Assembly: GCA_900554855.1 (NCBI GenBank)
Contig: USIZ01000001.1
Location: 1 to 38,764, forward strand
Length of the DNA stretch: 38,764 bases
Reading direction: 5' to 3'
Source: an uncultured Eubacteriales bacterium
GTDB lineage: Bacteria; Bacillota; Clostridia; Oscillospirales; Oscillospiraceae
This document shows, piece by piece, positions 1 to 38,764 of the stretch (positions within the stretch are counted from its first letter, which is position 1; the number at the start of each line of letters is the position of its first letter). The translations under genes were made by a program, and so were the position numbers. The notes beneath the pieces are model-generated. The model was given only the letters and a program-made list of their open reading frames with translations, searched no databases and was not told the DNA's origin.

Positions 1-1
1 T

Positions 2-397
2 GGGGAGTATGTCTGCAGCAAGGTGGACTGGATTACTCGAATCGGTTTTTCCGGCTCCCCCGTCCCGTCAAGGTACAGCATTTGCAGCCACAGCAATATG
101 AATGTCTTACCCATCAACGATTTGCTCTATGCAGCCCGCCTGACATATCCGGAGCTGGCGGACTATCTTGCTGGCGGCGAGGGCTACGGCTGGCATATCT
201 CCGACCTGCGTATTTACGACGCACCGAAAAAGCTGGGGGAGTTTTGGCGAGACTGTCTGGAATACTCGGAGCTTAGCACAAACTGTTGGTCTTGCGAAAA
301 TGTTTGCGGAGATGGCGACGAAACGGACTGCAACACGGACGGGCGGCTATATCTTCACCGCCCGCCCCAAAGCTGGTGCTATGTGGAGGAGGGCTGA
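2..397 (+). CDS. ASCH domain protein, C-terminal part (continues from 38514-38735 across the circular junction)
   Basis: Open frame from nt 2 (GEYVCSKVDW...) matches the end-of-window ORF (..VIGEYVCNK). Stop TGA at 395-397. Confidence 0.75.
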   Translation, partial: GEYVCSKVDWITRIGFSGSPVPSRYSICSHSNMNVLPINDLLYAARLTYPELADYLAGGEGYGWHISDLRIYDAPKKLGEFWRDCLEYSELSTNCWSCENVCGDGDETDCNTDGRLYLHRPPQSWCYVEEG

Positions 398-399
398 CG

Positions 400-675
400 A
401 TGGCTGAGTACATTGGACGGGACGCGGCGATTAAGGCCGCAAAGCACGCGTGGGCAAAAGGGCTTGAGCCGTCGCAGTATATTGAGATCCTGCCCGTCGC
501 CGACGTGGCCCCGGTGGTGCATGGGCGGTGGATCTCATTCTTGGACGGTGACCACATCATGCCGGAACGATACTACCGATGCTCACGTTGCGGTAGAGTA
601 GAGAGTAGACGACAGCCGTATTGCCATTGCGGGGCCAAGATGGACGGCGAGAGAAAGGACGGCGGGGATGGCTGA
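400..675 (+). CDS. Hypothetical phage protein with C-terminal CxxC...CxC zinc-ribbon
   Basis: ATG at 400, 3 nt after the upstream stop. RCSRCG...CHCG motif. The upstream extension to 286 overlaps the ASCH gene. Confidence 0.6.
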   Translation: MAEYIGRDAAIKAAKHAWAKGLEPSQYIEILPVADVAPVVHGRWISFLDGDHIMPERYYRCSRCGRVESRRQPYCHCGAKMDGERKDGGDG

Positions 676-1372
676 TCCGTTTGTATGCGTCCGCCAGCGG
701 GCGGGACCGTTGGTGAAGGCGCTGGTGACGGACAACTACGGATATCTCCGTCGCTACGGGCCGGATGCGGTGCGGGGCCGGTGCGGGCCGGCCCTCAGCC
801 GCACCAGCCTGGACAAGCTGGAACTGCGGCTGGCGCTCTTTGCCTATGACGGCATTTTTTACAGCCTCAACTTTGACAATGCCCATCTTCCGGCTAACTG
901 GGCCGGTGTAGAGCGCGTGTGGGATGCCTTCCTCAAGCGGCTCCGGAGATGGAGCCGCAAGCCTGTAGAGTTCTACGTTTATCGGATGGAGGGCTTACAC
1001 GGCGACCACCGTTACCACATCCACGCATTTTTGCGTGACCAAGATTTCCCACCTGCCGTAGTGCAATACCTCTGGACCTGGGGCAGCGCCTACGATGTGC
1101 GCTGGGACCGGGCGCGGGTGCTGTCAGAGGGCGGCTACCGGGGGCTGGCAATCTATTTTACGAAAGAGGTCCCGGAGGTGGGACGCCACCCGTGGGGCTG
1201 CTCCAGGGCGCTGAGTAAGTACATCCCGCCTCCGGAGGTGACAACCTGCAAGAGCGGCATGGTGCGGCTGCCCAAGGGGGCCACACCGCTGCCCATGCAG
1301 GGCCGGGACCGGCCGCAGCTGGGAGATTGGGGGCTGTATGGGTATAGCCGCTATTTGATGCCGGAGAAATAG
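668..1372 (+). CDS. Rolling-circle replication-associated HUH-superfamily Rep-like protein
   Basis: Three RCR motifs in canonical order: FYSLNF (motif I), RYHIHAFL (HUH) and AIYFTKE (YxxK). ATG overlaps the upstream stop. Confidence 0.65.
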   Translation: MADPFVCVRQRAGPLVKALVTDNYGYLRRYGPDAVRGRCGPALSRTSLDKLELRLALFAYDGIFYSLNFDNAHLPANWAGVERVWDAFLKRLRRWSRKPVEFYVYRMEGLHGDHRYHIHAFLRDQDFPPAVVQYLWTWGSAYDVRWDRARVLSEGGYRGLAIYFTKEVPEVGRHPWGCSRALSKYIPPPEVTTCKSGMVRLPKGATPLPMQGRDRPQLGDWGLYGYSRYLMPEK

Positions 1373-1479
1373 TGCTTTTATTTTAATAACAAGGTTTAGT
1401 CTGTACTACTATAGATAGCGTATCCTCTTGAAACCTACGGAATATCTACGGACAACCGCAAGAAAGTGAGGGAAAAGCC

Positions 1480-1680
1480 TTGCAAACGATGAGAAAAGGT
1501 GATAAACTTGCCATAAAGGATGGATATGCAGTTTGCCCGGTCTGCCGACACAAGACCAGTCAGGCAATCAGACCGGACACCGTGGCGGATAATCTCCAGC
1601 TCTGGTGCCGAAACTGCAAAGCAATCCATCTCGTGAAAATTGACCGTGGCCAGTGCTCGATGATTAGCCGGTGCCGATGA
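1480..1680 (+). CDS. Cysteine-rich KTR-type small zinc-ribbon protein
   Basis: CPVCRHKT...CRNCK pattern. TTG at 1480 lies 6 nt after GAGGGA; ATG at 1489 is an alternative start. Confidence 0.6.
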   Translation: MQTMRKGDKLAIKDGYAVCPVCRHKTSQAIRPDTVADNLQLWCRNCKAIHLVKIDRGQCSMISRCR

Positions 1681-1818
1681 TCCCCAGCGTTGGGGGCGTC
1701 GGTACCGGTTTTTGTTTTGCATTGTTTTTTGGCCTGTGCTCTTGTAGCCGGTGCTAATGCTCCGCCGTTGCGGCGGGTATTGGCATCGGCTTTTGTTTTT
1801 GCCCGGAGGTGATAGCCC

Positions 1819-2190
1819 GTGGAACAGATGGCCGGTGCCGGTATCTCCGGCGCAAGACTTCAGGAGCTGGTCTCACTGCTGGCGGCGGGCCATGAGTATA
1901 AATTTTATTCTTGGCCTGAGTGGCGGGCGCTGCGGCTGGAAGTCCTCCGGCTGGATCGGTACGAGTGCCAGCACTGCAAGGCGGCGGGGCGCTACCGCAA
2001 GGGGTACATCGTGCATCACGTCAAGCACCTTCGGCAGCGGCCTGACCTGGCTTTGAGCGTGGTTGATCCGGATACGGGCCAACGTCAGCTTGAGACGCTG
2101 TGCAAGCAATGCCACGAGCTGGAGCACCCAGAGAGCCAGCGGCAATTTCAGCCGAAGGCCTTGCCAATCACCGCTGAGCGATGGGATTAA
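1819..2190 (+). CDS. HNH endonuclease (packaging-associated)
   Basis: CQHC...HHVKH...CKQCHELEH motif. GGAGGTG SD 7 nt upstream of the GTG start. Position upstream of the terminase genes. Confidence 0.85.
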   Translation: MEQMAGAGISGARLQELVSLLAAGHEYKFYSWPEWRALRLEVLRLDRYECQHCKAAGRYRKGYIVHHVKHLRQRPDLALSVVDPDTGQRQLETLCKQCHELEHPESQRQFQPKALPITAERWD

Positions 2191-2314
2191 CCCCCCATCG
2201 AGAAAAACGGCTTTACCCCGTTTGCTGCTAATCGGGTGGGTCCAGGACAAAAGAGGGGCCGACGGGCGTGCGCGGCGCCGTGACGCGCAGGCGGCGCGGG
2301 CGCGGAAATGATTC

Positions 2315-2448
2315 TGCCGGTTTCAAGGGCACAGAAGCAGTGGATGGACCGATTTGGAGACATGCTGCCGGGTGCAAGGGCACAGAAGGGGTGAATGGCC
2401 CGATTGGGACGCATGCTGCCGGTTTCAAGGGCACAGAAGCAGATTTGG
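2315..2448. repeat. 51-bp tandem repeat, about 2.6 copies
   Basis: Units start at 2315, 2366 and 2417 (TGCCGGKTKCAAGGGCACAGAAG...). Copies 1 and 3 are identical over their first 26 nt. Confidence 0.9.
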
Positions 2449-2516
2449 TTACGGAAAGCGTCCAGCTGGGCCAGCAATATCTGGCAGAGCCCTGCGGAGT
2501 CTTGAGAAAGCCAGCC

Positions 2517-2609
2517 CTGATTTTGGCTGAGAAGGCTACCGCCGGTCTTTGATCCCCTTAATCTGCTAAACCCGACTTGCAGGGCGAAAACAAAGCTGAT
2601 TTTGGCTGA
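2517..2609. repeat. Two copies of the 14-nt direct repeat CTGATTTTGGCTGA
   Basis: Exact copies at 2517-2530 and 2596-2609, in the non-coding region upstream of terS. Confidence 0.85.
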
Positions 2610-2787
2610 TGGAAAAACACGATCCGGTTTGTGACCCGGCCCCTGTGCCGGCTTCACTCTTTCTTCCCTTCCGGTCTCCGTGCCCTACCACGGAGGCCGG
2701 GTCATGAGCCGGAGCTTCCGCCCTGCCTGCGCCGAAGGCCTGCGCTGGATGCGCGGGGTATTGATGTAGACGCGGTGGGGCGGCACG

Positions 2788-2800
2788 GTCCGATTCGGAC
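2788..2800. repeat. GTCCGATTCGGAC palindrome, copy 1
   Basis: Exact 13-mer in the non-coding region upstream of terS. Confidence 0.95.
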
Positions 2801-2927
2801 ACATTCCCCCGACGCACACGGCGGCGCTTGCGCCGCAGCGGGTTTGATCCTCCTGTCGGCGGCTCTGGCTGCCATGCGAGAGCCGCCGTGTGCGCCGGAT
2901 GGAAAGAAGCGGGAAAGGAGGAGCCTT

Positions 2928-3263
2928 ATGGAGCAGACAAAGGACTGGAGAAAAACCAAACAGTACCGGGAACTGAAAAAGTCCATGCTGGACAATCTGG
3001 AAGCCAGAGGCATTTTGGAAAAAGCGTACACCGACAAGGTGGACGAGTATCTGGACTTCTGGGTACGGCGGCAGGAATTGCAGACGGATGTGGCTGAGCG
3101 CGGTCTTTCCGTAATGGATGACCGGGGCCGCATTACGGAAAATCGCAGCGTGTCTTTGGAAATTCAGGTTGCCCGGCAAATGCTGGCCGTATGGACGGCA
3201 CTTGGCTTTAAGGACGCCGCCGCAAAATCGGACGTGCCGGGAGGCATGGACGATGAACTGTAA
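2928..3263 (+). CDS. terS: Terminase small subunit (P27-like)
   Basis: GGAAAGGAGGAG SD then ATG at 2928. Typical about 110-aa TerS sequence (MEQTKDWRKTKQYRELKKSMLDNLE...). Overlaps the terL start. Confidence 0.85.
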   Translation: MEQTKDWRKTKQYRELKKSMLDNLEARGILEKAYTDKVDEYLDFWVRRQELQTDVAERGLSVMDDRGRITENRSVSLEIQVARQMLAVWTALGFKDAAAKSDVPGGMDDEL

Positions 3264-4923
3264 GCTGCCGCCGGAGGTCCAGGCGTATCTGGAGGCGGTG
3301 GAGGCGGACAAGCCCCGGGCCTGCCCAGAGCAGCACGCCCTGGCGGCGCATATCCGGCGGTGCTTTGAGACAGAAGATCTGCTGGTAGATACAGAGCAGC
3401 TTCGGCGGTATTTGAGTTTGTCCCGCTATTTCCCGTATAAAGATCTTTTCCTGTGGGAGCAATTCCTGACGGCGCTTTGGATGTGCACCTACACTTCTGA
3501 CGGACGGCCCCGGTGGAAGACCCTGTTTTCCATGGTTGGCCGTGGCGCGGGAAAGGACGGCTTTATCGCATTTATCTCCATGTGCGCCACCTCTCCCTAC
3601 AACCCGGTTGGCAGCTACAACGTAGATATCTGCGCCAATAACGAGGAACAGGCCATGACGCCGGTGTTGGATCTGGTGAACACGCTGGAGCTACCCAAGA
3701 ACGAAGCGAAGCTGAAGCGGTTTTACTACCACACAAAGGAGCTGGTGCAGGGCCGAAAAAACCGGGGCGTGGTCAAGGGCCGCACCAACAACCCCAAGGG
3801 ACGGGACGGTATGCGCTCCGGCATGGTGATCTTTAACGAGGTCCACCAGTTTGAAAACTACAACAACATCAAGGTGTTTATTACCGGTCAGGGCAAGGTA
3901 GCTCAGCCCCGCGTGGGGATCTTTACCTCCAACGGCGAAGTCAATGACGGGCCTTTGGATGACTATCTGGCCAGAGGACGGCGGATCTTATTTGAAAACG
4001 AGCCGGACAACGGCTTTCTTCCCTTCATCTGCTGCGTGGAGACCCGGGAGCAGGTCCATGATCCGGAAAACTGGTACATGGCAAATCCATCCCTGTTTTA
4101 TCTGCCGGATCTATTTCAAGAAACGGCGGACGAATACCGGGACTGGGTGGAGCACCCGGAGCAAAACGGCGATTTTCTGACAAAGCGAATGGGCTTGCGG
4201 GCCGGATTTCAGGAGATCAGCGTGACAGACTATGAAAAGATCCTCAAGACCAATAAGCCACAGCCTGATCTGCGTGGCTGGACTTGCACGGTAGGGCTGG
4301 ACTATGCGGAGCTGAGCGACTGGGCGGCAGTCAACCTCCACTTCCGGCGAGGCGCAGACCGGTTTGACATCAACCACGCATGGATTTGCCTGCAATCCAA
4401 AACCCTGCCGCGGATCAAGGCTCCGTGGCAGACGTGGGCAAAGGAAGGACACCTGACGGCGGTGGATGATGTGAGCATCAGCCCTGATCTGATCGCGGCA
4501 TACATCCAGGACGCTGCCAGATGCTACAACATCAAGGCGCTGGCAATGGACCACTACCGGTGGACGCTGGTTTCCGAAAGTATGCGCGCCATCGGCTTTG
4601 ACGCGGCGGACAAGAACCGGGTAAAGCTGGTGCGGCCATCAGACATCATGCAGGTGGAGCCGGTGATCCAGGAATGCTTTGACCGGGAGCTGTTTTACTG
4701 GGGCGACCAGCCGCACCTTCGATGGGGCGTGAATAATACCAAGAGGGTCCGCAGCTCACGGAAGCAGGGTGTCGATACCGGAAACTTTATCTACGCCAAA
4801 ATTGAAGCGAAAAGCCGCAAGACAGACCCCTTTATGGCACTGGTGGCCAGCATGACGATCGAACCGCTGCTGGGCACCGGCGCTCCGCTGGCGGCCCCGC
4901 CGATAGGGGCCATCAGACTATAA
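3253..4923 (+). CDS. terL: Terminase large subunit
   Basis: Walker A-like GRGAGKDG. Size and position fit. ATG at 3253 overlaps the terS stop. Confidence 0.9.
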   Translation: MNCKLPPEVQAYLEAVEADKPRACPEQHALAAHIRRCFETEDLLVDTEQLRRYLSLSRYFPYKDLFLWEQFLTALWMCTYTSDGRPRWKTLFSMVGRGAGKDGFIAFISMCATSPYNPVGSYNVDICANNEEQAMTPVLDLVNTLELPKNEAKLKRFYYHTKELVQGRKNRGVVKGRTNNPKGRDGMRSGMVIFNEVHQFENYNNIKVFITGQGKVAQPRVGIFTSNGEVNDGPLDDYLARGRRILFENEPDNGFLPFICCVETREQVHDPENWYMANPSLFYLPDLFQETADEYRDWVEHPEQNGDFLTKRMGLRAGFQEISVTDYEKILKTNKPQPDLRGWTCTVGLDYAELSDWAAVNLHFRRGADRFDINHAWICLQSKTLPRIKAPWQTWAKEGHLTAVDDVSISPDLIAAYIQDAARCYNIKALAMDHYRWTLVSESMRAIGFDAADKNRVKLVRPSDIMQVEPVIQECFDRELFYWGDQPHLRWGVNNTKRVRSSRKQGVDTGNFIYAKIEAKSRKTDPFMALVASMTIEPLLGTGAPLAAPPIGAIRL

Positions 4924-4925
4924 CG

Positions 4926-4938
4926 GTCCGAATCGGAC
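4926..4938. repeat. GTCCGAATCGGAC palindrome, copy 2
   Basis: Between terL and portal, directly 5' of the portal SD. Extends to a 17-nt palindrome. Confidence 0.95.
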
Positions 4939-4955
4939 CGGAGAAAGGCTGAACT

Positions 4956-6152
4956 ATGGGATTGAGATTTTTTGAATGGCTGGCGGGAAAGGGCGGGCGA
5001 ACCGCCACAGCGGAGGTCTCCTGTCAGGAGCTATTGGCAGCGGCCGAAGACTTCCAGGCGCGGCAGCTTTCCTTCTGGACCTGCGTGAACATGGTGGCCA
5101 ACGCCGTGGGCCGCTGCGAGGTAAAGACCTTCCGGGGGCGGGAGGAGATCCAGGAGCAGGAGTATTACCTATGGAATGTGGAGCCCAACGTGAACCAGAA
5201 CAGCTCCGCCTTTTGGCACAAGCTGATCGCCAAACTGTTTTTGGACAATGAAGCGCTGGTGATCTCCAGTAAGCGGCGGGACGGCATGGACGCGGTGATG
5301 GTGGCGGACAGCTGGCAGCAGAGCACCTTCTGGCCGATGCGGATGAATGAGTACATTAACGTGACGGTGGGCGACACCGCCTATGAAAAAACCTTCCGGG
5401 AAAACGAGGTACTGCATTTAAAGCTCCACCACAACGCCATGCGCCCGGTGGTGGACGGTCTGTGCCAGTCCTACATGCGGCTGGTGGCAGCGGCTATGAG
5501 CCGCTATCAGTGGGAGCGTGGGCAGCACTGGAAGGTCCATGTTAATCAGATCGCATCGGGCACGCAGAATTTTGAGCAAAATTTTGCCAAGATCATCGAG
5601 CAGCAGATCAAACCGTTTTTTGGCAGCGGCGCGGCGGTGCTCCCGGAGTTTGACGGCTACGACTATCAGCAGGTCAATAAATCTGGCGATGGCAAGGTGG
5701 GCGACAGCCGGGACGTGCGGAACCTGATCGAGGACATTTTCGATTTTACCGCCCGGGGCTTTCTGATCCCCGCTGTGCTGGTGAACGGCACCGTTCAGGG
5801 CACAGCGGACGCCAACAGCCGTTTTCTGACCCAGTGTATTGACCCCATCTGCGATCAGCTCCAAGAGGAAATCACCCGAAAGCGGTATGGCTTTGACGGT
5901 TGGAAGCAGGGCAACTTTGTCCGGGTCGATTCCTCTGCTATCCTCCACTTTGACATGTTTGCCAACGCTGCCAACGTGGAAAAGCTGGTGGGCAGCGGCG
6001 CCTTCTCGGTCAACGATGTGCTGCGGGCGGCCAACCAGGCCACCATCAACGAGCCGTGGGCCGATGAACACTTTTTGACCCTGAACATTGCGCGGATCCA
6101 AGAAGCCGCGCAGCAGATGAATGCACAGAAAGGAGACAGCGGGAATGAGTAA
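4956..6152 (+). CDS. Portal protein (HK97 family-like)
   Basis: 398 aa, directly after terL, with SD GAGAAAGG. Confidence 0.85.
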   Translation: MGLRFFEWLAGKGGRTATAEVSCQELLAAAEDFQARQLSFWTCVNMVANAVGRCEVKTFRGREEIQEQEYYLWNVEPNVNQNSSAFWHKLIAKLFLDNEALVISSKRRDGMDAVMVADSWQQSTFWPMRMNEYINVTVGDTAYEKTFRENEVLHLKLHHNAMRPVVDGLCQSYMRLVAAAMSRYQWERGQHWKVHVNQIASGTQNFEQNFAKIIEQQIKPFFGSGAAVLPEFDGYDYQQVNKSGDGKVGDSRDVRNLIEDIFDFTARGFLIPAVLVNGTVQGTADANSRFLTQCIDPICDQLQEEITRKRYGFDGWKQGNFVRVDSSAILHFDMFANAANVEKLVGSGAFSVNDVLRAANQATINEPWADEHFLTLNIARIQEAAQQMNAQKGDSGNE

Positions 6153-6951
6153 TCCCAAGCAGAAGGACCGGAGAATGTGGGCGCTGAAGCAGCGGGCGGA
6201 GGACGCCAAGACACTGGAGCTTTACATCTACGGAGATGTGGAGGGCGACAGCTATGACTGGTGGACCGACGAGACGATCCAGAGCGAGACCAGCGCCAAC
6301 GCCTTCCGGGACGCTCTGGCGGAGCATCCGGAGGCGACGGAGATCGCCGTTTACATCAACAGCTACGGCGGCAGTGTATTTGAGGGCACGGCCATCTACA
6401 ACCAGCTCAAGCGGCACAGCGCCCACAAGACGGTGTATGTGGACGGCTTTGCTTGTTCCATCGCCTCGGTCATCGCAATGGCCGGCGACACGGTGGTGAT
6501 GCCGCGCAACGCACTCATGATGATCCACAACATGAGCATGGGTATTTACGGAAACGCAGCTGAGCTGCGAAAGGCCGCAGACAATCTGGACACCATCAAT
6601 CAGGCGGGGATGGAAGCCTATCTCCAAAAGGCCGGTGACAAGCTGGACCCGGATACCCTGAAGGAAATGTATGACGCGGAGACCTGGTTGACGGCGGAGC
6701 AGTGCATGGAGCTGGGATTGGCCGACCGCTACGCGGAAAAGGACGCGGACATGACCCAGGCTGCGGCTCTGCTGCAAAAGGCCAACCTGACCTTGGAGCA
6801 GCGGATCACCGTGCAGAAAAGCCTTGCCGCTCAGCTTCGGCAGTTGGCGGCGGACACTGGTCCTAAACCGCCTTGCCCCCCTGATCCGAAAGGCCCGGAG
6901 CCTCAGCCCGAACCCCAGCAGAAAAACCGTATTATGAGCCTGTTTGGCTAA
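6145..6951 (+). CDS. ClpP/S14-like head maturation protease
   Basis: INSYGGSVFEG and GFACSIASVIAMAGD motifs. ATG at 6145 follows AAAGGAGA and overlaps the portal stop. Confidence 0.85.
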   Translation: MSNPKQKDRRMWALKQRAEDAKTLELYIYGDVEGDSYDWWTDETIQSETSANAFRDALAEHPEATEIAVYINSYGGSVFEGTAIYNQLKRHSAHKTVYVDGFACSIASVIAMAGDTVVMPRNALMMIHNMSMGIYGNAAELRKAADNLDTINQAGMEAYLQKAGDKLDPDTLKEMYDAETWLTAEQCMELGLADRYAEKDADMTQAAALLQKANLTLEQRITVQKSLAAQLRQLAADTGPKPPCPPDPKGPEPQPEPQQKNRIMSLFG

Positions 6952-6969
6952 AAATGAAAGGAGAACACT

Positions 6970-8445
6970 ATGCAGAACAATGACATCCGGAGCCGCGAGG
7001 AGCTCCGCACCCTCATCCAGAAGGCAGTTGCCGACAATGACCCTGCCGGCTTCCAGGCAGCCTTTGACGAAATGCTCCAGCGTGTGGGCCTGGACGTGAA
7101 GCAGGAGTATGAGCAGCAGCTTGCCGACCTTCGCCAGGAAATGGACAGCCGTATCCTGACGGCCCGGGGCGTCCACCAGCTTACCGGCGAGGAGCACGCC
7201 TACTACCAGAAGCTGGGCGAGGCCATGAAGGCCATTGATCCCCGGCAGGCCGTGACCGGCATGGACGCTGTGCTCCCTAAGACGGTGATCGACTCCGTTT
7301 TTGAGGATCTCCAAACCAATCACCCCCTGCTGAGCCGCATCAACTTCCGGGCCACCGGCGGCGCCGTGGAGATCATGGTGAACACCAACGGCCATGAGGA
7401 GGCGGCGTGGGGCGATCTCTGCGACGACATCGTCAAGGAGCTGACCTCCGGCTTTAAGAAGATTCCCGCCCAGCTGCTGAAGCTCTCCGCTTTCCTGCCG
7501 GTGTGCAAGGCCATGCTGGATCTTGGCCCCGAGTGGCTGGACCGCTATGTGCGCGAGGTGCTGTACGAGGCATTCGCCAACGGCATGGAGGCGGGCATCG
7601 TGACCGGCGACGGTGACAAGAAGCCCATCGGCATGACCCGTCAGGTTGGCGACAATGTGGTGCGTTCCGGCAACGCCTATCCCGAGAAGACCCCCGTGAA
7701 GGTGCGGGATCTCAGCCCCGCCACCGTGGGCAATCTGATCTCCCTGATGGCAGCAGACCCCAACGGCAAGGCCCGCCGTGTGGAAAGCATCCTGTTGCTG
7801 GTAAACCCCCAGGACTACTACCAGACGGTGATGCCCGCCACTACGCTGATGGCCCCTGACGGCACCTACCGCAACGACGTGATGCCCTACCCCATGACCA
7901 TCATCCAGACCCCCGCGCTGAGCCGGGGCAAGGCAGTGATGGGCCTCTCCAACCGGTATCTGGCTATGGCGGGCACCGCGCCCAACGGCCGCATTGAGTA
8001 CAGCGACCACTACCATTTCCTGGAGGACGAGCGGGTATACCTTATCAAGGGTTACGCCAACGGTATGCCTCTGGACAACAACGCCTTCCTGCTGCTGGAT
8101 ATTTCCGGCCTGAAGCCCGCCACCTGGAAGGTGACTCAGGTGACGGAGACCGCACCCTCTGACGATGCCACTCTGAGCGCCCTGTCTATTGGCTCTCTGG
8201 CCCTGTCCCCCGCTTTTGCCTCCGGCACCGTGACCTATACGGCGGAGACTACCAACGCCACCAACACCGTGACCGCCGTTCCCTCTGACGCAGGCGCGGA
8301 GATCGAGGTGCTGGTGAACAACCGCAAGATCGACAACGGCAGCGCCGCCACCTGGCAGACCGGAAGCAACACGGTGAAGGTTAACGTCACCGCCGCTGAC
8401 GGCACCGCCAAGAAGACCTACACGGTCACCGTCACCAAGAGCTGA
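6970..8445 (+). CDS. Major capsid protein (HK97 fold-like) with extra C-terminal beta-sandwich domain
   Basis: Position after the protease, 491 aa, AAAGGAGAAC SD. The last 92 aa resemble a cadherin-like/Ig-like domain. Confidence 0.85.
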   Translation: MQNNDIRSREELRTLIQKAVADNDPAGFQAAFDEMLQRVGLDVKQEYEQQLADLRQEMDSRILTARGVHQLTGEEHAYYQKLGEAMKAIDPRQAVTGMDAVLPKTVIDSVFEDLQTNHPLLSRINFRATGGAVEIMVNTNGHEEAAWGDLCDDIVKELTSGFKKIPAQLLKLSAFLPVCKAMLDLGPEWLDRYVREVLYEAFANGMEAGIVTGDGDKKPIGMTRQVGDNVVRSGNAYPEKTPVKVRDLSPATVGNLISLMAADPNGKARRVESILLLVNPQDYYQTVMPATTLMAPDGTYRNDVMPYPMTIIQTPALSRGKAVMGLSNRYLAMAGTAPNGRIEYSDHYHFLEDERVYLIKGYANGMPLDNNAFLLLDISGLKPATWKVTQVTETAPSDDATLSALSIGSLALSPAFASGTVTYTAETTNATNTVTAVPSDAGAEIEVLVNNRKIDNGSAATWQTGSNTVKVNVTAADGTAKKTYTVTVTKS

Positions 8446-8771
8446 TGGCGGATCGGAACAGCCTGCCGCCCGGCCTGCTGTCCGATGTGGAGAACTACCT
8501 GAACATCACCTGGAGCGATGAGGCCACGGATACCAAGGTATCCGGGCTCATCGCCTCCGGGATCGGGTACCTGGACAAGAAGGCCGGAAGCCCGCAGGAC
8601 TATACAGCGGACGGCGACGCACGGACGCTGCTGATGGAATACGTCCGCTACGCCAGAGACAGCGCCCTGGACGTGTTTGAAAACAACTATCAATCTCTCA
8701 TTTTGAGTATGCAGAGCGAAAGGCGGGTGAGCGCGTATGCCATGGAAAGCGCCGTATCGCCCTCGCCGTGA
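8445..8771 (+). CDS. Head-tail connector (gp6-like)
   Basis: ATG overlaps the capsid stop. Size and position fit. Confidence 0.7.
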   Translation: MADRNSLPPGLLSDVENYLNITWSDEATDTKVSGLIASGIGYLDKKAGSPQDYTADGDARTLLMEYVRYARDSALDVFENNYQSLILSMQSERRVSAYAMESAVSPSP

Positions 8772-9135
8772 CAGCGAGATTACTCAGACCTATTCCGACG
8801 GACTGGTCAAGGTCTATGCCGTTGCAGATACGGCGGCGCCGGGCTACAAGCCTGTGGAGGGTTTGACATTTAAGGCCGCTTTGCGATACGAGGAGCGGCG
8901 TCTTGGCATCCAGCGGTATTACGAGGGACGGCAGAATCAGGCTCAGATCGAGCGGGTGCTGCGGGTTCCACGGGTCCCCGGCGTGAGCAGCCAGGACGTG
9001 GCTGTGACGGAGGACGGCAAGCAGTACCGCATCGATCTGATCCAGACAACAACCGACGTTTTCCCGGAAAGCATGGATCTGACGCTGCTGCGGATTGAGC
9101 AGAAATACGAGGTGCCACATGACCACCTGGTATGA
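8737..9135 (+). CDS. Head closure / head-tail adaptor protein
   Basis: Position and size fit. Overlaps its neighbours. Confidence 0.65.
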   Translation: MPWKAPYRPRRDSEITQTYSDGLVKVYAVADTAAPGYKPVEGLTFKAALRYEERRLGIQRYYEGRQNQAQIERVLRVPRVPGVSSQDVAVTEDGKQYRIDLIQTTTDVFPESMDLTLLRIEQKYEVPHDHLV

Positions 9136-9436
9136 GCGAGTGATCGCCGCCCACCGAGCGGTGACAGACGCAGTGAGCCACGCCGTCCGGCTCAAATCCG
9201 ACCGCTATTTTGTGTGGCAAGAGGACGGCAGCCATGATCTTCCCGGAGACAACGGCCACGGAGAGACCGCCGTCACCGGCACCACGGATCTGTTTACCAA
9301 ATCCGAGTTTGACCCATGGGTTGAGCAGCTGGGCGAGAGTTTCAGCGCCCATGGCATTTCCTGGACGCTGAACTCCGTCCAGTACGAGGCGGACACCGGC
9401 TTTATCCACTACGAGTGGGTGTGGGAGGTGACCTAA
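9119..9436 (+). CDS. Hypothetical neck/tail-joining protein
   Basis: ATG at 9119 within the operon. Function assigned from position only. Confidence 0.5.
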   Translation: MTTWYERVIAAHRAVTDAVSHAVRLKSDRYFVWQEDGSHDLPGDNGHGETAVTGTTDLFTKSEFDPWVEQLGESFSAHGISWTLNSVQYEADTGFIHYEWVWEVT

Positions 9437-9924
9437 TGGCAACCATCACGTTTAAAAGCGGCGAGGAATACATTCTGAAGCTCACCCGGCTGGAAAAAGA
9501 GGCTGTGGAGAAAGTCTGCGGCCCTGCTATCCATGACGGAGCAAAAGTTGTGGCTGATGCTATCCGGGCAGAATTGCAGACTGTTCCCACAGACGAGGGC
9601 TGGGGCACGCAGGAGAATCCAGTCCGCGGACCCAAGAAAACGCAAAAGGCTGCGCTGCTGGGAACCCTGGGCATTACCTCCATGCAGAAGGACAATGACG
9701 GAATGTATAACGTCAAAATCGGTTTTGACGGGTATAACAACATTCGATCAAAGCGCTGGCCACAGGGCCAGCCGAATCAGATGGTTGCCCGGGCCATTGA
9801 AAGCGGTACCAGTTGGATGAGCAAAAACCGTTTTGTAGGCAAGGCGGTGAGCCGGGTGAAAAAGCAGGCCCTTGCCGCTATGCAGAAGCGGGCGGAGAGC
9901 GAGATCAACAAAATTATGAAGTGA
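9436..9924 (+). CDS. HK97 gp10-like tail-completion/neck protein
   Basis: TAATG overlap with the upstream gene. Sequence resembles the gp10 family. Confidence 0.65.
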   Translation: MATITFKSGEEYILKLTRLEKEAVEKVCGPAIHDGAKVVADAIRAELQTVPTDEGWGTQENPVRGPKKTQKAALLGTLGITSMQKDNDGMYNVKIGFDGYNNIRSKRWPQGQPNQMVARAIESGTSWMSKNRFVGKAVSRVKKQALAAMQKRAESEINKIMK

Positions 9925-9930
9925 GCGCGT

Positions 9931-9943
9931 GTCCGATTCGGAC
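9931..9943. repeat. GTCCGATTCGGAC palindrome, copy 3
   Basis: Directly 5' of the major tail protein SD. Confidence 0.95.
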
Positions 9944-9961
9944 CGCGAGAAAGGAGCGCAC

Positions 9962-10558
9962 ATGGCAACCATTGGTTTGAGCAAGCCGTATTACGCTATT
10001 TATGCCGAAGCCGGCGGCGTGGTGAGCTATTCTGACGGTGCGGTAATGGGTAAGGCAACGGAGGCCAATATCTCCATTGAGACCACGGAGGACAACAACC
10101 TCTATGGCGACAACGGACTGGCGGAGACCGACCGCCGCTTTGCCAACGGCACCCTGACCCTGTCTACTACCGATCTGAGTCAGGAGGTCAGCAAGGCCAT
10201 TCTGGGCCTGACGGAGCAGGCGATCACCGGGATCGATGGCGTGACGGATACCTCCGTAAAGGAGCTGGTTTACGATGATACGCAGGTGACCCCCTATCTG
10301 GGCGTGGGTTTCATCATCAAGAAGAAGGTCAACGGCGCGTATAAGTGGCGGGGCGTGGTCCTGCCGAAGATCATGTTTTCCGTGCCGGAAGACGCGGCCA
10401 CCACGCAGGGTGAGTCCATCGAGTGGCAGACCCCGGAGCTGACCGGCGCCATCATGCGGGATGATTCCGCCACCCATGCCTGGAAAAAGGAAGCCACCTT
10501 TACTTCGGAGGCCCAGGCTGAGGCTTATATCAAGGCGCGGCTGGGGATCACCGCATGA
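9962..10558 (+). CDS. Major tail protein
   Basis: GAGAAAGGAG SD. About 200 aa, immediately upstream of the chaperone pair. Confidence 0.8.
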   Translation: MATIGLSKPYYAIYAEAGGVVSYSDGAVMGKATEANISIETTEDNNLYGDNGLAETDRRFANGTLTLSTTDLSQEVSKAILGLTEQAITGIDGVTDTSVKELVYDDTQVTPYLGVGFIIKKKVNGAYKWRGVVLPKIMFSVPEDAATTQGESIEWQTPELTGAIMRDDSATHAWKKEATFTSEAQAEAYIKARLGITA

Positions 10559-10932
10559 GAACGGCCAGTATCGAGATAGGCGGAAAGGCGCACCTGCTGT
10601 GCTTTTCCGCCCGGGTGGTCCGGGCAGTAACGGAACGCTACGGAGGCGTGGAGCGCATTGACACGGCGCTCTCAGCCGATGACCCGCTCAAGGCACTGGA
10701 TGAGGCGGTGTGGCTGCTGTCGACCATGATGGACGGCGGCGCCCGGTATGCCAAACTAAACGGGCTGGAAACCGCGCCTCCGCTAACAGCGGATGAGCTG
10801 CTGGACGTGATGGATCTGAGCGATTTCGGCCAGCTCCGGACAAAAATCACGGAGGCAGTAGTCTCCGGCAGAGAGACCCACGTGGAGGCGGACCCCGGAA
10901 AAAACGCGGAAACCACTCCGGCGGCCCCTTAG
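10555..10932 (+). CDS. Tail assembly chaperone (G-like, zero-frame product)
   Basis: Position between the major tail protein and the tape measure protein. Contains a slippery heptamer near its 3' end. Confidence 0.8.
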   Translation: MRTASIEIGGKAHLLCFSARVVRAVTERYGGVERIDTALSADDPLKALDEAVWLLSTMMDGGARYAKLNGLETAPPLTADELLDVMDLSDFGQLRTKITEAVVSGRETHVEADPGKNAETTPAAP

Positions 10933-11105
10933 CGCCGGAGTGGTTTTTATGGTATGGCATGGCCGTCGGCCTGTCTTACACCGAGGCGCTGGATGTGCCG
11001 TTCGGAGAGCTGCTGGACTATATCGCCATTGAGCAGATCAAGCGGGAGGGTTTTGCCCCCAAGCACGCTTTGACAGATGACGAAATTATCCCAAATGTGA
11101 GGTGA
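10555..11105 (+). CDS. Tail assembly chaperone GT-like product made by -1 frameshift at 10899-10905
   Basis: The -1 frame is open from before the slip site to TGA at 11103-11105 and encodes ...WFLWYGMAVGLSYTEALDVPFGELLDYIAIEQIKREG..., typical of the T-extension. Confidence 0.7.
10899..10905 (+). promoter_or_regulatory. -1 ribosomal frameshift slippery heptamer A_AAA_AAC
   Basis: X_XXY_YYZ pattern in the zero frame of the chaperone ORF. Confidence 0.7.
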
Positions 11106-11109
11106 TACA

Positions 11110-12933
11110 ATGGCGGCTGATATTGGCCCGAAAATCGGCATTGACGGCGAAAAGGAATTTAGAGAGTCCCTGCGTGCCATGGGACAGCAGCTCAAGACCC
11201 TTGGAACGGAGATGAAGGCGGTGACCTCCGCCTTTGACGTTGACAACGACAGCCAGAAAAAGCTGGCGGCGCAGTCCGACGTGCTGAACCGGCAGTTGGA
11301 AGTCCAGCAGCAGCGCCTGGGCGAGGTGCAGAAGGCACTGGACTACGCCAAGGCCAACTACTCTGAAAACAGCAGCGAGGTGCAGCGGTGGCAGCAGGCT
11401 TTGAACAACGCCACCACCGATGTAAACCGCACGAAAAAGCAGCTCAACGAGCTGGAGACCGGCGTAGAAAACGTGGGCGACGCCATGGACGGCGCCGGAC
11501 AGAAAACCAGCGTTTTTGGCGATGTGCTGAAAGCAAATCTGCTGGGCAGCGCTATCGTGTCCGGCATCAAGGCGGTAGCCAGCGGGATCAAGTCCCTCAT
11601 CAGCGGCGCTATTGAGGGCTACGGCGAGTATGAGCAGCTGGTTGGCGGCGTGGAAACGCTGTTTGGCAGCTCTGCTGACACGGTAATCAAAAACGCGGAG
11701 AACGCCTACAAAACGGCAGGCCTTTCCGCCAACGCCTATATGGAGACTGTGACCAGCTTCTCCGCGTCCCTGCTCCAATCCATGGGCAACGACACGGAGG
11801 CGGCGGCTAAAAAGGCGGATCAGGCGCTCACGGATATGTCCGACAACGCCAACAAGATGGGCACGGACATGCAGTCCATCCAGAACGCTTATCAGGGCTT
11901 TGCCAAGCAAAACTACACCATGCTGGACAACCTGAAACTGGGCTATGGCGGCACGAAGGAGGAAATGCAGCGGCTGATCGACGATGCCAACGCTTTGAAT
12001 GCCGCGCAAGGCAACTACACCAATTACAGTATCGAAAGCTATGCGGACATTGTGGACGCCATCCACACGGTCCAGACGGAAATGGGGATCACCGGTACCA
12101 CGGCACTGGAGGCATCCACCACCGTGGAGGGCTCTATCAACTCCGTGAAGGCGGCATATCAGAATTTTGTCACGGGCCTGGGCGATCAGAACGCCGATAT
12201 CGGTGCTCTGACCGAAGAACTGATCCAGACTGCTGGTACCGTGGCGGAAAACGTGCTGCCGGTGATTGAGAACGTGGTCAAAAATATTGCGGAAACCGTA
12301 AAAAAGCAGGGGCCGGATATGATCACAAAATTCGTGGCATACGCTACGGAAAAGCTTCCGGAAGTGCTGAAGCTGGGCATTCAGTTGATCGTATCTCTGG
12401 TAAAGGGGCTGGCTCAAAATCTGCCGGAACTGCTCCGGGGTACGCTGGCGCTGGTAGATACCATCATCAGTGCCTTTCTGGATTCCCTGCCGGACATCAT
12501 CGAGGTCGGCAAGGACATCGTCCGGGGGCTTTGGGAGGGTATCAAGGCTATGGCCAGCTGGATCGGAGAAAAGGTCTCCGGCTTTGTCGGCGGCCTCGTG
12601 GACGGCGTCAAGGGCGTGCTGGGGATCCACTCGCCCTCCCGAGTGTTTGCCGGAATCGGCCAGAATATGGCGCTGGGCCTTGGTCAGGGCTTTGAGCGGC
12701 AGATGCAGAGCGTCACCGCCGGGATCCAGGACGCCATCCCCACGCCGACGGTGGACACCGTCTACAATGCCGCTGCCGGCCTGGTGAACGGACTTGCGGC
12801 ACAGAGCGCCGGAAGCCCCGGCGGCAGCTATACAATCAACCTCATCCTGCAAAACGGCCAGCAGATCGCCAGCTGGCTTCTGCCTGATCTGCGAGACGCG
12901 GCCAGAAGCAACCCGGAGGTGGCAACGGCATGA
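11110..12933 (+). CDS. Tape measure protein
   Basis: 607 aa, helical and repeat-rich, downstream of G/GT. Confidence 0.9.
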   Translation: MAADIGPKIGIDGEKEFRESLRAMGQQLKTLGTEMKAVTSAFDVDNDSQKKLAAQSDVLNRQLEVQQQRLGEVQKALDYAKANYSENSSEVQRWQQALNNATTDVNRTKKQLNELETGVENVGDAMDGAGQKTSVFGDVLKANLLGSAIVSGIKAVASGIKSLISGAIEGYGEYEQLVGGVETLFGSSADTVIKNAENAYKTAGLSANAYMETVTSFSASLLQSMGNDTEAAAKKADQALTDMSDNANKMGTDMQSIQNAYQGFAKQNYTMLDNLKLGYGGTKEEMQRLIDDANALNAAQGNYTNYSIESYADIVDAIHTVQTEMGITGTTALEASTTVEGSINSVKAAYQNFVTGLGDQNADIGALTEELIQTAGTVAENVLPVIENVVKNIAETVKKQGPDMITKFVAYATEKLPEVLKLGIQLIVSLVKGLAQNLPELLRGTLALVDTIISAFLDSLPDIIEVGKDIVRGLWEGIKAMASWIGEKVSGFVGGLVDGVKGVLGIHSPSRVFAGIGQNMALGLGQGFERQMQSVTAGIQDAIPTPTVDTVYNAAAGLVNGLAAQSAGSPGGSYTINLILQNGQQIASWLLPDLRDAARSNPEVATA

Positions 12934-13304
12934 CACAGTTGATTATCAACGGCATTTATCTGCCGGAAACCAGCAGGGACAAGTATCAATGCTATCCCGG
13001 AGAATTGTCTGTTAACGTGCAGATGATCTCCGGCCGGACAGTACAGGAAGTCCGGGGCCATGTGCAGATGATCACATGGAGCTACGATTACATGGGCAAC
13101 GCCCTCTGGCGGCAGCTGGCAGCGGTGCTGCGCTCCGGCAAGGCGTTTCCGGTGGTGTATCTGCCGGACGATTCTGACACCATGGCCACCGGCACGTTTT
13201 TAGTGGAATCCATGACACAGCCAACCTACGCCTTCTCCCGGAATGGCGTAGGGCTGTGGCACAATGTAGGCTTTACGCTGCGGGAGGTGACGCCGCATGA
13301 TTAA
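12930..13304 (+). CDS. Small tail protein (possible minimal distal tail protein)
   Basis: ATGA overlap with the tape measure gene. Function assigned from position only. Confidence 0.55.
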   Translation: MTQLIINGIYLPETSRDKYQCYPGELSVNVQMISGRTVQEVRGHVQMITWSYDYMGNALWRQLAAVLRSGKAFPVVYLPDDSDTMATGTFLVESMTQPTYAFSRNGVGLWHNVGFTLREVTPHD

Positions 13305-15408
13305 AAGCGGGCAGGCGTATCATGCGGCGATCACAGGAGACGCGCGGCGGGTACTGCTGCGGGTGGTCATTGACATCATTTCCCCGGACATCGTGTTCGG
13401 TGCCGGGGATACCTCCGGGCAGATTCCGTGGAGCAAGCCGGAGCAGCTCCACGATAAGGTTTTTGGAAATCCCGCCAAGTACGCTACGTTAGAGCGTGAC
13501 CGGTGGGCGCTGGATGGGACGTGGGACCTTCTCCCGGACGATCCCGCTCAGACGGTGGGCCAGATGAGCTACATCGGCAGCGTGCTTTCCGGCGCGGACG
13601 GGACGTTTTCCGCGCCGCCGTGGGTGGAGCTGCAATTCTCCGGCGTGTCTGTCTTGCAGGCGTGCTCCGTATATTTCCCGGACAATGACTATGACGGCCT
13701 TCCGGAGGATTTTACGGTGGAGATCAAGCAGGGCGGCACGGCGTACCACACACGGACGTACACCGGCAACACAGCTTCCTTCGTATCGCTGGAGGGCTTC
13801 ACGGTCAACAACCCTGACGCCATCCGGGTGACGGTGACCAAATGGTCCCGCCCCGGGCGGCGGATGCGAGTGGTGGAGATCGTCCCCGGCGTATATGAGG
13901 CGTGGGACGGAGGCATGATCGCGGAGTTCAACGTCAAGCAGCAGGGCAACATCGCGGCCACGGCGCTGCCATATGGAACGTGCACCCTCAAGATCGACAA
14001 TCTTTCCCGGCGGTTTGAGCCGCGCAGCAAAAACGGACTGTTTCAGTCCATCGAGGAGCGGCAGGGCATCGACGTATCGTTGGGCGTTCGGCTGGCGGAC
14101 GGAACGGACGAATATAAGCGGCTGGGGATCTTCTATCAGTTTTCCGGCGGGTGGAAAACCGGCGACAACGGCCTGACGATGCAGTGGAATCTGGTGGACA
14201 TTATTGGCCTGCTGGCAAATCGGGAATTTCTGGCACCTGCCACGCTTCCCACTACGCTGGGCGGGTGGATCGGCGCTCTGGCGGCCCAGCTAGGCGTGAA
14301 TTTCAAGGACCGCTGGCACGTGGACCCGGATTTCACGGCCCTGCCGGTGACGGTGCGGACGGCAGAGGATGTGCAGGGAAAAAAGTGCGGGGACATCCTC
14401 CGCTGGGTGTGCCAGGCAACCGGCACATGGCCCCGGGCGGACGCCTCCACCGGAGACCTGACCGCCGAGCCGCTGTGGAGCGAGGGCAACAAAGTGATAC
14501 TGGACAACCTCAACGGCTACCCGGTTATGAAGGCCAACGGGGACGTGGCGGCGCTGATCTTTACCCTCAACGATGGGGCAGGCACAAAATACATTGTGTC
14601 CGGCAATGCCACATCGTCTAGCGAGACGGTGAGCATCGACAATCCATTCATCAAAACGGAGGCGCAGGCGCTGGCGGCGGCGCGGCTGATCCTTTCCACC
14701 TACGGCGGCAACGTGCTGGATCTGACGGGCCGGGGCGATCCGTCCTCCGAGATCGGAGACGTAGAGACGGTGTGGCTGGACGAAAGTCAGGCCACCACGG
14801 CACGGCTGACGATGCAGACGTTCCAGTTTTCGGGCGGCGTCATGCAGGGATGCCAGAGCCAGCTGTTACAGGCGGACGGCAGCTTCCTGTATCAGGGGCG
14901 GGAGATCATCACCACACCCGGCACATGGAAAGCCCCGGCTGGGAAGAAATCTCTGCGGGTCATCCTTGTGGGCAAGGGTGGAGACGGCACCCGCGGCCAG
15001 GACGGCACGTGGGACGCTGCCGGCGCGGGCGGCGTGGACGGTCTGGGCGGTCTGGTATGGGCCGGAACCATCAACATCAACGATGGGCAAGAGTTCCCAG
15101 TGACCTTTGGCGAAAATACAACCTTCGGGGCGTATTCCTCCGCCAACGGAAAGCGCTACGATAACGGCTACACGGACGTGGCCAGCGGCGACAGCTTCGC
15201 CCGGACGGGCGTGGCGAAGCCAAGGCCGGGGACCGGGGACGGCGGGGCCGGCGGCAAGGGCGGTGAACAGGGCCGGCGGCAAAAAATAACATGGGAAGAT
15301 GAAGGCGGTTTTTCTCACAGCTATTGGAAAATCTACAGTTATCCTGGCGTTGGTGCGGATGGCGCGATGGGCGCTTCCGGCTGCGCGGTGGTGTATTACA
15401 GCAAGTAG
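13297..15408 (+). CDS. Tail tip/baseplate protein with C-terminal glycine-rich domain
   Basis: 703 aa, follows the distal tail gene. C-terminus reads GTWKAPAGKKSLRVILVGKGGDG...GASGCAVVYY. Confidence 0.75.
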   Translation: MIKSGQAYHAAITGDARRVLLRVVIDIISPDIVFGAGDTSGQIPWSKPEQLHDKVFGNPAKYATLERDRWALDGTWDLLPDDPAQTVGQMSYIGSVLSGADGTFSAPPWVELQFSGVSVLQACSVYFPDNDYDGLPEDFTVEIKQGGTAYHTRTYTGNTASFVSLEGFTVNNPDAIRVTVTKWSRPGRRMRVVEIVPGVYEAWDGGMIAEFNVKQQGNIAATALPYGTCTLKIDNLSRRFEPRSKNGLFQSIEERQGIDVSLGVRLADGTDEYKRLGIFYQFSGGWKTGDNGLTMQWNLVDIIGLLANREFLAPATLPTTLGGWIGALAAQLGVNFKDRWHVDPDFTALPVTVRTAEDVQGKKCGDILRWVCQATGTWPRADASTGDLTAEPLWSEGNKVILDNLNGYPVMKANGDVAALIFTLNDGAGTKYIVSGNATSSSETVSIDNPFIKTEAQALAAARLILSTYGGNVLDLTGRGDPSSEIGDVETVWLDESQATTARLTMQTFQFSGGVMQGCQSQLLQADGSFLYQGREIITTPGTWKAPAGKKSLRVILVGKGGDGTRGQDGTWDAAGAGGVDGLGGLVWAGTININDGQEFPVTFGENTTFGAYSSANGKRYDNGYTDVASGDSFARTGVAKPRPGTGDGGAGGKGGEQGRRQKITWEDEGGFSHSYWKIYSYPGVGADGAMGASGCAVVYYSK

Positions 15409-15410
15409 CG

Positions 15411-15423
15411 GTCCGATTCGGAC
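15411..15423. repeat. GTCCGATTCGGAC palindrome, copy 4
   Basis: Directly 5' of the fibre gene SD. Confidence 0.95.
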
Positions 15424-15434
15424 ACGGAGGAATT

Positions 15435-16478
15435 ATGGCTTTTGATTTTTCAACATTGGTGACGGACCGGACGCTTGAGGATGTGTCGAATAAGACCGCA
15501 AAGGGTTTTTACAATGCCACTGATTTCAACCGGGTAGATGCGTGTCTGGAGGATCTGGTGGCCCGGCTGCGTAGGATAGGCTACAACGTGCCGGTGTATG
15601 AACGGGTGAAAATTGAGCGGGCGGTGACGCCCAGTTCCCGTCTGCCGGAGGGGTATGCGGAAGTGCAGTATATCCAAAGCAGCGGGACGCAGTATGTCGA
15701 TACCGGGTTCAAGCCAAACCAAGATTCGCGTGTACTCATAAAACTATCTACGTCGGAAACCGGTAGTCATACAGTGTTTGGGGCAGATATTGATTGGGTT
15801 GATAATGGCTTTGCGCTTGGCGTTGGATTTACCCATTACGGAAAAGAAACCGGAACGATTTCCGGGTTGAATAACGGATCTCCGCATGAGGTGGATTTCA
15901 ATAAAAACATCATCTCTATGGACGGATCAACTGTTCTGGCTATGGGGGCTTCGACATTTTCCGTCCCACACAATCTGGCGCTTTTTGCAAATAACCGCGC
16001 CGGAGGGATTCAGGAAAAAACAACGATGGCGCTCTATTATTGCCGGATTTATGACGGCAATACCATCATTCGGGACTATATCCCCTGCAAAAACGCTGGC
16101 GGGGCGGTGGGGCTTTACGATCTGATCGGGCAGAAGTTTTACGGCAACGCCGGAACCGGCAGCTTCACAGCGGGGCCGGTGGTAGAACGACCTAAAGACC
16201 CCAACGAGGGGCTGGACCCCTACACATGGTACAAAAGCGATGTGCCCACGGCATCCCTGCTGGCCCGCTACCGGGCCAACGTGGCGGCGGTGCGGGCAGT
16301 GCTGCGGCTGCCGGAGGGGACGCCGGGGGTGCCAGAGACCATGCGGCGGCTGACAACGGCGGAGGCCAACAGCATCGAGGCGATTTTGCTGGCCTTGAAT
16401 TCTATTTTAAGTAAAATCCACACAGCCGTCTGCCACTGCGGCGTGACGGTGTGCGGGAGCAAAGGAGTGAGAGCATGA
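15435..16478 (+). CDS. Tail fibre / receptor-binding protein with lectin-like central module
   Basis: GGAGG SD then ATG at 15435. LPEGYAEVQYIQSSGTQYVDTG motif. The central part is visibly AT-richer. Confidence 0.7.
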   Translation: MAFDFSTLVTDRTLEDVSNKTAKGFYNATDFNRVDACLEDLVARLRRIGYNVPVYERVKIERAVTPSSRLPEGYAEVQYIQSSGTQYVDTGFKPNQDSRVLIKLSTSETGSHTVFGADIDWVDNGFALGVGFTHYGKETGTISGLNNGSPHEVDFNKNIISMDGSTVLAMGASTFSVPHNLALFANNRAGGIQEKTTMALYYCRIYDGNTIIRDYIPCKNAGGAVGLYDLIGQKFYGNAGTGSFTAGPVVERPKDPNEGLDPYTWYKSDVPTASLLARYRANVAAVRAVLRLPEGTPGVPETMRRLTTAEANSIEAILLALNSILSKIHTAVCHCGVTVCGSKGVRA

Positions 16479-17650
16479 GAGACCGAACACCCACGAAAGC
16501 CCTTGAAAACGGTGCGCTGCGCTACGGCGTTTACGCGGAGGACGGTAGTCTGCTGCGCCATGAGTATCTGGCTCTGGAGGATGATCCCGCAGACCCCGGC
16601 ACGGAACTGAGGAAGTCCACGTTGCTGCAGGATTCCACAGAGGTATCCCTTTTCGGCAGCGCGGCGGACCGGACGGTGGATGAGGCCTTCGCGGGCATCG
16701 CGGGTCAGCTGAAGCTCATCAAATCTGACATGGCGGCCATCACCCTGACGGTGCAGGATACCAACGGCAAGCCAATCCCGGATGCGTTGGTGCAGGGCAT
16801 CCTCAGCGAAAACGGACAGGCAGTGTACACAGACGCCAATGGCGTGGCCACCGGATACATCGGCGAGGGACAACAGGTTGTGAAAGTCAGCGGTTATGCA
16901 GACGTGGAGGACTACTCCGAAACCCTGACCGTAGTTAAAGGAACGAACATCTCAAAAACGTGGAAATTGACAACAAATAATTTTTTGAGCGTAAAGTCCA
17001 GCCGCTCTGTAAAGTTTACTGGGAATGTGAGTACGATTGATTATTCCGTAACTTCAGGAGGCGGTGGCGGTGGCGCAGGATATGGATATCCCGGCGGAGG
17101 CGGTGGAGCAGGAGGCGGCACCATCACAAAGACAGGCGTCGAAATATCACCTAATACAGTATATCCAGCGACTGTTGGAGCTGGCGGGAAAGGCGGAACA
17201 TACCTCGATTATGATGGGCATCCGGGCGGTCAATCATCCTTTATGGGAGATGCCCCTGCTGGCGGAAATCCCGGGCTATCTCCGGTCCGGGGGGGCAGTG
17301 GTGAACCCGGTGGCATCGGGGGAAGCGGATCTCAAGGCGGTGGAAGCGGCGGAAATGGCGGCAGTAATTCTGATAACGGCTCAAACGGTAGCAATGCTAC
17401 TGCAACAGCGTTTACCTCTTTTGCCGAAACAAAATCCCTTGGTGGCGGCGGCGCTGGAGGAGAAGGCAAAAATTATAGCGGTACCAGTGCGACAGATGGC
17501 ATTGTCGGCGGTGCAGCCAATACTGGCGGAGGCGGCAGCGGAGGCTATGGTGCCGGAAAAGATAAAGATGGTGATTACAATACCAGCTCTGGCTCTTATG
17601 GTTATTCCGGTTACATCGGCATCCGGATGCACCTGAAATCCGCGGCGTAA
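16475..17650 (+). CDS. Glycine-rich tail fibre protein
   Basis: AAAGGAG SD. ATG at 16475 overlaps the upstream TGA. Long GGxGG tracts ending in GYSGYIGIRMHL. Confidence 0.7.
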   Translation: MRDRTPTKALENGALRYGVYAEDGSLLRHEYLALEDDPADPGTELRKSTLLQDSTEVSLFGSAADRTVDEAFAGIAGQLKLIKSDMAAITLTVQDTNGKPIPDALVQGILSENGQAVYTDANGVATGYIGEGQQVVKVSGYADVEDYSETLTVVKGTNISKTWKLTTNNFLSVKSSRSVKFTGNVSTIDYSVTSGGGGGGAGYGYPGGGGGAGGGTITKTGVEISPNTVYPATVGAGGKGGTYLDYDGHPGGQSSFMGDAPAGGNPGLSPVRGGSGEPGGIGGSGSQGGGSGGNGGSNSDNGSNGSNATATAFTSFAETKSLGGGGAGGEGKNYSGTSATDGIVGGAANTGGGGSGGYGAGKDKDGDYNTSSGSYGYSGYIGIRMHLKSAA

Positions 17651-17662
17651 AGGAGGCGGCCT

Positions 17663-17944
17663 ATGGAATACTGCATCGTAGAGGACGGCGTGATTGTCAA
17701 CATGATCGTGGCCGAGGCGGACTTTGCCGCAGAGATCGGGGCGCTGCCGGGGTATGACGGCGCGGCCATCGGCGGGGCGTACACACCGCCTCCCCCAGAG
17801 CCGGAGCCGCCTACCACGGACGAGCGGCTTGAGAAGCTGGAAGCGGAGAACAGCAAGCTGAAAAGTCAGCTCCAGATGCAGGCACAGCAACAGGAATTCC
17901 TGGAAAACTGCTTGTTAGAGATGGGCGATGTTGTTTATGCGTGA
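17663..17944 (+). CDS. Hypothetical tail-fibre-associated protein (P-rich linker plus coiled coil)
   Basis: GGAGG SD; position fits. Confidence 0.55.
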   Translation: MEYCIVEDGVIVNMIVAEADFAAEIGALPGYDGAAIGGAYTPPPPEPEPPTTDERLEKLEAENSKLKSQLQMQAQQQEFLENCLLEMGDVVYA

Positions 17945-18002
17945 GTTTTGGGCCGGTCTGGCCCTGAACCTATATTTTTACTTATCGAAAGGAGATCAAG
18001 AA

Positions 18003-18188
18003 ATGATGGCTATGTTATATGCGAGCAAGATTTGCATGGAGGCAATCAACCCCAAGACGAAAAAGCCTTGGGAGTTTGCGGATGTGCCCCCGAAGCTGAA
18101 GAAGCAGGTGGCGGACATCCTCATCAACGAGTGCGGCTTGCCGGAGCTGGTGCCTGCGGAGTTTGGGGGCACCGCGAAGGTGGAGTAA
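18003..18188 (+). CDS. Small XkdX/CD1375-like protein
   Basis: AAAGGAGA SD then ATG at 18003. About 61 aa, the last gene of the tail operon. Confidence 0.55.
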   Translation: MMAMLYASKICMEAINPKTKKPWEFADVPPKLKKQVADILINECGLPELVPAEFGGTAKVE

Positions 18189-18195
18189 CAAAAAA

Positions 18196-18212
18196 GCCGC
18201 CCAGCGGGCGGC
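18196..18212 (-). terminator. GC hairpin GCCGCCC-agc-GGGCGGC with a U-tract only on the minus-strand transcript
   Basis: 7-bp perfect stem. A5 upstream on + gives U5 on the minus strand. May also stop the + strand tail operon. Confidence 0.5.
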
Positions 18213-18220
18213 GTAGAAAA

Positions 18221-18249
18221 TTGACAAAGCAAGGCGAATCGTGTATGAT
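18221..18249 (+). promoter_or_regulatory. Near-consensus sigma70-type promoter TTGACA-17-TATGAT
   Basis: TTGACA at 18221-18226, 17-nt spacer, TATGAT at 18244-18249. Confidence 0.7.
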
Positions 18250-18303
18250 GGGGTTCGCCAGTAAGAACGGTACGGTTGTTTCCCCGTAAAGGGGGGTGAC
18301 CGC

Positions 18304-18381
18304 ATGAGCACAGCAGAAACCATTGCGTTACTTATGCTTGTGATTGCGGCTATCAAATTAGGCGTTGACCTAAAGAAATAA
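18304..18381 (+). CDS. 25-aa hydrophobic peptide, Hol-Tox (holin-like toxin) family-like
   Basis: MSTAETIALLMLVIAAIKLGVDLKK. GGGGGGTGA SD-like sequence 3 nt upstream. Has its own promoter and terminator. Confidence 0.6.
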   Translation: MSTAETIALLMLVIAAIKLGVDLKK

Positions 18382-18474
18382 CCGCCACCTAAATCGGCAG
18401 CGGCTTTTCTACGGATTCTAAATCTGTTGGGGAACGACCTGCACCGACCAAAGTGAGCCGTCCTTACTGGCCCC

Positions 18475-18504
18475 ATTATATACATGCCAACGCCGCTTTG
18501 TCAA
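18475..18504 (-). promoter_or_regulatory. Consensus promoter on the minus strand, TTGACA-18-TATAAT
   Basis: Reverse complement of 18499-18504 is TTGACA and of 18475-18480 is TATAAT. Confidence 0.65.
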
Positions 18505-18526
18505 GGATGACAAGGCGGCTTTTTTT
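18492..18526 (+). terminator. Rho-independent terminator
   Basis: 12-bp stem (one G-U pair), AGGA loop, T7 run at 18520-18526. Confidence 0.8.
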
Positions 18527-18577
18527 GATCGGAAAGCATATAGACGCCTTAAAACTGCAACTTTTAAGGAGTGTGTT

Positions 18578-18802
18578 ATGACGGAGACGATAATCTGCGC
18601 CCTCATCACAGGGGGGCTGACGCTGATGGGCGTGCTCATCGCCAACGGCAAACAGCAGGCGATCACGGACACCAAACTGGACGAGCTGACCCGCGAGGTG
18701 CGGGAGCACAACAACTTTGCCCAGCGGGTGCCGGTGATCGAGGAACAGATTAAAGTAATCAATCACAGGATTCAGGATCTGGAGCATGTGAGCGACCGAT
18801 GA
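18578..18802 (+). CDS. Membrane protein, N-terminal TM plus coiled coil (lysis-associated/holin candidate)
   Basis: AAGGAG SD. TM segment IICALITGGLTLMGVLIA. Confidence 0.55.
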   Translation: MTETIICALITGGLTLMGVLIANGKQQAITDTKLDELTREVREHNNFAQRVPVIEEQIKVINHRIQDLEHVSDR

Positions 18803-18813
18803 AAGGAGGAGAC

Positions 18814-19005
18814 ATGGAAAACATCAAGAAACGGCTGGGGAATCTGCTTGCGGTGAAGTCTCTGGTGACCATCACCCTGACGGTGGTGTTCGCGGTGCTG
18901 GCCCTGCGGGAGAGCATCAGCGGCAGCGAGTTTTTGACCATCTTCACGGTGGTCATCGGGTTCTATTTCGGGACCCAGCGGGTAGCGGAGGACAAGAACA
19001 GTTGA
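18814..19005 (+). CDS. Holin candidate (two TM segments)
   Basis: GAAAGGAGGAG SD. 63 aa with two hydrophobic segments, upstream of the lysins. Confidence 0.65.
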   Translation: MENIKKRLGNLLAVKSLVTITLTVVFAVLALRESISGSEFLTIFTVVIGFYFGTQRVAEDKNS

Positions 19006-19048
19006 AAACGGTTGGAGAATCAACCGAATTTTGAAAGGAGTACATATT

Positions 19049-19372
19049 ATGGAAAAGAAGTTTGCTGACATTATCAATGAGGGCTGCAAGGCTGGCAAAA
19101 CCATCGAGGCCATCAACGCAGAGCTGAAGGAGGCCGGTGCCAACTTCCACCTGAATCCCGACGGCGGCGTGGCCAACTGGACCGAGGCGGAGATGGCCGA
19201 GGGCTTCCGGCCCGGTGCGCCTGCAGAGGACGTCAAGCACCTGCATGACTATATGCGGCGTGACCCCGCCAAGGCCAACACCGAGGAGGAGGTCTGGGTC
19301 CCGGAAGGCCATTACCGCATTACCTTTGACGAGGACGGCCACGCCACCAAGGCCGTGAGAATCAATGGTTGA
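19049..19372 (+). CDS. Hypothetical protein
   Basis: GAAAGGAG SD. No family recognised. Confidence 0.55.
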   Translation: MEKKFADIINEGCKAGKTIEAINAELKEAGANFHLNPDGGVANWTEAEMAEGFRPGAPAEDVKHLHDYMRRDPAKANTEEEVWVPEGHYRITFDEDGHATKAVRING

Positions 19373-20048
19373 TACGTTCGACTGCGCCCGTGCGCAGATC
19401 TACCACAACACCGCCAAGCTGACCCCGGCCCAGATCAAGGCCAAGACCGGCTGCACCCACATCATCAACGGCTATCTGTTCAACGGCAAGTTTCAGCCGG
19501 TGGGCTGGACGGTGATCGACGGCAAGGTCATCAGCCGGGACGCGTATCAGGACTGGGGCGTGTCCATTGGCAGTGACGGCAAACCGCAGATGCTGACGGA
19601 CCGGGGAGGATCTTTCCTCTCCGGCGTCCCGATCCTCAAGGGCGGGTCCAAGCTCTACCGGGGCCTGACCGCCGACGTGGCCCGGCCTGCTGCCCGGACG
19701 GCGGTGGGCTGGATGCCCAACGGCAAGGTATGCCTGTGGTGCGACAAGGCCAGCCTGACCCGTGAGCAGCTCCAAAACAAACTGCTGGGGCTGGGCGTGG
19801 TGGATGCCCTCATGCTGGACGGCGGCGGCTCCACCCAGGGTATTTTCCCCGGCGGGAAGGTGACCAGCTCCAGGAAGGTGCCTACGCTGCTGCTGTTTTG
19901 GGAGCGGTCGGCAATTAAGGCGGAAGATCAAGCCCTCGCATGGGGGAAGTCTCACGGCCTGCTGACGGACGCCAACGCCGGGGAGACCGTGACCCGCGCC
20001 GACATGGTTTGGGCGCTGTATCAGATCTGGGGGGATAACCATGGTTGA
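19365..20048 (+). CDS. Phosphodiester glycosidase (NAGPA/DUF2233-like) domain protein, putative lysin
   Basis: LMLDGGGSTQ motif and overall resemblance to the family. Located in the lysis cassette. Confidence 0.65.
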   Translation: MVDTFDCARAQIYHNTAKLTPAQIKAKTGCTHIINGYLFNGKFQPVGWTVIDGKVISRDAYQDWGVSIGSDGKPQMLTDRGGSFLSGVPILKGGSKLYRGLTADVARPAARTAVGWMPNGKVCLWCDKASLTREQLQNKLLGLGVVDALMLDGGGSTQGIFPGGKVTSSRKVPTLLLFWERSAIKAEDQALAWGKSHGLLTDANAGETVTRADMVWALYQIWGDNHG

Positions 20049-20442
20049 GATCCACGCTTACAGCAAAGCCGCCTCCGGGGGCAAGCAGCTCTCCGCGCAT
20101 TTCAAGGTGCGGGAGTTTGCGTGTGGAGACGGGTCTGACGCTGTTTTGGTGGCGCCCCGGCTGGTGATGGTGCTGGAGACCATTCGCGCCCACTTCGGCG
20201 CTCCGGTGGTCATCCACAGTGGCTACCGCACGCCGCAGTACAATGCCAAAGTGAACGGCGCGGCTCACAGCCAGCACTGCTATGGCATGGCGGCGGATAT
20301 TTCCGTCAGCGGCCAGAAACCGGAGACGGTGGCGGCCTTCGCCCGGACGCTGATGCCCGATTTGGGCGGCGTAGGCATCTACGCCAAGAAGGGCTTTACC
20401 CACATCGACGTGCGAGAGAAACGCTCCGACTGGACGGGCTAA
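20041..20442 (+). CDS. Peptidase M15A-type zinc metallopeptidase (endolysin)
   Basis: HSGYRTPQYN...HSQHCYGMAADI...HIDV motif. Confidence 0.8.
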   Translation: MVEIHAYSKAASGGKQLSAHFKVREFACGDGSDAVLVAPRLVMVLETIRAHFGAPVVIHSGYRTPQYNAKVNGAAHSQHCYGMAADISVSGQKPETVAAFARTLMPDLGGVGIYAKKGFTHIDVREKRSDWTG

Positions 20443-20517
20443 ACATCTGAAAGGAGGGCCAGAAGATGGCAACAACATCCACGCGGTTAATCCGCGCTCT
20501 GCAAGTCTGGATAACCC

Positions 20518-20754
20518 ATGGAAAAAACAAACCGAGAGATCCGGGCGCTGTTGTCATCCATGGCCCCGGCCCGAGCGGCGCAGGCCGTCCGGCTGGTAGG
20601 CTTGCCGCCTGACGAGGAAACGGCGGTGCTGGCGGTGGATGTCCACGGCCAAAGCTGCCTACAGGCGGCGGCGCTGCTCCACGTCAGCGTGGACGGGTTG
20701 GCCAAGATCCGGCGGCGCGCCTACGCCAAAATCGCGGATGATATGCAGGGATAA
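20518..20754 (+). CDS. Small sigma-70 region-4-like HTH protein (possible late regulator); 5' end uncertain
   Basis: CLQAAALLHVSVDGLAKIRRRAYAKI HTH. No SD before ATG 20518. A strong SD plus ATG sits at 20466 in another frame. Confidence 0.6.
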   Translation: MEKTNREIRALLSSMAPARAAQAVRLVGLPPDEETAVLAVDVHGQSCLQAAALLHVSVDGLAKIRRRAYAKIADDMQG

Positions 20755-20760
20755 AGAAAA

Positions 20761-20783
20761 GCCGTGTCCGAATCGGACACGGC
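20761..20783. terminator. Bidirectional terminator, 23-nt perfect palindrome
   Basis: GCCGTGTCCGAATCGGACACGGC flanked by an A-run and a T-run, between convergent genes. Confidence 0.85.
20766..20778. repeat. GTCCGAATCGGAC palindrome, copy 5
   Basis: Core of the bidirectional terminator. Confidence 0.95.
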
Positions 20784-20788
20784 TTTCC

Positions 20789-21409
20789 TTATTTTTTTCC
20801 CCGCTTTTTCTTGCGCTGCGCCATAAAATCCTTGTCCAAGCGGTTGACTGTGGTAGGTGCTTTTCGGGTCCCTTGTCTGATTTGGGTGCGCTCCTGATGC
20901 CATTTTATCCGGAGCCTGTCACACTCCTCAGAGCATGTGATTCGAGGGGTTCCGGGGGAAATCGGTTTTCCACAAATCACGCAGACTTTTTGACCTCTTC
21001 GCGGCTTCTGTGCCCGCAGCTCATAATAATTATTTTCCTCGTTCCATTTTTTGGATGCCTCGCGGTCCGCCTGACGATATGCTCCCGGGGCACAGTCTTT
21101 ACAGTACCGCTGGCGCGCCGAATTGACAATATACTCTTTCCCGCAGATCGTACAATGGTCAATACTGCCAAGAGGCCGGATTGTTCCGCTTTTGTGGCAT
21201 CGTGCAGCTGACTCTTTTTTGCGGATGGCCCGGCAATTAGGGCAGTACCAAGCCCGAGGGCCACCGTCAAAGATCGCACCACACTCGCGGCAAGTCCGTG
21301 GGCGTATGGTGGTAGATCTCTCTGCCGCAAAACACTCCGCACATACACGCTGCTCAACTTTGGTGGCGGGGAACAGCTTCCCGCATTTTATGCACGCCTT
21401 GAGCCGCAT
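20789..21409 (-). CDS. Multi-CxxC zinc-ribbon protein with basic tail
   Basis: 206 aa with at least 6 CxxC pairs and a KKKRGKK C-terminus. Confidence 0.65.
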   Translation of the reverse strand: MRLKACIKCGKLFPATKVEQRVCAECFAAERSTTIRPRTCRECGAIFDGGPRAWYCPNCRAIRKKESAARCHKSGTIRPLGSIDHCTICGKEYIVNSARQRYCKDCAPGAYRQADREASKKWNEENNYYELRAQKPRRGQKVCVICGKPISPGTPRITCSEECDRLRIKWHQERTQIRQGTRKAPTTVNRLDKDFMAQRKKKRGKK

Positions 21410-21412
21410 ATT

Positions 21413-21751
21413 TTAGCCCCGCGTGTATAGCCCTACGGCTTGCGCCAGCAAAATCCGCAAATAGTCCGGGCAAGCGCTTGCCCCAGATTCCCAATTCTCC
21501 ACCGTCCGGCGCGGGATACAGAAGCGCTGGGCAAAAGCAACCTGAGACAAGCCAGTGGCTGCTCTGATCTCGCGGATCGTAATATGAGCCACATCCCACA
21601 ACGCTCCCAAAGACTGGATCCGATCATCCGGGATGTCAGCGCCTTCCGGATCTCCCCAGATGTCAGATAGCGCCCAGTCTGATACATACATGTCCCGGTC
21701 TTGGTCGGCAAGTGCACCGAAAAAGAGGGTGCTGAACTGCTTGTCAGTCAT
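21413..21751 (-). CDS. XRE-family HTH regulator (C-terminal HTH)
   Basis: IREIRAATGLSQVAFAQRFCIPRRTVENWESG. Confidence 0.8.
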   Translation of the reverse strand: MTDKQFSTLFFGALADQDRDMYVSDWALSDIWGDPEGADIPDDRIQSLGALWDVAHITIREIRAATGLSQVAFAQRFCIPRRTVENWESGASACPDYLRILLAQAVGLYTRG

Positions 21752-21763
21752 GGTATATCCTCC

Positions 21764-22036
21764 TTAATTCAGTTCATCAACAAAGACAACCATATCTTCG
21801 TCAGGGACAAGGACTCCGTCCTCGTCATATTTGATGCAAGCGCCATCTTCGCAGGTGCTGTTGTTGGCCATTTCGATGCAATAATCAACATCCTCAACGG
21901 TATAAGTATCAGTTTCCTCATCATAGGGCAGGGAACCGGCGGTAAAATAATCGCGGCTCCAGTCCGGATCGTATCCGGAACCATTCCAGCGCTGGATCTT
22001 GATCTCTACGGTTTTCTTTCCATCAGTAATTTTCAT
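21764..22036 (-). CDS. Small highly acidic protein (90 aa)
   Basis: AGGAGG SD. By hand count, 23 Asp/Glu versus 7 Lys/Arg. First gene of the minus-strand operon. Confidence 0.7.
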   Translation of the reverse strand: MKITDGKKTVEIKIQRWNGSGYDPDWSRDYFTAGSLPYDEETDTYTVEDVDYCIEMANNSTCEDGACIKYDEDGVLVPDEDMVVFVDELN

Positions 22037-22075
22037 TTTATTTTCCTCCTGGGCTTTGCCCCTCTTGTTGTTATT

Positions 22076-22104
22076 ATAATACCACCAATTTAGTGGTATG
22101 TCAA
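22076..22104 (-). promoter_or_regulatory. Promoter TTGACA-17-TATTAT with an inverted-repeat operator in the spacer
   Basis: Reverse complement of 22099-22104 is TTGACA and of 22076-22081 is TATTAT. ATACCAC-N7-GTGGTAT spans 22078-22098. Confidence 0.7.
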
Positions 22105-22137
22105 GAGGAAAAAGCAAAAAATACAAAATATTTTTTG

Positions 22138-22178
22138 GGCAGTTTGAGGGCAGAATACAGGCAGTTTCCGGGCAGTTT
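22138..22178 (+). promoter_or_regulatory. Four GGCAG(T/A)(T/A)T boxes phased at exactly 11 bp
   Basis: Boxes start at 22138, 22149, 22160 and 22171, upstream of the cargo operon. Confidence 0.7.
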
Positions 22179-22226
22179 GGCTGTCCGGATTTTTTGTATC
22201 ATATACGTGTAAAGGAGGCGCACACA

Positions 22227-22364
22227 ATGTACGAGCGGCTTTTGGCCTGCGGGTATCCGGCAGAGATGGCGCGAGAGATCATAGCGCGGACCGACCCGGC
22301 GGAGCTGGAACGATACGTGCGCATGATTGAGCTTTTATACGATGACCGGAGGGAATATGTATAA
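22227..22364 (+). CDS. Small helical protein (45 aa), cargo gene 1
   Basis: AAAGGAGG SD. Confidence 0.55.
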   Translation: MYERLLACGYPAEMAREIIARTDPAELERYVRMIELLYDDRREYV

Positions 22365-22737
22365 CCATTTCAACCCCAACCCCTGCGGGAAAAATGTGGG
22401 GGATTGCACCGTGCGGGCAATCGTAAAGGCTACCGGCAAGGATTGGGGCGAAATTTATTTGCGGCTCTGTATCCAAGGGTATCTGGATGGGGATATGCCG
22501 TCGGCAAACGCTTGTTGGGGGAGGTATCTCCGCAGCATCGGATATCGGCGGTATATCGTGCCGGACACTTGCCCAGACTGCTACACGGTTGGGCAATTTG
22601 CGGAGGATCACCCAAAAGGCACCTATATTCTGGCGCTGTCCGGTCATGTGGTCTGCGTCTGCGACGGCATGATCTGGGACAGCTGGGACAGCAGCAATGA
22701 GAACATCTTGTATTACTGGGTCAAGGAGGATGACTAA
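22357..22737 (+). CDS. Putative papain-like Cys/His peptidase-fold protein, cargo gene 2
   Basis: GDCTVRAI (Cys) and SGHVVCV (His) motifs. ATG at 22357 overlaps the upstream stop. Confidence 0.55.
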   Translation: MYNHFNPNPCGKNVGDCTVRAIVKATGKDWGEIYLRLCIQGYLDGDMPSANACWGRYLRSIGYRRYIVPDTCPDCYTVGQFAEDHPKGTYILALSGHVVCVCDGMIWDSWDSSNENILYYWVKEDD

Positions 22738-22738
22738 A

Positions 22739-23185
22739 ATGGCTTACACACCTTACGGATGGCAAAATCCCTATTACGCACCGCCTATGCCGGATAACCT
22801 CATGCAGATGCGCCAGCAGCAGATGCAGCCCATGACGCCCCAGATGCCGCAGGCTCCGCAAAACCCGGTGGCGCAGAGCGGCGTCCAGTGGGTAGCCGGT
22901 GAGAAAGAAGCCCGCAACTGGATGATCGCGCCTAACGCCGCCGTGGCGTTGTGGGACAGCACGGCCCCAACGGTATATCTCAAGCAGGCGGACGCCAGCG
23001 GCAAACCGTCCCTTAAAATTTATGACCTCGTAGAGCGCTCTCAGACGCCGCCTGCCGCACCGCAGGCTAAGGCCGTGGATTTTGTCACGCGGGAGGAGTT
23101 TGACCGTCTGGCGGCGATTGTGGGCGAAATTCGGGGCAAAGAAAAGCCCGCGAAGAAAGTAAAGGAGGCTGACGCTGATGGCTAA
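22739..23185 (+). CDS. Q/P/M-rich N-terminus plus small beta domain protein, cargo gene 3
   Basis: AAGGAGGA SD. Starts 2 nt after the upstream stop. Confidence 0.6.
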   Translation: MAYTPYGWQNPYYAPPMPDNLMQMRQQQMQPMTPQMPQAPQNPVAQSGVQWVAGEKEARNWMIAPNAAVALWDSTAPTVYLKQADASGKPSLKIYDLVERSQTPPAAPQAKAVDFVTREEFDRLAAIVGEIRGKEKPAKKVKEADADG

Positions 23186-23396
23186 TCCTTTTTTTAAGGC
23201 CATGGGCGGCGGTCAGATGCCGGGGCCGATGGGCCAATTCCAGCGGCTCATGCAGCAATTTAACCAGTTCCGCGCCACGTTTCAGGGCGATCCAAAAGCG
23301 GAGGTGGAAAAGCTGCTGCAATCCGGCAAAATGAGCCAGCAGCAGTTAAACCAGCTGCAAGAAATGGCAAAGCAATTTGAGAGCTTTTTGCGGTAA
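23178..23396 (+). CDS. Small Q-rich helical protein, cargo gene 4
   Basis: ATG overlaps the upstream stop. Confidence 0.6.
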   Translation: MANPFFKAMGGGQMPGPMGQFQRLMQQFNQFRATFQGDPKAEVEKLLQSGKMSQQQLNQLQEMAKQFESFLR

Positions 23397-23447
23397 TCAA
23401 AATCGTGGCCACGATTTGATTGATAAAATTTTGAAAGGAGAGATATT

Positions 23448-24170
23448 ATGTCTCTATCTGACGGTATGCCGACGATGACCATGCCTGTGGCTCCCGCCAA
23501 CACCTCCGGCAGCGGAAACGGCTTTGGCTGGGGCGGTGACGGTGCATGGTGGATCATTATCCTGTTTTTGTTTGTTTTTTGCGGCTGGGGCGGCAACGGC
23601 TGGGGCAACAACGGCGGCAATGGCGGCGGCGTGGTCGACGGCTATGTGCTGACCTCTGACTTTGCCAATGTCGAGCGCAAGATCGACAGTGTAAATCAGG
23701 GCCTTTGCGACGGATTTTACCAGCAGGCGCAGCTTGTCAACGGCACCAACATGGCGATGGCAAACGGCTTTGCACAGGCCGAGCTTTCCCGCAGCAACCA
23801 GCAGGCGGCTCTCATGCAGCAGTTGACTGCCATGCAGATGCAGGCCCAGCAGTGCTGCTGCGACCAGCGGGCCGACACGGCACAGCTCCGGTATGACATG
23901 GCTACGCAGGGCTGCGACACCCGCAACACCATCCAGACCGCAACGCGGGACATCATCGACAACGCCAACAGCAACAGCCGCGCGATCCTCGATTTCCTGA
24001 CCCAGAGCAAGCTGCAGGATCTCCAGAGCGAGAACCAGGGTTTGAAGCTGGCCGCATCTCAGGCGGCACAGAACAGCTATCTGGTGTCTCAGCTCCGTCC
24101 TTCTCCCATCCCGGCCTACACGGTGCAGAATCCCTATTGCTGCAACCAGTTTGCCGGATGCGGTTGCTGA
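23448..24170 (+). CDS. Membrane-anchored G/W/N-rich, Q-rich coiled-coil protein with Cys clusters, cargo gene 5
   Basis: GAAAGGAGAG SD. TM segment AWWIIILFLFVFCGW. QQCCCDQ and C-terminal YCCNQFAGCGC. Confidence 0.7.
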   Translation: MSLSDGMPTMTMPVAPANTSGSGNGFGWGGDGAWWIIILFLFVFCGWGGNGWGNNGGNGGGVVDGYVLTSDFANVERKIDSVNQGLCDGFYQQAQLVNGTNMAMANGFAQAELSRSNQQAALMQQLTAMQMQAQQCCCDQRADTAQLRYDMATQGCDTRNTIQTATRDIIDNANSNSRAILDFLTQSKLQDLQSENQGLKLAASQAAQNSYLVSQLRPSPIPAYTVQNPYCCNQFAGCGC

Positions 24171-24238
24171 CAACTGCATAGCGTAGCTTTTTCGTGATCT
24201 CACGAAAATGTTCGGCCCCATGCCGATACTAAACCAAA

Positions 24239-24269
24239 GCGGCGGGGCAATAGCCCTGCCGCTGATTTT
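24239..24269 (+). terminator. Hairpin plus weak U-tract (terminator/attenuator)
   Basis: GCGGCGGGG-caatag-CCCTGCCGC followed by TGATTTT. Confidence 0.45.
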
Positions 24270-24285
24270 ATGAAAGGAGTTTTTT

Positions 24286-24711
24286 ATGCCTGAATACACT
24301 GCTGTTGCCGCGCAAACTGTAGCGGCAAACCAGAACGTGCTTTTTACCGAGGCACCGATCCCTTGCACCAAGGGCCTTGTGACGCACCGCGCAGGCTCCG
24401 GCCTGCTTAACCTCCGTGGTAACTGTTCTCAGTGCCGCGTCCGCTATAAAGTGGACTTTATCGGCAATATTGCCGTAAGCACCGGCGGAACCCCCGGCCC
24501 CATCTCCGTTGCCATTGCGGTTGACGGTGAGCCGCTCCCGTCCTCCGTTGCGACGGTGACGCCCGCAGCGGCGGGGGCATTTTTTAACGTGGCTGCATCC
24601 GAGTACGTTGACGTTACAAAGGGCTGCTGCGCGTCGCTGTCTATCCGCAACGTTAGTGGCGAGGACATTGACGTGAGAAACGCGAACCTTATCATTACCA
24701 GAGTTTGCTGA
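24286..24711 (+). CDS. C1q/TNF-like (BclA C-terminal-domain-like) beta-jelly-roll protein, cargo gene 6
   Basis: GAAAGGAG SD. 141 aa with an alternating beta-strand pattern. The fold assignment is from memory of the family and is not verified. Confidence 0.6.
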   Translation: MPEYTAVAAQTVAANQNVLFTEAPIPCTKGLVTHRAGSGLLNLRGNCSQCRVRYKVDFIGNIAVSTGGTPGPISVAIAVDGEPLPSSVATVTPAAAGAFFNVAASEYVDVTKGCCASLSIRNVSGEDIDVRNANLIITRVC

Positions 24712-24725
24712 GAAAGGAGAACACA

Positions 24726-25091
24726 ATGGGAATGAAATCTATGTATGAACTGCGGGATATGCTCTGCAAAGAGCTTGATGAACTGATCCGCAAGGGCGAA
24801 CTGGGTGCCGGTGATCTGGATATCGCTCACAAGCTGACGGACACCATCAAAAACATCGACAAGATCGAGGCGATGGACGAGCGCGGCTATTCCGGGCGCT
24901 ATCTGGACGATGATCTGCGTGGCTACAGCCGTGGCAGCTCCTATGCCCGTCGGCATTACGTCCGAGGCCATTACAGCCGCGACGACGGCCGGGAGGCCAT
25001 GCGCCGTCAGCTTCGGGATATGCTGGACGATGCCGATGATGATACCATTCGTAGCGCGATCCAGCGCTGCATGGACGCCGTGGAGGGATAA
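24726..25091 (+). CDS. Charged helical protein with RGYS/RxHY repeats, cargo gene 7
   Basis: GAAAGGAG SD then ATG at 24726. Confidence 0.6.
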   Translation: MGMKSMYELRDMLCKELDELIRKGELGAGDLDIAHKLTDTIKNIDKIEAMDERGYSGRYLDDDLRGYSRGSSYARRHYVRGHYSRDDGREAMRRQLRDMLDDADDDTIRSAIQRCMDAVEG

Positions 25092-25105
25092 GGGGGTGCG
25101 GCCCC

Positions 25106-25603
25106 ATGATCGATGAGCAGGAGTTGTCCTTGTGGATCAAACGGCTGGAGGCTGAGCCGTCCAGTTGGAAAAACTATGAGCGGTTGTCGATCCTTTACGC
25201 GATCCGATCTCAGCTCAACCTTACCGCATCGGCGGAAAAAACTTTGACCAGACGGGACATGCTACTCCGCTGGAAAATGGATTTTACCAAGGCAGAAGCG
25301 GAAAAATGGGCGGCGGGGTTGGAAAACTCTGACGGCACCACTGGCCCGCACTGGCCTATTGAGCAGACCAGCGCTTTGGCGGACAGCATGGGGATCTCTC
25401 CAGAGCAGGTACCCCCGTGGTGCTGGTGGATCACCGTAAATATGATGTACGCCGACTACAGCGAGGTAGCGCTGCACTATGGGATCAAGACCGTTGGCTT
25501 TTTTGGCGAGATGGCGCAAGCATTTTTGTTTGACAAAGACGGTCCTGGTTTTCGGGACAAGCTGGCTGCCTACTATTTCGGTATCGTCCAAGCGGGAAAG
25601 TAG
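25106..25603 (+). CDS. Hypothetical Trp-rich protein, cargo gene 8
   Basis: AAGGGGGTG SD. DGTTGPHWPIEQT...MMYADYSEVA motif. Confidence 0.6.
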   Translation: MIDEQELSLWIKRLEAEPSSWKNYERLSILYAIRSQLNLTASAEKTLTRRDMLLRWKMDFTKAEAEKWAAGLENSDGTTGPHWPIEQTSALADSMGISPEQVPPWCWWITVNMMYADYSEVALHYGIKTVGFFGEMAQAFLFDKDGPGFRDKLAAYYFGIVQAGK

Positions 25604-25610
25604 GGCCGAC

Positions 25611-25630
25611 TGTGTTCGGAACTGTGTTCA
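25611..25630 (+). repeat. Two TGTGTTC(G/A) boxes (putative integrase arm-type sites, P arm)
   Basis: Copies at 25611-25618 and 25623-25630. Confidence 0.55.
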
Positions 25631-25684
25631 CACATCCCCTTATAACCGTTTCTATCCGGCTCTAACAGCCAGTTAAAAACAGCG

Positions 25685-25731
25685 AAAAACCGTTGAAATT
25701 GCAAGCATTACAAGCAATTCCAACGGTTTTT
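25685..25731. terminator. Bidirectional rho-independent terminator
   Basis: 13-bp stem (1 mismatch), 11-nt loop, A5 upstream and T5 downstream. Confidence 0.8.
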
Positions 25732-25735
25732 CATT

Positions 25736-25762
25736 TGGCGCGGAAGGAGGGATTTGAACCCT
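25736..25762 (-). other. attP core: 3' terminal 27 nt of a tRNA gene (T-arm, acceptor 3' strand, CCA)
   Basis: Minus strand reads AGGG-TTCAAAT-CCCTC-CTTCCGC-G-CCA. The upstream tRNA parts are absent. Confidence 0.7.
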
Positions 25763-25798
25763 ATTCTTTCTGACTGTTTTCAACAGCCTGCGGGTTTC

Positions 25799-25837
25799 TG
25801 TGTTCAAAACTGTGTTCAGCCGGAAAATATGTGTTCA
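25799..25837 (+). repeat. Three TGTGTTCA boxes (putative arm-type sites, P' arm)
   Basis: Copies at 25799-25806, 25811-25818 and 25830-25837. Confidence 0.55.
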
Positions 25838-26869
25838 GAAGCCTTTCTCCATCTTTTCCGCAGCGGCCTTCAGCTGGCCGTCCCGGACGTGGGTGTAGAT
25901 GTCCATGGTGGTGGACAGCTGGGCGTGGCCAAGGAGCACCTGCGCCGTTTTAGGATCCACGCCGCTTTCCAGCAGGGCGGTGGCGTAGCCGTGGCGGATC
26001 TGGTGCGCCGTGACGGTGACGCCGCTGGCATCCCGGTAGGCATCGTACAGCGAGGTAAAGTGATCGTTTGTCAGGAGGCTGCCGTCCGGCTCCGCGAACA
26101 GGTAGCCTTTCCCCAGCTTTTTGGGGAGCAGCTTAGCCAGCGCCGGAAGAAGCGGAACGTCCCGGCATCCGGCGTCAGACTTCGGCTGCTTGATGTGGGG
26201 CGAGTTGCCTACATGATACACGGATTTTTTGATGTGCACAAGATTTTTCTTTCGGTCGATGTCGGCGCCGGTGAGGGCCAGCGCCTCACCACGGCGGCAG
26301 CCGGTGTAATAAACGAGGAAGGCGAACAGGCCGAAGGGGAGGCCTGCGCCTTTTTTTATGAGTTCAATCTGCTCCGGAGGGGGCGCGTCCCGGTGGGTCT
26401 GCGTCAGATTCCGGGGCGGCTTCACGGCGCTGGCCGGGTTGTAGCTTATAACGCCATCCACTTCGGCTTTGCGGAAGATCTGGCGGATGATCTGCAACTG
26501 GGTCACCACGGTTTTCCGGGCGCGGGTGGCGGCGAAGTCCTTGATATACTGGTCGATCTCCTTCGCGGTGATCTCGCCGGGTGCCCTCCCGGCAAATTCC
26601 GTCTTGGCCCGGGCCAGCGCCGGACGGTAGCTTTTTTGGGTATTGTGCTCTAAGGTCGGTTCGATCTCCGACCACCATGCGTCTGCGATTTTCTCAAATA
26701 CGGCGGCTTTTTCCGTTTCGATGCGGTCCGCCTCCCGGTCAAAGGCCTTGACCTTCTCCCAGACCTCTTTGTCGGTCTTCCCCCGGAAGGCCTTACGCTT
26801 GCCGTTGATCCGGAGGATGGTCTCGTGGAGGCCGTCAGGCCGGACGTAGTATTTCGGGTATCTTGCCAT
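25835..26869 (-). CDS. int: Tyrosine-type site-specific integrase
   Basis: R (CRRGEAL), HxxR (HQIRHGYAT) and Y (MDIYTH). Adjacent to attP. Confidence 0.9.
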   Translation of the reverse strand: MARYPKYYVRPDGLHETILRINGKRKAFRGKTDKEVWEKVKAFDREADRIETEKAAVFEKIADAWWSEIEPTLEHNTQKSYRPALARAKTEFAGRAPGEITAKEIDQYIKDFAATRARKTVVTQLQIIRQIFRKAEVDGVISYNPASAVKPPRNLTQTHRDAPPPEQIELIKKGAGLPFGLFAFLVYYTGCRRGEALALTGADIDRKKNLVHIKKSVYHVGNSPHIKQPKSDAGCRDVPLLPALAKLLPKKLGKGYLFAEPDGSLLTNDHFTSLYDAYRDASGVTVTAHQIRHGYATALLESGVDPKTAQVLLGHAQLSTTMDIYTHVRDGQLKAAAEKMEKGF

Positions 26870-26872
26870 GGG

Positions 26873-27286
26873 TTACTCCCGCCAGAAGCCGATCTGGACG
26901 CAATGGAAGTCCAGATACAGCGCATACATGGCAACCAGACACAGGAGCACCAGCAGAGCGGCAATAATCCGGTTCCGGATGCGGACGCCCTGCTCCATCA
27001 TCGTAATGATCTGCCGTTTATTGGACAAGCGCTTTTCAAGGCCGACTTTTTCAGCCTGCAAGGTTTCTTCGGTGGCTGTATAGTGATCCCCGATGTCAAA
27101 AAACTCATCTATGGAAATCCCCAGGACAGCGCAGATCGGCCCTGCGGTATTGATGGACGGCGCTTTTGACGCATTTGCAAAAAAGTTGTTGACGGTAGAC
27201 AGCGGCACACCCGATTTGTCCGCGATGTCTTGAGCCGTCATGTGCAATGCGGCTTTTTTATCTCTGCATAAGTCTTGAATCGTCAA
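26873..27286 (-). CDS. XRE-family HTH protein with C-terminal transmembrane anchor
   Basis: IQDLCRDKKAALHMTAQDIADKSGVPLSTVNNFF HTH. TM segment IIAALLVLLCLVAMYALYL. Start is uncertain: TTG 27286 or ATG 27241. Confidence 0.6.
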   Translation of the reverse strand: MTIQDLCRDKKAALHMTAQDIADKSGVPLSTVNNFFANASKAPSINTAGPICAVLGISIDEFFDIGDHYTATEETLQAEKVGLEKRLSNKRQIITMMEQGVRIRNRIIAALLVLLCLVAMYALYLDFHCVQIGFWRE

Positions 27287-27311
27287 AAAATCACCATCCT
27301 GTGTCAAATTT

Positions 27312-27402
27312 CCCAATATGGGCAGATAAAGTCTCAAATTCGATCCGGCAGTATATTGCCCATTTCCCCAATTTGGGCATTGCGCTGCCCAGCCCATTTG
27401 GG
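27312..27402. promoter_or_regulatory. Cluster of CCCA-N2-3-TGGG palindromic boxes plus GGGCA-N6-TGCCC
   Basis: CCCAATATGGG at 27312-27322, CCCAATTTGGG at 27367-27377, CCCATTTGGG at 27393-27402, and an inverted repeat at 27375-27390. All lie upstream of the minus-strand HTH gene. Confidence 0.45.
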
Positions 27403-27493
27403 GTACGGTTTTCTTGCGGACAGGCAGACGCCCCCTCTGCCGGAAACGCAAAGTGCCCCCGCCGCTTGTTGCAGAGGCGATGGGGGCACTTAC

Positions 27494-27904
27494 TTATTCA
27501 TCTTCGTCCGACGTCTCAGCAACAGGACGTTCCGGATTTTTGAGTTTTCTGCGGATGTACACGCCCCAGCCAATCAAAGCGGCTCCCACGAGGCACGTCA
27601 ACCATGCCGTTTCCGGATCTTTGACGCCATAGGCCGCGCCGCTTATGAGAAACAGTACGCCCCAGACGATCTTTGCCCGGAATCGGGGGCGGCGCTGGGG
27701 AGCGCTGTTTTTTGCGCCGCTGCCAATTTTGTGCTCCGTCACATGGGACAGGCCACCGGGAAGCGTGACGGTTTCCCGGACGGTGCCCTTGGCGGTTTTG
27801 GCGACGCGGTAGCGTTTGCTTCCGACGCTGTACCCTATGCCGGATTTGCTAAAGTTCAGGCGAAACGGGCCTGCTTTTACGCTTTTGCGATATCTCCAGC
27901 CCAT
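27494..27904 (-). CDS. DUF4236-like protein with two C-terminal TM segments
   Basis: N-terminal MGWRYRKSVKAGPFRLNFSKSGIGYSVG motif. Confidence 0.7.
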   Translation of the reverse strand: MGWRYRKSVKAGPFRLNFSKSGIGYSVGSKRYRVAKTAKGTVRETVTLPGGLSHVTEHKIGSGAKNSAPQRRPRFRAKIVWGVLFLISGAAYGVKDPETAWLTCLVGAALIGWGVYIRRKLKNPERPVAETSDEDE

Positions 27905-27907
27905 AGG

Positions 27908-28336
27908 TCAGTGGACGCACTTGTCGCAGGGCGTCAGACCCATGCCGGTGGCGGTGCTGTAAGGCACTTCCCAGTAGGTGCCGCCGTTGCAATGGGGATC
28001 GCTGTGGTATTTGCTGCCGGTGCGGGTGATGTAGGTAGGCTTGGATGCCTCCGGATGTGTCAGCACCACGGTAGCGGTGGAGCCGTCCCACGCCACCTGA
28101 AGGCCCAGAGACTCCGCCAGAGCGCGGGCGGGGATATAGTTCGTTCCGGCGAACATGAAGGGCTCCACGGTGTTGCCCTTGGCGTCCCGCAGATCCAGTA
28201 CCTGACCGTCCAGAGATACCTTGATATCACGGTATTCGATCTCCTGCTGCACTTTGCCGCTGGTAGCGCTTGCCGTGCCAACCAGGCACATGAGCAGCAG
28301 CGTGGCCAGAACTCCGGCTAAGAATCCTCTTTTCAT
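27908..28336 (-). CDS. Secreted protein: signal peptide, copper-amine-oxidase-N-like stalk domain, C-terminal KYH..C...PCxxC motif
   Basis: MKRGFLAGVLATLLLMCLVGTASA signal. YIPARALAESLGLQVAWD. GSKYHSDPHCNG...PCDKC. Confidence 0.7.
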   Translation of the reverse strand: MKRGFLAGVLATLLLMCLVGTASATSGKVQQEIEYRDIKVSLDGQVLDLRDAKGNTVEPFMFAGTNYIPARALAESLGLQVAWDGSTATVVLTHPEASKPTYITRTGSKYHSDPHCNGGTYWEVPYSTATGMGLTPCDKCVH

Positions 28337-28408
28337 GTCGTCCACATCCAATCTGTTAAAATTAGGCCCGAGGCTTGGGCCTTGAATATATGTTTGGGAG
28401 GCATCACC

Positions 28409-28576
28409 ATGAGCAACCAGATCACCCGCACGGTGTCCGATTCGGACCGCGACCACATGACCCTGGCGCTCTATCGCCAGTTGACGCCGGAGGAGCGTGA
28501 GCAAGTCAACGCTTACCTCGCGCAGCTATTAGCATCTCGATATACTCCCGCGCCTTCTCCCGCTCCTCGCGGGTAA
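28409..28576 (+). CDS. Possible 55-aa ORF convergent with and overlapping the repressor 3' end
   Basis: GGGAGG SD 7 nt before the ATG. However, it overlaps 28506-28814(-) by 71 nt and no family was recognised. Confidence 0.3.
   Translation: MSNQITRTVSDSDRDHMTLALYRQLTPEEREQVNAYLAQLLASRYTPAPSPAPRG
28435..28447. repeat. GTCCGATTCGGAC palindrome, copy 6
   Basis: Between the secreted-protein gene and the repressor. Confidence 0.95.
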
Positions 28577-28814
28577 GCAGGTCCCAGCATTCCGGACGCT
28601 CGTCCCCTTCGGGGGACGGGCTTTTTTCTGACCCCAAAAGCGCCGCTTTGGAGATCCCAAAATAGTCTGATAATTTTTGCAGTGATGCGTCTGTTGGCTG
28701 TTGCCCTTTTTTCCAGCGGGTAACAGCTGGCTTGCTAATTCCAGCCTCAACAACTACGGCTGACGGAGATTTTCCGGCAGAATTGCATGCCTTTATGAAA
28801 TTGTCATAAAACAC
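28506..28814 (-). CDS. XRE-family repressor (CI-like)
   Basis: AGKSPSAVVVEAGISKPAVTRWKKG HTH. Divergent from the cro-like gene. GTG start with a weak SD. Confidence 0.75.
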   Translation of the reverse strand: MFYDNFIKACNSAGKSPSAVVVEAGISKPAVTRWKKGQQPTDASLQKLSDYFGISKAALLGSEKSPSPEGDERPECWDLLTREEREKAREYIEMLIAARGKR

Positions 28815-28841
28815 AATTTCACACGCCCCTTATTCGGCAGA

Positions 28842-28903
28842 AGTTACGAAAATTAAGAAATATACGAAAGTAGCTTGACGGTTACTAAAGTTACGAGTAT
28901 ATT
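28842..28903 (+). promoter_or_regulatory. Early rightward promoter TTGACG-17-TATATT with TACGA(A/G) operator boxes
   Basis: -35 at 28875-28880 and -10 at 28898-28903. AGTTACGA at 28842 and 28889; TACGAAA at 28863. Confidence 0.6.
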
Positions 28904-28979
28904 ATAGCCATAGAGGACATAGCCCCAAGGACAATATACCACACCGGGGCAACGCCGTCAAGGCGGGAAAGGAGCAATT

Positions 28980-29183
28980 ATGATCGTTAACAGAATCAAG
29001 GAGCTGCGGACGGCTGCCGGGATGACCCAGAAGGCGCTGGCGGATCAGCTGGGCGTCACCGTGCCCACGGTGAGCAAGTGGGAATTGGGCCAGCGGACTC
29101 CGGAGCTGGAGAGAGTTTTCCGCATGACGCTGATCTTCGGTGTCCCCATCGAGGAGATCGTCCAGCGGACGGAGAGCGCGTGA
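28980..29183 (+). CDS. Cro-like XRE HTH protein
   Basis: IKELRTAAGMTQKALADQLGVTVPTVSKWELG. GGAAAGGAG SD. Confidence 0.85.
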   Translation: MIVNRIKELRTAAGMTQKALADQLGVTVPTVSKWELGQRTPELERVFRMTLIFGVPIEEIVQRTESA

Positions 29184-29199
29184 GAAGGGAGGAACGGAC

Positions 29200-29412
29200 A
29201 TGGCACGAGAGCGTGAGAGCTTCCGGGATCAGCTGCAATCCTTACAGGCCAAATTCCCGGAGCAGGAGGTCCTGACCAAGGACGAGGCCTGCAAGCTGCT
29301 GGGTCTGGACTGGGATGCACTGGTCCACAATGACGGCTTCCCGGCCAAGAAAGTTGGGAAGCGCTACATCATCCCCATTGTACCATTGGCACGTTGGATG
29401 GTTACATGGTAG
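29200..29412 (+). CDS. Excisionase-family/MerR-like DNA-binding protein
   Basis: LTKDEACKLLGLDWDALVH...KKVGKRYIIP pattern. AGGGAGG SD. Confidence 0.6.
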   Translation: MARERESFRDQLQSLQAKFPEQEVLTKDEACKLLGLDWDALVHNDGFPAKKVGKRYIIPIVPLARWMVTW

Positions 29413-29433
29413 CGCAGGAAGGAGGAAAAGACA

Positions 29434-30012
29434 ATGGAACGAAAGTACCCGAATTTGTACCAGAGGGCAAGGCTGAGTACCGGGTTGACGCAGGAGCGTG
29501 CAGCGGAGCTGCTTGGACTGTCCCCGGAAAGTCTGAAACAGTACGAGGGCGGCAAGACGGTGCCCAAGGACGAGACGGTGGCCAAGATGGTGGAGGTGTA
29601 CAGCTGCCCATGGCTGGCATTGGAGCACGCGCAGGCCACGGACACGCTGGGCGTAATGCCGGAGGTGACGCCAAGGCCTCTGCCAATGGCGAGCATCGCC
29701 CTTCGGAACCGTCTGCAAGACGCGACGGGCCGGCTGGACGCCCTGCTCCGGATCGCGGAGGACGGCGTGATCGACGAGGCTGAGCGGCCGGAGTTTGATG
29801 ACATCGTCCTGGAGCTGAGGGATACCATGGCGGCCATCTATCAGGTGATCTACTCAGGCGCAAAAAAAGAACGCCCCGAGGCGGCAACCTCAGAGCGTTC
29901 AGGGGAAAAAGTGTGTGGTATTGGATCAACCACTGGATGTTTCAATTATAGCACAAGATCCACGCTGCACGCAAGCCCTAATTTTTGCCGGGAAGGGGGC
30001 GCATCCCTGTGA
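29434..30012 (+). CDS. XRE HTH regulator with C-terminal helical domain
   Basis: ARLSTGLTQERAAELLGLSPESLKQYEGG. AAGGAGG SD. The last ~45 aa look like low-quality read-through. Confidence 0.7.
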   Translation: MERKYPNLYQRARLSTGLTQERAAELLGLSPESLKQYEGGKTVPKDETVAKMVEVYSCPWLALEHAQATDTLGVMPEVTPRPLPMASIALRNRLQDATGRLDALLRIAEDGVIDEAERPEFDDIVLELRDTMAAIYQVIYSGAKKERPEAATSERSGEKVCGIGSTTGCFNYSTRSTLHASPNFCREGGASL

Positions 30013-30164
30013 CCGGTTGGGCAATGTTTTTCATGGTTGTCGGCGTGGCGACGGTGGCGGCGATCCCGCTGCGGATCGTGGATCGGATGGAGAGATAGTG
30101 GTATTGGCGGATTGCGAAGGGCAACGTAGATTTCCGTATAATTTGTGGAATTTGAGGTGATCGC

Positions 30165-30665
30165 ATGAGCAATAGCGTTCCTCTGCGCCAATGGTATATA
30201 GAGCATAAAATATGCGTTTCCTGCGGACAGCGTGATGCATTCAACGGGCGCCAAAAGTGCCCAGAATGTTTAGAAAAAGCGACGCTAAATAACATAAAAT
30301 ACAGGAGCCTCGAAAGGGAACGCAACTATTACCAGAGAAGAAAAGAAAAGCGGGATGCCCGTATATCCGCTGGATTATGCCCAATCTGTGGCAAAGCGGC
30401 AGTAAAAGGTCAACTGTGCCTTGAGTGCTATATGAAACATCAGAGAAGGCATGAAAAAGAGAAGCAACAACGCGCATTGCGCGGAGACCCTCGTAGAGAA
30501 CGTATTAAAAATGGGCTGTGTTGGTTTTGTGATTCTCCGGCTTTAGAAGGGAAAAAGGTTTGTCAAAAACACTACGACGATATTCAGGCAAGATTTCACA
30601 ACAGAGGAGGGGATGAACACCCGTGGGCAAAAGACGAAGCGGTGAGGCGTGCAAAACTCAAATAG
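30165..30665 (+). CDS. Multi-CxxC zinc-ribbon protein
   Basis: Four CxxC...CxxC/H units separated by basic helices. GAGGTGA SD. Confidence 0.7.
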   Translation: MSNSVPLRQWYIEHKICVSCGQRDAFNGRQKCPECLEKATLNNIKYRSLERERNYYQRRKEKRDARISAGLCPICGKAAVKGQLCLECYMKHQRRHEKEKQQRALRGDPRRERIKNGLCWFCDSPALEGKKVCQKHYDDIQARFHNRGGDEHPWAKDEAVRRAKLK

Positions 30666-31459
30666 AGTCTTTCCGTGAGCATTTAGAGGACAAAGAGCTA
30701 TCTGATAATACCGTAAGGGCTTACATAACTGCGATGGAACAGTTCTTTTCATCATTTGCGGAAATATCAAAGAAGAACGGCCTCGATTGGAAACGGGAAC
30801 TGCAAGAAAAAGGATTGAAAGCGAAATCTATCAACATTAAGCTCAATGCCTTTAATTCGTTCTGCGGGATGGTCCACGATGATGGAAGCAAAGTCAAGAC
30901 GATGCGCGTCCATCAGGCTACAGCTGTTAGTAATGTTATATCCGAACAAGACTACAAAAAGCTGCTGGATGGATTGAAAAATGATGGAAATATGCGCTGG
31001 TATTACAATATCAAGTTGCTTGCTTCAACTGGCGCCCGTGTGAGTGAGTATGTGCGGCTTAAAAAAACAGATTTTTCAAGAGGATACGCGGAAATGTGGA
31101 CGAAAGGAAAAATTAGAAGGATTTACATTCCGAAGTCATTTCTGAATGAAGCTGATGGATATTATTCGAGTTTTGAGCCGGACGATTTTCTTGCCGTTGG
31201 AAGAGACGGAGGCCCAATCACGACCAGAGGCGTTTCACAAATGCTTATGACGTTCGCTGCACGGTATGGAATTGATAAAAAAGTCATGCATCCACACTCT
31301 TTTCGGCACATGTTTGCAATTCAGTTTCTGCGGCGTAATAACAACCTATCTCTGCTGGCTGATGTTCTCGGACATTCCAGCGTTTCAACAACGGCAATTT
31401 ATACTCGGATGACAAAAGAGCAGCAGCAGGACGCAGTTAATAAAACAATCAATTGGTAG
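30623..31459 (+). CDS. Second tyrosine recombinase (Xer/Cre-like, small)
   Basis: R (TGARVSEY), HxxR (HSFRHMFA) and Y (TAIYTR). GTG start overlaps the upstream gene. Confidence 0.8.
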   Translation: MGKRRSGEACKTQIESFREHLEDKELSDNTVRAYITAMEQFFSSFAEISKKNGLDWKRELQEKGLKAKSINIKLNAFNSFCGMVHDDGSKVKTMRVHQATAVSNVISEQDYKKLLDGLKNDGNMRWYYNIKLLASTGARVSEYVRLKKTDFSRGYAEMWTKGKIRRIYIPKSFLNEADGYYSSFEPDDFLAVGRDGGPITTRGVSQMLMTFAARYGIDKKVMHPHSFRHMFAIQFLRRNNNLSLLADVLGHSSVSTTAIYTRMTKEQQQDAVNKTINW

Positions 31460-31468
31460 GTGAAAGAA

Positions 31469-31792
31469 ATGGATATTGAAAGGCTTTACAAGAATTTTAT
31501 AGATGCTGGCCAACAGCCGTGTAGCAGAGGAGATTCTCAGCGCGGAATCAAAATGCATCAGTATAGGACTGCAAAACAGCAGTTGTTTGAAGCTTTAAAA
31601 GATGACTATTTCGCTGGGAAATTATGCTCTGTTTTGGCAGATGAGCTTGTTCAAACAATTTCTGAATCAACGCAGAATCCGGAATGCTTCTGGGGATCTC
31701 CCAGAACCGCTAAGAGTAATCAAGCAATCTTTGTATATGAAAAGAATGAACGTCTGTTTGAAGAACTTCTGCGATGCTGGTTGGAAAGATAA
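31469..31792 (+). CDS. Hypothetical protein
   Basis: ATG at 31469 follows AGGTGA. Same AT-rich composition as the recombinase. Confidence 0.55.
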   Translation: MDIERLYKNFIDAGQQPCSRGDSQRGIKMHQYRTAKQQLFEALKDDYFAGKLCSVLADELVQTISESTQNPECFWGSPRTAKSNQAIFVYEKNERLFEELLRCWLER

Positions 31793-31801
31793 GGGGGCAA
31801 T

Positions 31802-32563
31802 ATGGCAAGGTATGACTGCGGCTATGGGGCATGGATCCCCGGCCCGGTTTTGGACGATCCGGGGCTTCGGCCCCGGTCGCTGATCCTATACGCACGGATC
31901 GCGCGGCGGGCCAACCGGGTGGGATTCTGCTACGCAACCAACGCAACGCTGATCGAGGACATGACTGCCGTGGACGAGGACGGCTCCGTGCGGGTGCTGT
32001 CTGAGCGGACGGTCCAGTCTATGCTGGCGGAGCTGCAAGAGCGGGGACACATTCACACGGATAACGGCCCCCTTCCTCCGGATAAAAGCGGCACGGTGCG
32101 GACCGGTCGGCGGATTTATATTGGGCGCTCTCTGGCATCGGTCCCGGACGATGCGCAGGGGGGTGAAGAAAATTTCACCCCTGAAAAAATCTGCACCCCA
32201 GGGGTGAAGAAAATTTCACCCCCCTTTAAATGTATAAAAGATAATAATAAAAATACCCCTATAGCCCCCTGCGCAGATGCGCACTTCGATTTGTTTTGGT
32301 CGGCGTATCCCCGCCATGTGGACAAGCAGCGGGCGCGGAAGGCCTGGGCGAAACTGAAGCCGGACGAGGCGCTGGTGGAAACCATTCTCCGGGCGGTGAA
32401 GGCACAGGCAGCCTGTGAGCAGTGGACCCGGGACGGCGGGGCGTACATCCCCTATCCCGCCACATGGCTCAACGGCCGCCGGTGGGAGGACGAGCTGCCG
32501 GGGCGGTCCGAATCGGACCGGGGCGGTGAGAGCTGGGAGGCAGGTGACACGGATGGAATTTAA
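31802..32563 (+). CDS. Replication organizer/initiator-like protein (N-terminal winged-helix)
   Basis: LILYARIARRANRVGFCYATNATLIEDM... wHTH-like. C-terminal FWSAYPRHVDKQRARKAW motif. Lies upstream of the helicase. Confidence 0.65.
   Translation: MARYDCGYGAWIPGPVLDDPGLRPRSLILYARIARRANRVGFCYATNATLIEDMTAVDEDGSVRVLSERTVQSMLAELQERGHIHTDNGPLPPDKSGTVRTGRRIYIGRSLASVPDDAQGGEENFTPEKICTPGVKKISPPFKCIKDNNKNTPIAPCADAHFDLFWSAYPRHVDKQRARKAWAKLKPDEALVETILRAVKAQAACEQWTRDGGAYIPYPATWLNGRRWEDELPGRSESDRGGESWEAGDTDGI
32160..32257. repeat. Putative ori: two 22-nt palindromic iterons plus an AT-rich stretch inside the initiator gene
   Basis: GGGGTGAAGAAAATTTCACCCC at 32160-32181 and 32201-32222. AT-rich at 32225-32257. 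Confidence 0.6.
32506..32518. repeat. GTCCGAATCGGAC palindrome, copy 7
   Basis: Inside the initiator gene 3' end, encoding RSESDR. Confidence 0.95.
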
Positions 32564-33863
32564 AGCAGCTATGGAGCAGGCCAGCAAATACCTGACCTTC
32601 TCACCGGCTTTTATTGATCCGGAAAAACCGCAAGGTCTCTGGATCTGCGATACCGTTGTGGAGGCGGCGGCTATTCGGGAGAATGCCGTGTGCCTTGGAC
32701 TGGGGTGCAGCTGGGATGATGTGGTGCGCTGCCGTCCGTTTTTAGAGGCGTTCCCCTATCTGGTGATCGTCACCGCCAACGCTATCGCCAGAGAGCGGAT
32801 GGTGGCGGAACTGCGCCCCCGGCTCCCGGCCAGCTGTATATACGTCGTTACCGATGCCGGCTGGCGGAACTGTAAGACCGTTGAGGACTATGTGGCCCTG
32901 TACGGAGCGGCCCACCTCCCGGATATCCTATCCGGAGCGGAGGAGCTGCCCGCCTATGGCTTGCTGAATCTGGCGGAAGTCCCCCGGCGGGACATGAGCA
33001 AGATTCCCCGGACCCTCTCCCGGTTTTCCGTGCTTGACAGCAGCATCGGCGGGTTTTACTCCGGGGAGTTGTCCGTTTGGACCGGCAAGCGAGGCATCGG
33101 CAAGAGCACGCTGCTGAGCCAGATGCTTTTAGAGGCTTTGGATCAAGGACACACCGTCTGCGCGTATTCCGGTGAGCTGCCGAAGGAGCAGTTCCGGGAG
33201 TGGACATATCTGCAAGCGGCGGGTCCCGAGCACATCCGGTACATCACGGATCAGGCCACTGGGAAAAAACTGGCATCCGCGGACGCTCTGGCGGACAAGC
33301 AGATCTCCGAGTGGCTCAACGAGCGATTCTGGCTCTTTGACTTGGAGCGCAACACCCGGCACGATCCGGAGACCATTCTGCGGCAGTTTGAGTACGCCCA
33401 CATGCGCTACAACGCAGATGTATTTCTGGTCGATAACATCATGTCCGTGGACTTTGACAACTCCACAGAGCGGGACTTCAACCGTGTGCAGTCAAAATTC
33501 ACGCAAATGCTGGTAACCTTCTCCAAGCGCCGGGGTGTCCACACCCATCTGGTGGTGCACCCTCGGAAATCTACCAGTGACAATAACGCTAAAATCACCT
33601 CAGACGATGTCAGCGGTTCCGGAGACATCACCAACCGGGCAGACAATGTGTTTTTTCTCACCACCCATCAGACGGACGGCAAGGAAAAGCCTCTGCTGCA
33701 GATCCTGAAGAACCGGGACTACGGCTCCCACAGACACCAGTGGCTTGACTTCGACAAGAAATCCCGTCGTTTCTTTCAGGATCAGACCGGGGACCCTAAG
33801 CGGGCTTACGGCTGGGAGGGACGCGGCGTCCAGATGGAGCTAGCTTGTGGAGGATCGCGGTGA
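32553..33863 (+). CDS. DnaB-family-like replicative helicase with Toprim-like N-terminal region
   Basis: Walker A GKRGIGKST, Walker B-like FLVDNIM, and the RecA-like C-terminal half. Confidence 0.75.
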   Translation: MEFKAAMEQASKYLTFSPAFIDPEKPQGLWICDTVVEAAAIRENAVCLGLGCSWDDVVRCRPFLEAFPYLVIVTANAIARERMVAELRPRLPASCIYVVTDAGWRNCKTVEDYVALYGAAHLPDILSGAEELPAYGLLNLAEVPRRDMSKIPRTLSRFSVLDSSIGGFYSGELSVWTGKRGIGKSTLLSQMLLEALDQGHTVCAYSGELPKEQFREWTYLQAAGPEHIRYITDQATGKKLASADALADKQISEWLNERFWLFDLERNTRHDPETILRQFEYAHMRYNADVFLVDNIMSVDFDNSTERDFNRVQSKFTQMLVTFSKRRGVHTHLVVHPRKSTSDNNAKITSDDVSGSGDITNRADNVFFLTTHQTDGKEKPLLQILKNRDYGSHRHQWLDFDKKSRRFFQDQTGDPKRAYGWEGRGVQMELACGGSR

Positions 33864-33896
33864 CATTGACGAGGTTTTCCCGGAGGAAAAGAAAAC

Positions 33897-34145
33897 ATGA
33901 AAATCGGAGATATCTTGAGCATCGAGCCGACGCTGGAGGCGACCAGCGGGCTGGACACGTCCACGCTGGCCTCGATCACGGCGCGGGTGATCTACATCCA
34001 CCCGGCGGGGCGGTACTACACGGTGGAGTTCCGCAGTCCCATCACTGGCTACAACTGGCGGGAGGCCTTCTGGACGAAACTGGAACCGCAGCCGAAGAAC
34101 TGGCGGGGCCAGCCGCATTTTAAGGCCGTAAGCACTGCGGTCTGA
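33897..34145 (+). CDS. Hypothetical protein
   Basis: GGAGGAAAAG SD. Confidence 0.5.
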   Translation: MKIGDILSIEPTLEATSGLDTSTLASITARVIYIHPAGRYYTVEFRSPITGYNWREAFWTKLEPQPKNWRGQPHFKAVSTAV

Positions 34146-34171
34146 CGCAAACACAAGGGGGAAAGGTGAAC

Positions 34172-34945
34172 ATGAAAACAATCGCGGTATTGAATTTCAA
34201 GGGCGGGGTCGGCAAGACCGTCACCACCGCCACGCTGGCGTATCTGCTGGCGAAGCAGGGCAAGCGGATCCTGTTGATTGACGGGGACAGTCAGGGCAAT
34301 CTGAGCATGTCCTTCGGGATCGACGCGGATGAGGGCGCGGACACGCTGGCCCTCCTGACCGAGGGCGCCGGGTACTATCCGGAGTTTGTGACGCCCACCA
34401 TTTTTGACGGGATCGACCTGATCCCCTCTGACATCAACCTGCTGGTGGCAGACCGGCACATGGCCCAGAGCGGCGTAGGCCGGATGCAGCGGGCCATCGC
34501 GGATCTGCGGGACGCCATTGAGGAGGACGCGGATCAGGACAACGCCTACGATCTTATCCTGATCGACTGCCCTCCGGCGCTGTCGGCAGCCTGCACGGCG
34601 GCGCTGGCCGCTGCGGATGAGGTGATCATCCCCATCCGGCTGGATTACTACTCCACCGGCGGCATGGCCAATCTGGCGGAGCAGCTCCAGCACATGCGGG
34701 CCATCAACCCCCGGTTGTCGGTGCTGGGCGTGCTGGTGACGCAGTTCACCCACATGGCGGACGAAAAGGAGGCCCTCGCGGCCATCCGGAGCGGTGCGCT
34801 GCCGGTGTTTGAGACGGTGATTCGGTTCTCCAAGGCCGTGCCCAGCGCGACCTTCCAGAAGGTCCCGCTGCCGGTGGCCCGTCCCTACTGCGCGGCCAGC
34901 AAGGACTACGCCGAGCTGGTGAAAGAGATCTCCGGGAGGTGCTGA
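34172..34945 (+). CDS. parA: ParA/Soj-type partition ATPase
   Basis: Deviant Walker A motif NFKGGVGKT. Confidence 0.9.
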   Translation: MKTIAVLNFKGGVGKTVTTATLAYLLAKQGKRILLIDGDSQGNLSMSFGIDADEGADTLALLTEGAGYYPEFVTPTIFDGIDLIPSDINLLVADRHMAQSGVGRMQRAIADLRDAIEEDADQDNAYDLILIDCPPALSAACTAALAAADEVIIPIRLDYYSTGGMANLAEQLQHMRAINPRLSVLGVLVTQFTHMADEKEALAAIRSGALPVFETVIRFSKAVPSATFQKVPLPVARPYCAASKDYAELVKEISGRC

Positions 34946-34947
34946 GG

Positions 34948-36345
34948 ATGGAAAAGCGGAAATTTAACGTGATGGACGTGCTAGGCGAGCAGCTGGCCGG
35001 CGTGGCGGACACCATGATGGAGATCCCGGTTGACGATATCCGGGACAATCCCCGGAACTTTTACCCGACGCCTGACTCTCAAGCGCTGCGGGCCTTGATG
35101 GACTCCATCCGGGCCAACGGCCTTTTGGAGCCGCCTACGGTGGTCCCCGCCGGTGACGGTAGCTATCGTCTGATCTCCGGCCACAGCCGTCTGGCTGCCA
35201 TTAAGGCCCTCCGGGAGACGGAAACACCGGATCAGTGGGCAACCGTGCTTTGCCGGGTGCTGCCCCCCATGTCGGAGGGGCAGGAGCAGGCGGCGGTGAT
35301 CGAGGCCAACCGCCAGCGGGTGAAGTCCAATGCCCTGCTGGCCGATGAGGCGGAGCGTCTGACGGAGGCCTACATCAAGCGCCGGGAGGCCGGTGAGCAG
35401 CTTCCGGGGCGCATCCGGGACTATGTGGCGGAGGCCCTGCAAGTCAAAGCCACCAAAATCGCCAACCTGTCGGCCATCAAGAACGGCCTGAAAGTGCCGG
35501 GACTGGTGGAACGCTGGAAGCGGGACGAGATCCCAGAGGCAGCGGCCTTGCAGATCGCCCGGATGGACATCGACGAGCAATACCGGCTGCTGGACTGGAT
35601 CATCGACAAGAGACGGAGCTGCACCATCAACGAGGTGCGGAAGTTTTCCACTTGCTACACAGTGACGCGCCGGAAGTGTGAGCACACCGGCCGGATGTGC
35701 GAGAATGCGGAGCGGATGTACGATCATGACTACCGATACGGCGAGTGGCACGGCTCCAACTGCTGCCTGTCCTGTCTGGACCGGGACACCTGCCCGGCGG
35801 CCTGCAAGTATGTGGAGAAAAAGCCGGTGGAGCAGCCGGAAAAACCGCCGCTGAATCCGGCGGCGAAGGACCCAAGGCTGGACTACAAGGTGATGGTTCC
35901 GACCTTCTGCCAGCGGGTGAAGGAGCTGCGGATCCAGACCGGCATGACCCGGAAGGAATTTGCCCAGAGCATTGACGAGTTCCCCGGAACGTACAGCGCG
36001 TGCGAGAACAACTCCATGTGCGGATCGGAGAAAATCGCCAAGCTGGCGCTGTGCTTTGGCGTCAGCACTGATTACCTCTACGGCCTGACGGATGAGTTGA
36101 CCCCGCCGACGCTGCCGGAGGGCCAGCTGATGATCGCCGGATGGATGCCCGGCAGCACTACTCCGGCGGAGCCGGGAGAGTTTGCGGCCTATGTGGACCT
36201 GGGTGACGGGAAGCTGCTGAAACGGTTTTTTGACTGGGATGGCCAACACTGGATGATGCCAGGCGGCATTGAGGCCCAGGCCCCCGTGGTTTGGTGGATG
36301 CGGCTGCCGCCTGTCCCAGCGGCAGGGAAAGGAGCGGACACATGA
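34948..36345 (+). CDS. parB: ParB N-terminal domain protein fused to a Cys-rich region, an XRE HTH and a DUF551-like tail
   Basis: RLISGHSRLAAIKAL ParB box. ELRIQTGMTRKEFAQSI HTH. Starts 3 nt after the parA stop. Confidence 0.8.
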   Translation: MEKRKFNVMDVLGEQLAGVADTMMEIPVDDIRDNPRNFYPTPDSQALRALMDSIRANGLLEPPTVVPAGDGSYRLISGHSRLAAIKALRETETPDQWATVLCRVLPPMSEGQEQAAVIEANRQRVKSNALLADEAERLTEAYIKRREAGEQLPGRIRDYVAEALQVKATKIANLSAIKNGLKVPGLVERWKRDEIPEAAALQIARMDIDEQYRLLDWIIDKRRSCTINEVRKFSTCYTVTRRKCEHTGRMCENAERMYDHDYRYGEWHGSNCCLSCLDRDTCPAACKYVEKKPVEQPEKPPLNPAAKDPRLDYKVMVPTFCQRVKELRIQTGMTRKEFAQSIDEFPGTYSACENNSMCGSEKIAKLALCFGVSTDYLYGLTDELTPPTLPEGQLMIAGWMPGSTTPAEPGEFAAYVDLGDGKLLKRFFDWDGQHWMMPGGIEAQAPVVWWMRLPPVPAAGKGADT

Positions 36346-36458
36346 GATATACAGGGCGCGGAAAGCGCCGCAGCCGGGTCTTCCCGGTGCTGACTCTGGC
36401 GGCCGCCGTGGCTGCCGTGATCCTTCTGACGGTAGCGGCCAAGGGTGTGGCCCTATGA
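36342..36458 (+). CDS. 38-aa basic/hydrophobic membrane peptide
   Basis: ATGA overlaps at both ends (36342-36345 and 36455-36458). GGAAAGGAG SD. Confidence 0.45.
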   Translation: MRYTGRGKRRSRVFPVLTLAAAVAAVILLTVAAKGVAL

Positions 36459-36667
36459 TCGCGCCTCCGTGCCTAAACTGCCCGGATCGCCGGATCGGGT
36501 GCCATGATCCGGCGGTTTGCCCCCAGTGGGCGGCCTATGATGAGATCCATCGGGCAGAGCTGGCGGCCATGCCGTCCTACAGAGAGCGGGAGGACATGGT
36601 AGAGTATATCAAGGACAGGCGGCGGCGCTACATGCCGGGCCGCTGGAAAAAGGAGAAATCATGCTGA
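36455..36667 (+). CDS. Small Cys-rich protein
   Basis: CLNCPDRRIGCHDPAVC. Confidence 0.5.
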   Translation: MIAPPCLNCPDRRIGCHDPAVCPQWAAYDEIHRAELAAMPSYREREDMVEYIKDRRRRYMPGRWKKEKSC

Positions 36668-37059
36668 ATCATATCGTACTGATGGGGCGTTTGACCCGTG
36701 ACCCGGAGCTGCGGCATACCGGAAACGGAACCGCTGTGGCGTCCTTCTCTCTGGCGGTCGACCGGGACTATAAGGGCCAGTCCGGCGAGAAGGAGCCGGA
36801 CTTCGTGGACATCGTGGCGTGGCGCTCCACGGCGGACTTCGTGAGCAAGTTTTTCACCAAGGGCCGCATGGCCGTGGTGGAGGGCCGCTTGCAGATCCGG
36901 GACTGGAAGGACAAGGACGGGAACAACCGGCGCTCCGCTGAAGTGGTGGCGGAGCATGTGTATTTTGGCGATAGCAAGCGGTCCGAATCGGACACGCCGC
37001 CTGCGTCAGGGGACTTCCGGGAGATCCCGGAGGATGAGGAAGGAGAGCTGCCATTTTGA
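36661..37059 (+). CDS. ssb: Single-stranded DNA-binding protein
   Basis: OB-fold N-terminus MLNHIVLMGRLTRDPELR and acidic tip EEGELPF. Confidence 0.92.
   Translation: MLNHIVLMGRLTRDPELRHTGNGTAVASFSLAVDRDYKGQSGEKEPDFVDIVAWRSTADFVSKFFTKGRMAVVEGRLQIRDWKDKDGNNRRSAEVVAEHVYFGDSKRSESDTPPASGDFREIPEDEEGELPF
36981..36993. repeat. GTCCGAATCGGAC palindrome, copy 8
   Basis: Inside the ssb linker, encoding RSESDT. Confidence 0.95.
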
Positions 37060-37442
37060 GAGATCAAGAACTCGTAAATGCGCTGCGTGAGCACGCAGAT
37101 TGGTGGGAAAATGGGGACATGATGGATCCGCTGGGAGGGCTGGAGAAAGACCTGTTTGCAGCCGCTGACCGGCTGGAGAATCAAAACGCACACATCGCGG
37201 CGCTCCAGCAGGAAATTGAGAAGCTGCGGGGGCAGAATAGACAACTGATGCTTGAACGCAACTATGTTATGTCGATAATTGCGGATGTTACCAAAGCCGG
37301 AAAGACGTGGATGTGCCAGTATTGCGCTCATTGCAAGGGCACCGTAAGCGGCATGGCTGACTGCGATTCCAAGAAGCTGTGTGTTATGCCATATAGTCAG
37401 TTTGAGCTAAAAAGGCCGGAGCCGCCGGAGGAGGAAAAATAA
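37056..37442 (+). CDS. Hypothetical protein (coiled coil plus CxxC)
   Basis: TTG start overlaps the ssb stop. Confidence 0.5.
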   Translation: MRDQELVNALREHADWWENGDMMDPLGGLEKDLFAAADRLENQNAHIAALQQEIEKLRGQNRQLMLERNYVMSIIADVTKAGKTWMCQYCAHCKGTVSGMADCDSKKLCVMPYSQFELKRPEPPEEEK

Positions 37443-37934
37443 ATGAAAAGACTGACAACTAATTGCCCGGATAACAACCTTGATGCCGCCCTGAATCTGT
37501 TTTACATCAAAGACTCCGAGACGTGGGTACGGGGCGGAGGTGATGGTCCGGATTACCCGGACATCCGGCTCTACGATTTTATCCGCAAAGCCGCAAAGAT
37601 TTTACTGCCGGACTTGGACTTCCCAACAGATGATGACGGCGTAGACTATGCGATGGGTGAGCTTTTACTGGACGGTCCTGATGAGCCAACAGGATTGCTT
37701 GCCCTGCTATATACCGCAGCATGGTCATACGCAGAACTGCGTGGCAGGCTCATGCAATATGAGGACACGGGCCTGGAACCTGCGATGTGCGCCAATTACA
37801 AGACGTTTGAGGATGAGGCTATCAGTAAGGGCGTGCCATTCAAACGCATTGTTGCGCTGATGGAGGCCGACAGAGCCGGTCGGCTGGCGGTGCTGCCGGA
37901 AGGGCCGGAGGTGGAAAATGCTGAAACCAAGTGA
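37443..37934 (+). CDS. Hypothetical protein
   Basis: ATG 1 nt after the upstream stop. Confidence 0.55.
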   Translation: MKRLTTNCPDNNLDAALNLFYIKDSETWVRGGGDGPDYPDIRLYDFIRKAAKILLPDLDFPTDDDGVDYAMGELLLDGPDEPTGLLALLYTAAWSYAELRGRLMQYEDTGLEPAMCANYKTFEDEAISKGVPFKRIVALMEADRAGRLAVLPEGPEVENAETK

Positions 37935-38235
37935 TCTGACGAAGGCGGAACTGCTGCAAGTGGTAGAAATGCTGGCCATGAAGACAGGCCCGTATTATTT
38001 GGATCGTGCGCTGGGACGAATTAGGCTCCAGCGCAACGACGCCCACCACGAAAGGTGTGTGAAGCTGATTGACGAAGAACGAAAGCACTATGCAGCCTAT
38101 TTTGACCTCCTTCGCCCATACGATGGCAAGCCCATTAAGGATATCCCGCAGGATGTTATGAATCGGGCACTGTCGGAGCTGGACAAGGCGCAGGCGGCTG
38201 GACGAGAGTGGAGCAGGCGAATGGAATCAAACTGA
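37918..38235 (+). CDS. Hypothetical protein
   Basis: Overlaps the upstream gene. GGAGGTGG SD. Confidence 0.5.
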   Translation: MLKPSDLTKAELLQVVEMLAMKTGPYYLDRALGRIRLQRNDAHHERCVKLIDEERKHYAAYFDLLRPYDGKPIKDIPQDVMNRALSELDKAQAAGREWSRRMESN

Positions 38236-38250
38236 AAGGGAGGGTAAGTG

Positions 38251-38517
38251 ATGAAAAAGTGCACCGGTGAAAACTGCCCCATGCAGATGGGCTATGACTT
38301 TGAAAACTGCGCCGCAATCGAAAAGTGCCCGTATCGCACGTGGCCCGCTACCGTCGCCGACCGGATCCGGAGCATGACGGACAACGAACTGATCGGCCTT
38401 CTGTGCAAGTTTCGGAGCGATGCAGAAATGAAACACATTGCTGGCATTTCGACCATGCCCGAAACTTGGAAGGAAATTAAAAAATGGCTTGAAACGCCAT
38501 GGGAGGGAAAGCCATGA
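38251..38517 (+). CDS. Hypothetical Cys-containing protein
   Basis: AAAGGGAGGG SD. Confidence 0.5.
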   Translation: MKKCTGENCPMQMGYDFENCAAIEKCPYRTWPATVADRIRSMTDNELIGLLCKFRSDAEMKHIAGISTMPETWKEIKKWLETPWEGKP

Positions 38518-38735
38518 GTAAGGCAGTCCTTATCAGCATCCGCCCTAAGTGGGTGGAGAAGATCGCCAGCGGAGAGAAAACCATCGAGGTACGGAAGACC
38601 AGGCCAAAGCTGGCGACGCCATTTAAGGCCTACCTGTACGTGACGGCGGGGAATCTGTCTTACAGATGCCCGAATGGGATGATCTGCCATTGTAACGGAG
38701 GGCGAGCGGTCATTGGGGAGTATGTCTGCAACAAG
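38514..38735 (+). CDS. ASCH domain protein, N-terminal part (continues at nt 2/23 of the window)
   Basis: ATGA overlap with the upstream stop. MSKAVLISIRPKWVEKIASGEKTIEVRKT is typical of ASCH domains. The frame runs into the adapter. Confidence 0.75.
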
Positions 38736-38764
38736 AGATCGGAAGAGCGTCGTGTAGGGAAAGA
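38736..38764. other. Illumina TruSeq adapter sequence (artefact)
   Basis: AGATCGGAAGAGCGTCGTGTAGGGAAAGA matches the adapter exactly. Confidence 0.95.

What the first reader, a model, noticed from the sequence alone, without database searches (positions are those of the whole stretch)
2788..36993. 13-nt perfect palindrome GTCCGAWTCGGAC occurs eight times across the genome
Seen: exact copies lie at 2788, 4926, 9931, 15411, 20766, 28435, 32506 and 36981, four with central AAT and four with ATT. A specific 13-mer is not expected even once by chance in 38.7 kb. Three copies sit immediately 5' of the SD of highly expressed structural genes (portal, major tail protein, fibre). One forms the core of a 23-nt terminator palindrome. 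Two lie inside coding regions, where they are read in frame as SESD(R/T) in apparently disordered linkers (initiator C-terminus and SSB tail), which argues for selection at the DNA/RNA level. The centre contains GANTC. Inference: candidate roles are a binding site for a dimeric phage or host regulator, a stabilising or processing stem-loop at operon junctions, a host genome-wide REP/uptake-like motif acquired by the phage, or a modification/restriction-related site.
Basis: partly seen in the sequence, partly recalled or inferred. Interest (0 to 1): 0.62.

Follow-up and report, generated by a model that had tools for sequence, protein, structure and literature searches.

The report
Phage-wide ParB-type docking-site palindromes
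Eight evenly spaced copies of one 13-base palindrome in this gut-bacterium phage are real and strongly conserved, and they are most likely docking sites on the DNA for the phage's own ParB partition/silencing protein rather than RNA hairpins or a host repeat.

Summary
GTCCGAWTCGGAC occurs exactly 8 times in the 38.8-kb contig, against 0 expected. It occurs 0 times in the other 1.68 Mb of the host bin and is near background in 300 genomes of the host family.

Every near-complete close relative carries 6-9 exact copies. This includes phages with unrelated structural genes. The 12 outer bases are under purifying selection (1.4% change, against 5.7% in the flanks). The central A/T flips freely (37.5%).

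Copies are spaced more evenly than chance (P about 0.001). All copies inside genes sit in one reading frame, read as Ser-Glu/Asp-Ser-Asp.

Distant relatives carry G[Y]CCGA-N-TCGG[R]C. Their two half-sites vary independently, and hybrid sites are not depleted. This argues against an RNA or ssDNA hairpin and for a symmetric protein dimer on duplex DNA.

One copy sits in the 5' end of parB in almost all lineages. The half-site type tracks the class of the ParB recognition helix.

Best reading (about 50%): dispersed parS / KorB-operator-like sites for the phage ParA-ParB system. Binding is inferred, not shown. An HUH Rep, an XRE regulator and an RNA role remain as rivals.

The parts
2788..2800 (.). 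Site 1 (ATT). Lies in the conserved non-coding region 127 nt upstream of terS (2928), at the start of the late operon.
   Evidence: The flanks are about 95% identical even in relatives with unrelated structural modules. An orthologous site between HNH and terS/terL is present in distant lineages.
4926..4938 (.). Site 2 (AAT). Lies between the terL stop (4923) and the portal SD/ATG (4956).
   Evidence: The centre flips to ATT in G006 and G007 at the same junction.
9931..9943 (.). Site 3 (ATT). Lies between the neck/tail-completion gene stop (9924) and the major tail protein ATG (9962).
15411..15423 (.). Site 4 (ATT). Lies between the stop of the 703-aa tail gene (15408) and the ATG of a 347-aa ORF (15435).
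20766..20778 (.). Site 5 (AAT). Forms the tip of the bidirectional intrinsic terminator (about 20758-20786) that ends the late/lysis operon.
   Evidence: 13-bp stem, -22.7 kcal/mol, z -6.6. Relatives carry the same arrangement.
28435..28447 (.). Site 6 (ATT). Lies at the head of the early operon, inside a small 55-aa ORF (28409-28576), and is read V-S-D-S-D.
   Evidence: Distant lineages also have copies upstream of the cro-like early genes.
32506..32518 (.). Site 7 (AAT). Lies in the C-terminal tail of the DnaD-like replication organiser (31802-32563), is read S-E-S-D, and sits about 35 nt before the helicase start.
36981..36993 (.). Site 8 (AAT). Lies in the linker/tail of SSB (36661-37059), is read S-E-S-D, and sits 636 nt downstream of parB.
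34166..34945 (+). ParA-type Walker ATPase, the partner of ParB.
   Evidence: phrog_164, 5e-65; AAA_31, CbiA.
34948..36345 (+). Multidomain ParB-family protein and proposed reader of the sites. It has a ParB N-terminal domain, a canonical ParB helix-turn-helix (..VKATKIANLSAIKNGL..), a Cys-rich segment, an XRE-type HTH and a W-rich DUF551-like tail.
   Evidence: matches Spo0J, ParB and Noc structures over residues 14-231, E 4e-7 to 1e-4. Alignments.
668..1372 (+). HUH rolling-circle Rep-like protein (FYSLNF / HIHAFL / YFTKE). It is co-inherited with the motif and is a rival reader.
   Evidence: phrog_3584; motifs invariant in 21 relatives.
29434..30012 (+). 192-aa XRE-type regulator conserved across the wider family. 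It is a rival reader.
20518..20754 (+). 78-aa protein resembling sigma-70 region 4, lying just before the terminator copy.
   Evidence: It is absent from 22 of 25 distant genomes that keep the site family. It is present in G060, which has only 2 copies.

Best explanation
The 13-mer is the core of a 13-21-bp two-fold symmetric protein-binding site on double-stranded DNA, with the form (CG)(T)-GTCCGA-W-TCGGAC-(A)(CG). The most likely reader is a dimer of the phage's own ParB-family protein (34948-36345), which is encoded next to a ParA ATPase.

On this reading the eight copies are dispersed parS-type sites. They resemble the 13-bp O_B operators of KorB on plasmid RK2, or the four separate SopB sites of plasmid-prophage N15. 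ParB would load at each site and, by analogy with CTP-dependent ParB clamps, spread or slide over a few kb. Sites every 4-6 kb would then cover nearly the whole genome.

The likely outcomes are ParA-driven positioning or segregation of non-integrated copies, and/or KorB-like silencing of the early and late lytic operons. The largest gap (20.8-28.4 kb) is the cargo and lysogeny region.

What is shown:
- The motif is specific to this lineage and under purifying selection.
- It has dyad symmetry, and its half-sites behave independently.
- Copies are evenly spaced.
- It co-occurs and co-varies with the ParAB-Rep early module.

For: 1. Specificity. There are 8 copies in 38.8 kb and 0 in the other 1.68 Mb of the bin. 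In 300 genomes of the host family there are 38 copies, against 10 for the reversed control pattern.

2. Conservation. There are 6-9 exact copies in 12 of the 13 relatives that are at least 90% complete; the thirteenth (G015) has 4 and G008 (94% complete) has 1. This includes genomes whose terminase-to-tail genes are unrelated. In those genomes new copies again sit at gene junctions, in linkers and in terminators.

3. Selection. The core mismatch rate is 1.4% (11/768), against 5.7% in the flanks. The centre differs in 37.5% of comparisons but is always A or T. This fits a site whose two orientations are equivalent.

4. Duplex-DNA dimer rather than hairpin. In distant lineages the site is cggt-G[Y]CCGA-N-TCGG[R]C-accg.
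- In ParB class C there are 30 hybrid, 18 CC and 1 TT sites.
- Over 28 orthologous positions, the C..A (pair-breaking) and T..G (wobble) states occur 6 times each.

5. Spacing is more even than random. This holds in the window (P=0.001) and in genomes with another structural module (G005 P=0.006, G017 P=0.001).

6. Link to ParB.
- The protein is a genuine ParB/Spo0J/Noc relative with the canonical HTH, and has an adjacent ParA.
- No other repeat array lies near parAB.
- A copy sits at codons about 17-21 of parB in almost every lineage, although ParB identity falls to 25-30%. There the amino acids change (S/P, D/G) to follow the DNA.
- The position-2 base tracks the recognition-helix class: K[AS]TK[IV]AN gives TT in 76 of 79 sites, THGSKLARI gives TT in 45 of 48, SKSKLSRL gives CC in 14 of 14, and S[KR]SKLARL is mixed.

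8. gp78 is absent from 22 of 25 distant site-bearing genomes.
Against: - No binding data exist.
- ParB, the HUH Rep, the XRE regulator and the cro-like gene form one co-inherited module. Co-occurrence and the helix/half-site correlation are therefore confounded by shared ancestry, and Rep clades track motif type equally well.
- L196 and L199 have different ParB helix classes (D and E; local HSP identity about 40%, a rough figure from partial matches) but the same CC motif.
- Type A and type B ParBs have different recognition-helix sequences yet the same TT site.
- The window's own parB lacks the 5' copy; the nearest copies are 636 nt downstream and 1.6 kb upstream.
- G008 has intact ParA, ParB and Rep but only 1 exact copy and about 5 degenerate ones.
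- The CTP-binding box is GHSR/GHRR rather than GERR.
- The phage also has an integrase, so a partition role is not obviously needed.
- Placement right before Shine-Dalgarno sequences and at a terminator tip would also suit an RNA role.
Confidence: 0.5

Rival explanations
1. The sites are operators for a different phage-encoded dimeric DNA-binding protein of the conserved early module. Candidates are the 192-aa XRE regulator (29434-30012) or the cro-like protein. They would form a genome-wide roadblock or operator network similar in function to stoperators.
For: - The same dsDNA-dimer evidence applies as for the main reading.
- The XRE regulator and the cro-like gene are present across the wider family.
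- Copies lie at the heads of the early operon (28435; upstream of cro in distant lineages) and of the late operon (2788).
Against: - XRE-type regulators usually act at a few clustered operators near their own gene.
- No copy is consistently adjacent to these genes, whereas one is embedded in parB in most lineages.
- Even spacing over the whole genome is not expected for promoter operators.
- The cro-like protein is only 36% identical in G013, which still has 8 exact copies.
Confidence: 0.17
2. The palindromes are hairpin or cruciform targets of the HUH rolling-circle Rep-like protein (668-1372). This would be a phage-scale analogue of REP sequences and their RAYT transposases, or a set of multiple nick/origin sites.
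For: - The Rep carries intact HUH and Tyr motifs in all 21 relatives aligned.
- It is present in every site-bearing genome, and G060 (no Rep, no ParB) has copies only in a module shared with the window.
- Rep clades track motif type.
- The high rate of centre inversion shows that the palindrome does extrude as a hairpin at some frequency.
Against: - HUH enzymes act on one strand at asymmetric sites. A perfectly symmetric site would be cut on both strands.
- Hybrid half-sites that break the stem are not depleted.
- The 3-nt loop leaves little room for a nick site.
- Lineages L184, L188 and L190 have their only copy inside the protease gene, far from rep.
- G004 has a disrupted rep but 8 exact copies. 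That disruption may be recent.
Confidence: 0.1
3. The motif acts in RNA as a short sequence-specific hairpin at cistron junctions. It could stabilise mRNA, act as a processing signal or translation insulator, or bind a phage RNA-binding protein.
For: - Three window copies, and further copies in unrelated structural modules, lie 0-4 nt before a Shine-Dalgarno sequence.
- One copy forms a terminator tip.
- Several copies have extra flanking complementarity, with z-scores of -2.6 to -3.7.
Against: - There is no base-pair covariation at positions 2/12. C..A hybrids are as frequent as wobble hybrids on the sense strand.
- The commonest single variant on the sense strand (G5 to A) breaks a pair.
- The loop base flips between A and U freely.
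- All 12 stem bases are sequence-conserved rather than merely paired.
- The core hairpin is weak, about -5.7 kcal/mol, and three copies fold no better than shuffles.
- Even spacing, and the copy in a convergent non-coding gap, fit a DNA-level role better.
- The public RNA data available were contigs only and gave no information on transcript ends.
Confidence: 0.1
4. The motif is a target of a restriction-modification or methylation system, or of a host factor. Examples would be a GANTC-centred methylation site or an anti-restriction decoy.
For: - The centre is GAWTC.
- GANTC is strongly avoided elsewhere in the genome: 73 found against 137 +/- 11 expected. This suggests that a GANTC-directed host system exists.
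- The commonest decay is a CpG transition.
Against: - A 13-21-bp site is far longer than R-M targets.
- Distant lineages allow any central base.
- No methyltransferase was found among the ORFs scanned.
- The host bin and host family have no excess of the motif.
- Phages normally lose restriction targets rather than conserve them.
Confidence: 0.05

Closest known systems
KorB and its O_B operators on IncP plasmid RK2 (ParB-family CTP clamp; core TTTAGCGGCTAAA; PMC11790492)
   Same: - Both have a 13-bp perfect palindrome with a free central base.
- Both have about ten copies dispersed over a mobile element of 40-60 kb. The figure of twelve sites on RK2 is from my own knowledge.
- In both, some sites lie far from promoters or inside genes.
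- The proposed mechanism is also shared: loading at the sites followed by sliding, giving long-range silencing plus partition.
   Different: - The site sequence is different.
- The host element is a tailed temperate phage of Oscillospiraceae that also has an integrase.
- No KorA-like clamp-locking partner was identified.
- This ParB carries an extra Cys-rich segment, an XRE HTH and a DUF551-like domain.
- Binding and CTP dependence are untested.
N15 plasmid-prophage SopA/SopB with four separate centromere inverted repeats, IR1-4 (Ravin & Lane 1999, as cited in PMC7205306)
   Same: Both are temperate phage genomes whose ParB-type protein uses several single palindromic sites scattered through phage genes, rather than one tandem centromere.
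   Different: - N15 is a non-integrating linear plasmid prophage of E. coli with 4 sites.
- This phage has an integrase and 8 evenly spaced sites.
- Here the sites are embedded in frame within coding linkers and at gene junctions.
- The proteins are only distantly related.
Chromosomal ParB/Spo0J-parS and Noc-NBS of Firmicutes
   Same: - These are the closest relatives by sequence: Spo0J, ParB and Noc structures match residues 14-231.
- They also use palindromic sites, with multiple copies that often lie inside genes.
- One parS lies within the parB (spo0J) gene in B. subtilis (from my own knowledge). This parallels the parB 5' copy seen in relatives here.
   Different: - parS and NBS are even-length palindromes of 16 and 14 bp with other sequences.
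- The site here is odd-length with a W/N centre.
- The box II motif is GHSR/GHRR rather than GERR.
17-bp dyad repeats of Cluster O mycobacteriophages (TGTTCGG-NNN-CCGAACA, more than 30 copies; PMC4351075)
   Same: - Both have invariant inverted arms with a free centre.
- Both are dispersed genome-wide: many copies are intergenic and about a third lie inside genes.
- The authors predicted that a dimeric DNA-binding protein binds them.
- Those phages also encode a ParB-like domain protein.
   Different: - The function there is also unknown.
- Those phages lack ParA and an integrase and are not obviously temperate.
- Their copy number is higher, and no even spacing was reported.
Stoperators of Cluster A mycobacteriophages, and the Start-Associated Sequences of Cluster K (PMC3203893)
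   Same: All are 13-bp motifs repeated through a phage genome, often in the short gaps between a stop codon and the next start.
   Different: - Stoperators are asymmetric, oriented with transcription and bound by the immunity repressor. Here the site is symmetric, and the CI-like repressor varies while the motif does not.
- SAS elements contain the Shine-Dalgarno sequence and are tied to start codons. Here only some copies precede an SD, and none contains it.
REP elements and RAYT (HUH) transposases
   Same: Both involve dispersed short palindromes, and an HUH-family protein is encoded in the same genome.
   Different: REPs are imperfect, asymmetric palindromes present in hundreds of copies in bacterial chromosomes. 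Here the palindrome is perfect, confined to the phage, and its half-sites vary independently.

Membership tests
ParABS partition / ParB-parS | ParB-family protein with the N-terminal (CTPase-type) domain followed by a helix-turn-helix DNA-binding domain | tested here: met
   - Pfam ParB_N scores 27.0 bits against a cut-off of 26.3.
- Spo0J, ParB and Noc structures match residues 14-231, with E-values from 4e-7 to 1e-4.
- The HTH ..ATKIANLSAIK.. aligns with the ParB recognition helix.
ParABS partition / ParB-parS | Adjacent ParA (deviant Walker A ATPase) in the same operon | tested here: met
   The ORF at 34166-34945 matches phrog_164 at 5e-65 and AAA_31 at 2e-43. Its stop lies within 3 nt of the parB start.
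ParABS partition / ParB-parS | Palindromic centromere-like site(s) on the same replicon, typically in or next to the par operon | tested here: inconclusive
   - Eight palindromic sites lie on the replicon, and there is no other repeat array near parAB.
- In the window the nearest copies are 636 nt downstream and 1.6 kb upstream of the operon.
- In most related lineages a copy lies inside the 5' end of parB.
ParABS partition / ParB-parS | ParB binds the site specifically; CTP-dependent clamp loading | not testable with these tools
Box II reads SGHSRLAA (or SGHRRRAA in type B/C) instead of GERRxRA.
ParABS partition / ParB-parS | The element is maintained extrachromosomally at low copy number | not testable with these tools
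   The phage encodes a 344-aa integrase next to a CI-like repressor. Some relatives are classed as proviruses, and others are circular contigs with terminal repeats.
KorB-O_B type global regulator network | Many copies of a short palindromic operator dispersed over the element, including sites distant from promoters | tested here: met
   There are 8 copies across 38.8 kb, lying in coding linkers, gene junctions and a terminator. They are evenly spaced.
KorB-O_B type global regulator network | Transcriptional silencing through ParB sliding, with a clamp-locking partner (KorA/TrbA) | not tested
   No KorA-like partner was identified and there are no expression data.
Stoperators (Cluster A mycobacteriophages) | Asymmetric sites oriented with transcription and bound by the immunity repressor | tested here: not met
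   The site is a perfect palindrome. The CI-like repressor ranges from 38 to 98% identity among genomes that share the identical motif.
REP/RAYT | Imperfect palindromes with an asymmetric head, in many copies across the host chromosome, with a cognate HUH Y1 transposase | tested here: not met
   An HUH protein is present. However, the palindrome is perfect, it is absent from the host bin and host family, and stem-breaking hybrid sites are not depleted.
Intrinsic terminator / structured RNA element | Stable stem with covariation that preserves pairing; a U-tract in the case of terminators | tested here: not met
   - Only 1 of the 8 copies has an extended stem and a T-run.
- The core hairpin is about -5.7 kcal/mol.
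- Pair 2/12 shows C..A as often as T..G.
Restriction-modification target | Short (4-8 bp) target with a cognate methyltransferase; usually depleted in phage genomes | tested here: not met
   The conserved site is 13-21 bp long and enriched. GANTC itself is depleted. No methyltransferase was found among the ORFs scanned.

The most novel reading that the evidence does not exclude
A whole clade of integrating temperate siphophages of gut Oscillospiraceae uses a ParA-ParB(CTP) system with evenly spaced loading sites every 4-6 kb. The sites are written in frame into protein linkers and gene junctions. ParB would coat and silence both lytic operons, working as a KorB-like genome-wide clamp network in tailed phages. 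The same sites would serve partition of excised or plasmid-state copies. The site and the ParB recognition helix would co-evolve (GTCCGA to GCCCGA), giving incompatibility or immunity groups that are independent of the CI repressor.
Probability: 0.3. Interest if true: 0.72.

Novelty: new variant of a known kind. Interest (0 to 1): 0.55.

Why it matters
Dispersed short palindromes of unknown function have been noted in several phage groups, for example the Cluster O mycobacteriophages, without an assigned reader. Long-range regulation by ParB-family clamps has so far been worked out only on plasmids (KorB on RK2).

This family offers a tractable natural series:
- an invariant 13-mer in about 20 mosaic genomes;
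- a sister motif (GCCCGA) in relatives;
- hybrid sites;
- two ParB helix types that share one site;
- one genome (G008) in which the sites are decaying.

It also shows how such sites are accommodated in coding sequence, always as Ser-Asp/Glu-Ser-Asp. Finally, it gives a specificity switch (T/C at position 2) that a handful of EMSAs could test.

Tried and rejected
1. Host-wide repeat: rejected. There are 0 copies in the rest of the bin, and the level in 300 genomes of the host family is near background.

2. Structural-gene relatives in GenBank phages (MT835558, MT835717, MT836205). They lack the exact motif or have 1 copy. MT835558 has three copies of GTCCAATTCGGAC. This showed that the motif is not tied to the head and tail genes.

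- At first it looked attractive, because it is absent from G008, G015, G050, G052, G061 and MT835558, which have fewer or decayed copies.
- It was rejected as the general reader. G060 has it at 98% identity but carries only 2 copies, both inside a shared module. It is also absent from 22 of 25 distant genomes that keep the site family.

5. The XRE HTH inside ParB as the reading domain: unlikely. G013's ParB lacks that domain, yet its genome has 8 exact copies.

6. Strand-orientation test of single-mismatch variants (wobble against mismatch on the sense strand). The split was 7 to 2 for the G5-to-A variant, which is not significant, and mixed for the other variants.

7. RNA-end evidence from public runs. 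Only assembled contigs of mixed strains were available, and they gave no information on transcript ends.

8. ParA inactivation as an explanation for the decay in G008: rejected. The gene is merely split across the ends of a circular contig, and Rep and ParB are intact.

9. A genome-contig scan with ParB gave only two short MAG fragments.

10. The 15-mer scan of IMG/VR returned many single chance hits. Only records with several copies belong to the family.

Full report
**Observation**

A pattern search finds exactly eight GTCCGAWTCGGAC sites at the stated coordinates. Four have ATT at the centre and four have AAT. None appeared in 100 dinucleotide-preserving shuffles. Allowing two mismatches adds only one chance-level site. 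Because the sequence is a palindrome, the two centre variants are the same site seen from the two strands.

The flanks are also symmetric in a degenerate way. The base before the motif is G or T and the base after it is A or C, with CG beyond that on each side.

The window is a whole contig of a 1.72-Mb, 74%-complete metagenome bin. The motif does not occur in the other 1.68 Mb. In 300 genomes of the same family, only 30 genomes have 1-3 copies. That is 38 copies in all, against 10 for the reversed control pattern. It is therefore not a host REP-like or uptake-like repeat.

**What the element is**

PHROG and Pfam scans show a temperate siphovirus-type genome. Its genes, in map order, are:
- an HUH Rep-like gene (668-1372);
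- HNH, terS, terL (3253/3118-4923), portal, protease and major capsid protein;
- major tail protein (9962-10558), tape measure, tail genes and endolysin;
- a 78-aa protein resembling sigma-70 region 4;
- a cargo block, an integrase (25835-26869, minus strand) and a CI-like repressor;
- cro-like and XRE regulators, a DnaD-like organiser and a DnaB-like helicase;
- ParA (34166-34945), a multidomain ParB-family protein (34948-36345) and SSB.

Homologues of the 78-aa protein are named from Dysosmobacter and from Caudoviricetes MAGs. The host is therefore an Oscillospiraceae-type gut bacterium.

**Conservation in relatives**

A ParB-seeded scan of IMG/VR gave 21 related contigs. Of the 13 that are at least 90% complete, 12 hold 6-9 exact copies; G015 holds 4, and G008 (94% complete) holds only 1.

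The family is highly mosaic. G001, G005, G016, G017 and G018 share no detectable terminase, portal, capsid or tail genes with the window, yet they hold 6-9 copies. In those foreign structural modules the copies again lie just before Shine-Dalgarno sequences, in short protein linkers, or as the tip of a bidirectional terminator.

I compared 64 aligned pairs, each pairing one window site with the same site in one relative:
- The 12 outer positions differ in 1.4% of cells (11/768).
- The flanks differ in 5.7% of cells.
- The central base differs in 37.5% of pairs, but is always A or T.

The site is therefore under strong purifying selection. Its orientation is effectively randomised, most simply by hairpin-mediated inversion of a perfect palindrome. 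That inversion is neutral only if both orientations are equivalent.

**Placement**

A codon-model gene call on 23 genomes shows that every copy lying inside a gene is in one frame, xxG TCC GAW TCG GAC, read as Ser-Glu/Asp-Ser-Asp. There are about 60 such instances at 10 or more independent positions. These include the SSB tail, the DnaD-like C-terminus, the ParB N-terminus, a tape-measure-like protein, and proteins of 108, 204 and 353 aa.

This is what one expects if a fixed DNA word can only be tolerated in coding sequence as a polar, acidic linker peptide.

Copies are also spaced more evenly than random points on a circle:

| Genome | Structural module | P |
|---|---|---|
| window (gaps 2.1-7.7 kb) | window type | 0.001 |
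| G005 | different | 0.006 |
| G017 | different | 0.001 |
| G013 | window type | not significant |

The largest gap in the window (20.8-28.4 kb) is the cargo and lysogeny block.

**DNA or RNA?**

An alignment of Rep-like proteins was used to collect 65 loci, some with Rep only 35-65% identical and ParB only 25-30% identical. These carry a sister motif, cggt-G[C/T]CCGA-N-TCGG[G/A]C-accg, at 3-9 copies per genome in many lineages.

Position 2 and its mirror position 12 vary independently:
- In the lineages with a S[KR]SKLARL ParB helix there are 30 hybrid, 18 C/C and 1 T/T sites.
- Over 28 orthologous positions, the pair-breaking C..A state and the wobble T..G state (scored on the rep/sense strand) occur six times each.

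A functional RNA or ssDNA hairpin should deplete C..A. A symmetric protein dimer that reads two half-sites on duplex DNA should not.

The core hairpin is weak, about -5.7 kcal/mol. Three of the eight copies fold no better than shuffled sequence. Only the terminator copy is strongly structured. Public RNA data were contigs only and uninformative.

I therefore favour a duplex-DNA protein-binding site. The junction and terminator placements are best read as the permissive places for a fixed 13-mer in a tightly packed genome.

**Which protein?**

- The CI-like repressor is excluded. It ranges from 38 to 98% identity among genomes with the identical motif.
- The 78-aa protein resembling sigma-70 region 4 is excluded as the general reader. 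G060 has it at 98% identity but carries only two copies, both inside a module shared with the window. It is also missing from 22 of 25 distant site-bearing genomes.

Three genes of the conserved early module remain: ParB, the HUH Rep and a 192-aa XRE regulator.

ParB is the best candidate for these reasons:
- It is a genuine Spo0J/ParB/Noc relative with the canonical recognition helix.
- It is paired with ParA.
- No other repeat array lies near parAB.
- A copy of the site sits in codons about 17-21 of parB in nearly all lineages. There the amino acids change (Ser/Pro, Asp/Gly) to follow the DNA word.
- The half-site type tracks the recognition-helix class.

| ParB recognition-helix class | Half-site type at position 2 |
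|---|---|
| K[AS]TK[IV]AN | T/T in 76 of 79 sites |
| THGSKLARI | T/T in 45 of 48 sites |
| SKSKLSRL | C/C in 14 of 14 sites |
| S[KR]SKLARL | mixed |

The XRE HTH inside ParB is dispensable, because G013 lacks it and still has 8 copies.

The HUH Rep is less likely for these reasons:
- A perfectly symmetric site would be cut on both strands.
- Stem-breaking hybrid sites are tolerated.
- Some lineages have their only copy far from rep.

**Caveats**

- All of these genes are co-inherited, so the correlations are confounded by ancestry. Rep clades track motif type as well as ParB classes do.
- Two different ParB helix types share the T/T site. L196 and L199 have different ParB helix classes but the same C/C site.
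- The window's own parB has lost the 5' copy.
- G008 is a circular genome with intact ParA, ParB and Rep. It has only one exact copy and about five degenerate ones, all changed by C-to-T or G-to-A transitions. I cannot explain this.
- Nothing here shows binding, CTP dependence or a phenotype.

**Comparison with known systems**

- In mechanism, the closest is KorB with its 13-bp O_B palindromes on RK2 (PMC11790492).
- Among phages, the closest is N15 with four separate SopB sites (cited in PMC7205306).
- By sequence, the protein is nearest to chromosomal Spo0J/ParB and Noc.
- Cluster O mycobacteriophages carry more than 30 copies of a 17-bp dyad repeat of unknown function, predicted to bind a dimeric protein (PMC4351075).
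- Stoperators and Cluster K start-associated sequences differ in defining features (asymmetry, the immunity repressor, linkage to the SD).

Earlier notes of this scan report similar palindrome-plus-ParB pairings in other phages. They agree with this reading but are not independent evidence.

**Verdict**

The host-repeat option is refuted, and the RNA and modification options are weakened.

This is a new variant of a known kind (ParB/KorB-type site networks) in integrating gut phages.

Noticed in passing
window, whole: GANTC is strongly under-represented: 73 sites against 137 +/- 11 in shuffles. Eight of the 73 lie inside the palindrome. This suggests pressure from a host restriction system directed at GANTC.
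   Followed up: partly
window sites and their orthologues in G001-G028: The central base of the palindrome differs in 37.5% of orthologous comparisons, against 5.7% for the flanks. It is always an A/T swap. This looks like frequent hairpin-mediated inversion of the palindrome.
   Followed up: partly
window 668-1372: A 234-aa HUH rolling-circle Rep-like protein (FYSLNF, HIHAFL, YFTKE) lies just upstream of the packaging genes, in a phage that also has a DnaD/DnaB/SSB module. Its motifs are conserved in all relatives aligned. G004 has a disrupted copy.
   Followed up: partly
window 2310-2450: About 2.5 tandem copies of a unit of roughly 51-55 nt lie in the 740-nt non-coding region between HNH and terS. 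This is a candidate cos/pac or terS-binding region.
   Followed up: no
window 34948-36345 and its homologues: ParB is mosaic. Two very different N-terminal/HTH types (about 38-40% identity) are joined to an almost identical W-rich, DUF551-like C-terminal domain of about 85 aa. G013's copy has lost the Cys-rich and XRE segments.
   Followed up: partly
G008 (L029 + L030; IMG/VR 3300013936_000141): This circular 35.3-kb relative has intact ParA, ParB and Rep, but only 1 exact site and about 5 degenerate ones. All the changes are C>T or G>A, and one site is a symmetric double change (GTTCGAATCGAAC). It lacks the lysis/gp78 block and the integrase of the window.
   Followed up: partly
window 20450-20760: The 78-aa ORF resembling sigma-70 region 4 (20518-20754) has no obvious Shine-Dalgarno sequence. 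A strong SD plus ATG at 20466 opens a different, Gly/Pro/Ala-rich frame. The real start, or a frameshift, is unresolved.
   Followed up: no
G060 (L156 + L157): This is an otherwise unrelated 40.8-kb phage. It shares the window's tail-lysis-cargo block (about 11.1-25.1 kb, 63-100% protein identity). It carries only the two palindrome copies that lie inside that block.
   Followed up: partly
L219, L220: These distant relatives carry three copies of a different palindrome, CCGCAA-NN-TTGCGG, and only 0-1 copy of the GCCCGA-type site.
   Followed up: no
window 30100-31800: An AT-rich cassette holds a second, small tyrosine recombinase and a zinc-ribbon protein. It is present only in G004, G006 and G013 among the relatives compared.
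   Followed up: no

Follow-up and report, generated by a model that had tools for sequence, protein, structure and literature searches.

A putative self-repressed acr-aca-type operon of a temperate gut-Clostridia phage with an acidic candidate inhibitor of host defence

What does a small and extremely acidic phage protein do when its gene stands directly behind a near-consensus promoter and is paired with the gene of a DNA-binding protein? This question is raised by a locus in an uncultured Eubacteriales bacterium. The window, by which we mean the whole stretch of 38,764 nucleotides that was analysed, is an entire contig of a 1.72-Mb metagenome bin with a completeness of 74%, and it has the appearance of a complete temperate phage genome with the following landmarks.

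3.1–17.6 kb: packaging and structural genes
19.4–20.4 kb: lysis genes
25835–26869: integrase, with regulators after it

The operon that contains the acidic gene lies in the accessory region of this genome, with the lysis genes on one side and the integrase on the other, and is encoded on the strand opposite to its neighbours. It is divergent from, and usually adjoins, a cassette of eight genes. An initial annotation had described an acr-aca-like architecture at this position, consisting of a minus-strand promoter with an inverted repeat in its spacer, a 90-aa protein rich in Asp and Glu, an XRE HTH gene that follows it, and a multi-Zn-ribbon gene. All of these elements were found as described, and our residue counts for the 90-aa protein agree with the earlier ones.

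22076–22104, minus strand: sigma-70-type promoter TTGACA-17-TATTAT (TTGACA at 22104–22099, TATTAT at 22081–22076)
22079–22099, no strand assigned: predicted operator ATACCAC-N7-GTGGTAT, which fills the promoter spacer and overlaps the −10 element
22037–22075, minus strand: 5′ untranslated leader, read from the sequence
21764–22036, minus strand: payload gene for a 90-aa acidic protein (23 D/E, 7 K/R) of an uncharacterised phage family
21413–21751, minus strand: gene for an XRE-type HTH protein of 112 aa, the predicted autorepressor (Aca-like)
20789–21409, minus strand: Zn-ribbon gene for a 206-aa basic protein (pI 9.9) with four Zn ribbons, an optional third gene
20754–20790, no strand assigned: bidirectional intrinsic terminator with a 13-bp stem (20758–20786), a T run and 18-nt inverted-repeat arms

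The promoter agrees with the consensus at 11 of 12 positions and carries a TG extension. Because a scan at a loose threshold is expected to return 1.9 chance sites per 2.4 kb scanned, the hit count alone is not significant, and the weight of this promoter comes from the quality of the match and from its conservation. The inverted repeat in the spacer is the sole match to ATACCAC-N7-GTGGTAT in the window even when two mismatches are allowed, with 0.06 matches expected by chance. The leader contains a small GC hairpin (GGGC at 22061–22058, AAA, and GCCC at 22054–22051) that abuts the Shine-Dalgarno sequence AGGAGG (22050–22045), and by inspection, hairpins of differing sequence occupy the same spot before the Shine-Dalgarno sequence in other lineages and upstream of other payloads. 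A search of positions 20400–22800 against Rfam returned CrcZ only, at a chance-level E value of 0.9. Downstream, the HTH gene starts 12 nt past the stop codon of the acidic gene and the Zn-ribbon gene begins 3 nt past that of the HTH gene. The terminator closes the operon and is shared with a convergent sigma-r4-like gene (20518–20754). With one promoter, one terminator, its own operator and Shine-Dalgarno sites, and intergenic gaps of 12 nt and 3 nt, the operon is a self-contained, autonomous accessory unit.

The ATG of the acidic gene lies 8 nt from the AGGAGG on its 5′ side. All aligned homologues of the protein begin with M-K/R/I-I/L/M-T-D-G, and this common start motif indicates that the ATG is the correct start and that a longer ORF beginning with TTG is wrong. 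The protein carries a net charge of approximately −16. Its family comprises 219 homologues in a collection clustered at 90% and 242 clusters at 50% identity, and the acidity is conserved family-wide, with a median of 22 D/E versus 7 K/R. Conservation is concentrated in the N-terminal ~57–60 residues and the last strand, which include the motif PDWSxD[YF]F and residues D5, W17, D25, V47, and V50; residues 58–80 are variable and frequently deleted. About one quarter of the listed representatives are longer proteins in which the domain is N-terminal. Among the fusions of the acidic domain, two are to DUF3849 and two, which arose independently, are to HTH domains that differ in type from each other (P0186 and P0190). 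We found no mention of DUF3849 in the papers searched, and a paper on polyvalent proteins does not refer to DUF3849 by name.

Neither sequence nor structure linked this family to a protein of known function. The acidic protein has no significant match in Pfam (none at E ≤ 0.1), PHROG or PADLOC, a chance-level match in NCBIfam (E 0.07), and no usable match in the ESM Atlas; when its profile was compared with the sequences in the PDB, nothing was found below E 0.2. A tblastn search of GenBank phages and PLSDB plasmids gave no match, in a setting where the low-complexity filter may have masked the query. AlphaFold2, supplied with a 28-sequence alignment, produced a compact α/β model with a mean pLDDT of 96. 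Against the PDB, Foldseek gave nothing credible for this model (best E 2), and the same was true of a Foldseek-independent comparison by VIA-align with 48,161 PDB representatives (best Z 3.1). A match to the Ung inhibitor p56 was rejected as noise (Z 2.1). In BFVD, the model matched uncharacterised gut-phage proteins only. Judged from the model, the fold is apparently new relative to solved structures. The initial annotation had also put the protein forward as a candidate DNA mimic, for which its charge is the evidence. Since both the fold searches and the profile searches were without a match, relatedness to Ocr, ArdA, AcrIIA4 or other solved proteins is unsupported, and this part of the proposal found no support in the structure comparison.

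The second protein of the operon is easier to place. It belongs to Pfam HTH_3 (27.9 bits, cut-off 23) and to phrog_25567, and its model (pLDDT 95) consists of an acidic three-helix N-terminal domain (residues 1–55, pI ~4) and a basic C-terminal HTH domain (residues 56–112). In the model, the N-terminal domain is folded with confidence into a bundle of helices, for which no structural match was found. The nearest structures to the HTH domain are the HigB2-HigA2 complex and HigA2 (8a0x, 5jaa, 5j9i), with 30–33% identity over ~54 residues, an rmsd of ~2 Å and a weak Foldseek E value of ~0.3. Below HigA2, the Foldseek list contains generic XRE domains, with Aca2 at rank 21, as for any XRE domain. 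A comparison of the sequence profile with the PDB retrieved only Atu1735 (E 1e-4) and HigA-2 (E 3.5e-3), and a search of NCBIfam gave an MqsA-type match at 1.4e-4, below the family cut-off. By sequence, the HTH protein matches neither Aca1 nor Aca2.

The third gene encodes a protein with 17 cysteines arranged in eight CxxC-type pairs, with weak matches to DZR_2 and DUF2116. A Zn-ribbon-like match was also observed in Flavonifractor phage Cormatin, where the annotation is uninformative. The gene is missing from ten loci (L010, L012, L013, L017, L027, L028, L031–L033, and L047), and in loci of the L111 type it precedes the HTH gene, which suggests that the Zn-ribbon protein is an optional passenger. 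We considered whether the acidic protein could be an antitoxin or chaperone of this basic protein and rejected the idea because the Zn-ribbon gene is often absent where the acidic gene stays.

How the two remaining genes relate to each other became clear when the HTH protein was used as the query. A search of IMG/VR with an alignment of the HTH family yielded 80 loci, which are related to one another, and the acidic gene is present in 30 of these and missing from 50. A single ACC[AG]C-N7-G[TC]GGT palindrome is found upstream of the HTH gene in approximately 70 of the 80 loci, against an estimated chance expectation of ~0.02 per 6-kb locus, and where the surroundings were read (e.g. L103, L104, L113, and L134), it lies within the 17-nt spacer of a TTGACA-type promoter. 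The HTH proteins of L001, L017, L047, and L081 are down to 57–61% identical to that of the window. In every lineage compared, the ACCAC and GTGGT half-sites are constant, L047 with a single substitution being the exception. The inner bases of the operator vary on both halves with the symmetry preserved (CAA/TTG, GCA/TGC, ACA/TGT). Such symmetric changes would be the pattern expected from a dimeric reader. From these sequence patterns, it is very probable that the HTH protein acts as an autorepressor that binds the ACCAC-N7-GTGGT operator.

Between the operator and the HTH gene, at least six families of unannotated payloads were found, several of them acidic. The slot may hold two or three genes, none of which encodes a basic protein.

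30 loci: acidic family, 90 aa
about 20 loci: a 68-aa gene and a 92-aa gene
8 loci: 178-aa family
8 loci: 95-aa family, pI 4.1, in some cases with a short Zn-ribbon gene after it
3 loci: 146-aa family
a few loci: proteins of 63–71 aa, pI 4.1

The other payload families have no credible match in Pfam, and three of them that were compared with PDB sequences gave nothing credible. For the 95-aa payload, hits to designed Kelch proteins were rejected, as they contained no passing stretch. One and the same position beside the eight-gene cassette is filled, from one related phage to another, by the acidic gene, the 95-aa gene or the 63-aa gene. We rejected the idea that the HTH protein is mainly a regulator of this neighbouring cassette because 45 of the 80 HTH loci have no cassette gene within 3 kb. 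Taken together, these comparisons strongly support a conserved frame, formed by the HTH protein and its operator, in which the payload is exchanged among unrelated small proteins. The acr-aca-like architecture claimed from the single sequence is thus borne out at the level of the family.

The acidic gene was also examined in its own contexts, which comprise 86 loci (80 from IMG/VR and 6 from GTDB) with heuristic gene calls based on ORFs and Shine-Dalgarno sequences; as these loci are mutually related, the locus counts are not independent. The 112-aa HTH gene lies downstream of the acidic gene in 36 of the 86 loci, a divergent RHH-like gene (61–62 aa) lies upstream in 18, and other HTH types lie downstream in 8 (HTH_3 of 61–62 aa, GerE/sigma-r4, HTH_17, and HTH_26). 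For the remaining 24 loci, the screen for these regulator types found none next to the acidic gene. Loci of the L035 group have the gene behind a consensus promoter of its own and at the end of its operon, where it is followed by a convergent gene for the terminase small subunit. The acidic and HTH genes remain adjacent in L001–L034 and L047. The operon is inverted relative to the same flanking genes in L047, and it is kept without most of the eight-gene cassette in L008, L012, L013, and L016.

The control elements follow the acidic gene through these contexts. Among 64 distinct upstream regions of the acidic gene, 46 contain a promoter that agrees with the consensus at 10 or more of 12 positions, with a 17-nt spacer in all but one; in 35 of the 64, a palindrome additionally lies within or next to the promoter. 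For other genes of the same loci that are preceded by a gap of 100 nt or more, the corresponding numbers are 21 of 211 for the promoter and 7 of 211 for the promoter with a palindrome; the sequences are related and the comparison is descriptive only. Inspection of the sequences revealed that the palindromes vary with the type of regulator.

112-aa HTH: palindrome ACCAC-N7-GTGGT
short HTH_3 types: palindrome CCAATATTGG-like
RHH alleles: palindromes CATGCTAGCATG, ACCGTTAACGGT or ACCGTATACGGT

The homologues of the acidic gene that we found are all from phage contigs, apart from a few on MAG contigs, and the gene occurs in 0 of 60 related bacterial genomes. A check for homologues in contexts unrelated to mobile elements, which had been suggested together with the initial annotation, thus found none. 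The acidic gene is phage cargo.

The published acr-aca signature combines a strong host-type promoter with a conserved regulator and its operator and with exchangeable small unannotated proteins. The locus shows this combination, with several of the payloads acidic, and on this ground we read it as a self-repressed acr-aca-type operon of a temperate gut-Clostridia phage, with the acidic product as a candidate inhibitor that binds a component of host defence. We rate the chance that this reading is right as about even. In acr-aca operons, a strong early promoter is shut off by an HTH or RHH Aca protein that binds inverted repeats; RHH-type Acas are now known, and unannotated genes under the control of an Aca are treated as anti-defence candidates (PMC13551039). 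Applied to the window, this logic would proceed as follows. The near-consensus promoter would be fired by host RNA polymerase once the DNA is available, and the 90-aa acidic protein would be made first and translated best. It would then most probably bind and block a host protein, for which a DNA-targeting defence (restriction-modification, CRISPR-Cas or other) would be the likeliest candidate. The co-transcribed 112-aa HTH protein would meanwhile accumulate, settle as a dimer on the spacer palindrome and turn the operon off. A host-defence target of the acidic protein is plausible.

Several observations weigh against this reading. Known Acr and anti-restriction families were not matched by any payload found here, so that guilt by association has no known positive control here. 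The acidic protein is widespread and better conserved than the regulator, as in L017, where its identity is 86% versus 61% for the regulator; this would be unusual for Acrs and would fit any conserved host target. Among the structures compared, the antitoxin HigA2, and not a named Aca, comes closest to the HTH domain. The host bin, at its completeness of 74%, contains no Cas1 above the cut-off and no type I restriction-modification genes HsdS and HsdM. Finally, the acidic gene is without an adjacent regulator of the types screened in the 24 of 86 loci mentioned above.

Other explanations of the same architecture have to be weighed against these points. The main rival is a general repressor-controlled moron cassette, in which the payload would act outside immunity, either in host takeover (through RNA polymerase or a sigma factor, replication or division) or in superinfection exclusion. 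The operon sits between the lysis genes and attP/integrase, which is the usual site of morons, and its promoter is independent of phage factors. The strong conservation of the N-terminal 60 residues over 242 clusters suggests a conserved target, and a sigma-region-4-like gene is a constant neighbour in phages of the window type. The observations agree with this rival as well as with the acr-aca-type reading; we consider it fairly unlikely, as nothing specific indicates such targets and the exchange of unrelated small, partly acidic proteins at one position is better documented for anti-defence loci (PMC13551039). The resemblance of the HTH domain to HigA2 raises a different possibility, namely a reverse-order type II toxin-antitoxin system of the HigBA2 or MqsRA kind, in which the first gene would encode the toxin and the HTH protein would be the antitoxin, neutralising the toxin through its N-terminal domain and repressing the operon through its C-terminal HTH. 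The gene order, the operator-in-promoter layout and the C-terminal position of the HTH, as in HigA2, all agree with such a system, and the best structural matches (8a0x, 5jaa, 5j9i), the HigA-2 hit of the PDB profile search and the sub-cut-off MqsA-type hit in NCBIfam are weak but consistent. The toxin-antitoxin explanation fits poorly, however, with a first protein that is extremely acidic and often alone, with a slot that may contain two or three genes, all with non-basic products, and with a regulator that in 18 loci is a divergent, non-co-transcribed RHH gene. Besides the loci in which the acidic gene has no adjacent regulator, those of the L035 group have it at the end of an operon. The acidic protein shows no detectable similarity to known toxin families (RelE/ParE, HigB, MqsR) in addition to its lack of a Pfam match at E ≤ 0.1 and of any credible match in the fold searches, and the N-terminal domain of the HTH protein is a folded helical bundle rather than a disordered tail. 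We therefore regard a toxin-antitoxin system as improbable.

The fusions of the acidic domain to HTH domains could, in turn, point to a regulatory partner of the HTH protein (a co-repressor, an anti-repressor or a sensor), so that the two proteins would form a switch, possibly for the adjoining eight-gene cassette. That two independent fusions involve two HTH types, and that the operon is divergent from the cassette and usually beside it, would agree with such a partnership. Fusions of HTH domains to Acrs are known as well, AcrIIA1 being an example, and the acidic-HTH fusions are consequently non-discriminating. Against the partnership, the HTH gene is accompanied by other payloads in 50 of its 80 loci and has no cassette within 3 kb in 45, the acidic gene occurs without an adjacent regulator of the types screened, and the window contains a single perfect copy of the operator. 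We regard this explanation as very improbable.

If the acr-aca-type reading is carried further, the HTH family and its operator would represent an undescribed Aca-type family and a marker of an anti-defence hot spot in gut-Clostridia phages. At least six new families of inhibitors would then be carried there, of which the acidic protein would be the first, with a fold unseen in solved structures and a conserved PDWSxD[YF]F surface that would block a conserved component of host defence. This extension is possible, yet we hold it to be doubtful. What is new in the present analysis is the HTH protein as an anchor, the swappable slot, the occurrence of the acidic gene with other regulators and a confident model without a match in the PDB. 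The HTH profile and the ACCAC-N7-GTGGT motif together serve as a sequence handle, by which payloads of at least six unannotated families were recovered from dozens of phage genomes; the acidic family, with its 242 clusters at 50% identity, is the most widespread of these. To our knowledge, phages of the strictly anaerobic gut Clostridia, bacteria that are difficult to cultivate, have so far yielded few anti-defence proteins. If one of the payloads is an inhibitor, the frame would become a discovery tool for these phages, and the inhibitors could possibly be useful as reagents.

The locus shares features with three kinds of known systems. Like the DNA mimics T7 Ocr, ArdA, and AcrIIA4, the acidic protein is small, very acidic and phage-borne, and its gene comes first behind a strong host-type promoter. 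It has no sequence similarity or detectable fold similarity to any of the three, however, and in place of an elongated charge array it is modelled as a compact α/β domain with the aromatic-acidic motif PDWSxD[YF]F. With HigB2-HigA2 of Vibrio cholerae (5jaa, 8a0x), the locus shares a similar and C-terminal HTH domain, the second position of its gene in the operon and a palindromic operator in the promoter. The upstream protein here differs from HigB2 in being acidic, in having no Pfam or fold match and in often occurring alone; in its N-terminal half, the HTH protein folds into a three-helix domain without a match; and the payload slot is variable and can contain several genes.

The third comparison is with acr-aca operons, which are autoregulated by Aca proteins, with Aca1 and Aca2 as paradigms and Aca14 as an RHH-type member (PMC13551039, PMC9410906, PMC8633003). 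In contrast to those operons, the payloads here include no known Acr, and the leader hairpin and the DNA operator are dissimilar. The HTH protein is also unlike Aca1 and Aca2, as it has no sequence match to either, places a helical N-terminal domain before a C-terminal HTH and finds its nearest structure in an antitoxin. Both begin with one or more small unannotated genes and end with the HTH gene in one operon, both are driven by a strong promoter that carries an inverted repeat, and both have a small hairpin in the 5′ leader beside the ribosome-binding site. As in acr-aca loci, moreover, the payload is also paired with RHH-type regulators, and the regulator is the conserved anchor while the genes upstream of it are exchanged.

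The 38,764-nt window (1-38764) is a whole contig of its bin, and its two ends share no exact repeat 11-200 nt long. Rather than being integrated, the phage genome could have been binned together with its host. The features of the window considered here are as follows.

18871-18887, 18937-18953 and 28065-28081: one-mismatch matches to the operator ACCAC-N7-GTGGT, within coding regions
20518-20754, plus strand: sigma-70-region-4-like gene, 78 aa, convergent with the cassette
20789-21409, minus strand: Zn-ribbon gene, 3' of the HTH gene
22051-22061: GC hairpin of 4 bp in the leader, immediately 5' of the Shine-Dalgarno sequence

The cassette shares its terminator with the convergent sigma-70-region-4-like gene, which lies beside it in nearly all window-type phages, those lacking the neighbouring 8-gene cassette among them. 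At the compared locus L047, this gene is located immediately upstream of the cassette on the same strand. The position of the Zn-ribbon gene within the cassette is not fixed across loci: a shorter, 112-aa version lies 5' of the HTH gene in L111, L112, L119, L131, L132 and L149, and the gene is missing from many loci.

Upstream of the acidic gene, by approximately 170-210 nt, L044-L063 carry a divergent RHH-like gene of 61-62 aa, which occurs as four alleles, each with its own paired palindromes. The acidic gene of these loci is approximately 64-66% identical to that of the window across the RHH alleles, and the allele-palindrome pairs look like an exchange of immunity-type specificity. Among representatives of the acidic-protein family, the acidic N-domain is joined to DUF3849 in two (P0234 and P0242), a domain of which no mention was found in the literature searched, and in many others to a long acidic C-terminal region without a Pfam match (for example, P0124, P0160 and P0203). 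In L074, the acidic gene is followed 3' by a DUF4160 and DUF2442 gene pair (4253-4881), which may be a toxin-antitoxin-like combination.

With up to one mismatch, the window contains four ACCAC-N7-GTGGT matches including the perfect site, against 0.86 expected. All three one-mismatch matches are probably due to chance, although two of them are separated by 66 nt inside the holin-like gene.

In loci with a 68 + 92-aa payload (L106-L110, L114-L116, L121-L128 and L155-L167), a hairpin resembling a terminator, with the sequence AAAGCACCGG-N4-CCGGTG and a run of T after it, lies between the payload and the HTH gene, approximately 40-70 nt 5' of the HTH start, where it may reduce the output of the regulator relative to the payload. 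The window lacks a hairpin of this kind.

The leader hairpin, of 4-5 bp, is also found in L017, L044, L065, L069, L103, L104, L113, L134 and L135. Its sequence varies with lineage and payload (GGGC-AAA-GCCC, GCCC-ACA-GGGC, GGGGC-AA-GCCCC, GCCGC-N3-GCGGC and GCCGG-N6-CCGGC), and in the leaders of the window and these loci it bears no resemblance to the DNA operator. The hairpin could stabilize the mRNA or serve as a site of translational control, the latter possible role being one in which it would resemble the Aca2 and Aca1 RNA motifs.

Follow-up and report, generated by a model that had tools for sequence, protein, structure and literature searches.

The eight-gene block at positions 22227–25603 of a 38,764-nt stretch of DNA from an uncultured Eubacteriales bacterium (the window, by which we mean the whole stretch analyzed) is, with good support, a copy of an accessory operon that is self-contained and moves horizontally among gut phages. 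Thousands of these phages carry the cassette, ranging from prophages of Clostridia to crAss-like phages, so it is not just lysogeny-specific cargo. It is larger than the unit of eight genes (P1 to P8) delimited by a first-pass annotation made from the sequence alone: An upstream regulator (Sig), an array of GGGCAG boxes, and an internal structured RNA belong to it as well. It is well supported that the recurrent core consists of P5 (phrog_16490) and a DUF7841 protein, which an R/Y/D-rich sequence accompanies as partner or tail (P7, P8), and that the Clostridia versions add Sig, P2, P3, P4, P6, and the structured RNA between P5 and P6.

We checked the reading frames and found eight co-directional open reading frames (ORFs) at this site, all on the plus strand and each with a GGAGG-type Shine-Dalgarno sequence 6–9 nt 5′ of its start. 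P1 and P2 overlap (22357 vs. 22364), as do P3 and P4 (23178 vs. 23185), and a 1-nt gap separates the P2 stop (22737) from the P3 start (22739); ORFs, Shine-Dalgarno sites, overlaps, and both flanking signals lie where the first-pass annotation had put them. Six of the eight proteins (P2–P7) match PHROG families (E 6e-10 to 1e-50), and every one of P1–P8, the 45-aa P1 included, has homologs elsewhere with the gene order kept, collinear across dozens of loci. Because of these PHROG matches, a Pfam match of P8, and the collinear homologs, P1–P8 are genuine genes rather than chance ORFs. The order Sig-(P1)-P2-P3-P4-P5-(P6 or other Cys-rich beta protein)-P7-(P8alt or DUF7841) is kept in 55 non-redundant P5 loci from Oscillospiraceae, Lachnospiraceae, Anaerotruncus, Lawsonibacter, Butyricicoccus, and Solobacterium. 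Similar proteins do recur in gut Clostridia prophages, as the first-pass annotation had it, and their synteny is strongly conserved.

P1 (22227–22364), an ORF with a Shine-Dalgarno site that encodes a 45-aa helical peptide, is an optional member of the cassette: Homologs occupy the same position in loci L001, L018, and L023, inspection of L008 by eye showed a P1-like ORF, and an ERYV motif is common to P1 and its homologs. P2 (22357–22737; 126 aa; phrog_3754, E = 8e-34) is a predicted Cys-His-Asp hydrolase with 1753 homolog clusters, in which D16, C17, C75, H97, and D108 are invariant and a CPDC motif is also conserved. In its AF2 model (pLDDT 93), Cys17 lies at the N-terminus of a helix and His97 and Asp108 lie on neighboring strands, a predicted arrangement typical of papain-like enzymes; Foldseek returned no significant PDB match, the weak top ones being papain-like enzymes. 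P3 (22739–23185; 148 aa; phrog_21718, E = 3e-31) starts with a Q/P/M-rich stretch, contains a small beta domain, and ends in a helix. Its position never varies among 27 homologs, and it matched no PDB profile. P4 (23178–23396), a 72-aa Q-rich helical protein (phrog_22984, E = 9e-21), has 21 distinct homologous sequences and is found at the P4 position in 20 of the 55 P5 loci.

The signature protein of the cassette is P5 (23448–24170; 240 aa; phrog_16490, E = 3e-45), which has more than 8000 homolog clusters at 90% identity. Its short N-terminus, net acidic in all six lineages examined, leads into a hydrophobic segment (residues 33–49) with Gly and Trp on its flanks; a long helical region, rich in Q and bearing an invariant CCC motif, comes next, and the C-terminal tail is rich in Cys. 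By hydropathy and charge analysis, P5 alone among the eight has a strongly hydrophobic segment, and no signal peptides were found in the other seven. Full-length homologs occur in Crassvirales, a Bacteroides phage, C. perfringens phages, and viruses assigned to Methanomassiliicoccales.

P6 (24286–24711; phrog_20016, E = 1e-50) is a 141-aa stand-alone TNF-like jelly roll in which Cys114 and Cys115 are invariant and Cys27 and Cys50 nearly so. A Foldseek search of the PDB with its AF2 model (pLDDT 92.4) matched BxpB (8d02), ExsF (9h3d), the F-BclA CTD (9h38), and the BclA CTD (1wck), with E from 5e-7 to 3e-5 and TM of 0.67–0.75; the modeled fold is the BxpB/ExsF/BclA-CTD jelly roll. No sequence-level relationship to BclA or ExsF was detected, and P6 has neither an exosporium-targeting N-terminus nor collagen-like repeats. 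Stand-alone gut-phage proteins of this fold are present in BFVD (TM 0.76–0.87), some under the name "BclA protein." The family has 961 representative clusters, nearly all of ~140 aa, and the top 150 representatives include no fusions (e.g., to fiber shafts). P6-type folds are common as knobs of viral fibers, an observation that counts against a cell-directed reading of the cassette. The earlier protein descriptions hold, P6 being a jelly roll at the fold level, P2 papain-like at the motif level, and P5 alone membrane-like.

P7 (24726–25091; 121 aa; phrog_28802, E = 6e-10) is helical at both ends, with a middle rich in R, Y, S, and D, and 25 homologs occupy the P7 position. Homologs give no support to an upstream TTG (24705) as its start. 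P8 (25106–25603; 165 aa) matches Pfam DUF7841 (E = 2.5e-16) over residues 57–157, and its residues 1–50 resemble an alternative last gene, P8alt; P8 appears to be a hybrid of a P8alt-like part and DUF7841. The DUF7841 domain of crAss-like phages carries a fused R/Y/D-rich tail, and in other loci the N-terminal helical part of P7 is apparently fused to DUF7841 (read by eye). Next to P5, crAss-like phages and a Bacteroides phage encode DUF7841 proteins (E = 8.6e-43 and 5e-16, respectively). Among 72 IMG/VR loci sampled through DUF7841, 65 have an ORF with the P5 architecture ≤1.8 kb upstream of it, the background rate being 4.6% per ORF.

Folding and a covariance model revealed a three-hairpin RNA between P5 and P6 (24171–24288, plus strand; folding z-score −4.84), which matched no Rfam family. 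With the covariance model, 25 loci gave a single copy each, which in 24 of them lies just 3′ of P5. In the alignment 88.6% of cells are paired, compared with 37–50% in slid controls, and compensatory changes occur in 19 of 24 pairs, a level reached by none of 500 shuffles. The element is on this evidence a conserved, covariation-supported RNA. Its third hairpin (24238–24263), with a U-run, resembles a terminator, and the Shine-Dalgarno sequence and start codon of P6 follow directly; we regard the RNA as a candidate attenuator or 3′-UTR RNA.

Upstream, Sig (20518–20754, plus strand) is a 78-aa sigma-70-region-4-like HTH protein whose match to Pfam Sigma70_r4_2 (E = 1.3e-4, 22 bits) is under the 25.7-bit cut-off. 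It is the last gene after the lysins, at the end of the late/lysis operon, and in this phage a 1.4-kb reverse-strand insert parts it from the remaining cassette. A hairpin after Sig (20758–20786; an inverted repeat with a 13-bp stem, then a T-run) closes that operon, facing the convergent reverse-strand genes. Small Sig homologs lie directly 5′ of the cassette in 22 of the 55 P5 loci and in most of the IMG/VR loci sampled through DUF7841. Sig is likely a regulator of the cassette, and its position only suggests a tie to the GGGCAG repeats (22137–22175, plus strand), a candidate operator/activator array. The four copies start at 22137, 22148, 22159, and 22170 with an exact 11-bp spacing, more regular than the repeat-bearing region first described. 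The fourth falls inside a hairpin (22167–22189) followed by a T-run and a −10-like TATCAT (22197–22202) 25 nt before the P1 start codon; the plus-strand interval 22167–22202 is a terminator-like element fused to a promoter-like element. The same order of hairpin, T-run, and −10-like hexamer, often with a TG extension, recurs in at least 10 other loci, and in several other loci three phased direct repeats of different sequence precede the first cassette gene. A plus-strand promoter scan upstream of P1 called no sigma-70 promoter.

At the downstream end, a bidirectional intrinsic terminator (25684–25732) closes the cassette, an inverted repeat (19-nt arms, 95% complementarity) preceded by an A-run and followed by a T-run. 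Read on the minus strand, positions 25736–25764 look like the 3′ end of a tRNA, with T-arm, acceptor strand, and CCA; this is the probable attP core and the cassette boundary. CTGTGTTC repeats at 25610–25630 and 25798–25838 flank this core, the integrase gene lies beyond it (25835–26869, minus strand), and no complete tRNA gene was found in the window. The strong terminator reported just before attP is thereby borne out, as is the moron slot in this phage, between the lysis genes and attP. The cassette's own signals comprise the upstream repeats, hairpin, and −10-like box, the internal covarying RNA, and this terminal element.

The cassette is accessory: The window already has a full canonical head, tail, and lysis gene set, and PhiCrAss001 lacks the cassette that its relative cr116_1 carries. 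Nothing lies between endolysin gp30 and gp31 (the gene just 5′ of the MCP gene) in PhiCrAss001, whereas in cr116_1 the cassette occupies this spot, just 5′ of the gp31-like gene preceding the MCP gene. The cassette does not differ in base composition from the rest of the phage.

The positions of related cassettes are varied, and it is well supported that they enter permissive junctions: the interval from lysis genes to attP, the junction of minor capsid and scaffold genes, or, in crAss-like phages, a site next to the lysis genes. In ~45 related loci, lysins and holins dominate the three ORFs just 5′, while integrases, serine recombinases, or host genes lie just 3′; in L003, which is integrated, the cassette ends the prophage and host genes follow it. 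Dulem virus 35 and three further loci have it inside the head-gene block, between minor capsid and scaffold genes, and the Dulem virus 35 cassette holds a small TM protein and a coiled-coil protein, XhlA-like by eye, that has a TM segment at its C-terminal end. All four Crassvirales loci examined (cr116_1, cr52_1, cr4_1, and cr273_1, spanning three subfamilies) have it adjoining lysis genes, with different genes on its other side. Bacteroides phage C3_41T2LP carries it among replication and recombination genes. In Crassvirales and a Bacteroides phage, P5 and DUF7841 are neighbors, and integrase-less C. perfringens phages and methanogen-assigned viruses have P5 alone; CPD1 and XP41-N3 have the cassette with no integrase near it. 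Beyond P5 and DUF7841, no homology was detected between the crAss-like and Clostridia versions. In some phages homing endonucleases are inserted inside the cassette.

The neighborhood and family checks agree with the first-pass annotation in that synteny is conserved and no clear match to a family of known function appears; nor did the proteins match known defense systems. Our searches found no experimental work on these families, and no homology links the cassette proteins to lysis, exclusion, or membranes. Our best guess, a tentative one, is a P5-based membrane-anchored complex acting at lysis, release, or exclusion; on this reading it would belong neither to the virion nor to the surface factors specific to lysogeny. 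A link to lysis is proposed because lysins and holins dominate the upstream ORFs, all four crAss loci adjoin lysis genes, and the Dulem virus 35 cassette includes the XhlA-like coiled-coil protein and the small TM protein. However, the lysis cassette of a temperate siphophage always abuts attP, so lysis adjacency is confounded with a preference for the moron slot, and the unconfounded cases are few (the four crAss-like loci and one siphophage). The placement in C3_41T2LP counts against the lysis link. The canonical holin and two lysins already encoded in the window count against a lysis role.

We consider it doubtful that the cassette encodes an accessory virion decoration, with a P5 coiled-coil stalk and a knob of P6 or the alternative Cys-rich beta protein forming dispensable head/neck fibers or another late particle-bound structure, P2 as maturation protease, and the low-complexity proteins as assembly aids. 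The minor capsid/scaffold placement in four loci suits a virion role equally well, and the position just 5′ of the gp31-like gene in cr116_1 also favors it. Depositors label crAss-like P5 homologs "viral fiber," "outer capsid," or "spike," but they state no basis (coiled-coil resemblance is a guess), and no PDB profile matched P5 to back the "fiber" and "spike" labels. The P6 fold is found at BclA filament tips and on many viral fibers, yet the 150 best representatives include no fusion to a fiber shaft. No partner of P5 has a secretion signal, which implies assembly in the cytoplasm, where virions form, and the cassette lies downstream of the late operon in the same direction; against this, it has its own regulator, promoter-like region, terminators, and RNA instead of being embedded in a structural operon, and P5 carries a strongly hydrophobic, membrane-like segment. 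Moreover, P5 and DUF7841 occur in HK97-type siphophages and crAss-type podophages, and P5 in archaeal viruses, for which a shared docking site is hard to imagine.

Rather unlikely, in our view, is a lysogenic-conversion moron, that is, a cross-linked surface structure expressed from the prophage or an exclusion/defense module aiding the lysogen, much as first proposed. The classical lysis/attP slot, the terminal position in L003, the integrases, recombinases, or host genes downstream in most loci, and the cassette's own promoter-like region and terminators all speak for it. Superinfection-exclusion proteins are usually membrane proteins with a large soluble domain, a format that P5 fits. However, the cassette is not specific to lysogeny, for it is also present in CPD1 and XP41-N3, in Crassvirales, and in siphophage head-gene blocks. 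An envelope- or spore-surface cross-linked assembly is unlikely because only one of the eight proteins, P5, has a membrane or secretion signal with which to reach the envelope, and because the core occurs in phages of non-sporulating Bacteroidota and P5 in archaea-assigned viruses. No PADLOC model matched, which counts against a novel defense module. The regulator gene ends the late/lysis operon and so points to expression in lytic growth, and the phage-like base composition likewise argues against a moron.

A module directed at the spore of spore-forming Clostridia, one that would furnish coat or exosporium with a transglutaminase- or protease-like enzyme and with proteins that are BxpB/BclA-like or rich in Cys, Q, or Tyr, perhaps to carry or protect the phage genome, seems very improbable. 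In its favor, every one of the closest structural matches to P6 (BxpB/ExsFA, ExsF, and the BclA CTD) belongs to the exosporium, and Clostridia account for many of the host taxa. Cys-rich, Q-rich, and R/Y/S-rich proteins with a papain-fold enzyme also resemble coat and exosporium make-up, whose proteins likewise need no signal peptide, being put together in the cytoplasm. Yet the Bacteroidota and archaeal hosts of the core and of P5 make no spores, P6 lacks the sequence relationship, targeting N-terminus, and repeats noted above, the Ena/DUF3992 family gave no match, and no sporulation-type promoter or regulator is evident. We give equally little credence to unrelated small morons having accumulated at one permissive site without joint function, for although there are non-homologous swaps after P5 (P6 or CPD1_040-type) and at the 3′ end (P8alt or DUF7841), inserted homing endonucleases, and little homology between crAss-like and Clostridia versions, collinearity is strict across dozens of divergent loci in three different genomic positions, start and stop codons are translationally coupled, regulator, leader layout, and internal RNA are shared, an R/Y/D-rich tail and (by eye) a P7-like N-terminus are fused to DUF7841, and the P5–DUF7841 pairing is maintained across phyla.

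In the membrane-anchored complex that we tentatively prefer, Sig, made from the tail end of the late/lysis operon, would act on the 11-bp-phased boxes and turn the cassette promoter on, and the three-hairpin RNA, with its terminator-like stem, would lower or gate expression of P6–P8 relative to P1–P5. P5 would enter the cytoplasmic membrane via its Gly/Trp-flanked segment, its N-terminus probably facing outward and its C-terminus inward, and is predicted to oligomerize through its long helical domain. Cytoplasmic partners (a P6 trimer, P3 and P4, the R/Y-rich P7, and the DUF7841 protein P8) would assemble on it, one of them processed by the P2 hydrolase. Near lysis, the complex would act on the membrane of the infected cell, where it may tune or complete lysis and release or may block secondary infection. 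A cell-directed role is proposed because the cassette is exchanged across unlike virion and envelope types: Its exchange among siphophages, crAss-type podophages, and archaeal viruses suggests that it relies on no one virion architecture or envelope type.

The eight genes lie on a complete-looking genome of a temperate HK97-type siphophage, which encodes terminase, portal, ClpP-type prohead protease, major head protein, and tape measure within the window and whose structural and lysis gene set is complete without counting the cassette. A small transmembrane (TM) protein gene and a two-TM holin-type gene (18578-19005, the holin-type gene at 18799-19005) precede an NAGPA-type and an M15 lysin (19365-20442). 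On the far side stand a tyrosine integrase (25835-26869) and a repressor-like XRE-type HTH gene (26873-27451), both on the minus strand. Between lysins and integrase, the eight co-directional ORFs (22227-25603, plus strand; products P1 to P8) are as the first-pass annotation had drawn them, and their overlaps, spacings, and Shine-Dalgarno sites agree as well; for P7, the ATG at 24726 is the start, as it is in the homologues. The strong bidirectional terminator placed downstream of them is an inverted repeat (25684-25732) with 19-nt arms, flanked by an A-run and a T-run, and a probable attP lies after it, as expected. The sequence at 25736-25764, TGGCGCGGAAGGAGGGATTTGAACCCTAT, is a tRNA 3′ end in reverse complement, CCA included, and CTGTGTTC repeats lie on both sides of it; there is no complete tRNA gene in the window, and the combination fits an attP site. 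Within the probable attP region (25610-25838), repeats of the type CTGTGTTC(R)RAACTGTGTTCA occur at 25610-25630, 25798-25818, and 25825-25838, and could be arm sites for the integrase.

The absence of any canonical phage function among the eight products, proposed from the sequence at the outset, is upheld: six of the eight fall in PHROG families of unknown function (E 6e-10 to 1e-50), P8 carries the Pfam domain DUF7841 (residues 57-157; 60.4 bits against a cut-off of 25.2, E 2.5e-16), and NCBIfam and PADLOC scans of all eight proteins made no informative addition. The suspected recurrence in phages of gut Clostridia is also confirmed, since the same gene order is present in Dulem virus 33, in three metagenomic P6 loci, and in 44 reference-genome loci, mostly of Oscillospiraceae but including Lachnospiraceae, Anaerotruncus colihominis, Lawsonibacter, Butyricicoccus, Muriventricola, Colidextribacter, and Solobacterium. 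Taking P5 (phrog_16490) as the signature protein of the cassette, we find the order collinear in all 55 non-redundant P5 loci: Sig-(P1)-P2-P3-P4-P5-(P6 or a different Cys-rich beta protein)-P7-(the ~110-aa P8alt or DUF7841), where Sig is a sigma-70-region-4-like protein and P8alt an alternative last gene. The eight genes are not the whole module, as had been supposed; the cassette is larger and also has the putative Sig-type regulator, a shared leader layout, and a structured RNA between P5 and P6. At 90% identity, homologues form 639 clusters for P6, 1753 for P2, and >8000 for P5. The P8 of the window is a hybrid, with a P8alt-like N-terminus followed by DUF7841, and in some IMG/VR loci a helical N-terminal domain that by eye resembles P7 is fused to DUF7841. 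Between P6 and the alternative Cys-rich beta proteins (CPD1_040-type), no homology is detectable.

Full-length P5 homologues are also found in many Crassvirales and in Bacteroides phage C3_41T2LP, in the C. perfringens phages CPD1 and XP41-N3 (with no integrase near either), and in viruses recorded with a Methanomassiliicoccales host. In the crAss-like phages cr52_1 and cr4_1, the gene for a DUF7841 protein (E 8.6e-43, with an R/Y/D-rich tail) lies directly upstream of P5, and the C3_41T2LP cluster also holds a DUF7841 gene. When IMG/VR loci were sampled from the DUF7841 side, 65 of 72 had an ORF of P5 architecture at most 1.8 kb upstream, against a background of 4.6% per ORF, or ~12% expected per locus. 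The other crAss-like cassette proteins are small and beta-rich, combine a small beta domain with a coiled coil, or carry an HExxH motif (the C3_41T2LP example is a PolyVal metallopeptidase according to its record annotation). They show no detectable homology to P3, P6, P2, or the CPD1_040-type proteins, so only P5 and DUF7841 are demonstrably common across phyla. The cassette is accessory, since the place where cr116_1 carries it is empty in the related PhiCrAss001, whose endolysin gene gp30 is followed directly by gp31, the gene preceding the MCP gene.

Several loci show further variation. Homing-type endonuclease genes sit inside the cassettes of Dulem virus 33 (L001, 8873-9424, minus strand; an annotated endonuclease), Clostridium phage CPD1 (L006, 5951-6601, plus strand; a Cys-rich HNH-like ORF), and cr52_1 (L057, 5886-6464, plus strand; an annotated HNH endonuclease); in Dulem virus 33 and CPD1, the insertion falls between the P4 and P5 homologues. 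Annotated genes of cr52_1, cr273_1 (L058), and cr4_1 (L059) contain in-frame stops under translation table 11, a pattern consistent with stop-codon reassignment, and the label "RNA polymerase sigma factor/ubiquitin-like protein" on the DUF7841 proteins of these three loci is unsupported by the Pfam result. A more divergent version of the cassette follows holin, amidase, and Sig genes in two IMG/VR loci (L087, 3929-5318; L097, 3718-5315). Here a glycine-zipper hydrophobic protein plus coiled coil, to which the L097 copy adds a CC motif and a Cys-rich tail, is followed by a protein of 112-129 aa and then by a DUF7841 protein with a P7-like helical N-terminus, which looks like a fusion joining P7-like and DUF7841 parts.

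In many loci, the sigma-70-region-4-like protein (66-86 aa) is encoded directly upstream of the cassette. Its window counterpart, the 78-aa Sig (20518-20754), comes directly after the lysins and aligns to Pfam Sigma70_r4_2 with 22.0 bits against a Pfam cut-off of 25.7, the CPD1 counterpart scoring 23.1 bits; a terminator follows at 20758-20786. No Shine-Dalgarno site precedes the ATG of Sig (20518), and an in-frame stop codon stands two codons (6 nt) ahead of it. In the same region (20452-20520), a strong AGGAGG leads into a 48-aa ORF that begins at 20466 in a different frame. A sequencing frameshift, a leader peptide, or an unusual mode of translation initiation could each account for this arrangement. 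Between Sig and P1 lies a three-gene insert on the minus strand (20789-22126), which has a strong sigma-70-like promoter (22104-22076); its products are a double zinc-ribbon protein of 206 aa, an XRE-type HTH protein of 112 aa, and one unknown protein. Loci such as L003-L005, which hold related cassettes, have no such insert, so that it resembles a small moron of its own, set into the moron site.

The repeat region that the first-pass annotation had seen upstream of P1 is real and more regular than described there, with four GGGCAG boxes starting at 22137, 22148, 22159, and 22170 (plus strand) at an exact 11-bp spacing. The last box is held in a leader hairpin (22167-22189), after which come a T-run and a -10-like TATCAT (22197-22202). 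The same layout recurs ahead of the first cassette gene across loci, with differing sequences: direct repeats, three or four of them and spaced by one helical turn, come first, then a GC-rich hairpin and a T-run, and finally a -10-like hexamer, often TG-extended, ~25 nt from the start codon. We see it at ~7860-7935 in L003 and upstream of the P2 homologue in four further loci (L014, L015, L017, and L042). Repeats in other leaders read GGCCGAA or CTGACAG/GGCAG, and the sequence of the repeats may change along with the Sig type. Scanning for the sigma-70 consensus gave no plus-strand promoter call ahead of P1. We read the leader as a putative promoter that depends on an activator and is joined to the terminator closing the operon before it; from gene position alone, Sig is the obvious candidate for the activator of this promoter.

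A conserved RNA of ~120 nt (24171-24288, plus strand) begins directly after the P5 stop codon and takes up the 115-nt P5-P6 spacer; its predicted fold has three hairpins and a z-score of -4.84. No Rfam family corresponds to it, the sole overlap being a chance-level match to SCARNA21 (E 8.7). With 19 loci as its seed, a covariance model detects a single copy in each of 25 Firmicutes-phage loci (five outside the seed); the copy is directly 3′ of P5 in 24 of them, and in the remaining locus (L048) it stands beside a reverse-strand P6-like gene. The RNA is absent from the crAss-like loci searched. In the alignment as fitted to the model, 88.6% of cells are paired, compared with 37-50% when the partners are slid, compensatory changes occur in 19 of the 24 pairs, and none of 500 shuffles matches the observed values. 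The third hairpin and its U-run have the look of an intrinsic terminator and abut the P6 Shine-Dalgarno site, so the RNA could attenuate or gate P6-P8; alternatively, it could be a 3′-UTR RNA. Two loci (L009 and L012, ~8850-9060) have an extra small ORF between the RNA element and the P6 homologue, which shows the RNA staying with the 3′ end of P5 and not with the 5′ end of P6. In the minimum free energy fold, a CAUA just past the P5 stop apparently pairs with the P6 start codon.

Among the cassette proteins, P5 alone has a strongly hydrophobic segment, with Gly and Trp on its flanks. The membrane-like segment, Q-rich helical region, CCC, and Cys-rich tail are all present as first described: A short N-terminus and the one hydrophobic segment lead into a long, Q-rich helical domain with conserved cysteines, within which the CCC motif is invariant, and the Cys-rich tail closes the protein. 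The N-terminus is net acidic in six lineages, which weakly suggests an N-out, C-in topology, and the charge distribution suggests that the large domain would face the cytoplasm. No signal peptide is found in any partner protein of P5. Among these partners, P3 and P4 are Q/M/P-rich, and P7 has an R/Y/S/D-rich middle between two helical ends. With its one TM-type segment and large Cys-bearing domain, P5 resembles lysis accessory membrane proteins (T4 holin T with its antiholin system, and i-spanins such as lambda Rz), and its gene adjoins holin and endolysin genes in several unrelated phage groups. However, it has no homology to T4 holin T or lambda Rz and no Pfam or PHROG holin match that would place it in a holin or spanin family. 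We reject P5 as the holin of this phage because the canonical two-TM holin-type gene is already present, and its occurrence in phages of monoderm and diderm bacteria and in archaea-assigned viruses means that it cannot be an outer-membrane spanin.

The proposal that P2 is papain-like stands at the level of motifs, C17, H97, and D108 being invariant in 33 sequences; a CPDC motif is also conserved. In the AF2 model (pLDDT 93), C17 opens helix 17-26 and the His and Asp sit on strands 98-102 and 105-108, so that the predicted Cys-His-Asp geometry is a papain-like arrangement. Foldseek against the PDB gives nothing significant (best E 0.2), the weak top matches being AvrPphB, Josephin-2, staphopain, deubiquitinases, and Tae4, and P2 has neither a Pfam nor a PDB profile match. 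We also considered P2 as a transglutaminase acting on the Q-rich P3, P4, and P5 and set the idea aside as no more than conceivable, the catalytic triad being the one feature that points that way. Profile searches of PDB sequences with P3, P5, DUF7841, and the alternative Cys-rich beta family likewise returned nothing, as did P6 at E up to 10.

For P6, the suggested C1q/TNF (BclA-CTD)-like jelly roll is supported by the AF2 model (pLDDT 92.4) and by Foldseek against the PDB, where the best solved structures are B. anthracis BxpB/ExsFA, ExsF, the F-BclA tip domain, and the BclA CTD (E 5e-7 to 3e-5, TM 0.67-0.75). P6 shares the TNF/C1q-like jelly-roll fold of BxpB/ExsFA, ExsF, and the BclA CTD (PDB 8d02, 7r5i, 9h3d, 9h38, and 1wck) and is about the size of the stand-alone BxpB (E 5e-7, TM 0.70-0.75). 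Its best matches in the viral structure library are stand-alone gut phage MAG proteins of ~140 aa, some of them named "BclA protein". At the sequence level, it matches no Pfam or NCBIfam family, and neither P6 nor the CPD1_040-type family matches Pfam DUF3992 (Ena endospore appendage). The beta-sandwich begins at residue 3, with no N-terminal exosporium-targeting region and no collagen-like GXX repeats, and a whole-library profile search found no domain fusion in the best 150 of 961 representative clusters, nearly all of them stand-alone and ~140 aa long. Cys27, Cys50, Cys114, and Cys115 are conserved in the family alignment. BxpB, ExsF, and BclA, like P6, have no signal peptide; they are assembled in the cytoplasm beside Cys-rich partner proteins. 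Unlike these exosporium proteins of the Bacillus cereus group, P6 is phage-encoded and without sequence-level homology to them; P5 and DUF7841, its partners in the cassette, are found in phages whose hosts do not sporulate, too.

A Pfam tally of the three ORFs ahead of the cassette at ~45 loci is dominated by lysis functions (PG_binding_1, Amidase_2, Amidase_3, CHAP, NlpC/P60, ELLD, lysozymes, and three holin families), with Phage_min_cap2 taking the place of lysis genes in four loci. Downstream we find integrases (seven), serine recombinases (two), host genes (MnmE, RuvABC, and PGI), and, in three loci, a scaffold protein. The usual site is thus between the lysis genes and att, the window included. 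A second site, seen for example in Dulem virus 35, has the minor capsid gene on one side and the scaffold gene on the other. In Crassvirales, the cassette adjoins lysis genes in all four loci examined, which represent three different subfamilies, and the genes on its other side vary; in C3_41T2LP it stands among replication genes. The cassette is found at three different junction types. Dulem virus 35 encodes two TM proteins between its P2 and Sig homologues (L007, 4934-5666), one of 93 aa and the other a coiled coil that ends in a TM segment and looks XhlA-like by eye. This places lysis-type membrane proteins inside a cassette that is itself in a head-gene block.

We compared the cassette with three further kinds of known system. 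With phage morons, defined from lambdoid phages such as HK97 as autonomous accessory transcription units at module junctions, it shares its location at junctions of conserved modules, its absence from a related phage, the promoter-like region and terminator that bracket it, and its place next to attP in temperate phages. It differs from them in having six to nine genes instead of one or two, its own regulator and an internal structured RNA, and a base composition that is not deviant (GC 0.53-0.57, compared with 0.54-0.63 in neighbouring late genes). The superinfection-exclusion proteins lactococcal Sie2009, T4 Imm and Sp, and TP-J34 Ltp are non-essential phage membrane proteins, often encoded near the attachment or lysogeny region, and such proteins are used by temperate and virulent phages alike. 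In contrast to single-protein exclusion, the cassette is a conserved multi-protein set with a putative enzyme, a jelly roll, low-complexity partners, and dedicated regulation, and no homology to Sie2009, Imm, Sp, or Ltp was detected. PVAP-type proteins (STIV c92 and SIRV2 P98) are small, membrane-anchored, self-assembling viral proteins that serve virion release and function in membranes from all domains of life; by analogy, membrane action of this kind would explain how the cassette crosses the boundary between bacteria and archaea. The cassette has no sequence or predicted-fold similarity to PVAP, which acts alone, and nothing here shows pyramid-like assemblies.

The cassette is a real, mobile, multi-gene accessory operon with its own signals; none of it matches families of known function or defence models, and its proteins are assigned at the fold level for P6 and at the motif level for P2. 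Because it spans very different virion and envelope types and all of its proteins but one are cytoplasmic, its products most likely form a complex at the cytoplasmic membrane of the infected cell, and the recurrent lysis-gene neighbourhood together with a regulator at the end of the lysis operon suggests action at or near lysis. Such a complex would act on lysis timing, completion, release, or exclusion. We offer this mechanism tentatively, as one that may quite well prove wrong; the adjacency to lysis genes is confounded with the moron slot in temperate phages. The proteins might instead decorate the virion, a role that the head-module position and the fibre-fold evidence keep in play but that we consider unlikely, given the spread over such different virions. 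The lysogenic-conversion or surface function of the first-pass annotation agrees with the place beside attP, and we regard it as distinctly doubtful: The cassette is also present in integrase-less and crAss-like phages and so would not be tied to prophage expression. We give very little credence to a spore-directed role, to which the exosporium-type fold of P6 would speak; a spore-coat or exosporium module was rejected because the core occurs in phages of non-sporulating hosts. It is just as improbable that unrelated morons merely share a site, with gene order collinear over so many loci. Among other candidates, we discarded a defence system (no PADLOC model match, the sole hit being P4 at a chance-level E of 0.014, and no nuclease or ATPase domain), an integrated small virus or satellite (no replication or capsid genes), and a RiPP or bacteriocin locus (no modification enzymes). 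The probability left over belongs to an explanation outside those considered.

A bolder and decidedly improbable proposal is that the P5 and DUF7841 cassette would be a host-independent system, so far unrecognised, that phages of Bacillota and of Bacteroidota (crAss-like phages among them) have in common with each other and, for at least P5, with gut-methanogen viruses. It would build a self-assembling, Cys-rich structure on the inner face of the membrane late in infection, as a universal device for egress, membrane remodelling, or particle encasing, controlled by a stand-alone sigma-region-4 protein and a new class of RNA attenuator.

We found no published paper on the protein families of the cassette (DUF7841 and the PHROGs) and nothing relevant in the literature on phage-encoded BclA or exosporium proteins, phage CPD1, or methanogen viruses; the families are catalogued solely as unknowns (PHROGs and one Pfam DUF). 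Since the unit, its regulator-operator layout, and its RNA motif match nothing in the libraries searched, the cassette lies outside known kinds of system, although it may later prove to perform an established function, for example lysis control or exclusion, with new parts. The crAss-like phages are described in the literature as the most abundant viruses of the human gut. P5, with its >8000 homologue clusters, is found in these phages too, yet it and its partners are without assigned function. The cassette offers a putative minimal sigma-region-4 protein with a candidate operator phased at 11 bp, a covariation-supported RNA motif outside Rfam, and phage proteins with the BxpB/BclA fold of the exosporium. 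If it is a device for lysis timing or exclusion, it would still be of a new and very common type. Its intact transfer among Clostridia siphophages, crAss-type phages of Bacteroides, and methanogen-assigned viruses points to a general, undescribed step in the life of phages, one that would be independent of virion architecture and envelope type.
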